From NCBI RefSeq assembly GCF_902652985.1, contig NC_047017.1, positions 51,336,001-51,400,000 on the forward strand: a DNA stretch of 64,000 nt, read 5' to 3'. Under the pieces are notes generated by a model, which ran no database searches, was not told where the DNA came from, and saw nothing but the letters and a program-made list of their open reading frames with translations. Made by a program: the position numbers and the translations under genes. How positions within the stretch are numbered: position 1 is the first letter of the stretch; every line of letters begins with the position of its first letter. This DNA comes from Pecten maximus. Taxonomy: Eukaryota. Positions 1 to 64,000 of this stretch are shown here, piece by piece.

Positions 1-1632
1 CCTGTTAATCTACAGAGACAATGAAACATTCCACTCGACACTGTCACGGGAACGTTACCTGTTAATCTACAGAGACAATGAAACATTCCACTCGACACTG
101 TCACGGGAACATTACCTGTTAATCTACAGAGACAATGAAACATTCCACTCCATACTGTCACGGGAACGTTACCTGTTAATCTACAGAGAGAATGAAACAT
201 TCCACTCGATACTGTCATGGGAACGTTACCTGTTAATCTACAGAGACAATGAAACATTCCACTCAACACTGTCACGGGAACATTACCTGTTAATCTACAG
301 AGAGAATGAAACATTCCACTCAACACTGTCACGGGAACGTTACCTGTTCATCTACAGAGACAATGAAACATTCCACTTGACACTGTCACGGGAACCTTAC
401 CAGTTAATCTACAGAGACAATGAAACATTCCACTTGACACTGTCATGGGAACGTTACCTGTTAATCTACAGAGACAATGAAACATTCCACTTGACACTGT
501 CATGGGAACGTTACCTGTTAATCTACAGAGACAATGAAACATTCCACTCGACACTGTCACGGGAACCTTACCAGTTAATCTACAGAGACAATGAAACATT
601 CCACTTGACACTGTCATGGGAACGTTACCTGTTAATCTACAGAGACAATGAAACATTCCACTCGATACTGTCATGGGAACGTTACCTGTTAATCTACAGA
701 GACAATGAAACATTCCACTCGTCACTGTCACGGGAACCATACCAGTTAATCTACAGAGACAATGAAACATTCCACTCGACACTGTCACGGGAACCTTACC
801 AGTTAATCTACAGAGACAATGAAACATTCCACTCGACACTGTCACGGGAACCTTACCAGTTAATCTACAGAGACAATGAAACATTCCACTCGTCACTGTC
901 ATGGGAACGTTACCTGTTCATCTACAGAGGCAATGAAACATTCCACTCGACACTGTCATGGGAACGTTACCTGTTAATCTACAGAGACAATGAAACATTC
1001 CACTCGACACTGTCATGGGAACGTTACCTGTTAATCTACAGAGAGAATGAAACATTCCACTTGACACTGTCACGGGAACATTACCTGTTAATCTACAGAG
1101 AGAATGAAACATTCCACTCGACACTGTCACGGGAACATTACCTGTTAATCTACAGAGAGAATGAAACATTCCACTCGACACTGTCACGGGAACCTTACCT
1201 GTTCATCTACAGAGAGAATGAAACATTCCACTCAACACTGTCACGGGAACATTACCTGTTAATCTACAGAGGCAATGAAACATTCCACTCGACACTGTCA
1301 TGGGAACGTTACCTGTTAATCTACAGAGACAATGAAACATTCCACTCGACACTGTCACGGGAACGTTACCTGTTAATTTACAGAGACAATGAAACATTCC
1401 ACTCGACACTGTCACGGGAACCTTACCTGTTAATCTACAGAGACAATGAAACATTCCACTCGACACTGTCACGGGAACATTACCTGTTAATCTACAGAGA
1501 CAATGAAACATTCCACTCGACACTGTCACGGGAACATTACCTGTTAATCTACAGAGACAATGAAACGTTCCACTCGACACTGTCACGGGAACGTTACCTG
1601 TTAATCTACAGAGACAACCTTACCTGTTCATC
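1..1632. repeat. 57-bp minisatellite, 28 or more copies, anchored on the BPNT1 exon 3 donor
   Basis: Unit cctgttaatctacagagacaatgaaacattccactcgacactgtcacgggaacgtta; explains the ORFs at 348-1735. Confidence 0.97.
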
Positions 1633-4600
1633 CTTAACATCTTCTAAGAATTTTGGACAGTCATGCTTCAGTACATCCTCACTAAATCCAAGTTCTATAA
1701 AATCGGCTGGAATCTTTTCTGGTCCTAGTTGCTAGTAACAAAAAGACACAGTTTTTAGACAAGTATACTTCATATGAAAATTGTATTCCAAAATACTATG
1801 GAAGTTGGCATGTAATTAAGTATTCAACTCCTTCTGTAGTAATATACAGTTCCGATACCAGTGTACCGTACTAATTGTGTGTCAAAATTGATACCACAAC
1901 AGCCATGGTAAAATTCTTTAACTACATCATCTATATTCATGATTAATGATTTTCCTAATGTAGTGGCATTCATATTGCCTATAAACTGAATCTGAAAATA
2001 GTTTAATAATACTTGTCAGTATGATAATGATTGTGGCTTTAATTTTTGGAGCACATTACTGGAACATCCAGTAGAACTTCAGAAACACCACACGTCCTGC
2101 AGTTGGACAGTTTTCATTATTATTATTCATAACAATTGGATAATTATCATAAAAAAAACAAATTTTCTGATATTTCGTTTAGAAAACCCTTTTATAATTT
2201 ACAATGTCAGTTCTGTATTGTAAATGGAAAATTCCTATTACATGTAGAATTTACATAGTTTTCTTGATAGCTTTGCTGAAATAATAAAACTTTATGTGAA
2301 TGAGACATACACAATTGGTATGATTTAAATTTACATATAAAGTAACCATCTGTTGTCCACCTCCCTTGTGTATCCAGATCACTGTTGTAACGGGAACATT
2401 AGATATTCATGATCAATATATAGCAATTTAAGGACAAACTACTTACTGACAAACTGACTAGCATGAATTCATTGAATTGTTTTTATTGAGATTGCTATTT
2501 CAAGTCAGTTTAATATATAAACACATTTGAGTTACCTCGGTAAATAAACAGCGATGACCATAATGTGTACATCGGGTAAACTTAATTACTGGTAGTAACA
2601 TATTCAGTATTAAACTGAATTAAATACCTCCAGGCCTGACGTCTCTAAGTTACCTAATTGAATATTTGGGAGTGTGACTTTAAAACAGTTATATATTAAT
2701 ATACCTTTAGACCTGATCGATGTATGACCTTGAATACCTGAGGACAAGACCTTTAGACCTGATGTATTACCTTGAATATCTGAGGACAAGACCTTTAGAC
2801 CTGATGCATGACCTTGAATACCTGAGGACAAGACCTTTAGACCTGATGTATTACCTTGAATACCTGAGGACAAGACCTTTAGACCTGATGCATGACCTTG
2901 AATACCTGAGGACAAGACCTTTAGACCTGATGTATTACCTTGAATACCTGAGGACAAGACCTTTAGACCTGATGTATGACCTTGAATACCTGAGGACAAG
3001 ACCTTTAGACCTGATGTATTACCTTGAATACCTGAGGACAAGACCTTTAGACCTGATGTATTACCTTGAATACCTGAGGACAAGACCTTTAGACCTGATG
3101 CATGACCTTGAATACCTGAGGACAAGACCTTTAGACCTGATGCATGACCTTGAATACCTGAGGACAAGACCTTTAGACCTGATGTATGACCTTGAATACC
3201 TGAGAACAAGACCTTTAGAATTGATTGGCTATGTCGCTATATTTTAACAAAGATTTGATATGTTTTGAAAAAGAGGCCCAGGAGCCTGAATAGTTCACCC
3301 CCTTTTCACTAACATTACCTTAAACATTGTAAATCATACAAATATAAGGTAATCAAAGAACCATAAGAAAACAGTAATGAAAGCCTGAGATAAAAATTCA
3401 ACACCACTAATTAAAAATTAGACATGTATTACAGTACACTTCTAATAATAACTCTGTCTCCAGAGGGACTTTTCCCTCTCCCAACCCTAAACCTTCATAA
3501 ATGATAAAATTGTACCTGATTAAATCAGGCATGACTTCATTCAAATTAAGATACTAAAATACCTTCACATTCAGGGTATTGATTAAGGAATTTTTAATTT
3601 TCTCTTTCAGGTCCTTCCCCTCCGCCTCCATCAAGGCCTTGTCAGACTCTATACATACACAATACCCATTTACCCAGGCATGCTCCTCACCAAACTTTGT
3701 CAAAATCCAAGGAATCATTCTAGAATACCTATATGTGGCTTATATATCATACAGGTAAGCCAACTGAGATACCATACCATCTACTAAAACGGGACTAAAT
3801 AGGAAAATGTTCAGAGGAATAGGGAGAGCTCACACAGACAATATTACCAAGCATACTTAAACAGCTGTGAATAAATTAACATGTATTATCACCAAAACTT
3901 AATGTCTGGGTACATTCAAAATATTAATTATTTAGTGATCAATTTCAGGTGGTGGGTTTGTTGAGATTGATCAATGGAACACCTATTGATGTTATAGAAA
4001 ATCAAACAAAGCAATCAAATGAAATCAATTATCATCTGAATTACCTTGACTTGACACGTGACTTTTGGTAGATACATAAACATATACACAGCTATTGTTA
4101 GGGAAAATGTAACATAAATCCACAGTTATGGAAGTGTACATTGCTCTACCTTGGATGATATATCAGGAAATACAAGGATTTATATTGTTTGAAACCCATC
4201 CATGGCTACTAAGAATTTTTTTCTGTAGTATCCTTTTATTAGGCTAATGTTAAACTAAATTGTGGGACTTGTGTATATAGTACACCCTAGGATGATAATT
4301 CCTTGAAAAAAAGTCACAAAACAAACTGTGACACAAAGTCAGCCATTCCTAATGTATATTGTGTACATCTGTCAATTGTTACATTATATAGATAAGTATA
4401 AATTTTGTTAGTAAGATGAGTTACAATTAACATATCACATAATTTTGTTTATCACACCATGAAATATGTTAGTTATGCAATCATGTTAAAGGTGAATTAT
4501 AATACTCCATTTCAGGGTAAATGAAGGAATAGAGAGGGAAGCAACATTAATAAGGAGGTGTTATCACCTACCGTCCAGATGTTCTGTTTTGGTGAAAGAG

Positions 4601-7600
4601 GTGTAGAGATTGTAGGAAAAGCAAAGTGTGGTCTATGAAGTCTCGTTCTATCTAAGACAAAGGTCTCGCCCTGGGAGAGAAGATAACCCAACATCAGACC
4701 AATACTCGTCTCACAAATTTCAGAACCTTATTTTCTGTGAAGTTTTATACACTTTCTGTGTTTGATTATAATGCCTGCTTAACTGTATAATGGTAATACC
4801 AGATATGATGGTCTTACAAATTCAGTTTGAAATCAAAACAGTTTCATGCAATCTGCACATCGAGAGAAATCACAGTAATTTACAGAATCAAGTAAAGTTA
4901 TAAATTAGACAGCTCCTTCTTGCCTTCTACACATAAAGCAGTTTCTGGCTCTTTAATTAAATAATCAATAATTTTGAAAAGAAAAAAATGTCTATTTTAA
5001 CAGTGAAAGTACAAAATATAATGCCGTATATCTACTGAATAGAAAAGTTTAATTCTGCATCTTCAAAACTATAAACACTTATTACCATAGCTAGAGCACC
5101 TTATTGATTTGCCTTCTGGGAAAGGTAATTGCATGGTGCTTCAATAATTTGCCAGGCCTAGTGATATAAACGTATTATCCTTCAGTGTCATGTCCTCGAA
5201 AATGATTCTAAGTCTCAGTTTCAACTAAATGGCATCCAATGAAATCTATAATCAAGAGATTGAACCTCCAACCCTCGAGAAACTGAAGATTGTTTTCTTT
5301 TTAATTAGTGAGCACACAACGTTTTAGTTAAAACGGGATACATTTTACTATTGACTGTACAGTGCCTGTGTTACATCATTTTTTATCTACATGTATTTAA
5401 AAAAACACATTTACTAACAGAGAGTTATACAAGGGTCGGTGGGGAAGGAATAATTATCAAACTATGCCTTGGCCAAAAAAATATTAATTTTCAAACCATC
5501 TACAAATTCTGAAAATTTCTAGATTTAATCTTTAATTATGAATGTGTTCTGAACCTAGCTCTCCCCATTTCTAAGATGACTAATTTTGTTTCTTCACAAG
5601 TGCTTCAGTGTTTCTATATTTGGTAATGTGGCCAAGATTATACACTTAATTAATTAAATTGGGCTGTTCCATGTGTAAAAACTTTTCATATGATGTCTTA
5701 TTCCTATTTCTAGAGACTGACTGTAGCTACTTATAAACTTCTAAAAGCTGAGTTAACCCTTTAAACCCTGATGATGTTTTACCAGGCTAACGCAGATCTA
5801 CCAAGCATGTATGAAATTGGCTAGCTATAACATAATTATGTACACTTTTCCCTCGCATCATTATCACAGCATAATTGTTTATAATTTATTCAAGGCAAGT
5901 TGAGTATATATGTCCCTAAATAACTGAATTACTTGTCAACATTTGCAGTAGGGAGGTTATTTTTTTAGAAGAGCATGGTGTGTATTATACATAGATACAC
6001 ATGTAGCTTCAAAAAAATATTGTGTAACATAATGTTATTGAAAACTTGATAGTATTAAGTGTTAATATATGTGTCACAGATACAGGTAGAATAAAAACAA
6101 TAGAAGTGAAAAACTACAGAAATAATTAAGGATAATGGATACAGAATCCCAAAACTTAAACCAGCAGGGATGAAAATTCTTAACTTGTACCTTCTTAAAA
6201 CTCATTAAAAACAAGTTAAGGGTGTTTGGTATAAAATGCTATATCAAAATTTATATGCATTAATATATACACACCACAGTCTATGTTATTTGTTACTCTT
6301 GAACTTACTTCCTCTCCAAATATAGACACTTTAGGGAACTGCTTGTGGAGAGAGGCCACTATACATCTCTGAGCCGATCTATCAGCTTCTGTTTGAAAAT
6401 CATTCTTGCCCTGTAAAAAAAATAAGCCAGCAAACATTAATCCTATAGTTCACATTTTAATGTTTAATACATGTACATAAAGTTAAGAAAATACCAGACA
6501 TCTTCTCATAAAACTCTCAACATAACCTTGCATGATCTTGGACAAATGACTACAATACTTAGAGAGCGACACACAATAAGATGGATGCATTAACTATATT
6601 TGTAAGACTGATCTTTTCTCTGCTTGTCCATTCGTTCCTCTAAAGACCTTATATATGAAATCTGAGAAAGATCTAACAAGACCCTTTTGAGAAATGGTGA
6701 AAAAATTAACTGTAAAAATCGAACATGGCGGCATGTTTGCCATTTCTTTGTGTTTCCAATCATTCTCAAAAGCAGGCACAATTAGAGACCAAAGGAAACC
6801 TACTTTTGAATCCTGTGGAATATCCATTGTCAACTTTCTGAGATACAGCAATAATTAATTTCAACTGTCAAACTCAAAGATGGCCACCTGGCAGTCATTT
6901 TCGAACTTAATCGGTAGAACTAGGGAACAAAAACTGAAAGGCAGGGGCTTACAAATCGACTCAATTGTCAGCAACAATGAAGAAATGAAGGCTGTGACAG
7001 ACAGAATGGGTGTTGGTATAACGATGTGACACTTTCTAACATTTTTGTATACCAATATACTGTATTGTGTCTTTTTAATCAATTCTGTACTCCATGATCA
7101 TCTCAAAGGTTCCTTCAGTAGTCAGATAAAAGGATATAATCTTTAAGACTAATTTACATACACATGATTATTCATTCCTGAAGAAATATATTAATTGCAC
7201 ACAAAATGTTCTCCAGAATCAGGAAGGAAGATGGACAATGATATGTTGATGTGACCCGACATTGATACACATGTTGCACTAACAACACTCCTACGGAACA
7301 TATATATACTACATATGTATATGCAAAAATATTTGTTAGCTTTAAACATGTTTTAATTAGCAATCTGCAAGGAATAGCAGCTCATAGATACAACAATATT
7401 ACACTTAAAATATAAAAGTTTGACAAGTTCACATTAATAAGACTCTAAGGGGCATTTGTTTTAATCCAAAACAGTTTAACAATAAGGAAATGGTGTTTGA
7501 TTACTATATAATAATTATATATAAAGGTATCTGCCATGAAAAATTTGTATTTGAAAAAATGTGGTTCTTAATATAATATGTATTCTTTGTAAAATCCAGT

Positions 7601-10600
7601 ACACTTCTAAAACTCTTTTTTTTTCAGGAAAATGTAATACAATACTGCAGTTGAATATTGTGAAATTAGATCAAAATTGCCTAAAGTTTATCATACAGGG
7701 AATCTATTGATAAAGCTATGCACGGTATCATCCTTTATCTTCACCCTGATCAGTACATATAATGACCCCAAGTGATAGCACATGCTGCATGCACAGTAGT
7801 GATTTGAAACTGAAAAATTACCTTTCAGACAGCATAAGTGATATGACCTAATCATTCTTGTTCAAAATTTGATAGATACATTTTTTTTTTTAGTTTTAAA
7901 CATTTCAGAAGAATCTGCCACTTAATTTCACACATTCATACAGATTAGCATTATAGGATGAAGAAGAGAACTTATTTTAGAATTATGCTGTTTTGGAATA
8001 TTACTTCAATATTGTGTTTTGCTGTAGTAATACCAGTTAATCAGTTTGTACTAAGCTAAAAGCCTAACAGTACATGCTTACAAACAATACAGACACTTGA
8101 AACTTTTTGGGGACAATATTCGTAAATAAATGAACAATGTACCCAACCTGACAGACTGAATATAATACCAAAGTTATTGAAAATAATTGATGCTTGTTGA
8201 CTGTGCACTCAGCACTTAAAGCGAATCTGAGTGATACACAAGCTAGGAAGCGTAGCTGGCCCATCCCAGTGCCCAACCTGTCGTTGGGAAATGAACCATA
8301 GACATATTATATATACAGTATGTCTCTGACAAAAACCAATAACTTAAAATTTACTCAATTGGTGAATCACTGAATACTCAACTGTGATTCAATGCCTTCC
8401 CTTGGAAGACAACAGAAAAAAATGACCATAAAGGAGTGCATTGTTTTACTTGTTGCGAAATATAATTAAGGATTAACATCAATTATTTTTCCTGTTATAC
8501 AGCTGTCATAACAGAAAAAACTGGAGTGTACTCTAAATAAACCGCAAAGCGGTTTATGAAGAGAGTACACTCCAGTTTTTTATGTTATGACTGTATAACA
8601 GAAAAAATAATTAATGTTAATTCTTATAATTTAATTTCGTCTTATACACACCAAGATATTTCACTTTCTTTGGCGAACTCTTTTCTGTGATAAATTATTA
8701 CGCAACGTCATCAGCCAATCAAAAATGACATTACATTTCGCAACGTCAAAAATTTTGTTATGGAGGTATAACAAAATTATTTAAGCCAATGAAAATGCGT
8801 GTTTCATACAAAATTAAATTATTGAAGTATAAAAGGAACTGTCGGCATTGCTTATATGTAAGGTTAAATAAGGTCTCTGTCACTCAGCTGACGGGGCATG
8901 CTTCTTTGGCTCAGGAGGTAGAGCCGTGGCTTTTCGTGCCGAAGACCCGGGTTCGATTCCTGTCCGGGCACTCAGCCTCAGCAGGAATGTGTTTTTCCCT
9001 GTTCTTTAATTATTGCCAAACAGACCTCTTTGGCCCTGCCCCTCTGGCCCCCAGGGGGTCAGCCCCACCATTTGTACAATTTTGAATTCCTACCCCAAAG
9101 AGATGCTACCAGTCAAACATGAGCGATATCCATTGCTTAGTTTCAGAGAAGAAGTTGTTTATATCAATTTAGCCAAATTGACACCTTTTGGCCCCACCCC
9201 TCAGCCCCCTGAGGGGTCAGCTCCACCATTTGTACAGTTTTAAATCTCCACCTAATAACAAGGCTACCAATTAAATTTTGTTTATTTCCAATCAGCGGCT
9301 TTGAAGAAGAAGTGAATTGTTGATGGACGGACAATTGTAGTATATTAGTACTCCTATACATATATGAGGTCTTATTCCACCTGATTACATTGGTGGATAT
9401 TGCGACCTCATATCCCATCAGCACGTTTTTCTTGTAGCTGCCAGCGCCCTGATTCTGGGGTGCGACAAAAAAGTGTCATAAACCATCTAAAACGATAATT
9501 TATGTTAACAAATATGTGTACGCTTTGCGGCTTACTTGTTGATGAAGTATCAATCCATTTATGCACAAACTGTTGATGAACACCTCTTAAATACTTGTAT
9601 AATTATATCCACAATAATTCACTTGCAACCTACTGTGTTCAAATATTGGGTCACTAAAACAACAACTGCTGTTCCTGTTATAATAAAATACGGAATACAA
9701 ATAAAACGGATAGCGTAACGCAATATTTTCCCAGCGTTTCGTTTGTTTTTCTTTTATTTCAACTCCAAATTTGGATAAACCGGAAATAACCTCGAGAGGT
9801 CACAATCAAAGCAAGTATGGCGGTATATACAAATGGGACCTACGCTTAAACGACAAAAGAGGCTTATAATCACTGATCTTGGATATAGATACGGACACAC
9901 ATTGTGTAACTTTGTGTATTTATGATAGATAAATAGAATAAGGTAGGTCAAATCATATGAAATGTGAGTAAAGATAACTTCTAAACGACTTTAATTAGGT
10001 GGGTCACAGCAACAAGTTTTACGTGCGGTGGTAATTAGAGGTTACACGACAGCCTGTCAAAAGTTTCCTGTCGTGTACACCTCTAATATTATTGGAGTAG
10101 GACAATAGATGATGGACGCCGGATGCCACTAGTATTGCAGGGCTCAAAGTGGCGCCTATTGCCCCCTGTGGCATCTATCATACAGGGAAAAGCTACGTAC
10201 GGTATCAATCATCCTTTATGATCACCCTGATCATTACATATAATGACCCAATGACTCAATTGGTGAATCACTAAATACTCAACACATTATCAAATGCCAA
10301 ATGTGATTAAATGCCTTCCCTTGGAAGACAACAGGGAAAAAAATAAGTAAAGGTCCAAATTATAGTCACTTTTTATTATAGTCGCTTTTTACGAATCATT
10401 TATTGTTTTACTTGCTGCAACATACGTTAGGTTAAATACAGTCTCTGTCACTCAGCTGACAGAGCACGCTTATTTGGCTCAGAAGGTAGAGCTTATCACG
10501 CCGAAGACCCGGGTTCGATTCCTGTCGGAGTACTCGACAGGAATGTTTTCCCCTGTTCCTTCACAGAGATATTCGTCAATAATTACAATAAATATCAATA

Positions 10601-10964
10601 TAATTTAATAATACGTAAAATACACTAAGGTAACAGATATACACAAAATGTACAACGCAAATGATACGAACCGACAGAAACAACATTTTTCATACTTTTA
10701 ATACTGATTGATTTTTCTGTTTCAGTAGAAACATGTGAAAACGCGTCATAGATCAATAACGAGAATGCTTCCGAATTGGGTCACTGCATTCCTTGAGTTC
10801 TGAACCAAGTATCACTTCGATCACTGCAGTATGCTTACCTTTTCAATAATCCCTAAATCTCCTTTTTTCATGACCTCTCTAATAATTTGGCTGGCACGGT
10901 TAGATACTGCCACAGAAGCAGACACAATCCGCATAATAAGCGAGCTACTCATGTTGGATGCCAT
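1624..10964 (-). CDS. BPNT1: 3'(2'),5'-bisphosphate nucleotidase 1, coding exons 1-3 (partial; continues beyond the left edge)
   Basis: Exons 10964-10839 (MASNMSSSLIMRIVSASVAVSNRASQIIREVMKKGDLGIIEK), 6410-6309 (GKNDFQTEADRSAQRCIVASLHKQFPKVSIFGEE) and 1731-1624 (QLGPEKIPADFIELGFSEDVLKHDCPKFLEDVKDEQ). All junctions are GT-AG and phase 0. Matches the BPNT1 N-terminus (GDLGIVEK, DxQTxADR, IxGEE of the inositol monophosphatase family). Confidence 0.93.
2703..3218. repeat. 42-bp minisatellite, about 12 copies (BPNT1 intron 2)
   Basis: Unit acctttagacctgatgtatgaccttgaatacctgaggacaag. Confidence 0.95.
8465..8822. mobile_element. Non-autonomous hairpin-headed element (about 160-bp palindrome plus internal complement of the right end)
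   Basis: Inverted arms around ccgcaaagcgg (about 8542-8552); ataatttaatttcgt (about 8625) pairs with acaaaattaaattat at the right end; absent from the paralogous segment near 10420. Confidence 0.75.
8857..9006 (+). mobile_element. tRNA-derived short repeat (Pol III A/B boxes), with a second copy at 10426-10565
   Basis: TGGCTCAGGAGGTAGAGC...GGGTTCGATTCC; no intact cloverleaf. Confidence 0.7.
9020..9332. mobile_element. Helentron-associated (HINE-like) fragment with about 155-bp internal repeats
   Basis: Two diverged copies of tttggccc..ccctc..gggggtcagc.ccaccatttgtaca...gaagaagt ending in a GACG microsatellite. Confidence 0.6.
9351..10097. mobile_element. Non-autonomous DNA transposon, TA-flanked (Tc1/mariner-type)
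   Basis: Imperfect TIRs TA|CTCCTATACATATATGAGG ... CCTCTAATATTATTGGAG|TA; it splits the GACG tract of the neighbouring element. Confidence 0.55.
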
Positions 10965-11317
10965 CTTGTGTCGTGTGATGCAAGCGTGCCAGTGAGCCAG
11001 AGTATAAACAAAACAAATGTCGTTCAAAACAACACATATCAAAAGATTTAAATCAGATTATAATTTATCTTACTTCAGTAATATTATATTTTTAATAACA
11101 CTTCTTACTTTTTCATAGTTATTATTTTCTATATGTTTATGCAAGTCAAAATAAGTGTTTGAATTTTTACGACATAAATTATTTTCGCGCATGTCAGTGA
11201 ACCATTTCCGCAAATTTGACACGCCACACAAAACCACGAAACTGAAGATGCAGCGTCTGAAAAATCGAGTTGGAGATAAAATGAACTGACGAAAGTATAT
11301 AAAGTTAAGGTCACGGA
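10965..11317. promoter_or_regulatory. Bidirectional promoter region BPNT1/SCYL1
   Basis: Divergent ATGs only 353 bp apart; CpG-containing; NRF1-like CGCGCATG near 11186. Confidence 0.7.
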
Positions 11318-14300
11318 ATGTGGTCATTCTTTTCAAGAGATCCTACAAAGGATTTTCATTATGAAATCCTCGAAATTGTCCCAGGTTTGGAAGAAAAGTC
11401 GATTTGGACACTTCACAACGGAAAGAAAAAGGTGCTGGTGATACCTTATTGACGTGTTGTTAAAATGTACCTAAAGGGCAAACAACAGTTATTCTAGATT
11501 TACTCCAATAATATAGTGCTTATTGTCATGTTGTCACCTTTGTGTGTTCCAGAATGGTTCATCAAAATAAGTCAAAATATCTAATTATATTTAGTAGGCC
11601 TAATTAAAAATACTTGTCATATAAAAGTTTTATATTACAAAAGTTTATGAAAAATAGTTGTAATCTTTACCGGGTATTTGAGACGTATAATAGAATGTTT
11701 AAGATACTAAATATATCTGCTAGAAACGAAATAGCATGTTTATGTGTATTTCCCCAAATTAGTATTAATCTAAACATAATTAAATATCTAAATAAGTTAC
11801 ACATTGAGAGTTGTACATGTAGTATAAGAATATATACTGCTTTTCATTTAACAGTGTTACATTTGTATTTGTCACTGGTAGCTTGGTAGAAACCACATCA
11901 ACCAATAGGAGACTTCTTTCATTCTTTATTATCATCGAAAAGACCTACAAATACGACACAATACAATACATTTTCACTCTCGCATTCACATATATAATAC
12001 TAAAGACAACTCGCGACGACCAAGGTTCCCGACCTCCGATAAATATAGCGCTGTATATTGTATTAATAATTATAATATTTATATAAGAGTAATATATTAA
12101 TATGTATCCATTATATTATAAGCGCACGTATAGAATGTACCTATCGGGCAATACTGCTCCTGTACGGGTAGTTCATAGAACATGTATATCTGTTGTAATG
12201 ATAGATACATGTACCACTGTAGGATGTAGTTGTGGCGGCAATGACAGATCCTTCTCTTACGAGTCGGATTGTAGAAATGACTTGGGTAGAAAGTATTTAC
12301 CCATAAGTCAGAATAGTGGCGGGAATACAGGGTGCTTTATTCGTGCAGAGGGAAGTCCAAAGTCTACGAGGTCTACGTCATACATACAACTCAGTCGGAA
12401 TGTTGAAACGGAACATAACAACACAGTACATATACATTCCAAACTGATGACGTCACATACCCTGTTCACAACACAGGGACACCATGCATACACACAGTCA
12501 TTACTAATATAAATACACATACCTGGGCTACATATTGAATGATTTTTTTTTTATTACAGATTTTTAATTGTAAAAAAACTGAAATACGAGCATACAATTT
12601 GTACCTACCTTTTTTTGACTGCATCCTGTCATCACATATATATATATATGTATTTATAGTTGTAAGTTAATTAATGTAAAGTCGTTTTTACACAAATCAA
12701 CCCAATTGCTTAATTTTATGACAAAATCATCGGGTAAAGTTAATTTTATAGTCATATTACCAAGCTTTAAGACTAAGTATTTTCTCTGAAAAAAGGGAAA
12801 ATCATATTAAACCAATTCACAAAATTTTGGTGAAATTAATATGCCATTGTTACAATCTCTCTGTCTATAACTAGTGTTTTTCAATGGTATATCTAGATCT
12901 CCTATCAGTATCATATTCACTTGGATATGTTCCATATTGTATTCTACTATTCTTCGTCTTGACCTGTAATGTTGATCTCAGTCATTGGAAAAGTTTACCT
13001 AGGACATAACTGAAAATATTTCAATTAGGCAAATTTTGTATGACCGTGCACCTTAGGTAAGCAGAGTGTATTGCGTGCTATGGACCTAGTATTCGAAACA
13101 CTATTTTGCCCAGAAAGATTGCTTCAACAGATCTTAAGCTCTAATTGAGTGAATTTGACTGATATATGTTCCTGTTCCTAAGTACCTGTATATCAGAAGC
13201 AGAATCCTTTGATTTCAATACACAAACTTATGGGTGTTGGATGATACACTTGGCTTTCACCTAGGCTGCTGGGGTTCGATTCCCCAATTGGACGTGATAA
13301 GATATGGCGTCACCTGCCTGACCATGCATGTGGGTTTTCTTTTCCCTGGATACTCTGGTTTCCTCCTACAGTAAGACCCCTCATCAGGACACATTTAGTA
13401 TAGGTTGAAATAACTTGTGAAGAAACTGTTGTAAAATGAATTAAGTTTACATCTTAAATGAATGAACATTTTTTTCCTGCAGAGCACAAATGAACCAGTC
13501 TCCATATTTGCCTTTGATGTAAAAGGCAGCAGTGAATCTCAGGTAAAGCATGCTAATACATTTATGATGTTACAGGTAACAATACATTGTTGTATGGGGA
13601 TGTTTTCTTATGCTTTAATTATAGCACAGGGACATGACAAAAAACTTGTAACCCCTGTCTGTTTATAGTATGATGATTTGTGTCCCTGTATTTGATATTG
13701 TATATAGTGTAGATCTATGTGTCACTGGTAAAACGTGATTTTTGTTTAATCGTGTTGAATGATTCAGGGTAAAGCACTGATTCAGAAAATATTTCTCTGG
13801 TATATATTTTTAGATGTGTTGATGTGGATAAAAGTTCATATTCAAACAACTTGTGCTGATCATCTTGTAGTTATAATTAATTTACCTTGGTAAAGTTAAA
13901 CCAAATCGTTGACAAGTATGCTTTATAAGGTTGTATGCAGCATTTTGACTTGTGTTACATAATTCATACTTTTAGGTGCAACTTGCAAAAGGAGCTTTGA
14001 AGAGAATCAAAACTCTACGCCACCCAAACATACTCACGTTCCTTGATGGCATTGAAGTAAGTGTTGTGTCAACACCTCCCAAACATACTCACTTTCCTTG
14101 ATGTCATTGAAGTAAGTGTTATGTCAACACCTCCCAAACATACTCACGTTCCTTGATGTCATTGAAGTTAGTGTTGTGTTTACCAGATAACTGCATGGTG
14201 TTATAAAGTTTTGTAACAGAACAAAAAAAAAGAAAATTTGTGAAGTACAGTAGTAGCTCTCTTTTTCAAAAATTATTATCAAAATACCCAAATTATATAT

Positions 14301-17300
14301 AACATGTATTTCAATACTTTTTGACACATCTGACCACAGACAATAGATTTTATTTATCATTTGAAATTGTATTGCTTCTAGTAGACCCTGGAGGGTACTT
14401 TTGTTTGTTATTTGACTCCTTGAAATGAGATTTGACTCAGTTTATAGTTTGAAAGGGAGATGTTTTGTTTCTTAGATTTCTAATTATGGTGATTTATTTG
14501 ACATCTGAAATTTCTACAAGTCCAGGGTTAACTGTAAGCCCTGAGTTATTACTGAATGCTTTTATTACATGAGATAACATCATTATGTACTGTAAGTTTT
14601 CCTTGAATTTACTTTCAGACAGAGAAGGTTATTTATTTTGCAACAGAACCAGTTGTTCCTCTGGAAACATACCTGAAGGACAATGAAAGCCTTGGTGACC
14701 AGAACTCCCTGGCCATCTCATGGGGACTACATCAGATTGTAGTAAGTTTGATTATCGCCTCCTGACCTACATAATCACATAATCAATTCAAGTTCAACAC
14801 AAAGTGTTTTATTGGATAATGTTACCAAAATATTGGCCTGCTGTTATTTTTCATCAAATCAGTATAAGATTTGGTTTTAGTTTATGTGGATTTGAAGTGA
14901 AAGACATGAACATGCTCAAGTTCAGTGCAGACTTGAGACACTTAATGTAAAAAGAAGTCTAGTATCAGTCTATTACTGTAACAGAAGCTATAATTTTTGT
15001 ATCCCTGGTATATACCATATGTAATACACTGCTCGTCCAGAGAGAACTTCTCTTTAGCTCTCATATTCAACATAAGACTGGTATTCCAGAGGCCTGAATC
15101 AATCCCCAGTAGAGGCATGGACATGAATATAATTTATCATGAACTCTGTAACATTATTGTAAATTCTCATTATCTTATATAAATTTTTCTCTCACAGAAA
15201 GGGTTATCTTTCCTGGTGAACGATTGTAACCTGATACACAACAATGTCTGCATGGCCTCCGTGTTTGTGGACCCTGCGGGGGAGTGGAAGTTAGCAGGTG
15301 TAGACTACATGTATCCAGCTCAGGGGCAGGACTCCGTACCGCCAGTCAAAATACTACCAGTGCTGGAGAAGTATGATCCACCAGAGAAGTCGGACCTACG
15401 CAGGGGAATACATGGGGAGAAATGGTCAGTTTCTTTATCTGTATATAATGGTCAAGTTTTAATGTCATTCCTTTTGGCACTATCAGGCCATTATATTTGT
15501 TTTTGTCTTGTTTTAACTCCATTCTCTTTGAGATTAATAAGAAGATATTTATCTTCTCAGTTTTGATTAGTAAAAACCCCAAAGTCTGAAGGAAAAAAAT
15601 ATTCCAGACCAGTTTATTTTCCTGATTTACCTTAGAGATGCCCCTGATCATAGCGATATTGGAATTGATTAATACCTACATTCTTTTAAAAAGAATTGGC
15701 TCATGTTCAGTTGTCAAAAGTGTGAAATGTGGTAAATAATTACCTGTACCTTTAAGTTACATACACTTTAATATGTTTTGTATTTCAGGTCATCAGATAT
15801 GTGGGGCTTAGGTTGTTTGATCTGGGAGGTGTTCAGTGGTCCACTACCTAAGAATACATCTCTGAAGTCCTTAGGGAAGGTAGATTATATAATTACATTG
15901 TCAACATCCCGCAGTTAGGGAAGGTAGAATATATAATTACATTGTCAACATCCCGCAGTAAGATAATTATCATTGAATGCTAACTTAAAAAACATCATTA
16001 TTGGAGTTAATATTTTTGATATAAACTTTTTTTAACAAGTAACATTTGAGAAATTTTGAATTGAATAAAAGATGTTCTTATATTTTTAAAAAGATCTGCT
16101 TAAATTCAGATCCCGAAATCCCTTGTGCCAAACTACTGTGAGTTAGTAGGAGCTAATCCAAGGTCACGACCAAATCCAGCCAAGTTTATAGAGGACTGTC
16201 GGAGAACCAACGGTTTCCTCAATAACGCTTTCGTAGATACAATGATGTTCCTCGGTGAAATACAGGTGAGATATGTCGGACACTTAATATCGTAAAATAA
16301 ATGTATAATTGATTTTATTGTTTCATGAAATTGATTTTGCTTTATCATAATGTATTATGTTTCTGCATGACGTCCCCATTAAAAAAAATGTATGAAGCCC
16401 ATTTGTATTATCATCATTGTTTAGCCATGTTACCTTCTTTGAAGTAACTGGTAGTCCTATTAGTGCATTGGTTTGATAGTGTTATCGTTTTTTATCAAAC
16501 GGAGGAACTATAACTGATAAAAAAAGTTTAGGTATCGAAGATCTAGCAATTTGGCACTGACGATTGGTGTTATTTTGACTGATTTGTTTGATATACAGAT
16601 TAAAGACCAGGCAGAGAAATCCACATTTTTCAGTGGATTGACATCATCACTGGACCTGTTCCCAGAAGTGTTTTGTAAACACAAAATTCTTCCTCAGTTA
16701 CTGTATGCGTTTGAGTATGGTAATGCAGGATCAGCCGTGTTAGCACCCCTCTTTAAGGTAAGTGTGACTACCATGTTTATCCTCGAGTAATAAAGCTCCC
16801 TCCCCTTGTGAAAAAGTTTAGTAGTTTGGGGAGGGCTTATTTGTGAACCTTGTTTAGCTTACCATTCTAAGGTTGGTGATTCTGCAAAAATGAAGAAGGG
16901 AAATAATAGTTGATAGGGGCTTATTTGCAGATAGATTAAGTACATACCTAAGGTTATTAGACTTGGCTGAGAAATTTGTTACTTTAATGCTGTAAAACAT
17001 TTTATTTCACATAAAAAAAATCTGTGTCGTATGTACTTGGACAATGACTGCTGTATTGTGATACGCCACACTTTGGTGAAACTAAATGGAATTTGCTTTA
17101 GGAAAACAATTCATTACCTCAGAAAATTATGTGATATAATTTATGAAAATCCTGCTGAATTTCTACTGAAAATTTTAATCTTAGATATTATATATGTTTA
17201 CACACATACACTGTATAGTGATTACGGGGTTGAGAATTTTCACCAAGTCCTTGTGTATTTTATCTGGTACGTCTGCTATACAAGGTATCAGTTCTTCTAT

Positions 17301-20300
17301 CATGGTACAATATCATTTGATTTATTTTACAGCTTGGTAAAAAGTTAGATACTGATGAATACCAGAAAAAGATAGTGCCGTGTGTTGTGAAACTCTTCTC
17401 CTCTCCAGACAGAGCAACACGAGTAAAACTTTTACAACAGGTTAGTCCATAGCCCAAACAAAATACAGCATTCGGTGATTTTGCTCAACCACCAATTTCC
17501 TTTGGTCCCACTACAGCAACTAGACTTTGTTTGCACATGCGTCGCCATTTAGAAGCACGGCAGTGATTGGTTGTTGTTTTTACGCATATGTAATCATATT
17601 AGGCTGAACAGCCTGCCTTTAGTAAATAGTTGACCCTTAAAGTGGGCCATGATTAGCCCTTTGACTGTTACTGCACTAAAGAAATTTTCCCATGAGACTT
17701 TTGAGATAAATCACAGCAAAGAATTTTGTGTAAGAAAACATTAAAAGATTAGATCTAAATATAATTAACACTTGTTAGTTAAACATCAGCAGCAAACAGT
17801 TGTGAATCCAAAACAGGAGCTATGACCATTAAAATGATTGACCAACATGATGTTACTTCATTATCTGTAGTAATGAGAAAGATATATTGTTTGGTATTGA
17901 TTTTATAAAACTTTTCCATTTTAGATTGACTCGTTCATTGACTATCTCCAGTCAAATGTTGTCAATGACCAGATATTTCCCCAGATCTCTACTGGATTCA
18001 TGGACACGGTCCCAGCAGTGAGGGAGAGTACCATCAAGGTATCCTGTACTAACTTATTTGTGCTGAATATGCAGACATATTATTCATGTAGTTTTCAGTC
18101 AAGATTATAATTGTCTGTGTCCAAAGAACACAATCAGTTCAGAAATGCACGCAATTTTGCAATACCTAGTAAGATATGTTATTTTTCAGAAATCTTAGAA
18201 TGGAATTATATTCCTCGAAGACAAAATATCAATCTGCAACTGGACTTCATCATTATTAACGTCAGGGTGCCTTTGGCACCTGCCGTTATAGGCGTGGTGG
18301 GGGAATGTTGTTACTGACAGATCTCTTCCGGCTAACTATTCCTCTTTTCTGTCATACAAATGATATACATCCGCAGCCTAATATAGTTCCTATTTTGATA
18401 GCAATTATTGACACAATTTAAGTGATGTAAACCGTGTTTACTGCAATTATTTAAAATGAAATGTTAATGTTAGGTGTTCTAGACTATTTTAGAGTATAAT
18501 TATTAACCTTTTCCCTCGTCAGTATATGCAATTTTGTTGGCGTAGGATTACGTAGTTCTGTCTCGATACTGCCTTGAAAACGAAAGTAGAAAAATCAGTT
18601 TGATCGTCGTGGAAATTTACATGCATTCACAGAGAAACTATTCACATCTGTTCATCCTGAGTTCATATGCAGGAACATTTGATAGCTTAAAATCATTCCC
18701 ATTTACGTAGTCAAATGCACCCGAGCATTCCACGAGATAACTTCAGCTGTCACGTGACTCTTCACTAGTCAGCCAAAATGGCGGTTATGTCTACTGTAAC
18801 TAAACCAACGACCGTTCGCAGTTTCATATTCATTTGTATGTCGCTAGAATACGCAAGAAATGTGACCAGGAATTGAGGGAAAGTTGTAACAAACTACATT
18901 GCCGTTTTTCGTGAGGATTTTATTAAATAAAGTTATTATTTGTTGTTTGAAAAGAATGTAATGATTATGATCCGTGACTGATGTACTGGCGGTGTCAAAA
19001 CTAGATATGTCTCGTCGGACAATGCGACCGCAATTTTCTATCAGAGTTAAAATGTTTTACTTAAGGGGTCATAAAATAGATGTTTGATAGGCCTTATTAA
19101 TAACTTAAAAAAAACTTCGCTGTGTACATCTTGGATTTTATCTTTAGTTGTAGTTACAACATGTTCTGTTAATAGACCGATTTGTCGCTCAGTTGATTCT
19201 TTTTTCAAAGTTTACAAGCAGCTTTACTGATTCAGGAGTATATCAGTAATCTTTCACAAGCATTTAAGAAATGGGGAAAGAACTATACTCAGCTATTGTA
19301 AAGTTGTCAGCTGATATATATATATATGTTATACATGTTTTCTTGAATATGTATAGAATAGAAATACCAGGGCCAGATGAAGACATTTCATCTGATACAA
19401 ATGTAACTGTCTGACTATAAAATCCAATTTTAAATTTCTTATAATATGACCTCAGACCCTGACGTTTCTCAGGGCCTTTGGCCCTTTGATTTTTTGATTA
19501 TTTATGATTTCTCTTTTCTTGGGCACAAACAAGAAATTCTTCATTCTGCAATTACATTATAGTTGAAGTAATTTTCCTATGCATGATCCACGGGTATAGA
19601 AAATATTCCTAGTTCAGTTCCTTCATGATTACGTTGGTTTAATATTTCCATTAAGTGAATTGTTATACATGTTCTAAACGTATATTGATTCTGATTATCA
19701 AGTATATCAACACGCTCCTAGATCTGTACAACTATACTTAAATAGTCTACCTCTCTGTAGGTGCAGTCTAAGTATATCAACATGCTCCTAGATCTGTACA
19801 ACTATACTTAAATAGTCTACCTCTCTGTAGGTGCAGTCAGTTTTGTATATTTGAAACCTTGATCTTTTTCAGGCAATGTTATATATGGCTCCAAAATTAA
19901 ACTACAAAAATTTAAATGAAGAGCTTATGAAACACTTTGCACGTCTTCAAGCTAAAGATGAACAGGTAAGAACTTATACACTTTGCACGTCTTTAAGCTA
20001 AAGATGAACAGGTGGTACTGATTTATATAAAAATTAATAAATTTGACTGAGGCTGAAAACTGATAATGTAATCTTCACTTTTCTCACTGGACTAGCATGT
20101 CAGAGATCGTACTGAAGAAGGAAATAAAAATAAAGGCATTGTCAAGTTTTACTTTATATACCCAAGTTTTACTTTATATACCCAAGTTTTACTTTATATA
20201 CCCAAGTTTTACTTTATATACCCTGTACATGAATTTGAATTGTAGACGTAATTCACTTTCAATGAATCAATAAACAGATGAAGAACATAAATTTCTCTGT

Positions 20301-23300
20301 GGTAGTTGATCTGTGTAGTCATAGAGATTTGAATCTGATGTAGCTATTATAAACCTGGATTTTGTCGTATGTTATTATTATAGGGAGGCATTCGGACCAA
20401 CACAACTGTATGTCTAGGCAAGATTGCTGGCTGTATCAGTCCACAGGTACATCATATAACTGATTCTATATAAATATACTTTCTTTATATGTGACAGCTA
20501 ATCTAGCATGTAGAAAATTATAAAATTTGTTGGCAGAATATCTATTTAAGTTAAAAACTTATAAATAAATGAGTCATCCTTACAGTTTATGAGACTTTAA
20601 GGAATTTGTCTCTATTGTATGATTTAACATTCCATTACCCATATATAATACTTGCTGCAAAAGAGTGGACAACTTTTTGAGAGGTTATGACTAGATGTCA
20701 TTGAATATGATATAAGTGTCCATCAAAGTTTGCTGAAATAATACACTAGTCAAGTTCCTAGTATGCAATGTAAACAGTAAAACTCTACTTAAAGGTGAGA
20801 CAGAAGATCATCGTATCAGCATTCCTGCGTGCACTAAAAGATCCATTCCCTCCAGCCCGGCAGGCTGGAATTCTCGCCTTGGCAGCTACACAGAACTACT
20901 ACCAACTGAAGGAGGTGGCTAATAGAATATTACCTACCTTGTGTAGTATGACAATGGATCCGGAGAAAGGTGTCCGTGACCAGGTAGGTCCTAGTGTTAA
21001 GTGTCCGTGACCAGCTTACAGCTATCAAAAATTAATTTTCATCTTCCATTGATAATTAATGAATAGATTGTAAAAGTTAAAACTTTGTATGCATTATTAT
21101 TAGGCTTTGTGATAAATTATTTGAAATATTTTTTGTAGTTGTTTGAGTTTAAGTTAGCATTGTCTTTGACAATGAAATAAACATCTTTGAATCTTAACAA
21201 TGATTACTTTTCATGGTTTTAACGATCTTGATTCCTTATCATGTTTGTCTACTTATCTTTAATTTCAGGCATTTAAAGCAGTGAAGGGATTTATTGAAAA
21301 GCTTGAAAAAGTCTCTGAAGACCCTGAGCTGGCAATTGAAATGGGTAATGACTTTAAACAGTTAGCTGTACATTATTAGGAATATGATATAGAACCAGAC
21401 ATATACTGTTCACCTCACATCTGTAAAGATAGATATGTGTTGTACCTTAGACTTTGAAAATGTAGTAAATTCATGTATGTAAATAGCTCTAACCTTGGGT
21501 ATTCCCACATCCTGTCATATCCAACACACAGCTGTAACTCGATTTCTTTAATTAAAAAATAAAATTTCATATGAAACCTATTATATTCTATTTATATACC
21601 TAAAAATCATTTCACTTTAAAGTTTTGCATTTAGATCTGTTGCTCAAACAGTATAAGTCCAATATTAACCAAACTTGATAGTTATAGATCACATAATGAA
21701 CATCTCAACACAGCCTTCATTTATGGAATATCCCAAAATTTATGGTCCAGACATTCTGGTAATTAGGAAACCTTGAACATAAAGTTTTGTGTTTCTCAAA
21801 AAGTATCAATGTTATTTCAGCCAAACCTGGAATTGTTGCATTGTAGGATGGATGTCTCAACACACCCTACAGATTGCATGAATTATTATAATATTTTGCT
21901 GTATTTTTGGGTTAAAAACCTCTGATTTTGAGAAAGTGATATGAAATTGTATGGCTTCTCCGATTGATTTACAAATTGGTTCATAGTTAAGTTGGAATGA
22001 GTTCTGTAATAAATCAGATGTATTGTCTTCTCTCAGTTTTCAGAAAGAGTGATTTCTAGGGTAAAAATGAAATATTTAGGGGAATTTTGTGAAATGTTTG
22101 TTTGCAATGCATCAATATAGCACATGTCTGCAATGTGAACAGGTGGAACAAATACTGAAATTATAAGTGAATTTTTTTTATTTCTGCCAGAATTACAGAT
22201 GGCAAAAAAGGGGAATTATTACTGTGGAAACAATTTCCTTTTAAAGTTGTTATTCTATAAATACAAGGCTTTATATATACTGATTTATATCATCATATTG
22301 GGTTAAAAATAGGATAATAAAATACAATCAGAAACTAAAAATAAAAGTAAACAATCCACATTGTTTATATTTAAGCTTCAATTTTTTGTTCAGTTTTATA
22401 TTTTTGTCACAGACAGGGAGGGAGACAAATAAACTTTTTCTTTTTGATACAGAGAAAGATGTGATGGCTGGAGGTTCTGCCATGGGGTCTTCCAGTACCT
22501 GGACAGGATGGGCTGTGACAGGAATGTCCTCCTTAACCTCAAAAATATACAAGAAGGCCAAGCCTGGTACAGGAGGTAGGTACTACAGTGTCCAGAATGT
22601 CAGTCTTCACCTCAAAAATATACAACAAGGCCAAGCCTGGTACAGGAGGTAGGTACTACAGTGTCTAGAATGTCAGTCTTCACCTCAAATATATACAACA
22701 AGGCCAAGCCTGGTACAGGAGGTAGGTATTACAGTGTCTAGAATGTCAGTCTTCACCTCAAAAATATACAACAAGGCTAAGTCTGGTACAGGGGGTAGGT
22801 ACTACAGTGTCCAGAATGTCCTTGATCACAAAAAAATACAATACATTAAGTAGGTACAATGATCAGACTGAGAATGAAATTGCATGCATTAGTTGTGTTA
22901 TTGTGCATGTTAGAGCGATTGTGAAATTTGGAATTTTGTGATGTAAACTTAAGAACTTACTGATACTAATCTATGTATTTTCTACAACAGCTCCAAAACA
23001 ATCCATGTCTGGTTCTACCCCAAAACCAACAAACTCCAGGCCACCTCAGACCACACAGTCTAGTCCCAAAGAGGAGGATGAACCTGAACCTTCCCAGGAG
23101 GAGGAGGAAGGCTGGGACGAGGAGGGCTGGGGAGATATACAGGTATCTCCTAGAATATTAAATTGGAGAATGTGAAGTTGATGATTGTTTTCAAAATTCT
23201 ATTTGGAGACAGCCATTTATAGCATAAGTATACCATTCTACCTTCAAGAAATAGATAGATACCTTCCGCAACAGTGGGATTGAAATAAATAATTACAAAT

Positions 23301-26300
23301 AGTGCTAAATACATGTAGAGTTCAACTGTGTTGCAGATTAAAATATTCCTTGTTTTTAATTTAATTTTGTACTAGACAACTACTGTTATGTAAATATGTT
23401 CAATTTGTCAACAGTCTATTTCTTCCCTGAAATTCTATTGTCATTCCCTCTGTTAGTCAATCAGTACCATATTGTACCCTTACCTTAGTCAATCAGTACC
23501 ATATTGTACCCTTACCTTAGTCAATCAGTACCATATTGTACCCTTACCTTAGTCAATCAGTACCATATTGTACCCTTACCTTAGTCAATCAGTACCATAT
23601 TGTACCCTTACCTAGGAAAGTCCTGCATCATCACCCACATCAAAGACTGAACCGAGTGCCGGGGAGGGCTGGGATGATGATGATGATGATAACTGGGGCA
23701 GTTTGGAGGACACTGGACCTTCAAAACATGTGAGTCATGTACAGATGAAAGTGTTTAGAGGTTTTAATTAAATGTGGGGTTTAAAGATGAGTCAAGAAGC
23801 AAATATGATAGCTTGTATGTGCTATCGGTAGCCTCTGTAGTCCTGTGTTTACAAATAGGCATTTTAGTCCCAAACATGTTCATGCGCAAGAATATACATG
23901 TAATGTAGTGCCATTTTGGTGTCCAAAAAGAAAAACAAAATGTGTTTTGGGGAAAATGTTTGAATATCAATTCCTCAATTTTTGGAGAATAGATCAGTGA
24001 GATAAGGAAATTTACTTGTACATATTATAACTTGTATAATGAAGAATTTAAGTGAGACTGGTATGTAAATGAGTAGATATTTGTGTATGTATACATTGTC
24101 TAGTTACTGTTGTCAGTCTAAACTGTCAGTAAACTCTGGTGGAGGGATGAAGCTTGAGAAGAAGTCGAAGTCTGACGACTTGGGAGGAGGATGGGGCCAG
24201 GAGGAGAATGAGGACTTCCTGTCTATAGAGGACAGTGGTCTACAGCCCGCTAGTGCTTACAACTGGGGAGGAGCAGATCAGCCGACTGAGACTGACTTCT
24301 TTTCTTCAGCAATGGGCTTACCTAAGGTAGGTTTGATCAAAGTAGGAGAATTTGGGCTTACCTAAGGTAGGTTTGATCAAAGTTGGAGAATTTGGGCTTA
24401 CCTAAGGTAGGTTTGATCAAAGTAGGAGAATTTGGGCTTACCTAAGGTAGGTTTGATCAAAGTAGGAGAATTTGGGCTTACCTAAGGTAGGTTTGATCAA
24501 AGTAGGAGAATTTGGGCTTACCTAAGGTAGGTTTGATCAAAGTTGGAGAATTTGGGCTTACCTAAGGTAGGTTTGATCAAAGTTGGAGAATTTGGGCTTA
24601 CCTAAGGTAGGTTTGATCAAAGTTGGAGAATTTGGGCTTACCTAAGGTACCGTAAATATTCGGGTATAGTGCGCACTCGCGTATAGTGCGCAGGTACGTT
24701 TTTTTTTTTCAATTTTCAACTGAGCGGTAGATGAATTCTAAAGCATAAGATGATAGGAATTTGTAACTTATGAAAGCTTATTTACAATGTACCACATTCA
24801 ATTGGAATCACCGGTCAGATTTGACACATTGGATTGACAGGTTGTTTACATTATACCGCCACAGGCCTAGTCAGCTTGCAAATTGTAGTGGTCCCATCTA
24901 CGCTGTTGTACCAACAAAATAATTAATCCTACCCTCAATTACCTTGATGCTTTTCACGCAGGTATGATCTCTTGTGTTGTCTGTCCACGAACATACAAAG
25001 CTAATTAAGCTCAATTATAACAAGATTGACTAGTAAGCTGACTGCTACGTAATGTAACACAGGCCGCCATTTTGTATACAGTACGGAAACAGGTCTGCAG
25101 TCGTCGTGCTGGTCACAACTTTTATATCAATGAATAAACATGTGTAAAGGATAAATCTACAGTGCAGACGATAAATAAGAGTACCCTGGTAGTTTTCACA
25201 GTCATATCGTATTTTATATGGCCAGTTGGTCAGTGACTGCCGCACGAGATCAAGGCATTAGTGCCTAATTGCGCATGCGTGCTGTTACAGCTTCCGTAAA
25301 TAAACAAGTTGAACGTTATCAGTTTCAGGCAACATTCTGGATTTATAAGGTGATTAATTTAGAAGTATGAAATAACTAAGTACTGCTATATCATTTCAAG
25401 TTTTGTTTGATGTTAATTGAGATGTTATACATCGTTTTGGACCTGAATACGGGAACATGCTCAAGTGAGATCGTATGTGTACGGAACATGTGGCTCACGA
25501 TCGACTTAGATAAATCCACGTAATTGCTGATAACTATTCATTTCTTTGATTATTTGTTAACTATTACTTTCTTAATGCTTTATATATGTTATATATATAT
25601 ATATAAGTATTAAAGAAATTAAAGGAAACGATCACAAATCTCGGTCAAATCACATTCATTCTGACTGGGAAAAGGCTTGTACTTGCGTATAGTGCGCAGT
25701 GGCCTTTTTCACTTGTCAATTTTTGAAAAAAAGTGCGCACTATACGCGAATATTTACGGTAGGTTTGATCAAAGTTGGAGAATTTGACCAAAGGAAATTT
25801 AGTTTGATTTACTACTCTATTCAAATACTATGACTACTGTTGGTTTGTTTGCAACAGGTATTTGATAATTAGTCAGTAATTAATGATGATTAAATGTTGA
25901 TATTTTATTGACTTAAAAACATTTGGATTAAGCTGAATTTATTGACTGAAAATGTTTTGAAATTGAAGAAAATGATTGTCATTGTTTTTCAGAAGAAATC
26001 CCAGCCACATCAGTCAACCAAACCTTCAAATTCAAAAGATACACATTCAAGGGAAACAAGAGAGAGGTCTACACCGAGTGAACCAAAACCAAAGTCCAAA
26101 TCTAAGTCTCCCTCTCCACAGTCTGGATGGGGCGACGAAACAGGATGGGATGATGGGGATGCCTGGGGTACTGTCGGGTCTACAAGTGGTACCACCACCA
26201 CACGGGCTTCAAGTCAGCCGAGAGAGGTGGCACAGGGCCCAGCAGATACACAAGGGTCAGGCTGGGGAGAGAGTGCAGGGGGCTGGGACGAAGACTCGTG

Positions 26301-27028
26301 GGATACAGGTAGGCCAACCGGTTAAAAGTGTTCTCGCATACTTCACAGAGTGATCCTGTGGTTGCTAGGAATTGGATTGATAGAATCTAACATGGGGAAA
26401 GGGACGACAGCTGGGACGCGGTTTAATGCTCTCTCAAATGGGGAAGGAGACGATAGCTGGGACACGCGATGATGCTCTCTCACATGGGGAAAGGGACGGC
26501 AGCTGGGACATGCTATGATGCTACTAACAATAGCATAAAGTCGTCATTTATGTAGCATTACCTTGTCACTAATTGATTTATGATTGATTAGACATCCCTT
26601 CCATGGAACAGACACGTGTAAGATTCTATTTATCTAATAAGTATGCAAAGAAAATTTTAGAAATAAGATCTGAAATTGTTGATAATTATTAGAACAATCA
26701 GACTAATTCATATAACGAATATTTCTTCTGAAATATTTTCTAGATCAGTTCTATCGTTCCAATTTAACTTGAAAAGGTTGTTTAAAGAATTACAGGTGAG
26801 GATTTGGAACTAGCTATCATTAAAATGTTATCAAGAGAGGTTTTAGCTAACACTGTTTATCTATTTATCCTTTGTTCAGGGTCTAGTAAAAGTGACATTG
26901 CCAGAAAGAAAAAGGAAGAACGAGAACAGAAGAGGTTACAACGACAAAAGGAACTACAAGAGAAACGAGAAGCTAAGAAAGGCAGTGGAGCTCTAAAGCT
27001 CGGTGCTAAGAAGATGGCCATGGACTAA
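11318..27028 (+). CDS. SCYL1: SCY1-like pseudokinase 1 (N-terminal kinase-like protein), 20 coding exons, about 905 aa
   Basis: Exons 11318-11431, 13483-13542, 13976-14056, 14619-14741, 15198-15424, 15789-15879, 16110-16265, 16599-16757, 17333-17440, 17925-18038, 19873-19965, 20384-20446, 20795-20983, 21269-21344, 22453-22575, 22991-23142, 23616-23729, 24117-24326, 25993-26308, 26880-27028 join in frame with GT-AG ends. Motifs: [71 protein letters not shown], acidic GW-rich tail, C-terminal LKLGAKK. Confidence 0.96.
13230..13440 (+). mobile_element. tRNA-derived SINE with V-SINE-like core
   Basis: B box GGGTTCGATTCCC followed by GTGGGTTTTCT...CTGGATACTCTGGTTTCCTCC. Confidence 0.7.
14020..14178 (+). 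repeat. 55-bp x3 duplication spanning the SCYL1 exon 3 donor
   Basis: cccaaacatactcacgttccttgatg(g/t)cattgaa|gtaagtgttgtgtcaacacct; attgaag at 14051, 14106, 14161. Confidence 0.95.
15871..15958 (+). repeat. 44-bp x2 duplication spanning the SCYL1 exon 6 donor
   Basis: ttagggaag|gtaga(t/a)tatataattacattgtcaacatcccgcag occurs twice. Confidence 0.95.
19700..19839 (+). repeat. About 70-bp x2 intronic duplication just upstream of SCYL1 exon 11
   Basis: aagtatatcaaca.gctcctagatctgtacaactatacttaaatagtctacctctctgtaggtgcagtc occurs twice. Confidence 0.9.
19932..20013 (+). repeat. 46-bp x2 duplication spanning the SCYL1 exon 11 donor
   Basis: acactttgcacgtctt(c/t)aagctaaagatgaacag|gt occurs twice. 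Confidence 0.95.
20143..20222. repeat. 20-bp x4 tandem repeat
   Basis: caagttttactttatatacc. Confidence 0.9.
22537..22820 (+). repeat. 73-bp x4 repeat spanning the SCYL1 exon 15 donor
   Basis: acctcaaaaatatacaa.aaggccaagcctggtacaggag|gtaggtactacagtgtc.agaatgtcagtcttc. Confidence 0.96.
23453..23615 (+). repeat. 32-bp x5 repeat ending in the SCYL1 exon 17 acceptor
   Basis: ttagtcaatcagtaccatattgtacccttacc x5, then tag|GAAAGT. Confidence 0.95.
24313..25785 (+). repeat. 40-bp x9 repeat spanning the SCYL1 exon 18 donor; the last copy is split by a transposon
   Basis: tgggcttacctaag|gtaggtttgatcaaagt(a/t)ggagaatt with cctaag at 24321-24641 in 40-bp steps; resumes at 25760. Confidence 0.96.
24650..25759. 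mobile_element. 1110-bp non-autonomous Tc2/pogo-like DNA transposon with TA target duplication
   Basis: TA|CCGTAAATATTCGGGTATAGTGCGCACT ... AGTGCGCACTATACGCGAATATTTACGG|TA; extra subterminal GTATAGTGCGCA copies at both ends; no transposase ORF. Confidence 0.92.
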
Positions 27029-27586
27029 TTGTGTTCAGCAGAGTATAACTGTACTGTGATATTGTGTTTGTATCGTCCTGACAAACTCATGTTCAGCTTA
27101 TGCAAAGTGACTCAGACTTGTGGATTTAGATGGGCTTCGTAAAATTAACAAAGCAACTTAAAGTGTAGTAAATATTCACTTAATTGTAAGACATATTTCT
27201 TGTGTTTAACTTTCCTTGGTTTTAATATGATAGGAAATCAAATTCTCATTCTGATTGTAAATCATAAGAGAAATACCAGTAATGAAATGAAAGTACCAAA
27301 TGAAAATAAGTCCTGACAACTGCAAATGATAACCGATGTTAAAAGAAATTAGATTGTTGATGAAACAGATTAAGATTTATAAAAAGGAAACTTTTAGAAA
27401 ACAGAAGATATTGTAATAAGATCCCAAAATAAGAAAGATTTTGTGTATCACGAAGTCTTGTATGCCTCACTTTTCACATATCATATGAATTTGTTTCCTG
27501 TGTCATAGATTAAGGATATTGGACAGAGATCTGAGATTTATTCTGTGGTAGCTGTACATATTAAAACCATGAAATAACAATAGTTA

Positions 27587-27753
27587 TGTAACCCTGGTAA
27601 ATACTAGCCCCAATATACTGCTTAGCTAGAGATCTTCTCGTTAGCTCGATCAGTTGAGCGTAAGACTAGTAAGCCAGAGGTACGGGTTCGATTCCTAGCC
27701 GAGGTAATGATTTAAATTTAATGGATCATGTGCTCTCTTACTTACTGTTAACA
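27587..27753 (+). mobile_element. Short TG...CA element with an internal tRNA-like Pol III promoter; related inverted copy at 31762-31908
   Basis: TGTAAC...TAGCTCGATCAGTTGAGCG..ACTAGTAAGCCAGAGG..GGGTTCGATTCC...GTTAACA. Confidence 0.7.
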
Positions 27754-28888
27754 ATTTACAGTGTAATTAGAAAACAAATTTAATAAATTTTTTCCTTATT
27801 CCCTTTTTTGAGGTATAGTTTATGTATGTAATATTCTTTTAACACAAGTTTCCATTTTATGTGAGATTTGTGAAAGTAATCTAAAGATTCCTTTTTCTTT
27901 CTCTTTTGTACCCTAAATAGAAAATCCTGATCAAGCACTATAAGTTGTAGTTATTGAGAAAATATACTTTTCGGTATGACTTTTTTCTGCCATGTTGGAT
28001 TTTTTAACCTATTTGTTTTCTTTGTACTTTGTACTGAAATCTGTGAAGTTATTTATTGAACATTGGCACGAGAGGTCATATAGCACAATAACACTGTCAT
28101 GTACATGTTCAGGAATATTTGTTTCAAGATGGTGAGCCAAGGTGATTACAGAAGATAGCAGTGTAATTACAGAATCGCTTATTTATAAAAACAATCTGAC
28201 TGAGAAAAGTACAAAGTCTAACTCAGAAATGACTAAAATTATTATTACTGGTTCAACCTTTATCAGTTGCTGTTTAGTTAAGTAACAACTGTGAATCCTT
28301 CACAAAGTTGGACAAACTCCCTGAGGGCATCCTCTTTTAAGCAATATGATGTTACACTCACAACCCTATGTTATATACAAACACAAAGGAAAATGATTTT
28401 GTTTATGTTATGCATTGGCATTGAAAGTCTGTAGCAAGTTCAGTTGAAAATGTTACAGATCGGGTCCAAAAAGTGATGCATTTTAGACAGACATGAGAAT
28501 TTTCAGCTAAAAATCTGATTTCAGACTTTTCCCTTATGTTTGCAGTAATGTGACGAGCCTTGGTTTTATATTTTAAGACACTGACCATGTATTCTATTAT
28601 CCTGCAACAGTTATCAAAAATAATCATTTTGAAGTGAAACGGTATCAACAATGATCCAAATATGTTCATCTTTAAAACGTTGTTTAACTTGGAAGTAGAT
28701 CAGTCAATTTGAAGCACGTGCTAAGATTCCAAAATACAGCGGTTTTCCGTCACTGTCATATATAGCAAAAATATATATGGTGGGTGTATTCCGACAAGGT
28801 GGTGGGAGTATAAAGATAAATATATGTATGATAAAACATGCAATATGTTATGCTGAAGTAATATTCACAAAATGATAGATACACATGT

Positions 28889-29780
28889 ATTTAACAGTTA
28901 CAAGTGTTGTTTTAAACATCACAGTTACAGTTGAATGCTGTATGTTTAAACATCACAGTGACAGTTGAATGCTGTATGTACGAATGATAGATATTTAACA
29001 GTTACAAGTGTTGTTTTAAACACCACGGTTACAGTTGAATGCTGTATGTTTAAACATCACAGTGACAGTTGAATGCTGTATGTACGAATGATAGATATCT
29101 AACAGTTACAAGTGTTGTTTTAAACATCACAGTTACAGTTGAATGCTGTATGTTTAAACATCACAGTGACAGTTGAATGCTGTATGTACGAATGATAGAT
29201 ATTTAACAGTTACAAGTGTTGTTTTAAACACCACGGTTACAGTTGAATGCTGTATGTTTAAACACCACAGTTACAGTTGAATGCTGTATGTACGAATGAT
29301 AGATATTTAACAGTTACAAGTGTTGTTTTAAACACCAGTTACAGTTGAATGCTGTATGTTTAAACACCACAGTTACAGTTGAATGCTGTATGTTTAAACA
29401 CCACAGTTACAGTTGAATGCTGTATGTTTAAACGCCACGGTTACAGTTGAATGCTGTATGTACGAATGATAGATATTTAACAGTTACAAGTGTTGTTTTA
29501 AACATCACAGTTACAGTTGAATGCTGTATGTTTAAACGCCACGGTTACAGTTGAATGCTGTATGTTTAAACACCACAGTTACAGTTGAATGCTGTATGTA
29601 CGAATGATAGATATTTAACAGTTACAAGTGTTGTTTTAAACACCACAGTTACAGTTGAATGCTGTATGTTTAAACACCACAGTTACAGTTGAATGCTGTA
29701 TGTACGATTGATAGATATTTAACAGTTACAAGTGTTGTTTTAAACATCACAGTTACAGTTGAATGCTGTATGTACGAATG
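28889..29780. repeat. Compound minisatellite (about 34-bp and 69-bp sub-units in a higher-order arrangement)
   Basis: acagttgaatgctgtatgt followed by either ttaaacaccacagtt or acgaatgatagatatttaacagttacaagtgttgttttaaac. Confidence 0.93.
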
Positions 29781-30599
29781 CCACATATCTCAGCTCCAGC
29801 AATGTCCCCCATATACACTATGTATCACTTACAGCACATCCACATAATCAAAGAAATTACATGTATCTCGAGCTGGTCGGATACTCTGCATTTAATTTCA
29901 TTATCACAAAAAATGTTGTTGTCAAACATGAATTTATCCTTTATATTACACAGTATAATGTTCCATTTTCTTGTGCTTGGGTAGGGATATGTGCTTTGTA
30001 TACAAAGTGATCTTGTCTGTAAAGTGATAAATGGATGTGTATTAGAGACGGTATAAATCTGATGTTTGAATGTAAATTGTTAATGCTTCCGTGTAAGAAA
30101 GAATTGTTGTTAGTGAGATACTTATTGGGATACTATTAAAGATAATGAAAATTAAATTGTTGTATTTGGTTTTTGTGTTGCATGGGAAGCATGGCAGACA
30201 CACAGGGATTACTTTGTCCATCTAGAGTAATGCCACACACAATAATAATAATCACCGTCCACATACGACCTCGGATGTTGTGTGGATGTTAAACTCAATC
30301 AAACAACCAACTTGCAACTGACCCTGAAATTTAAAAATAACACCCTTTTAATTAAGTGTACGTGAGCAGGAGACACATCACCCTTCGTGGAATTCTGGTC
30401 TTGTTACTATCTCCTCTCTGATATAATGACACCTTTTAATAGTCTTCTGGTACCATTATAGTATTGCAATGGACTTACAATAATGACCCATGACATTAAT
30501 TTGATAAATAAACAGACAAGTCCACTTTGGTCTAATTAAGTTGGCATACTTTAAGAATTTCACTCAGTTTTATAAAATGACGTTATTTGTCAATATGTT

Positions 30600-31690
30600 T
30601 CAACTGATTAAAGTGAATGACATTTAGGGTTTATGACACTCAGTGAGGGGAATAAGGATAGGCTTGTACATTATATCAAATGACGTCCTTGCTCTGCCGA
30701 TTTCATTACTGAACCAGTTGTCCTGAAACTTTCTACACTTACAACCATCATCTAATATGAATTCACATTTCAACCATCTGGGTTAAAAATGAGGTCATTG
30801 TTACTATAAATATATTTTTGATGTCCTTGCTCTACCAAGTTCATTAACAATCTAATTGTCCTGAAACTTCTTACATTTACAACCATCATCCCTTGTATGA
30901 GGTTGCATTTCGAACACCTGGGGTAAAAAATGAGGTGCTTGCTACTATGACTATATTTTGTAGGTCCGTGCTCTATCGACTTCATTAATGATTCAATTTT
31001 CCTCAAACTATATAAAACTTATTTAAAAGCATCATCTCTTGTACGAATTTGCATTTCAATTAACTTTCAACAAGCCGAAACTGAGATCACTGCTACTGAA
31101 GGATAATTTTTTGAAGTCCATGTTCAACAGACTTCGTTAATTTCCCGATTGTCCTAAAACTTAATACACTGACTCACTACCTTCATCTTTTGTAAAAGTT
31201 CAATTAATGTTAGTTTTCTCCTAGCCCTGAAATGCTGTACACTTACTCGTCACCATCATCTTTTGGGAAAATGGGTTTCAACCTCCTGGGGTCAAAATTG
31301 AGGTCACTTACTTTTGCTGTTTGACATCCTCACTCTACCGGCTTCATTAATTATACCACAGACAAGGCAAGTATATATGATTGTACCTGATTTTCCTATA
31401 ACTTCATTCACTTACAACTAGGATCTCTTGAATGGATTTGCTTTCAATCTCCTGGAACAAACTTATGTAAATAGACTTTTGTCATCCTCCCTCTACCAAT
31501 TATGCAACTTCATTAATTATCATACATTTGTATATAGTTCTGATACTTAAAACTCTTAACTCTCACCTCATTATATTCAGTAGTGTTTTCTTTAGCAACA
31601 TTGTCATTAGACAATTCTTACTATCTTTTGTTGTGTATTGGTCAATGTTAAATAGCGAGAGGATTCATATCACTTGAGATGCCATTTTGG
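30600..31690. repeat. Degenerate array of about 150-bp satellite/HINE-like units
   Basis: Recurrent gtcctgaaactt..acacttacaaccatcatc..ggggt.aaaatgaggtca..tcct.gctctacc.acttcatta. Confidence 0.55.
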
Positions 31691-32576
31691 TGCTCTACTG
31701 GTGAAACGGGAGGGGGGAGGGGGGAACTATAGTTTTCCTCTTTGTCCAATTTGTATGTATGTGTAATAGAGCGCATAAAAATTATTTTTATTTAATGCCC
31801 CTGTTAGGTTCAAACCGTGGACATCTGGCTTACCACTAGATTGAGCTACAGAAAAGTTCTCTCTAGACAAGCAATATTGATTGTGGCTAAGTAATTACGA
31901 GAGTTACACCAAATACCGAAGTTTTTCAGTGTTCTAGCATCTTCATTTCATAAAGGGATTTTGATCAAAATTCACATAATTATACTTTAGTCATGTGAAT
32001 ATCCTGTAACTGAGTTTAAGTATGTAAGTTGAACGAGGTTAAAGGTTAAATATATAATAAACCATTAATACATCAAACATGAAGAGCTCGAGGACAAAAG
32101 GTCTAGAGGATTAAAACTTACCACATCTGTTAAAAATTACGTTCTGGTTCTATTCTTTCATTGGCTTGTCAAAGGAAGTTTCAAGTTCCATATTGTGTTC
32201 TTTTGTATTTCATACAAACCTCAAGTTTTCATGTGCACAAATTTGTTTTGAAAGACCTTTTTTTTGCACAGAGCAGTAGAGGAATATGCTGGTACAAGAA
32301 TCTGACAGGCTTCACAGTTAACAAAATAATATATTTTAATACTGAATTAAATTTTATTTCCAAAAATATACAAATATCATGATAAATTCTTCATGCATAA
32401 ATACTGATAGAGTTGCACATCATACATATACACATACAAATATATACAACATTCTAAGGCAAATTGAACATAAAGAATTAAAGGCTTCAATGTACGTATT
32501 ACGTTTACTGGGTATTACAATGGGTAGCTAATTGTGTGTCTGTGATTAACAGTCTCCACCAGTTATTGGTATGAGT

Positions 32577-33930
32577 AGACTGGTGGTGACAGGGAAGTGG
32601 TACACTCAGAATGGTGGTGACAGGGTAGTGGTACTCAGACTGGTGGTGACATGGTAGTGGTACACACAGACTGGTGGTGACAGGGTAGTGGTACACTCAG
32701 ACAGGTGGTGACAGGGTAGTGGTACACTCAGACTGGTGGTGACAGGGTAGTGGTACACTCAGACTGGTGGTGACTGGGTAGAGGTACACTCAGACTGGTG
32801 GTGACAGGGTAGTGGTACTCTCAGACTGGTGGTGACAGGATAGTGGTACACTCAGACTGGTGGTGACTGGGTAGTGGTACACTCAGACTGGTGGTGACAG
32901 GGTAGTGGTACACTCAGACTGGTGGTGACAGGGTAGTGGTACACTCAGACTGGTGGTGACAGGGTAGTGGTACACTCAGACTGGTTGTGACTGGGTAGTC
33001 GTACACTCAGACTGGTGGTGACAGGGTAGTGGTACACCCAGACTGGTGGTGACTGGCTAGTCGTACACTCAGACTGGTGGTGACAGGGTAGTGGTACACT
33101 CAGAATGGTGGTGACTGGGTAGTGGTACACTCAGACTGGTGGTGACCAGGTGGTGGTACACTCAGACTAGTTGTGACAGGGTAGTGGTACACTCAGACTG
33201 GTGGTGACAGGATAATGGTACACCCAGACTGGTGGTGACCAGGTGGTGGTACACTCAGACTGGTGGTGACAGGATAGTGGTACACTCAGACTGGTGGTGA
33301 CTGGGTAGTGGTACACTCAGACTGGTGGTGACTGGGTAGTGGTACACTCAGACTGGTGGTGACAGGGTAGTGGTACACTCAGACTGGTGGTGACTGGGTA
33401 GTGGTACACTCAGACTGGTGGTGACTGGGTAGTGGTACACTCAGACTGGTGGTGACCAGGTGGTGGTACACTCAGACTGGTGGTGACAGGATAGTGGTAC
33501 ACCCAGACTGGTGGTGACCAGGTGGTGGTACACTCAGACTGGTGGTTACAGGATAGTGGTACACCCAGACTGGTGGTGACTGGGTAGTGGTACACTCAGA
33601 CTGATGGTGACAGGGTAGTGGTACACTCAGACTGATGGTGACAGGGTAGAGGTACACTCTGACTGGTGGTGACAGGGTAGTGGTACACTCAGACTGGTGG
33701 TGACTGGGTAGTGGTACACTCCGACTGGTGGTGACTGGGTAGTGGTACACTCAGACTGGTGGTGACAGGGTAGTGGTACACTCAGGCTGGTGGTGACTGG
33801 GTAGTGGTACACTCAGACTGGTGGTGACTGGGTAGTTGTACACTCAGACTGGTGATGACAGGGTAGTGGTACACTCAGACTGGTGGTGACCAGGTGGTGG
33901 TACACTCAGATTGGTGGTGATGACAGGGTA
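32577..33930. repeat. 31-bp G-rich minisatellite, about 43 copies, downstream of the B4GAT1 stop
   Basis: cagactggtggtgacagggtagtggtacact. Confidence 0.96.
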
Positions 33931-34225
33931 GAGGGACACAGCCCTACAGGCTTGTGACTGGAGCAGGACTTAACTGGAAGCAGATTTTCCCCTCTATAAA
34001 AACTTGTTGATGAATTTATTTCATAATTCATGTTTCAGTATTATAACTCAAGAATTATGTTCTGATAATTTGGGAGGATAGCATATATAAATTAAATGCC
34101 AGCACAGTCTCAGTAGAGCATATTTATGAATTGTCTGTGTCTTTTTACATAAAATAAAAACAGGTCAGTATCATTTTCCTGATCACAAGATAAGAATTTT
34201 TAGCAAAAATAATGCTTGGAAAAAA

Positions 34226-36703
34226 TCAATAGCATCGCCGAGTAGATTCCGGATACTTAGATTTTAACTCTTCCTTGAAATTTCTAAACAATATTCTGTT
34301 TTTTTCAAGTTCCTCTTCTTTTCCTTTGTGAAATTGTCCAGCAAATTTAAATCCTTTGTGAACTAGGAATGCACTATTCAAAACATCAAACCTGTATCCA
34401 GCTATGTGCATTTCACAAACCTGAAAGAATACAGATACGTTTATGAAGTATTAATGATTGATAAAATTAATGAAATATTTTTGAAAAATATAAAAATAAT
34501 ATGAATTAATATAAATGTTTGGCATCTTTAATCACAATCCTTAATCCGAAAATTGAATAATCTATAAATCAATGGTTTTATTAGGTCATCTGACCCAAAG
34601 GGTCAGGATGACCTATAACCATTGTGCTCCATCTGTCAACGTCTACCATTAAACTTTCAAAATGCTATTCCTCCTTAACCATAAAGTGGATTACCAAATC
34701 TAGAGTGAAACATAATTTGGGGAGGGCCATCATATTTTAGATAAATAAGGCTGGTCCGAACCCTTGGGAAAGAGGGACGGGCCCAAAAAGGGAAATTTTG
34801 CTTTAAAACTCTATTCCTCCTTAACCCAAGGGTGGATTACAACTAAGATTTGAGGTGTTTCATTCTTGAAAGAGAGCCATCATATTTTATATAAATGAGG
34901 CTTGTACAACCCCTGGGGATAGAGAGGCGGGCCCAAAAAAGAGGAACATTAATTTGTTGAAATTTTGCTTTAAAAACCCTACTTTTTTTTAAACCTTAAG
35001 TGGATTATAACCATATTTGTTGTAAGATATCCTTGAGGATGGGGCAATCATATTTTATATAAATGAGGCTGGTGTGACTCATGGGGCCCAAGTGGTGGGG
35101 CCCCAAAAGGGGAACTTTGCTGTAATTTTGCTTTCTATAATGATTCAATAGTCAAATGACCGTTAAGGGCCATGGCCCTCTTGTTATTCTTACTGTTATA
35201 GATCACATGGACTTGGCATGAGTTCCCAGTCCATACTATGATATACTATTGTTGGCTTATTACAGGACAACTATTGACATACCACAGGGACTTTTCACAA
35301 CTTCCCAAGCCATACTACAATATATATGTAATTTAATACATATATATGGACAATGGGTCGGAAATTTGTACAAAGTCCCTGTGGTATATTCCATACTTGT
35401 CCTGTAATAAGTCCAGGAAACTAATACAAGGACTTTGACTCAAGGGGGTCTGGTTTAATAATTAAAGCAGGACAATCAAAGAGCATTTATTAGCATTTTG
35501 ATTTTACTAGCTAGATAACAAAATATGTGAGTGGACTTATTACAAGCCAGATAAATACAGGTAAATATATCAGTTATCATTTCAAAAATATTATTAGTGA
35601 GATTTTACCTGACTTATTCTGTTGAATCCATACTGTTTAAACCTCTCATCATATAAAGGTAAATTTCTATCTGTGATAAAGAATGGTTCCCAGGGATCCT
35701 TCCAGTCTACACTGTAACCTACATCCAGGAAATTAACATCCACCAACTTCTTCCACTCATTATAACGAGTCTGCTTCTGGCAACGCTGACAGGCTTCCAC
35801 ATAGAAAGGGCGGACATTGTTTGATTTCATCTGAGTCAGTAACATTTCTTTGGTCTCTGGAATTTTTATAGATTCTTTGGCTTCAAAACTTGGCACAACA
35901 AAAGCAACTTTATCCTGTTTTGGACTCTGTTCATCTGATGACTTATATCTTTTTAAAAAAGTTCTGAACTTCTGTAATAAATTACTAGATGGAATCATAT
36001 CAATATCAACAACAAACACATAAGGTGTGTTTGCACCTTTTAAGGCAAAATTCCTCAATATATTGTGAGGATATTCAATTCCAGACACTGCATAATTCTT
36101 ATTGTTTGTAGTCTTTAAGTCTTTAAATGGCATATCACAGTTTGTTTCTTCATGAGGAATCTGTTCAATGTCGGATCTCAGTGGCGGTCTATCAATGGGA
36201 TAAATTATATTTAAGAAAACATTTTTCCTAATTTTGTTAAAACACTTATGAAAATAAAGAATTGCTTTAATAGCAAATGGAAAATCACTGTCGTATGTAA
36301 AAACGGAGATGGACACTGCTGCATCCCAACGTTCAGTCAATTCAACAAGGTCATCAAGATGATTAGCTGAGCATTGAGTGACCAGGGTGACATCATTGTG
36401 GTCATTTGTGTGATCTGATCTTGTATGTTCACTTTCGGGTAAAAGTAAATTCCTTATAAGGTAGTAAGATCCACTACTGTCCATAAGATGGGAATTTTGC
36501 AGCCGCTGTATAATGTTTCTCGGATTAGGAGATAACTTTGTTGTTATCTTTTGATGCTGTCGTTTTCCTGCCAACTCTGGTTCTCTTGAATTCAAGTAAG
36601 TCAAGGAATAAAAATGTGCAATTTGAAGAAAAATTATTGCCACTGCCAATAAAACAATGATTCTGCCCAGTCCAATTTTTCGCATACATTTTTCTAATAC
36701 CAT
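34226..36703 (-). CDS. B4GAT1: Beta-1,4-glucuronyltransferase 1 (GT49), 2 coding exons, about 429 aa
   Basis: Exons 36703-35609 and 34420-34226 (phase 0). N-terminal type II TM anchor, [12 protein letters not shown] (DxD), [20 protein letters not shown]|[25 protein letters not shown]. Confidence 0.95.
34576..35185. mobile_element. Apparently complete Helentron-associated non-autonomous element (HINE-like) in the B4GAT1 intron
   Basis: T-run + taggtcatctgacccaaagggtcaggatgaccta hairpin, three diverged 150-165 bp units, end aaatgacc..agggccatggccct-cttgtt. Confidence 0.75.
35254..35414. mobile_element. MITE-like inverted repeat
   Basis: cttattacaggacaa / ttgtcctgtaataag and ataccacagggactt / aagtccctgtggtat arms. 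Confidence 0.7.
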
Positions 36704-37100
36704 TGTGGTTTTTCACTTCTGTAGCTGCATAAATGTATCACAGACGGGCTGTAAATAATTATTTTCATCATACTTTGAACAAGTCAGGGCTTTGCTCGCA
36801 CCTCTTAGAAAACACCTGCTAGCACGCACCTGTCGTTGGTCTCTATTATGATTTTGCAAGATATATCGTCCTGAGTAATCCAAATATCATTATTTTCTTA
36901 ATCAGATCACAAGATAGCTCACAAATGGGCTTGTGTGAGGTGCATATCCAGCACACGAGAAGCACGTTTCACCGCTTCCAAACAATATTTATATTTTAAA
37001 CTTCCGGTCATGCGCATCTCCTACACATTTGATGTCAATTTACCCAATATGGCGTCTTGAGGGAAGGAACACAACAACACAGAGGAAGAACTTAGGTATA
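36704..37100. promoter_or_regulatory. Bidirectional promoter region B4GAT1/SUSD-like
   Basis: ETS-like ACTTCCGGT (about 37000), NRF1-like CATGCGCAT (about 37009), YY1-like AATATGGCG (about 37046), then donor TTAG|GTATAT at 37095. Confidence 0.6.
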
Positions 37101-38185
37101 TTTGTGGGTTAAGCTTAAAGTAACATAATCATTTATATGATGGTAATCATACGACACACGTGAGTTATAAAACATAATTAGGACGACATTGCTTACTATG
37201 ACGATAAGACCGTGATGTGTGATTTTTTCACTAATGACAGTCATTTGATCACTGTAACAATGTATGAATAATCTTCACAAACTCGGATTTTTATTTCAAT
37301 TTTGAACACACTTCTCATTACTAGGCATGGATATGATCATATTGTCCTTTTCACCATTATCGATAGCTTCATAATAATTCGAAAATAAGTAATTCGACTT
37401 CCTGAAGTTTTTATTTATACTTGAACAAAACAATGACAAAATTAATGTAAATACAGTAGAGATTTCTCCATGGAAAATGTTAACAATTATATATATGGTC
37501 AACAATTATATATATAGTCTAAGTTAGAACAAATAAATCACATTTTTGTCTCGACTAAAGTGTCACATATTGACAAGCCAAAACAATGAAATATCATCAA
37601 GCAAACGTATAAATGATTAAACATACATGTAGGTCATTAGGAAGAGCTGATTTAATTTGTCTCCACTCGCAACATTAATGTGCCTTAACCTGAATAAATC
37701 GTGAACCCATCGCTGAAATCATCACCTTATACTGATAGATTATAACGAATAATTTCAAATACAATCACATCTAGCGGTATATCATAAAATGATATACAAT
37801 ATAAGTCTGTGCTATAGCTTATGATTTTGTTTAATAGTGAACTTCATTTTTTTTGTCCTCTTATATAAAATAGTTCTTGTCACACCATATAACAGCTTGA
37901 TCCATTCAGAGTAAGAAAGATCAGAGTCCTTGATATGAATACTCTTTTCAGTTCCGTGGATTCTAAAGCACTATTTAAGGTCATAATTGACAACTTTTGA
38001 AATAAAAGCTTGTGTGCAAAATATTTCTTGAAGCCCTTATAATATTTATTTTATTGATTTGGGGAGTTGGGTATCTCTCACTGTGTTTTTATTAATGTAT
38101 TTCCTTTTTATGTTTCATTGTTATAAAAAGGATTAATTTTGATGTATTTCCTTTATTTCAGCTACGCTGTGTATATATATATAAA

Positions 38186-41100
38186 ATGGAAGAAATGTGC
38201 TTCTCTAGATTCTGCTTGTACTACTTCCTTATTGCTGTATCATTAAAGACTTGCTGGTCAAAAGGTATGTCATTTTGCAAATCACGTTGAGCTCATGAAA
38301 ACAAAATATGATTGCTGTCATATCCCTTAATACAAATTGAATGTTCTTATTAATAATTATTTCATCTGTAACTTAATAAACTGTTAAAAAAATCATAATA
38401 TAAAAAATTATTGTGTATAAAACTTAAAAAAATATGTTTGCTTTATATTTTACAGAAAGTGATTGTCCTCCAATTAATATTATTAATGCCAAAGTACACA
38501 CATACTCCCTTGACTCCCTGGAGGCTAGTGTAGAGTGTGATGAAGGCTACAGTTTATTTGGCTCTAACAAGTTATTATGTACCAGTGGAGAGTGGCAGCC
38601 TGCCACCCTACCCCACTGTGTCAGGAAATTACCTGCAAGTAAGTCCTGGGTTTTACTTCACTGTGTCTATAAATAGTACATGTCAACAAGTAATTATAAG
38701 TCCTCGGTTTTACTTCACTGTGTCTATAAATAGTACATGTCAACAAGTAATTATAAGTCCTCGGTTTTACTTCACTGTGTCTATAAATAGTACATGTCAA
38801 CAAGTAAGTCCTGGGTTTTACTTCACTGTGTCTATAAATAGTACATGTCAACAAGTAAGTCCTGGGTTTTACTTCACTGTGTCTATAAATAGTACATGTC
38901 AACAAGTAAGCCCTGGGTTTTACTTCACTGTGTCTATAAATAGTACATGTCAACAAGTAAGTCCTGGGTTTTACTTCACTGTGTCTATAAATAGTACATG
39001 TCAACAAGTAAGTCCTGGGTTGTACCTCACTGTGTCTATAAATAGTACATGTCAACAAGTAAGTCCTGGGTTTTACCTCACTGTGTCTATAAATAGTACA
39101 TGTCAACAAGTCCTGGGTTGTTACCTCACTGTGTCTATAAATAGTACATGTCAACAAGTAAGTCCTGGGTTTTACCTCACTGTGTCTATAAATAGTACAT
39201 GTCAACAAGTAAGTCCTGGGTTGTACCTCACTGTGTCTATAAATAGTACATGTCAACAAGAAAGTCCAGGGTTGTACCTCACTGTGTCTATAAATAGTAC
39301 ATGTCAACAAGTAAGTCCTGGGTTGTACCTCACTGTGTCTATAAATAGTACATGTCAACAAGTAAGTCCTGGGTTTTACCTCACTGTGTCTATAAATAGT
39401 ACATGTCAACAAGTAAGTCCTGGGTTTTACTTCACTGTGTCTATAAATAGTACATGTCAACAAGTAAGTCCTTGGTTTTACCTCACTGTGTCTATAAATA
39501 GTACATGTCAACAAGTAAGTCTTGGGTTGTACCTCACTGTGTTTATAAAAAGTACATGTCAACAAGTAAGTCCTGGGTTTTACCTCACTGTGTCTATAAA
39601 TAGTACATGTCAACAAGTAAGTCTTGGGTTGTACCTCACTGTGTTTATAAATAGTACATGTCAACAAGTAAGTCCTGGGTTTTACCTCACTGTGTCTATA
39701 AATAGTACATGTCAACAAGTAAGTCCTGGGTTTTACCTCAGATAGTATCTGTATATTACCTATGAGAAAGTCTGTAATTGTACCAGATTGTATCCACAGA
39801 TTGTCTACAACTAAATATTTTATCTGAATTTTGTGTAAAGAATCCTTAGGGGGAAAGGGAATAAATTGTTTATATTTTCACATGCTAAAAAATATTACTA
39901 TTCTTCTTCAGTTTTGGCTTGCTCAAATCCAACATTTAGTCATGCCAAAGTCACAATGGACCACTCAAAGAAATCAGCCGAGGTTCACTGCGACAGTCAA
40001 TACAGTATAAAATTTCATGAGCAGTCTCTCAGCTCACTGAAGATTGTTTGTAGCCAGGATTTACGTTGGGTCACGGTCCAGGGTTGGTCCGACATTCCAG
40101 ACTGCACAAGTGACATAGGTAATATGTGTAGAAGCTCTATTCCGTTTGGTTAAGATATTATGTAAAAATAACATAAAATTGGAGAGTTCATTGAGTTGCC
40201 TTTTAAGAGTGCTAAAATGCTAGGATATATGTTTAGGGTAATGGGTTGTATGTGTAATCATTGCAATAAATGTGACAGAAATACCATGAATATGTACCAC
40301 ATATTTTAGCGTTTAATAAGTTTTTACATTGAAAAATACATCATGCATGAGACAGGTGATTGTAACTTTAGGCCCCGACAATGTATGAAATAACATGTCA
40401 GTTTTAGGCCCCGACAATGTATGAAATAACATATCAGTTTCCATGCTGTAAGGCAAACTAAGAAATCATCCATGTATTGTCAACTATGGTGTTAACTTAG
40501 CATTTTGATTATTTGGTTGTGACTGGGCAGTTCTTAATTATTGCCAATTTAGGTACAGTTACCTGTAAACCTGCGCTCTCATGCTAGCTATGTAAAATTT
40601 GTGATGTTATATCTGAATGACTAGGGCAGTTGATTCCTTATGTAATTGTCATTTCAGAATGTCCTCCCCCTCCAGAGGTGAGGCATGCTCGTATGATTGA
40701 ACGCGTCAATAGCTGGACCCCGTATACACAGGACACACCTGTCACGTACACGTGTGACACGGGATACCAACAGTTATCTAGGGGCTCCTATGATGACTAC
40801 CTCTTTACTCCGTTTTACACTCTCCACTGCTCCGGAGGGAAATGGGTTGGAGCTAGACCAGTGTGCTGTAAGTCACTCTACATTGTGTCCTACGATTCAT
40901 CAAGTGTTTATATGATGTTAGGATCAAATGTGTATATATGCTAGTGTTTATATGATGTTAGGATCAAGTGTTTGTATGATGTTAGGATCAAGTGTGTATA
41001 TGATGTTAGGGTCAAGTGTTTGTATGATGTTAGGATCAAGTGTTATATGATGTTAGGATCGAGTGTTTATATGATGTTAGGATCAAGTGTTTATATGATG

Positions 41101-44100
41101 TTAGGATCAAGTGTTATATGATGTTAGGATCAAGTGTTTATATGATGTTAGGATCAAGTGTTATATGATGTTAGGATCAAGTGTTATATGATGTTAGGAT
41201 CAAGTGTTTATATGATGTTAGGATCAAGTGTTATATGATGTTAGGATCAAGTGTTTATTTGATGTTAGGATCAAGTGTTTATATGATGTTAGGGTCAAGT
41301 GTTTATTTGATGTTAGGGTCAAGTGTTTATATGATGTTAGGATCAAGTGTTTGTATGATGTTAAGATCAAGTGTTTGTATGATGTTAAGATCAAGTGTTT
41401 AGATGATGTTAGGATCAAGTGTTATATGATGTTAGGATCAAGTGTTTATATGATGTTAAGATCAAGTGTTTAGATGATGTTAGGATCAAGTGTTAAAATG
41501 ATGTTAGGATCAAGTGTTTATATGATGTTAGGATCAAGTGTTTAGATGATGTTAGGATCAAGTGTTTATATGATGTTAGGATCAAGTGTTTATATGATGT
41601 TAGGATCAAATGTGTATATGATGTTAGGATCAAGTGATTATATGATGTTAGGATCAAGTGTTTAAATGATGTTAGGGTCAAGTGTTTGTATGATGTTAGG
41701 ATCAAGTGTTTATATGATGTTAGGATCAAGTGTTTATATGATTGGGATCAAGTGTTTATATGATGTTAGGGTCAAGTGTTTATATGATGTTAAGATCAAG
41801 TGTTTATATGATGTTAGGATCAAGTGTTTGTATGATGTTAGGATCAAGTGTTTATATGGTGTTAGGATCAAGTGTTTATATAATGTTAGGATCAAGTGTT
41901 TGTATGATGTTAGGATCAAGTGTTATATGATGTTAAGATCAAGTGTTTATATGATGTTAGGATCAAGTGTTTATATGATGTTAGGATTGGCACTTACTTT
42001 CATACTTGGATCTTTTATAACAAATCAGTGTTAATTAACATCCAGTTACCAGTCCTCTACTGGTGAAACTGTTTCAAGGTATGTTGGCGAAAGTTGGTAT
42101 GAACTTCATTAGGAATAGCTACAGATCAAGTCAAGGTCAAGGTCATGGTCTCTGTTACTATTTTTAGTGGGATCAGGTAGGGACATGTATTGTTTTAGCA
42201 ATACCTAGCATGCTTGTTTAACTTCAATATTTATTTGAATCATTTTTCTTTGAAATCGAGTTGAGTTCTAACATTTTTTTTAAGTAACATCATGGTTAAT
42301 AGAACCCTAATGTATACCAAGCATGTATTTTGTAGTGAAGATACCAGGCTGTGACAGACCCCAGGATGTGACCAATGGTAAATGGACTGTCATACCTGGG
42401 ATGAATGACCTGGTAATGAGAGAGAACCAGGGCACCTATCCTATAGGCACACATGTCAAGTATTACTGTATTAACTCCAAAATCAGAGGAGCTGATGAAA
42501 TGGAGTGTCGCACTAATGAACTGTGGTCTCAAATGCCACCCATCTGTATGAACACTGGGGGTAGGTTTGTTATCATCATCTCATATAAAGTAAAACTATT
42601 TCTATATCTGTTATCGGCATTAAGCCTATGTCAGGTAATAACTCCACCCATCTGTATGAACACTGGGGGTAGGTTTGTTATCATCATCTCATATAAAGTA
42701 AAACTATTTCTATATCTGTTATCGGCATTAAGCCTATGTCAGGTAATAACTCCACCCATCTGTATGAACACTGGGGGTAGGTTTGTTATCATCATCTCAT
42801 ATAAAGTAAAACTATTTCTATATCTGTTATCGGCATTAAGCCTATGTCAGGTAATAACTCCACCCATCTGTATGAACACTGGGGGTAGGTTTGTTATCAT
42901 CACTGTCATATAAAGTAAAACTATTTCTATATCTGTTATCGGCATTAAGCCTATGTCAGGTAATAACTCCACCCATCTGTATGAACACTGGGGGTAGGTT
43001 TGTCATCATCACTGTCATATAAAGTAAAACTATTTCTATATCTGTTACCGGCATTAAGCCTATGTCAGGTAATAACTCCACCCATCTGTATGAACACTGG
43101 GGGTAGGTTTGTTATCATCATCACTGTCATATAAAGTAAAACTATTTCTATATCTGTTATCAGCATTAAGCCTATGTCAGGTAATTACTCCACCCATCTG
43201 TATGAACACTGGGGGTAGGTTTGTTATCATCATCACTGTCATATAAAGTAAAACTATTTCTATATCTGTTATCGGCATTAAGCCTATGTCAGGTAATTAC
43301 TCCACCCATCTGTATGAACACTGGGGGTAGGTTTTTTATCATCATCACTGTCATATAAAGTAAAACTATTTCTATATCTGCTATCGGCATTAAGCCTATG
43401 TCAGGTAATAACTCCACCCATCTGTATGAACACTGGGGGTAGGTTTGTTATCATCATCACTGTCATATAAAGTTAAACTATTTCTATATCTGTTACCGGC
43501 ATTAAGCCTATGTCAGGTAATAACTCTACCCATATGTATATCTGTTTCGTAGAATAAGACATTTCATTGTCTTGGGATAAGCCCCTGATTTTGAATTGGA
43601 GGTTATGTGTTCATGTCCTGGGTATATTTCAGAAAAATATGGCATATATTTTGATATATGAAAATACAAATGTAATTTATGTTGATTTGAAGTTTGGCCA
43701 GTTACTGAACGTAAATAGTTTCTATTGAAACTAAAACTTTATGTAGTAAATGATTTAACCTGTAGCATATGTTTTTCCATGGAAAAGGCATATTTAAAAA
43801 TGTAAAACAGGAACTGGATCGAAAAATGTCCATTTCACTAGAAAGATCAGGAATAGAAATTAAATATCTTATGGAAAGGGAGTAATATTTGTTGGTACAG
43901 ATACAACAGTCAAATACCATCCTTCTTACTGTTTTGGACTGTTTCAGCTCGATCAGATCCCTGCTCCAAGTTACCAATGGTCCCTAACGGTCAGTGTACA
44001 TGTAACAGCCACGCATCTGACCCTGACCAATGTAGACAACTTGGATCTATGGTGGAGTGTACCTGTATTGATGGGTTCCGACTCGCTGGGGAAGATCAAC

Positions 44101-46374
44101 TTAGCTGTGTCCGAAATAGTCAGGGACAGAATAACTGGAGTGCAAGCATACCAACATGTGTTCCTTCAGGTAAGTAGGCTTTAAAACTAGACCAACATGT
44201 GTTCCTTCAGGTAAGTAGGCTTTAAAACTAGACCAACATGTGTTCCTTCAGGTAAGTAGGCTTTAAAACTAGGCTGAAATACAGATAAGCCTGTTTGGCC
44301 TTTAGTTTATTGTGTCTTTTCCTCCTTCACTTCTATGTCACTTTGACACATTTGATCCCAATGGGGTTTAAAATGTTCCTAATGTCAAGGTCACATTTAC
44401 GAAAATTAGAGCTGTCAAACTTTTTCTGGAAATACTCTCTGAATCCAGAAAGCCACATGAGTACACTTTCTGAAATATCACATGATGAAACACTGTGATA
44501 TGCAAATGTACAGTTAGGGATTAAAAAGTTCCTAAGGTGAAGGTCAGCAGTTACTAAAATACAACTGAGAGTATACTGTCAAAAATACATCATGTAAGGC
44601 CTTTACAAAAGGCTGAAGTTTCAAGAGATAATACATTGTTATATGCTAATGTGTGGAAAGTGTTAGTTCCCTAGGTAACTGTCACTTTTATTAAATTTGG
44701 ATGATAAAATGGAAATTTAATGTTAAAGGGTCAAAGGTCACCAATGACCACTTGTAATATAAAAAAAAAGATTATGAGATAACCCATAAGCCCCTCATTT
44801 GATTAAGTTCACTATAGTTTCATGTCAGAATCTAGTTTGACCTAATTATCTGTTGCAGGAATGTAAACTAGGTTGAGGTTGAATTTTGAAGAAAATATTG
44901 CCCATTTCCAAGTCCCTTTTTGATAAATACTAAAAAAATAGATCAATGCATCATAACAAATTATATCATATGTTCATCAAAGCTGGGATTTTACTGTCAA
45001 AAAGATTTTTTTTTTAGAGAAAATCTTATCAAGAAAAATACTTATATGTTATGACAAAAAATCTATTTTCACATGCTTGGCTATATTATAGGTCCATTAA
45101 TGATTCAGGGCAGGCAACTCTTTATATAGAACCACCTTACATCTTTACAATATGACCCTGGGACATTCTCTGACCAGACCTCACTTTTAAACAGACTTAA
45201 AGTGTTATTCCATGTTTTTAATTCCTTTCATGTATTCTTACACTATAAAGCACATCACAATTGAACATTAATCTTTATTGTTGAAGGAAACTTGTATGCA
45301 TACTTGTATTTTTACAGACCAGTCCATTCAGACGGCAGACAAAGACATGGATGATGGAGGTGGCCATATGAACACACTGGCCATTGTCATTGCCACCGCA
45401 TGTAGTGTGTTGGGTGTGTTGTTACTGGTCATGGTGGTGATGGTGTTCCGACGTAGAAAGCCACAGGGACGTCTGTATCCACAGGTAGGGGGCACACCAC
45501 CCCCATACTCCCGCGTCTATAACAACACCATAGACGAACACGACAGAGTGGCTTTGATTGGTTATGAGGCAGCAAGACTGCCATCATATGAAGAGGCTAC
45601 AAGGTCAAGGTCATTAGGACCGAGCAGGTCTGTAAGGGAAATAGCAGAAGATTGTGTGTCATCTGCTGCCGATTACAGACCCCTACCAAACATTCCCTCC
45701 AGTCTGCGTAACAATAGCCAGGCAGACACAGTAAGTAGCAGACATTCCATCAACACCATGAGTACAGTCAACAGGGACGGTATATCGGAGGTGTTTGGTT
45801 CTATAGACACTGTCAATGTGAGTATCAGTGATGCCTCCACATCCGTCACCGTGGATACGATGGACAGTGTTACTGTGGATACGCTGGACAGTGTTACCTC
45901 GCGACCTTCCAATGCCTCGGGCCGAGCTACTGCTGGCAGTTTGGAGACATCAAGAGAGAATCTGTCTACAGAAGGTAGGCAGATAAATCACAAAGTTTTG
46001 ATTATATACATAAAATGTACCCTTCATCCATGCATTCGACCTTCAAAAATTTCTCTTTGATGGTGATGGGATAATGCATGAATCTTCTTTTAAGGATCAA
46101 CACCAATACTGTTAGTGTATGGGCAAATTAAAAAGAAAACTTGTTTTGGTTAGCTCTAAAGCTTGGAGTGATCATGAATACTTCACTCATATAATTCTAG
46201 TTATCATCTATCTATGATTGATTTTTTTGGATAATGGTACAGTTACTGAACAGTTAAGAATCCTGTCAATTTTTTATTTCAGATGCCCCACTTCTGGACA
46301 ACAGAACAGAAGAGGAATCTGACAATGAAGATATTGAAATACAAATAGACGAGGACAACAAGGAAATACAATGA
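38186..46374 (+). CDS. Sushi/CCP domain type I membrane protein, SUSD4/SUSD6-like (signal peptide, 5 CCP, TM, PY-motif tail), about 624 aa
   Basis: Exons 38186-38264 (signal peptide), 38456-38638, 39912-40118, 40658-40867, 42336-42560, 43948-44169 (each a phase 1-1 CCP module ending W..xPxC), 45318-45974 (TM LAIVIATACSVLGVLLLVMVVMVF-RRRK, then PPPY and LPSYEEA) and 46283-46374. Probable non-coding first exon ending at 37095. Confidence 0.85.
38636..39740 (+). repeat. 51-bp (first units 57-bp) minisatellite, about 21 copies, starting at the CCP1 exon donor
   Basis: caa|gtaagtcctgggttttacttcactgtgtctataaatagtacatgtcaa. Confidence 0.96.
40899..41987. repeat. 22/24-bp minisatellite starting about 30 bp after the CCP3 donor
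   Basis: atcaagtgtttatatgatgttagg. Confidence 0.96.
42536..43535 (+). repeat. 108-112-bp repeat, about 9 copies, spanning the CCP4 exon donor
   Basis: ccacccatctgtatgaacactgggg|gtaggtttgttatcatc...cctatgtcaggtaataact. Confidence 0.96.
44150..44272 (+). repeat. 41-bp x3 perfect repeat spanning the CCP5 exon donor
   Basis: accaacatgtgttccttcag|gtaagtaggctttaaaactag at 44150, 44191, 44232. Confidence 0.96.
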
Positions 46375-47649
46375 ACATAGATTTGTAGAAATATTGTTAA
46401 TAATCATCGGATATTTAGATTTATTGTCATGTCTTTGTTCTACCCATCTCTGCTTTTCTAACATGCTGGATTGTTTATGATCGTAGTAACGGTAGTTTGT
46501 ACGTTATTTTATACGAATATTTAAAGATACATTTCCTACTGCCAAGTTTTGATTTTCGGTTGTAACTAAATCATGTGTTAGACGATCTAGATCTGATTCA
46601 CCTGTCAGATGTACGTGAGAATCAAAAATTCTGAGTTGTGTTGTCTGAAGAAAACCTTGTTGACATTTAGGCCACACATATTACCCTCACATAGTTTATA
46701 AAAACTCTTTTCCTCCTATGTCTGTTGTCGTGAAGTGATTCCAAATGGGAATGATTCAACATCCTTGTTACAGTGTACATGTGGCATCATATAAATGGAT
46801 GTCAAATGGAATGGCATGCCTGTTGTTTCCATTTGAATTACAACCTGTTGTTTCAATGATACTGCCAGTGCACGATTTCTCTAACCCTTTATCAGATCTG
46901 TTCTATAAGATAGTTTTAAATCTATAGCTGTTGAAGTGGTGTTAAACAATATCAAACCATATTGAATAATATCACTACTTACCATAAGATGATGTTATAT
47001 TAGAGTCAGATGCCAATGCATGGTATGATGTTTTATGCCTAAATAGTTCCTTTCTGAGTTAGGGAGAAAAAGAATTATTCCTGGCTCTGAGTATGTATGT
47101 AAAAGAGTCCTTAATGCCTTAGGGGCCCAGATTACCAGGTCCATTGGGGTTAGATTCCTGAATTGACTTTTGTCTTTAATGTGATTACTCTCCAGCAGTA
47201 TGAGGGGAATTGCTATTATAAAAATTAATTCTGCTCATTTCTTTGAAATACACCAATACTGTTATATAAAGTATTGCTTATATAGTGTATTTTATACTTA
47301 TTAACAAACTCATTGGAGTGTTGCGGTAAAGGTTTCAAAGTATTTGCCAAATAATATTGTCCATTAAATCTGCAATCAAATTGTAGATAATACATTTTGG
47401 TTTTTACTCAGTTATTATTTTCCAACTTTATACTTGCTTGGCAGAAATTACTGATGAGTGACTAAAGCTATGATCTGTTAACCTGGATTTAATGTTCAAT
47501 ACTAGTACATAATATCCTGAATTTTATATATCTATGATTTGGTACTATCCAAAATTTTATGTTAAATTTTGATTACACAATAGAATATCAAATAACCAAA
47601 GACATGATCAGCCAGCTATCTCCAATGTTATGTATTATCATTGTTTTAG

Positions 47650-47970
47650 TGTTTTGATCACTCCCGAGTCACAGACTCTTAAACTCACAAGTGATCATTG
47701 GGTACATTTTGATCACTCCAGAGTCACTCAGTCACAGACTGTTAAACTCACAAGTGATCATAGGGTAGGTTTTGATCACTCCCGAGTCACTGAGTCACAG
47801 ACTGTTAAACTCACAAGTGATCATCGGGTAGGTTTTTATCACTCCCGAGTCACAGACTCTTAAACTCACTATTGATCATTGGGTATGTTTTGATCACTCC
47901 CGAGTCACAGACTCAAACTCACAAGTGATCATTGGGTATGTTTTGATCACTCCAGAGTCACAGACTCTTG
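47650..47970. repeat. 55-64-bp tandem repeat, about 6 copies
   Basis: ttttgatcactcccgagtcacagactcttaaactcacaagtgatcattgggta. Confidence 0.9.
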
Positions 47971-48964
47971 ATTCAGGACTGACCATCGGGTATGGTCAGT
48001 TTCTGTAGCACGAATGCAGACCTTGTAAATATATTGTATTATACATATTGTTGTAGTGCTATTGGGGGAGGGAGGGGGGTGATTTAACTGTCAATTTGTA
48101 TTTATATGTTTGTATATAAGCTTTTATAATGCACATACAGACAAATTTAAATATCTGTCAAATGATATTTGTTATAATGAAATAATTTATCATGTTAAGA
48201 ACTGAGCAATGTAGAATATTCCTTGATAACCCCACGCAAAAGGAATTCAATTATTAATGTGTGATATCAAATTATTCCTAAATTGTATGTTGTAATTTTA
48301 ACATAACTGTGTTCATCACATGTAATGTCCATATATGTTACGACAAGGGACGATAATTTCTGTTAGGTTTGTGATAACTGTTATAGAAGTACATATGTAC
48401 CTGATGTCACTGAATGTCTATCCTACTTGATTTAGTATCAAATCTGTTCTCAGAATATAACGAAAAGGTGTAAACAGTGTTTCACAGAACTTTTGACTTG
48501 ATGTCAGTTGGAAAACCATATTCCATCTTTCACAGATAAAAGACTTTATCAAATCAAAGGGAAATCACATGCAATGTTCACTGTACCTATACAACTTACC
48601 AAGTCGGGGGCATACTGTTTTATCATTATTTTGTGTGCCAAATTTGTCTCTGTCCACCATCACAATATAGTGCATGATTTTTAGTAAGTTTTGAGGTCAG
48701 ATGTGGGAGTTGAAGGTATGCAATAAATTTGTCAGTTTAGCAAATCAGTTTACAGTACAAAGTTAAATCAAGTAGGAGTGACTATAAAGCTATCAGTATA
48801 CTAGTACATGTATCATAATAATGTCAATAATAGTATTGAAGTTGTCAGTATATACTTACTTGTTCATACGTTTACAGTATCAATAACTCGATATTATATC
48901 AACACATCTGTGATAATAAATGTTCTAACTGTTGCGTCTTCAAATTAGTAGTGAATAACATGTC

Positions 48965-49740
48965 CATAACTATACAGTTACCATCATCAGTAGGATTTCA
49001 GCTGTCTGTAAATAGGGTTATCACAATCAGTAAAATTAAAGATCTCTGTAACTAGGGTTACCATCATCAGTAGGATTTGAGTGGTCTGTAACTATAGTTA
49101 CCATCATCAGTAGGATTTGAGTGGTCTGTAACTATAGTTACCATCATCAATAGGATTTGAGTGGTCTGTAACTATAGTTACCATCATCAGTAGGATTTGA
49201 GTGGTCTGTAATCATAGTTACCAACATCAGTAGGATTTGAGAGGTCTGTAACTATAGTTACCATTATCAGTAGGATTTGAAAGGTCTGTAACTATAGGGT
49301 TACCATCATCAGTAGGATTTGAGTGGTCTGTAACTATAGTTACCATCATCAATAGGATTTGAGTGGTCTGTAACTATAGTTACCATCATCAATAGGATTT
49401 GAGTGGTCTGTAACTATAGTTACCATTATCAGTAGGATTTGAGTGGTCTGTAACTATAGTTACCATCATCAGTAGGATTTGAATGGTTTGTAACTAGGGT
49501 TGCCATCATCAGTAGGATTTGAGTGGTCTGTAACTATAGTTACCATCATCAGTAGGATTTGAGTGGTCTGTAACTATAGTTACCATCATCAGTAGGATTT
49601 GAGTGGTCTGTAACTATAGTTATCATCATCAGTAGGATTTGAGTGGTCTGTAACTATAGTTACCATTATCAGTGGGATTTGAGAGGTCTGTAACTATAGT
49701 TACCATCATCAGTGGGGTTTGAGAGGTCTGTATAGGGTTA
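48965..49740. repeat. 40-bp minisatellite, about 19 copies
   Basis: gtaactatagttaccatcatcagtaggatttgagtggtct. Confidence 0.95.
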
Positions 49741-51984
49741 TCATCAATAATGGGTTGGTAACGAGTTTTCTTTAAATTAGATCCTTGTGTATCGCTCTTT
49801 ATCATATTTATTGGTTGAAGTTTTTTTGAGTGTACAGATTGAATTTAGATGAGGTTATGATAACAGTTGTGTGGTCCAAATGATACATTTCTTTATTGAT
49901 GAGGACCACTGATTCAGTGTTATCATCTGTTATGTGCTTTTACATTGAAGTTGGAAAAGAGTTTTTCTGTTTCACCACAGGCAATATTTGTATGTACCCC
50001 TCCTTAACTAAATAACCAATTTCAATAGAACTTTTATGATCATTTCATAATTTAGGTGTGCAACTTACATTTTTTAAATGGGGAGCTTTTACTACCAGGT
50101 ATCGGCAATTAAATTAAGTAATTAACAGAAATGAACAAATTGACCTGGTAAATTTATTATCTATAATGTTGCTGATGTATGTTTGTATATTGTGTTCAGA
50201 ATAATTCTCATGAAATATTTGTACAGAAATTTGATTTTGACCTTGTGGAGCGATACATTGACCATATTAACGTGTCTTGTTATACTTAGTTTCTATTAAT
50301 GTCATTACATAAAACTTTGATAAAGGCTGCACTAGAACAACCTATATCTACTTCAACACTAATCAGGTACTTTATATGATTATTAAATATCACGCCCTGT
50401 TCTTGTCATGAAGATAAGCCAGATGAATATCAGTCATTTCAGAAGTGAAGAGATCAGTTTTTGTAAATATACCATTAACATGATGTTGAACATGTTACAT
50501 TTAGCTTTATGATGATTATTGCACTTCTTACTTACTTGTGAGACAGCTGATTCATATACACTGTTAAACTCATTTTTTTAGATTGTATAAATCCCCATTA
50601 ATGCATATCATCTTACGATCGTGTACAAATACCTATAAAAATATTTGTACAATCCCTTTGGTAAGAGTGGGATTATGTCAATGTGAACCTGTTTTGTCGG
50701 TAACGCGAGGTCGTAGATTTCATATTTATAATTATTGGTACATTCCATCGGATATAAAGTACTTGTTTGGCCATGTCACAGTGTCTATCCATCCTTTACA
50801 GAAGAGTGACACTGTGTTACTGTTTAAAGAGTATTTATTTTATCTTAGTCTCCATATGTTAAACAACTGGATTTTCTGAGAGAAAGGTATTTGTGAATGT
50901 GTTTAGTTATAAGAAATGTGTAATGGGTTGACTATATACCTGACACATATAGACTTAAAAGAATTCATCATCCTTGTGAGACAGAGAAAATTAGAAACAG
51001 TATTTTTAATGTTTTTCAATCGTGTCCCAATTAATTAGCAGTGTTGTTGTTAACATTTCTCCTCTTGAATATTAGAATTTATGTGCTTTTGATCTCATGA
51101 TCATAAAATTATGCCGAATTTAATTTCATTATTATTCTTAGATCTGAATTTTCGATGAAAAATTAAACTGGCAAATTCATAAAAAATGTGATTGAAAAAT
51201 TAAGTTTGAAGGAACATGGCACAAATTCCTATTGCATGGTCCATATGTGTATAATGAGCAGCTTCTTATACACGTAGATAAATGTACCCAGGGTATGCAG
51301 ACCATGAGTTGAGAATTTGTACCATGTCCCCATCGTTTGGCACCTTCTCTTTGTCTTTCATATTTGCTAGATTTTACGGAAAGCCAGCATATTTAATACT
51401 AAATGCTCAAAGCTGTATTTTTGGTTACTTCAAGTTGTACTATATATACAGTATTGTAAACTATTTTCCATGAAGAGAAACGTTCCTTATAATAATGATG
51501 ATCATGCAAAAAAACATCACTGGTTTGCTCCGAAGCTAATAGTTCCACTTTGACAAAAGGTTCAGAGCAGCATTTCAAATTACTATGGCCTACTATAAGC
51601 CTGTTTTATTAAGCATTTAGCAATTTGGTTTACTGCATAATGCTTATTGGTTTATGTGAAATGCTTTTAAATTATGGGAAATGCTTAATGTGATATGTTT
51701 TATAGACCTAAAAGATGGAAATTAGCTTCAAAGCCAATAATTTAATGGATACTTTGTTTATTGTCTTTATTTTTGGTTTGATTTTTCTTAGGAATTTCCG
51801 ACTAATTCTTTAAAATAAGGCATTTTGCATGTCGTGTTGGCTTTCCATAAGGTCTTGTATAAGTACAATTATCTGTTCTGATATTGAGGTCTCCTGCTCT
51901 ATAAAGAGTTATGGCCCTTTTTTAATTTTAGCTGACCTGTATTGAGGTCTCCTGTTTTATAAAGAGTTATGGCCCTTTTTTTAT

Positions 51985-52510
51985 TTTTAGCTGACCTGTT
52001 GCGCAGCATGTGTCTGTCGTTCTTCCGGCCATCATTTGTCAATGTTTCCTTTCAATCTCTACCAGTCCTGAACGACAAAATGGATTATTGAGCAAAGGAG
52101 ATCTAATGTTGTATAAATGGAGGGTGTTGCTCCTTTTGGGTGGGAGGGGCTTGGCCCCATAGGGGACCTTGAGGTGAATTCTTCAAAATGCTACTAGTCC
52201 TGAATTTACTGAATGGATTTTGATGAAATTTTGTCTTGAGTATTATTGGGCAAAGGATATATAATGAATAAATGGAAAGGTGTGATTCCCTTAGGGCTTG
52301 AGAGAGGGGGCCAATTGGGGAAATATACAAAACAAAACCCATTAAAATTGTTCTTCTTTTTAAGAATTACAGGATTTGGTCCACCTGCCGTTTGAACTGT
52401 TATTAGGAAAGGCAGCTCAAGACATTTTTTTGTAATATAAAATGAGAGTATTTTGCCATGATTTCTGAAATATCTTGGTGGGTGGTGCAGGCCCTCTGGA
52501 CATCTTGTTT
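51985..52510. mobile_element. Degenerate HINE-like element; its left boundary is duplicated (58 bp x2, about 51882-51998)
   Basis: tttttagctgacctg start, ctgtcgt microsatellite, diverged agtcctgaa...atggatt units, ggccctctggacatcttgttt end. Confidence 0.6.
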
Positions 52511-53086
52511 TATACCATTTTTTTTTCTTTCTGAAGATGGTAGATAATGAATTGCTCTAACACCTTTCTTTGTGTTTTTTACTGAAATGTGTTTTTAAAA
52601 TTCACAATTATTGTATAACATATACATTGTAAACCTTGTAAAGTATCACAACCAGTGTTAAATGGGTGTTGAAACTAGAGGAAGCAACATCTTTAGTGTA
52701 GGAATGTAACCTTGTTAGGGCTGTTTTAATCTTGACAATCTAGTAGGTCTTGCCCGGTAACTTATATCTTTGATCTGTATTTAACCCACCAGTGCCAGTA
52801 GATAAGAAGAGAGTTTTTGTAGGAGAGGAAAATCCATGTTTTGTGATGAAGTGTGCCTGTCTACAGAGAGCGAGTTGGATATGATTCATTAAATAAAGAA
52901 AATGTAAATGATATTGGATATTTGTATTTTATGTCCATTTATAAATGCATGCTTTAGTTCCTATATCAGATTTTAAACAGTAAGACACCCTTCCATATTT
53001 TACATTGGGGTCATGTTTCCTTGCTGCTGGAGTTCATTCACATAGGTGTGGGTTCTTTTAGGGGTTATGTAAGTGTTGGATTCTCT

Positions 53087-53320
53087 GTACTGGTCAGTTC
53101 CAACCATGTGGTTACTGGCCTTTCCATACTGGTCAGTTCCAACCATGTGGTTACTGGCCTTTCCATACTGGTCAGTTCCAACCATGTGGTTACTGGCCAT
53201 TCCATACTGGTCAGTTCCAACCATGTGGTTACTGGCCATTCCATACTGGTCAGTTCCAACCATGTGGTTACTGGCCATTCCATACTGGTCAGTTCCAACC
53301 ATGTGGTTACTGGCCATTCC
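53087..53320 (-). repeat. 39-bp x6 repeat (encodes GMASNHMVGTDQY in the +1 frame of the tetraspanin last exon)
   Basis: tactggtcagttccaaccatgtggttactggcc(t/a)ttcca. Confidence 0.93.
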
Positions 53321-53453
53321 TTGTTGACCAGTAAGGTTCTGACCAGATTGGTATTGTCCATTGGCTGGAACATGGTTTCCTGGGAAGGATGTGTAGCGGA
53401 GAGGCTCAGGAAAGTTGATCATCTCAGCAGACTTAATGGTCATGTATGGATTT

Positions 53454-56400
53454 TCATTCCCGTGTCGGAGGAAGGGGTTCCTCATAAACACCTTGGTCTT
53501 CAAAGGAGGAATTCAGTGAAATGTCGTCTGTGTCTATACTGGTACTGTCTTCCTTGTCCTCCAGGAGGGGTTCCATGCTTGTCGGATCTCCGGGAACACT
53601 GTCCTTTACTGCCCTATCCTTCTTATGAAATGTTTTCACCTCTGTAAAGATAGAACAGGCTTCCGTTCACCTCATATGACCTTTTCAAATGCTATAATCT
53701 AGTTAATAAGCACTTACAACAATTTGATAAATAGATGTACCCAATTCTTATATTTTGACCACCTTGTGAGTTATTGCGTTGTAGCTTGAAATTGGGATCT
53801 TTTCAAAGTTTCACATGAAATACTAATAGTTGTTGATATTTGCACATATCCATATTGCTGTTGGTATGGAAGTGATTTTAATGTCTCTACAACAGGGCCT
53901 TGAGGATAGCTGTAGATGGGTAGCTATGGAACGATACAGTATTTACTTCACTCCCACATTTCTTTTTTATCCAAACAGCGACATATGACGATATGGTTTG
54001 GTTATCTGTCGAGTACATATACGTACCTCTTTTGACGGCTTTGATGGCGACCTTGCCACTGCAAGGGAAGATATATCCGATGGAGGCTTTCTTGGGATCG
54101 TCATTTTCCAGGGACCCGTCCACTGATGTCTGCAGCAGCCGCATTATGGTCACCGTGATCAGCTGTAACACACGAGGCGTCCCTGTCACAATGTTATTGA
54201 CTGTATCTGTTACAACCGACTACTTGTACTTTTAACCCGGAAAGTAATGATACAATGATATTCATATTAGATTGAGTAATGAGTATCGCGTGCCAGAAAC
54301 ACTCCAGGAAGGTACATGTAGGGAAAAGCTAAATTTCCGGTTTTCCAATAAAGATATACATTTGAGATGACGTACATTTTCTTCTTTGACATTATCTTGT
54401 ACGCTCTAGAAATCTGACAACTTCTTTTATCAGAATTACCGCCGAGTGCTTATACATTTATTCGGAAAGTAGAAACAAAAAAGTCATTTGGATAATAAAG
54501 ATGTTATATATTATAACGTCATTTAAATTGGTGTTTGTTGCTAAGGTCATACTTGGTTGTTTTTCAAAACAGAAATGGAAGATGATCTTTTTCCTTATGA
54601 ATTTCTATGAAGAATTATATTGTTATTTAGTGTAACATTGAGCATCCCTGGGACCAGTACCCACACGAGATGCTTAGTTATGTTTCTCCCGTTTTGCTTA
54701 TAATCTTAGTATTATAAATGTGTCTGCTACATCGTCAGTAATTAGGCTAATAATCTTAGTATTATATATATGTGTCTGCTACATCGTCAGTAATTACATG
54801 TAGGCTTATAATCTTAGTATTATAAATGTGTCTGCTACATCGTCAGTAATTAGGCTAATAATCTTAGTATTATATATGTGTCTGCTACATCGTCAGTAAT
54901 TACATGTAGGCTAATAATCTTAGTATTATATATGTGTCTGCTACATCGTCAGTAATTACATGTAGGCTAATAATCTTAGTATTATAAACGTGTCTGCTAC
55001 ATCGTCAGTAATTACATGTAGGCTAATAATCTTAGTATTATAAATGTGTCTGCTACATCGTCAGTAATTACATGTAGGCTAATAATCTTAGTATTATAAA
55101 TGTGTCTGCTACATCGTCAGTAATTACATGTAGGCTAATAATCTTGGTATTATAAATGTGTCTGCTACATCGTCAGTAATTAGGCTAATAATCTTAGTAT
55201 TATATATGTGTCTGCTACATCGTCAGTAATTACATGTAGGCTAATAATCTTAGTATTATATATGTGTCTGCTACATCGTCAGTAATTACATGTAGGCTAA
55301 TAATCTTAGTATTATAAACGTGTCTGCTACATCGTCAGTAATTACATGTAGGCTAATAATCTTAGTATTATAAATGTGTCTGCTACATCGTCAGTAATTA
55401 CATGTAGGCTAATAATCTTAGTATTATAAATGTGTCTGCTACATCGTCAGTAATTACATGTAGGCTAATAATCTTAGTATTATATATGTGTCTGCTACAT
55501 CGTCAGTAATTACATGTAGGCTAATAATCTTAGTATTATAAATGTGTCTGCTACATCGTCAGTAATTACATGTAGGCTAATAATCTTAGTATTATAAATG
55601 TGTCTGCTACATCGTCAGTAATTACATGTAGGCTAATAATCTTGGTATTATAAATGTGTCTGCTACATCGTCAGTAATTAGGCTAATAATCTTAGTATTA
55701 TATATGTGCCTGCCACATCGTCAGTAATTAGGCATAAACCTACTATAATTGTATACGTTCTGGAAAGTCTGACAACATTTTATTGTAATACATTGTATTT
55801 AGGAACGACTTTGATAATATCGATACGTGCCTGTAGGAATGAGATGGAGAGGACGAGAGCTCCCACGTCTGTGAGTAGGTGGTTACCGTAGATATCCACG
55901 AGGACGTCCTTACACCCGACGCCATGCAGTGTCACCTTGGTGCGGTAATCGTAGTTATAGTGAATATCATTATCATGCACGTGATGGTGGACACATGGGC
56001 GTAGTACGTCGGCAATACAACAGCTGAATGGTACGTCATCGTTCAGATAATCCCCTGTTTTGTAACTTAAAGAACCGTAAAATTAAATCACTACCAAACC
56101 GAAAATTTGGATTGAACTGTACATGAAATACTTGAAATTTTACATTTGTTTACATTCTTTTAGATAATTATTTGCTTTTTCCTCTGATAAGATTTGTATA
56201 ATCATCCGTAGCCTATTTCAAGTGATATTGCCCATTATAATAATTAAAAACAGAGAGCAAAACAACACACTTTAGTTAGGTACAAGCACAAAAAAGAAAG
56301 TAAAATTATCGGGTGAAAGAGCTAGCAATTGTTGTATAGAAATTCAAGAATATTCATTGAAAACCATAAGGATAAAAATCCCTGAAATTATGTCAAAATG

Positions 56401-57072
56401 CACGAAATATTTACAGTATAGTAAAAATAGTACGCGTCCTACTACATTTTGGACGTATCTAATGTTTTAGATCAGTCAAATATTTGATTATGATATATTT
56501 TACCTTGTCAACAACGTTTTCTTTGCTTCTGATATGTATTCTTCGTGTACCCAGCTGACATGGAACCAGTCGGTATATGATGAAACCCCACAGCATCTGT
56601 AACTGATTTGAAGCGTATCCAGCTCCCGTTTCTTCGCTCTATCATCTTTGTAACTACGCATTGCAGTTGAAATGCCCTTTTCGAAAGAGGATTCCAACAT
56701 TGAAATCTGAACGAAGCACATAATTGCCGAGACAAAAACAACAAATGCTACAATTATGTGTACTATGACGAGAGGAAACAAATACTTGCTCCAATCAAAC
56801 CTTTTTGAATATTCGCGGTTCGTCCAACATACTTTACCACTGAATAGACTAATCAATGCTCCGAAAAATCCAAATATAATCATGAATGCAGGTAAAACGT
56901 TGCCGTCGAAACCTTCAATCAGACTTATTTGTTCCTGGATGGCAACTTGTATATATGCCCCGGCGGCAAGTACTATCAACGACGGCACAACACAAATCAT
57001 ATGCAGAACTCCAGACGCCTTTGCGGTCATCTGCCTTGACTCTTCGCTCATTTCAACTTCCGGACAACCCAT
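53454..57072 (-). CDS. Peripherin-2/ROM1-like tetraspanin, 4 coding exons
   Basis: Exons 57072-56504, 56065-55831, 54162-54027, 53641-53454. Four TM segments; LDTLQISYRCCG..YTDWF, DVPFSCC....RPC, HYNYD, GC and MRLLQTSVDG match the PRPH2/ROM1 subfamily. Intron 2 needs a GC donor. Confidence 0.88.
54700..55732. repeat. 49/56-bp minisatellite in tetraspanin intron 2
   Basis: taatcttagtattataaatgtgtctgctacatcgtcagtaatt(acatgt)aggctaa. Confidence 0.95.
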
Positions 57073-57109
57073 ATTATAAGGTTGAGTGTTGCTAAATGAT
57101 GCTCAGAAA

Positions 57110-57200
57110 GTATGGTCCGCCATTTTGTAAAGTCAACGTCATATTTGGCGCAAATGACGTCATAGTTTTATGACGTCCCAAAATGAATGACGCACAACAC
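57110..57200 (-). promoter_or_regulatory. Proximal promoter motifs of the tetraspanin gene
   Basis: YY1-like AAAATGGCGG on the minus strand (57117-57126), a perfect CRE TGACGTCA (57155-57162) and neighbouring TGACG half sites. Confidence 0.4.
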
Positions 57201-57309
57201 TAAATCCGTGATGTCAGAACAATACTTTTTCCACCACCTTAACTTCCTTAACTTAAACTCCCTTTCTCCTCTTTCTTAATAACTTTCTTTTTATGTCTCC
57301 CTTGACAAT

Positions 57310-57680
57310 GTCACACTTTTGGTCTTTATTTGAGCGTTCGCCCCTGTGAGGAAGTCTTTGGGTTTTGTCCCCTTGTCGAGATGCTTCCCCTGCTTAGCGC
57401 TCGGCATTTTGGGAGTGGGACGACTGGTTTGCGCATTGTCAGTATATATATATAATGTGACCGGATGGGGTGTCCTGCTGGGTGTCTTCGGCAGTAGCCT
57501 GATATGCTTCAGTGAGGTAGCACTATAAATTTCCGGACTACCAAAAGGAGACATACCGCAGTCACCAAAAACACACATTCGCACTAACCACACGCGTACA
57601 TGTCGCACGCACGAGAGGCCGTCCTTAAATGACCTTATCTGTTGATAGGCGTTAAACAATAATAAACTAAACCAAACTTA
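57310..57680 (+). mobile_element. SINE with Meta-SINE-like core and (AAAC)-rich tail
   Basis: TGCTTCCCCTGCTTAGCGCTCGGCA..GACTGG..TGTCAGTATA..ATGTGACCGG..GTGTCTTCGGCA..CTTCAGTGAGGTAGCACTATAAA; tail TGTTGATAGGCGTTAAAC-AATAATAAACTAAACCAAAC. A tail-only fragment lies at about 30255-30311. Confidence 0.75.
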
Positions 57681-57711
57681 AGGAATTACTTAGCCGATGT
57701 TCCTTAACTTA

Positions 57712-57936
57712 AATAATTGAAGATAGGTTCAATTAGTCTTATTTAAACCTATCTTTAATAGAATTGAACCTATCTCTAATTGAATTGTACCTATCTCTTA
57801 TTGAATTGAACCTATCTCTAATTGAATTGAACCTATCTCTAATTGAATTAAACCTATCTTTAATTGAATTTAACATATCTCCAAATAATTGAAGTTAGGT
57901 TAAATTAATTGATATATGTAAATTGGGCGTTCCATA
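57712..57936. repeat. 21-22-bp repeat array with inverted copies (probable MITE fragment)
   Basis: aattgaattgaacctatctct about 6 times, flanked by inverted aattgaag(a/t)taggtt(c/a)aatt. Confidence 0.65.
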
Positions 57937-59364
57937 CAGTTCCGCTACACAGGTATAGTTTATCTTCAAGTTATACATAATCGTGATCATTTATTCCGGA
58001 TGCATCGCTTTATCTAGTCATTAAAAATCCCTAAAACAAAGATAAGTTTTAACAAAAAAAATCCCATTTTGGTGCTTCAAGCTACACCAAAACACAGCTT
58101 ACCAAATAAAAATGTATAGCGTAGGAGTGTGTATGTTAACAAAACATGCGTATTACGGATTGACACCAGTACTTTGTGGCCATGCAGTAAAACAGACACC
58201 TCGAACGTCACTGCCCGCCCATCATCTGTCAAGCTCACCAAAGTTAAAGCTACACGGCCAATATCACACTTGTCAACGTCAATATTTTTGCTGGATCAGT
58301 AAATTTTGGTCAGCATTTCTGTTCTAAGATTGGTTTAATGTAAAGTGGTCAGTAGCTACACATATTTTAATCTGCCCAATTAAAAAAACAGGTACGTTTA
58401 AGCAAATTACGTTGCTACTGTTTGACAATAGCAAAATCTACTTTGTTTCTCCGTAAAACCACCGTGAAGTGACCAGTATCTACAAAAGTAAAGAACTATA
58501 TAAGCAATACTCCTTTATAGTTTCCAACGAGGAAAGTTTCCGTGTATACCATGTTATACCTGATCGGATAACTGATCATTGCACAGATACGCCTTCAGAA
58601 ACCTTAGAGCTTACATCGGTGTTTGATTGACATGATTGACAAAGGTGTATCATATACAGAGATTATTTACATATCAAAGATGAAACTCAATACCTGAACT
58701 ATTATTGACATAAAAAATCTTAAACGTGTACACCAAAATCGAGGATGTAATCAATAGGTTGTTACCACACAATCATATTGGTAAAGTCTCGTCACAAAAC
58801 GAGAGTCAAGGCTAGTGTCAACGAAACCACTAGACACACCAACCAACAGGGTTTTTTTGTTTTTGTTTTGTTTTGTTTTTTGTTTTTGTTTTTTTTTTTA
58901 AACCAAACTTCATTTCGAACAAAATTTAGATTGCTTCCAAATGATATTTTGTTCAAACTATGCCAATCTAGCTGACTTCCAAGTCATAGATTACAACATG
59001 AGCATGTTACAAGCAATTTTGTTTATGTGTTTGTAATTTATATCAGTATAAATGCATGCCCATTCATCTGTCTTTTGGCCACTATACCTCTTTGTGATTG
59101 TATTTCCTATATTGCCCCATGTGGGCCGGAATTCGTTAATAAAGAATTGTATTGTATATAATATTTATATAAAAAAAAAACGATATACAGTTTTTATCGA
59201 GATGTCACATAGGAAAGTTTGTACAGTAAGTGTTTTTAGCAGCTGACATCTAACTAGTCCGAATTTTCTGACGATCTTACTACAAGGCAGCTTGAAAGGC
59301 GATATTAACATCAGAACCCTTCGGATTAACATCTAACAAGTCTAAGTAGGGATGCATTTTGAAA

Positions 59365-60895
59365 GCATGTTATGACGAGTGTGTGAGTGGAAATGATATC
59401 TGGATGTGTAATATTAAACATGAATTGTCAATTCTAGGTCTTCATTATTTGTTTGAGAACGAGTTTCCCGTCTCTGTGGCATATGCTATTATAAAACAAA
59501 GATTATTTAAGAAATAATTAACGATGATTCGTGTATTGTTGCAGGATATACAACGAGGACGAGGATATTTTGCAATTAAATTAATAACGAAGGCCGCAGG
59601 CCTGAGTTATTAATTAAAATTGCAAAATATCCGAGTTCGAGTTGTATATCCTGCAACAATACACGAGTCAAAGTTGATTATTTCTATTCTACCATGTACT
59701 GTTTAGTTCTGAGACCTACCTCTTTCTAATAGAAAAACGGCAAAGAAACCCCGGGAAAACCTTGTAATTTATTTCTTGAGTATTGCATTATTTCGCTGAT
59801 AAAATATACATTTCTTTACATGTACTACAGTACTACAATCAAGAACATCTATCATATGGCATTGATTTTGAAAATTAAAAAAAAAAAAGGGATGAAAAAA
59901 AGGCAAAAAAAAAAAAGCGGCCTTCGTAGGATTCGAACTCGCGTCGTGATAAAAGATTAAGGAGAGATTAACCCATTAGCCCACTCGGTGAATATTAGAT
60001 ACATAACATTGTAACAGCCATGACTCACGCGCGTGTATTATTGACACGAGCGTGTATTATTGGAAAATAATACATGGTTTTAAACCAATCAAAACTGGCG
60101 TTGCATAGCAAACATGGTAGAATAGAAGTTAATGAACAGGAAATGCTTAGCAGAATTAAAAACTCATCAAAAGGATTTTTGTACCAACATATTACTGATA
60201 ATTTTGATATACAATATTATCTATGTAAACCCATTGAAACAAAATATAAACGTATGTTAACAAAGTTTAGATTATCTGCGCATAATCTTAATATAGAAAC
60301 TGGACGTCATAGCAATATTAATAGAGTAAATAGATTATGTAGCAGATGTAACGTCGGTAATGTAGAGGATGAATTTCATTTTATTTTGAGGTGTTCATTT
60401 TATAAGGAATTAAGGGGGAAATACATTAAATTTTTTATTACAAAAGTCCAAGTGTGTTTAAGTTAATAAAACTTTTGAGTGTAAACAATGTCAAAGAACT
60501 ATGCAACACTGCCAATTTTTTGTATTTTGCTGTAAGGCAGCGTGATAACCAGTAATATTTTAGTAGTTATAGTGTACAACACTGCAGCTCATTCTTACAT
60601 ATTCAGTTAATTATTCTCTATTATGAGTTTGTACTTATAATTATGTGTAATTTTTACAATGCTTACTTTTACCATTTAACACTTTTGTGTGTTAAGTTTT
60701 GTGTATTGTTACACATAGCCATCTATCTCCTGATTACGTAGTTATTTACTTATGTTGGTGTGTGTGAGAGTGTGTGAAACTGTGCGAGTGTGTTTATTAG
60801 ACGTGAATAATTGTATTCTTTGTACATGTATTATTGATGCGCCTATGAGCCGTAAGGCTCTCGGCAAAATAAAGAATCTGAATTTGAATCTGATG
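59365..60895 (+). mobile_element. 5'-truncated LINE remnant (ORF2 C-terminus, RTE-X/CR1-like), interrupted by an insertion
   Basis: LTKFRLSAHNLNIETGRH...RLCSRC..VEDEFHFILRC..YKELR; reading frame continuous across the insertion (IIKQRLF / EVNEQEM); frameshift near 60430; 3' end AATAAA + (GAATCT/GAATTT) tail. Confidence 0.85.
59510..60127. mobile_element. Hairpin-headed non-autonomous element inserted in the LINE
   Basis: About 175-bp palindrome centred on gaaggccgcaggcctgag; ttctattctaccatgt pairs with terminal acatggtagaatagaa; AGAA at both ends. Confidence 0.85.
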
Positions 60896-62221
60896 CTAAG
60901 TCTATCAGAGGTCCACGGGTCTGTATCACCCAGCTGTTCTATATAGCGTACGTGTATAATTTAGGTCATTGATGAAACCTCCTTATTTCTGTTTAGTTGA
61001 TTATTATTATTCGTTGGATATCAAAAACAAAGAAGCAGTCATCCAAAGATTGAGAGTAGGTCGAGGAAATTGACTCAAACACCCCCTGTGTATTTTGGAC
61101 ATTCGAGAAGATGTTAAAAGATTAGGCCTATAGCATTTTTTTTCTATCCCTGAGAGTAGGTAGATAATACATTTAAGTACAAAGTACAAACCTTACTCCA
61201 GCACTACCCGCAGATTTACTCACTTGTTGAGAAGTCGTTTTACCTCTGTATAAATTAGTTCTGTTCCGACTATTATGACCTTGAAAGAACGTAGGTCAAG
61301 TTCATTCATCTGAACAAACTTTACGTGTCCACCCTTTCCATACGTTCTCACCTGCTGCTAAACCATTAGAAGAAGTTAAATATTTAATTAATTTGACTCC
61401 TGTAACATTGAAAGTAGATCGACTAATGATCAATGTCATTTCTCTCATATGTCCATCACACTATACTAGTTCAGTATCACGAATTTGGTCTCTTGGGTAT
61501 TGAGGAATCAATGCAATCAAAAAGTTTGCACTAGACCCGAATTTCCAGCCTATGGTCCATATAATTTGTATGTATCCTTCACAGGGACCTGAGCATTTGT
61601 TATAGACTCTGTGTAATCAGTTAGCACATTTTCAGACGTTTTGAGGCTAGATTAAAGATCCGGTAGAAATGCCACCCGCGGTGTTCATTATAACTAGAGT
61701 CTAGCATATATATGTCTCTGTAACTAGTCTGTAATTTAACCTTCCCTTATGTACACAATCACCCCAGTTCCTATGGATCGAGGGCGAAGTCCCCGTGAAC
61801 TGAGCAAAACGTTAGGCCATTGGTAGAGTTTTTCAGGGCACTAGCTTATTTCCAATACTAGGCCTATATGTAAGGAAAAACATAAAAAGGGCGTATAGCC
61901 AGATATCGATTGTTTTGATGCTAGCTGGTAGGACCAAAGTCCGTGGCCGTTTTCGTTTTTGTGGTCCAAACGATTGGACCAGTTTGACCGATGTTGTTCA
62001 TTTATGAAATAAAGACGGATCTTGTGATTTTATATTGTTTTCAGACGAGTATTGACAAAAACTTCCAAGGCCTGTATTAACATTTACAGGTCCGTCAAGA
62101 TACATGTTTCAAATATTAATGTAAAAACTGATGAATCGGTTTGTCCGCATAAACGAAAAGGCCCCGTGCTAGAGTGCACGTGAGAGCTCTTCAGTCATCG
62201 GAGGTAAGATTACTTGATGAC

Positions 62222-63989
62222 ATGGCGGTCAAACAAATTCTGTTTGTGTTTGCATGCATCGTTTTAAGTAACCATGCAGACCAGTCGTGCGGAATTGCAA
62301 ATGTTCAAGTGGAAAACGAAGACGGTACTACTCAGGTGTTTGAAGTGAAGCGTCTCGAGCCGGTGAAAGGCGAATCGTGCAGTCTATGTTCTTTGAAGCC
62401 CGTCAACTCTGTACCACGGTTGACAGCACTTGGGTCCAATGTTTTCCTGGCAGTGGGTGAAGTCGTCTCCCAGTGTGGTAAACAAAATACGCTTCATACA
62501 TGTTTAACAAGCTGTATAATCCATATAACAGAAATAGTAATAACCTATTTTTGGATCGTTCATTTTGTTGACTTAATGTTATACACATCTTCTGGTCTGA
62601 TCAACAGTCAACTGACTCGCGATCGGTGACTGTGCTCTAGTAATAATTTGTAGTATATGTACTATGTTGATAATAGTGTAATGTAGTTATGCTTTTCTCA
62701 ATAGAGCCGAACCTTGTTATCTCGAAGTCAACGAAAGACTTTTGAGATATCCCGGGTATTCAAGGTATCAGAGTTTATTTTATATAGAATTAAATATTTT
62801 TGCCTGTGGGACTGATTGTTTATTATAGGCTATTCAAGTTAAGCAAGGTCTTTAAGTTATCGAAATTCGAGATAATGAGGTTTGACTGAATCTGCTTTTA
62901 AGCAGTGCTACGCTAGAGTTTATACTGCAGGCATTTCATACAGAGTAGTGTTTTATTCAAATGTGTTACATTGTCAATCCTGATTTGCCTTTGGGCTTGT
63001 AAGTTATTTGAAAAAAAGTAATAATGACGGTACTGTCGCCCAATATAGGAAGTGATATTAATTGGATGCATATTAAATAAATACATACAGTTCCCAAAAT
63101 CGATCCTTCTCGAAAACGATGACTCTTTATAATGAACAAAATGGTGATGTACAGAATTGATCCTTCTTTTAGTAATAAAAGAAAATAATTTCCTCAATAC
63201 TGATCCCTTTTAATTTCAAATATTGAACCTGATTACATATCAAAAGTTAAATACTTCTGTAAACCCGCCTTACCTGAGCTAACATCAGGTGTCCAGCCAA
63301 CCTGCAACCATGAAATAACATGTACACATGTGGTGTGATTGTTGTTCTAAACTTTGTCTGGGACAGTAGTTGTTTAAATGGTACGATTAGAGGTGCATTA
63401 ATTAGGAATTAATTTGTATAATAAACAGTCAGTATGAAACCTTACCAAATCAACATGCATTCTTGAAGGCATTTGAAGTGGTACCATCTAATCAGGCCTT
63501 GAACTGGTTATTTCTGGCAGCAAACAAATTCATACATAATAATAGTAATTAAGCTCATGCATGTTGTGATGTCCTCAATAATTCTGGGTTGATGTTTAAG
63601 TTTCTTGTTCTTCATTTAACTGTAAAACCGTTTGAATTACAAAATTGTCCTGCCAATGATATCACAGCATTGTGCATCATAAGTGAAATATGATATACAG
63701 CATATGTTTACAATCAGTATTTTTAGTTTATTTCTAAGATTCTGCATTCAATGAATTCATTAACTTCCATAATATTAACACTGCTTCAAAGATTAAAAAA
63801 AAAGCCAAATGTTACTTGATCAATGATATCTTCTGACCCTGACCAGTCAGTGTAAGGAATCACTTAAATGACATATATTGACATTGTTTTTTAGATGATA
63901 CCAATGCTGATCTACCTGAAGGCCTTTGTTCATCCTTCAAGGATACTGGCCATTGTTCTAAGGATTCTGTCTGCAACCATGAACCTGAG
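62222..63989 (+). CDS. Unidentified secreted or membrane protein, first two coding exons (partial; continues beyond the right edge)
   Basis: ATG in gacATGGCG context and signal-peptide-like MAVKQILFVFACIVLS. Exon 62222-62477 (phase 1 donor G|GTAAAC) joins 63895-63989 (DDTNADLPEGLCSSFKDTGHCSKDSVCNHEPE|GT). No diagnostic domain visible. Confidence 0.65.
62703..62888. mobile_element. Tigger/mariner-type MITE remnant
   Basis: ccgaaccttgttatctcgaa ... ttcgagataatgaggtttgactg inverted termini. Confidence 0.7.
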
Positions 63990-64000
63990 GTATAAAAGCT

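Follow-up and report, generated by a model that had tools for sequence, protein, structure and literature searches.

Tandem arrays that begin across an exon-intron boundary, and the rule that the first of their donors is the one spliced, are already known from human F7, IFI6, CBS, LMNB2 and PDGFA (PMC1557585). Intron 7 of F7 holds a 37-bp VNTR that starts with a unit lying across the boundary between exon 7 and intron 7; splicing takes the donor furthest upstream and none of the identical pseudo-donors that follow it (PMC1557585). The first monomer also lies across the boundary in IFI6 (6-16), CBS intron 13, LMNB2 and PDGFA intron 4, giving 10-25 reiterations of the donor; splicing also uses the first two pseudo-sites of IFI6 and CBS (PMC1557585).

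We analysed a window of 64,000 nucleotides of the Pecten maximus genome (scaffold C3, 51.336-51.400 Mb), in which three neighbouring genes, BPNT1, SCYL1 and a sushi gene, carry ten arrays of the type described for F7 IVS7, that is, exon-intron boundary minisatellites. The array-bearing donors are those of BPNT1 exon 3, of SCYL1 exons 3, 6, 11, 13, 15 and 18, and of the sushi-gene exons CCP1, CCP4 and CCP5.

Structure of the arrays

Exons were mapped by tblastn with database proteins P0005, P0165 and P0166, and junctions were checked by scripts; for SCYL1, a protein of Pecten maximus, P0166, fixes the exon boundaries exactly, each intron having a single GT..AG solution. Combining Tandem Repeats Finder (TRF) with a reading of the repeat register, we found units composed of the 3' end of an exon, GT and the start of the intron. 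TRF reports periods of 40-112, 2-28 copies and 94-100% matches, and two two-copy events below its threshold (SCYL1 exons 11 and 13) were recovered by alignment. That the first unit holds the exon's 3' end and the authentic GT is established by the P0166 junctions and an echo test: the authentic donor falls within the first unit at SCYL1 exons 3, 6, 15 and 18 on the P0166 map, and the 24-nt junction echo at these donors is 0.83-1.00, against a background of at most 0.62. The duplicated segments measure 31-112 bp and join 9-44 nt from the exon end to the GT and 14-87 nt from the intron; the donor's place in the unit varies between 0.2 and 0.65 of the unit length. Only 2/10 unit lengths (57 and 51) are divisible by 3, which is chance level (CCP4 has variants of 108 and 112 bp), so use of a downstream decoy donor would mostly break the reading frame.

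All SCYL1 and sushi-gene features given here lie on the plus strand. SCYL1 exon 3 (13976..14056, exact junctions) leads into a 55-bp array of 2.9 copies (14023..14179; 34 nt of exon end and 21 nt of intron per unit), in which the donor of copy 3 has decayed to GTTAGT. At exon 6 (15789..15879, P0166 junctions) a 44-bp unit of 9 nt exon and 35 nt intron is present in 2.0 copies (15871..15959). Exon 11 (19873..19965 on the P0166 map, RNA joint 19963 to 20382, cut +2) has two copies of its last 30 nt and GT, 46 bp apart and with 14 nt of unrelated sequence between them (19936..20014), such that 32/33 nt of the exon end, GT included, recur 46 bp downstream. The partial second copy at exon 13 (exon 20795..20983, from the P0166 map and transcript contigs; duplication 20964..21013) reproduces 14 nt of the exon end exactly, 31 bp further downstream, with CT where the GT would stand. 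Two further SCYL1 arrays follow exon 15 (22453..22575, P0166 map; array 22532..22820, 73-bp x4.0, 44 nt exon and 29 nt intron per unit), whose decoys have two common changes not found in the authentic copy, and exon 18 (24117..24326, P0166 map and transcript contigs; array 24313..24649, 40-bp x8.4, 14 nt exon and 26 nt intron), whose decoy donors are identical to the authentic one. A further array begins 42 nt past the exon 7 donor, and a perfect 32-bp x5 array of intron sequence only ends at the exon 17 acceptor (23453..23613), where the last acceptor is used (RNA joint 23140 to 23614, cut +2).

The BPNT1-like gene lies on the minus strand, and its exon 2 matches Pfam Inositol_P. Exon 3 (1624..1731, its acceptor predicted only) ends at base 1624 with the donor CAG/GTAAGG, and the 57-bp x28.4 minisatellite of the following intron (1..1617; TRF and register view) begins 7 nt past this donor and continues beyond the first base of the window. 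Exon end and donor recur in its units in diverged form, with 15/17 nt of the exon end matched. Decoys at CCP1 (exon 38456..38638, Pfam Sushi, acceptor predicted) are likewise diverged exon-end copies, here with indels and comprising ~25 nt of exon end and GTAAGT, in a 51-bp x21.5 array (38636..39740; TRF and register view). CCP4 (42336..42560, Pfam Sushi, with the acceptor at either 42336 or 42341) carries about nine copies of a unit of 25 nt exon and intron start (42536..43539; TRF 112 x9.1), and CCP5 (43948..44169, Pfam Sushi) a 41-bp unit of 20 nt exon and 21 nt intron in 3.0 copies that are 100% identical (44150..44272), with no microhomology flanking the triplet. Near CCP3, whose last exon base is 40867, a 24-bp x46 array (40899..41987) begins 32 nt past the donor and does not contain it.

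The structure described in the original prediction is confirmed, with some corrections. The range of stages it described is real, from a perfect triplet up to arrays of at least 1.6 kb with decayed donors, and so is its claim that the units are unrelated and each of local origin: the best local score between units is 12, against at most 14 for shuffled units. Its description of the unit as exon end, GT and intron start fits most arrays, except that the BPNT1 array starts past the donor and the exon 13 GT is uncopied. The CCP4 array exists, with a period of 108-112 bp instead of the predicted 108, and of the proposed ~10 arrays at ~35 donors, the ten arrays were confirmed whereas the annotatable donors in 1-44272 number 28. 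An Rfam search of the whole window gave no match.

Splicing at the first donor copy

Transcript evidence came from assembled RNA contigs of three studies (4 runs), an assembly type that drops rare forms. In all 4 runs, SCYL1 exon 15 is spliced at its first donor copy, from 22575 to 22991 (contig joint 22573 to 22989, cut +2), and contig pieces of exon 18 stop at 24326, again the first donor copy; no decoy junction was seen in the contigs, from which rare forms drop out. The most upstream donor is therefore the one used, on contigs for exons 15 and 18 and on the annotated protein for the others, and the expectation that the authentic exon is the transcript-5'-most copy is upheld by splicing at exons 15 and 18. 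As splicing is confined to the first copy, the arrays have the look of by-products tolerated in a genome very rich in repeats, although their concentration here is odd. Each one is a natural experiment on splice-site choice, with up to at least 28 near-identical donors of which the first is used, and together they extend the first-donor result of F7 to a mollusc. Were an authentic donor mutated here, splicing would probably shift to the next copy.

Comparison with related species

The comparison with related species that had been proposed was run against Argopecten irradians and Littorina, and the arrays are absent there. The Argopecten SCYL1 ortholog has the same 19 intron positions and a single copy at every donor; its introns cannot be aligned to those of P. 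maximus apart from their positions. In the Argopecten ortholog, the BPNT1 array and all six duplications of SCYL1 are missing; an exon 92% identical to BPNT1-like exon 3 (locus L053, 1222-1332) is not followed by an array there. Such arrays were not found in the Littorina ortholog either. Given their absence despite identical intron positions, the arrays are young and lineage-specific. The authentic copy agrees with Argopecten, whereas the decoys carry common changes; as these changes are shared among decoys and absent from copy 1, they mean that copy 1 is constrained and that the other copies evolve in concert.

The Rogers model describes intron gain through tandem duplication of an exon segment that contains AGGT. 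We rejected intron gain by tandem duplication for this locus, as all SCYL1 intron positions are also found in Argopecten irradians.

Excess of arrays at donors within the window

Positions 1-44272 contain 28 annotated donors (BPNT1 3, SCYL1 19, sushi gene 6), and ten of them lie within an array unit where ~3% would be expected, given that ~2.8% of collapsed window positions are in an array unit. The chance probability is 7e-7 for at least 8 of 28 and 2e-9 for at least 10. SCYL1 contributes 6/19 and the sushi gene 3/6; other array units occupy ~176 bp of the ~12.5 kb of SCYL1 introns (1.4%), and no acceptor in the window is spanned by an array unit. The adjacent tetraspanin gene has no anchored donor. 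By our own estimate of window selection, a genome rate of ~4.4% yields P ~1.6e-7 per window and ~2e-3 after ~14,000 windows. The local excess over intronic background is real, as had been claimed for this window, it exceeds what neutral births at a uniform rate would give, and window selection does not explain it. We also considered a GC preference of array units that could favour exon ends; none was found, and this cause was rejected.

Donor-anchored arrays in the rest of the genome

An independent sample of 275 kb from the same genome included 200 kb of random loci and 30 WD40 loci. TRF array cover in three samples is 19.5%, 26.4% and 11.8%; the P. maximus genome paper gives simple repeats as only 0.99% (PMC7191990). 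Likely true donors are anchored in 4/100 cases, compared with 3/193 pseudo-donor sites (1.6%), a ~2.6-fold difference in a small sample (Fisher P = 0.23), and the anchored share of likely true donors is ~4-6%. Anchored donors were absent from all ~24 central WD40 exons. PWM donor-like motifs in array units, a clear signal in the window, are not enriched in the independent sample, with 5/59 vs 10% in controls at random loci and 4/25 vs 7.6% in controls at gene loci. In a whole-genome 9-mer test, to which we give little weight, 8.9% of CAGGTAAGT runs are tandem, within the 1.7-9.3% of the control motifs: the built-in reversed control gives an apparent 5-fold excess, the two shuffled controls lie at 6.5% and 9.3%, and the third control is dominated by one 34-bp satellite family. 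On these sample and 9-mer figures, the junction-targeted duplication process is not borne out in the form that the original prediction gave it.

The same donor-array architecture occurs at L011 (twice, once on a Pfam-confirmed Na+/H+ exchanger exon), L034 (a WD40 exon) and L047. Acceptor-spanning arrays also exist, such as the 44 bp x34 array at L027, which ends 10 nt into a WD40 exon, and the acceptor-anchored array of Argopecten SCYL1 intron 17 (32-bp unit, 4.4 kb), which ends at exon 18; in the samples, 14 arrays span a donor and 1 an acceptor.

Origin of the arrays

The arrays are separate, young minisatellites of the F7 type, and are probably tolerated by-products of neutral duplication and a selection filter. 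We infer that each would have started when a short stretch of 31-112 bp, by chance straddling a 5' splice site, was duplicated locally. The spliceosome would take the first donor past the exon and leave later copies as silent intronic decoys, which would make the duplication nearly neutral. Slippage or unequal exchange may then expand, contract and homogenise the array among the decoys, while the first copy would be maintained by purifying selection; the decoys would require no function of their own. Duplications internal to exons would be purged, as would most of those spanning acceptors, giving rise to the donor bias, and selection alone can suffice for the donor-over-acceptor asymmetry; since acceptor-spanning arrays exist, the filter at acceptors would not be absolute. 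P. maximus forms minisatellites at an extraordinary rate, at which junction-spanning events should be common genome-wide. Neutral duplication with a selection filter does not account for the high array load of SCYL1 and the sushi gene.

Mutation directed at 5' splice sites, in which breaks or paired nicks from Pol II pausing, R-loops or U1-bound nascent RNA are followed by duplication through fill-in or end joining, is possible, though we hold it doubtful. It would fit the local excess in three genes, at least 10-fold relative to the introns of those genes, the lack of flanking microhomology at the perfect 41 x3 triplet, the events at exons 11 and 13, which resemble templated insertions of the exon end plus 14-16 nt of filler, as break repair leaves them, the arrays that begin 32 and 42 nt past the CCP3 and exon 7 donors, and the lean of the independent sample in the same direction. 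Yet that lean is not significant, the central WD40 exons and the adjacent tetraspanin gene show no anchored donor, random loci show no donor-motif enrichment in array units, the tandem-run share of the 9-mer is inside the control range, arrays anchored at acceptors occur too, and the unit ends are not tied to the junction in sequence. A germline form of such a process, in which breaks or nicks linked to transcription or to the recognition of 5' splice sites repeatedly duplicate 30-110 bp at the donors of certain genes or chromosome regions (here ~2 Mb from a scaffold end), is a tentative suggestion of slightly lower standing still. If true, splice junctions would be mutational hot spots for minisatellite birth, and the genome would put first-donor choice to the test in thousands of natural cases. 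A true junction-linked mutation bias behind the local excess would tie RNA processing to structural mutation; otherwise, the arrays are still a hazard for annotation, since gene predictors, read mappers and variant callers can be led astray where exons end.

Other readings carry little weight. The perfect donor sequence retained in many decoys and the clustering of arrays in particular genes could suggest that decoys are kept by selection, whether for U1 binding against premature polyadenylation in AT-rich introns, for splicing robustness or for tunable isoforms or NMD; we find this improbable, as the arrays are not conserved in the Argopecten ortholog, some donors have decayed (exon 3 copy 3, exon 13), contigs lack decoy junctions (though rare forms drop out), most unit lengths are out of frame, and copy number varies without pattern from 2 to at least 28. 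False tandem copies from long-read assembly or polishing of a 1.7% heterozygous genome are more improbable again. Copy numbers of the kb-long arrays do rest on the assembly, and the public runs are contigs too short to span the arrays, but independent contigs of other studies match array edges and flanks at 22787-22937, 23140-23482 and 19740-19838, the decoys bear their own common substitutions, the architecture recurs at many loci and in the assembly of another species, and the arrays are well inside PacBio read length (assembly method in PMC7191990). Insertion at exon ends of a donor-bearing mobile element or introner-like family, for which recurrence alone speaks, is scarcely credible and was refuted for the ten arrays by the lack of related copies (score 12 against at most 14 for shuffles): each unit holds the end of its own host exon, all intron positions are older than the arrays, and terminal repeats and target duplications are absent.

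Relation to known systems

As in human F7, the first scallop unit comprises the exon end and its donor, pseudo-donors follow, and the first donor is used. F7 differs in having a single array, whose unit takes in 4 nt of exon and is present in 5-9 copies, whereas the scallop has arrays at six donors of one gene and ten within 44 kb; here the unit takes in 9-44 nt of exon, and copy numbers run from 2 to at least 28. Compared with IFI6 and CBS, the scallop contigs show the first donor alone, with minor use of decoys possible. The acceptor-anchored minisatellites of scallops follow the same logic at the other end of the intron, where the authentic site is the last copy, and are much rarer in our samples. 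The Rogers model shares with the scallop arrays a short tandem duplication involving splice-site sequence, but here no new intron arises and the duplication lengthens an existing one.

Tandem arrays at the splice donors of three genes

TRF identified 34 distinct arrays of period at least 12 in the 64 kb (19.5% coverage) and, read in register, eight of the 34 have a splice donor within, or right at the start of, their first unit. These eight lie at BPNT1 exon 3 (57 bp × 28.4, extending past the window edge), at SCYL1 exons 3 (55 × 2.9), 6 (44 × 2), 15 (73 × 4) and 18 (40 × 8.4), and at the sushi-gene exons CCP1 (51 × 21.5), CCP4 (112 × 9.1) and CCP5 (41 × 3, perfect). When a 24-nt window across each SCYL1 junction was tested for a downstream copy, identity was 0.83–1.00 at exons 3, 6, 15 and 18 and at most 0.67 at the remaining donors and at 19/19 acceptors. 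The weaker claims of the original prediction, at SCYL1 exons 11 and 13, also proved to be real duplications: the last 30 nt of exon 11 plus GT recur 46 bp downstream (32/33 nt), and an exact copy of the last 14 nt of exon 13 lies 31 bp downstream, followed by CT. In total, 10 of 28 donors are affected (SCYL1 6/19, sushi gene 3/6, BPNT1 1/3), bearing out the predicted donor arrays in three genes, and comparison of the units agrees that they are mutually unrelated. No acceptor in the window is spanned by an array; a 32-bp × 5 array adjoins the SCYL1 exon 17 acceptor, with no exon sequence copied.

Two further repeats were observed. A 31-bp × 43 array (32577–33920, 47% G+C) between SCYL1 and the sushi gene directly follows a short segment bounded by CAG and GTATGAGT, and may be a further donor-adjacent array, of an unannotated exon. 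On the minus strand, a 170-codon open frame (53003–53512) contains a 39-bp × 6 repeat (53088–53320; 99% identity) that would encode six 13-residue repeats. It is a possible coding minisatellite, in what may be an exon lying downstream of the tetraspanin gene.

Gene models and splice-site usage

The window (C3:51,336,001–51,400,000; ~35% G+C, zero N) holds exons 1–3 of a minus-strand BPNT1-like gene (exon 2 being a Pfam Inositol_P match), SCYL1 (11318–27022, plus), a sushi gene with five CCPs (~38.2–46.1 kb, plus; Pfam Sushi at CCP1, CCP4 and CCP5) and a tetraspanin gene near 56–57 kb (minus). SCYL1 was mapped by tblastn with the P. maximus protein P0166 (“N-terminal kinase-like protein isoform X2 [Pecten maximus]”), seven of whose exon matches are 100% identical, the rest being lower only where they extend beyond the exon boundary; with an exact junction search added, each of the 19 introns had a single GT..AG solution. 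All junctions in 19.6–24.4 kb were confirmed by transcript contigs (four runs, three studies).

At exon 15 these contigs join 22575, the first of four donors that all have a GTAGGT intron start, to 22991 in 4/4 runs, and at exon 18 the contig pieces stop at 24326, the first donor of nine. The predicted use of the first donor copy was therefore seen at both exons, in contigs that do not show rare isoforms, so that minor use of the downstream copies (decoys) is possible. Downstream of the 32-bp array, splicing uses the final AG, so that exon 17 starts at 23616.

Compared with the assembly, the contigs of some runs have extra in-frame bases (AGG after 23095, GATGAT after 23672), which look like allelic length variants of SCYL1 exons 16 and 17. 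At 21600–22000 and 24600–25600, contig depth reaches ~1,700, versus ~20 at SCYL1 exons, and the contigs continue into other sequence; Rfam gave no match there, and the two segments are probably expressed dispersed repeats within SCYL1 introns.

Age of the arrays

Full-length relatives were obtained by search with one SCYL1 exon. The Argopecten irradians locus (L053) has the same intron positions as P. maximus and exons that are 77–95% identical, and all its donors are single-copy; the arrays are likewise missing from the Argopecten ortholog of BPNT1 exon 3 and from the Littorina saxatilis locus (L052). On this comparison, the arrays are young, postdating the split of the two scallop lineages. 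Authentic copies in P. maximus match Argopecten and the decoys have changes common to themselves (two substitutions at SCYL1 exon 15, one G-to-T change at exon 3); hence the first copy is constrained and the decoys evolve as a set.

The head-to-head BPNT1–SCYL1 pair (window 10839–11318) is conserved from the gastropod L. saxatilis to scallops. Argopecten SCYL1 exons 11–13 lie in a ~2.2-kb tandem segmental duplication (L053:15486–16516 and 17696–18713), with exon matches identical between the copies.

Donor excess inside and outside the window

Array units take up about 2.8% of collapsed window positions, which predicts ~0.8 of 28 donors in them; the probability is 7e-7 for at least eight and 2e-9 for ten. 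Other array units occupy only ~176 bp of the ~12.5 kb of SCYL1 introns. Outside the window we sampled 200 kb of random loci and 24 non-redundant WD40 loci, where array coverage was 26.4% and 11.8%, respectively. Donor-like motifs of at least 8 bits occurred in 5/59 units at random loci (10% in length-matched controls) and 4/25 at WD40 loci (7.6%). In four cases (two at L011, one each at L034 and L047) an array with an exon-like ORF was clearly donor-anchored, Pfam assigning one L011 exon to a Na+/H+ exchanger and the L034 exon to WD40; none of ~24 central WD40 exons had an anchored donor. Strong donor motifs were anchored in 4/100 cases after ORFs of at least 45 codons versus 3/193 after shorter ones (Fisher P = 0.23). 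A donor excess over chance is thus present within the window; the case for one is weaker outside it.

The sole acceptor-anchored array in the outside sample (L027:1–1521; 44 bp × 34) belongs to a WD40 gene of P. maximus, ends 10 nt inside the exon and has TTTTACAG plus the exon start in each unit. An acceptor-anchored counterpart occurs in the second scallop: Argopecten SCYL1 intron 17 holds a 4.4-kb array (L053:23981–28356; 32-bp unit, TRF period 64) ending at the exon 18 acceptor; the unit includes the polypyrimidine tract, CAG and the exon's first 4 nt.

Whole-genome counts of the donor motif CAGGTAAGT gave 22,640 single, 6,290 paired and 4,834 triple occurrences, a tandem share of runs of 8.9%. 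The corresponding values were 6,606, 387, 279 and 1.7% for the reversed motif, 17,181, 3,462, 2,566 and 6.5% for the shuffled GATGACAGT, and 14,649, 4,202, 3,232 and 9.3% for the reverse of the latter; one more control was swamped by a single satellite family. Falling within the controls' 1.7–9.3%, the donor motif is not exceptional, and the chance of any 9-mer lying in an array in this genome is 2–10%. Over the initial 7.3 Mb of C1, arrays with the donor motif occur at 13 different loci and have unrelated units, so junction-type arrays may be numerous across the genome.

Origin of the arrays

In the simplest account, the P. maximus genome would have a very high minisatellite birth rate; duplications leaving the authentic donor first would be tolerated, those within exons removed and those spanning acceptors mostly removed, with concerted evolution of the decoys afterwards. 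This fits all but the strength of the local clustering: at a genome-wide ~4–5% per donor, we estimate ~2e-3 for 10/28 in one window after correction for ~14,000 windows. Because this stays unlikely, either rates differ strongly among genes or regions, or there is a junction-linked mutation bias in some contexts. The array units show no G+C preference, and the window lies ~2 Mb from the end of its 53.45-Mb scaffold.

The junction-targeted duplication process of the original prediction draws on the same clustering, which is stronger than tolerance of by-products predicts, and on SCYL1 exons 11 and 13, where the exon-derived part alone was copied, after 14–16 nt of other sequence, hinting at break repair. 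These hints do not link the break to the splice site, however, and while the local excess speaks for such a process, the weaker anchoring outside the window and a donor 9-mer whose tandem share lies within the control range speak against it. We regard a real junction-linked process as rather improbable, and favour, with some reservation, tolerated by-products with unexplained heterogeneity. The arrays in the window share the structure of the boundary minisatellites described for human F7 intron 7, IFI6, CBS, LMNB2 and PDGFA (PMC1557585); at F7 the most upstream donor alone is used, which the authors of that study explain by 5'-to-3' scanning.
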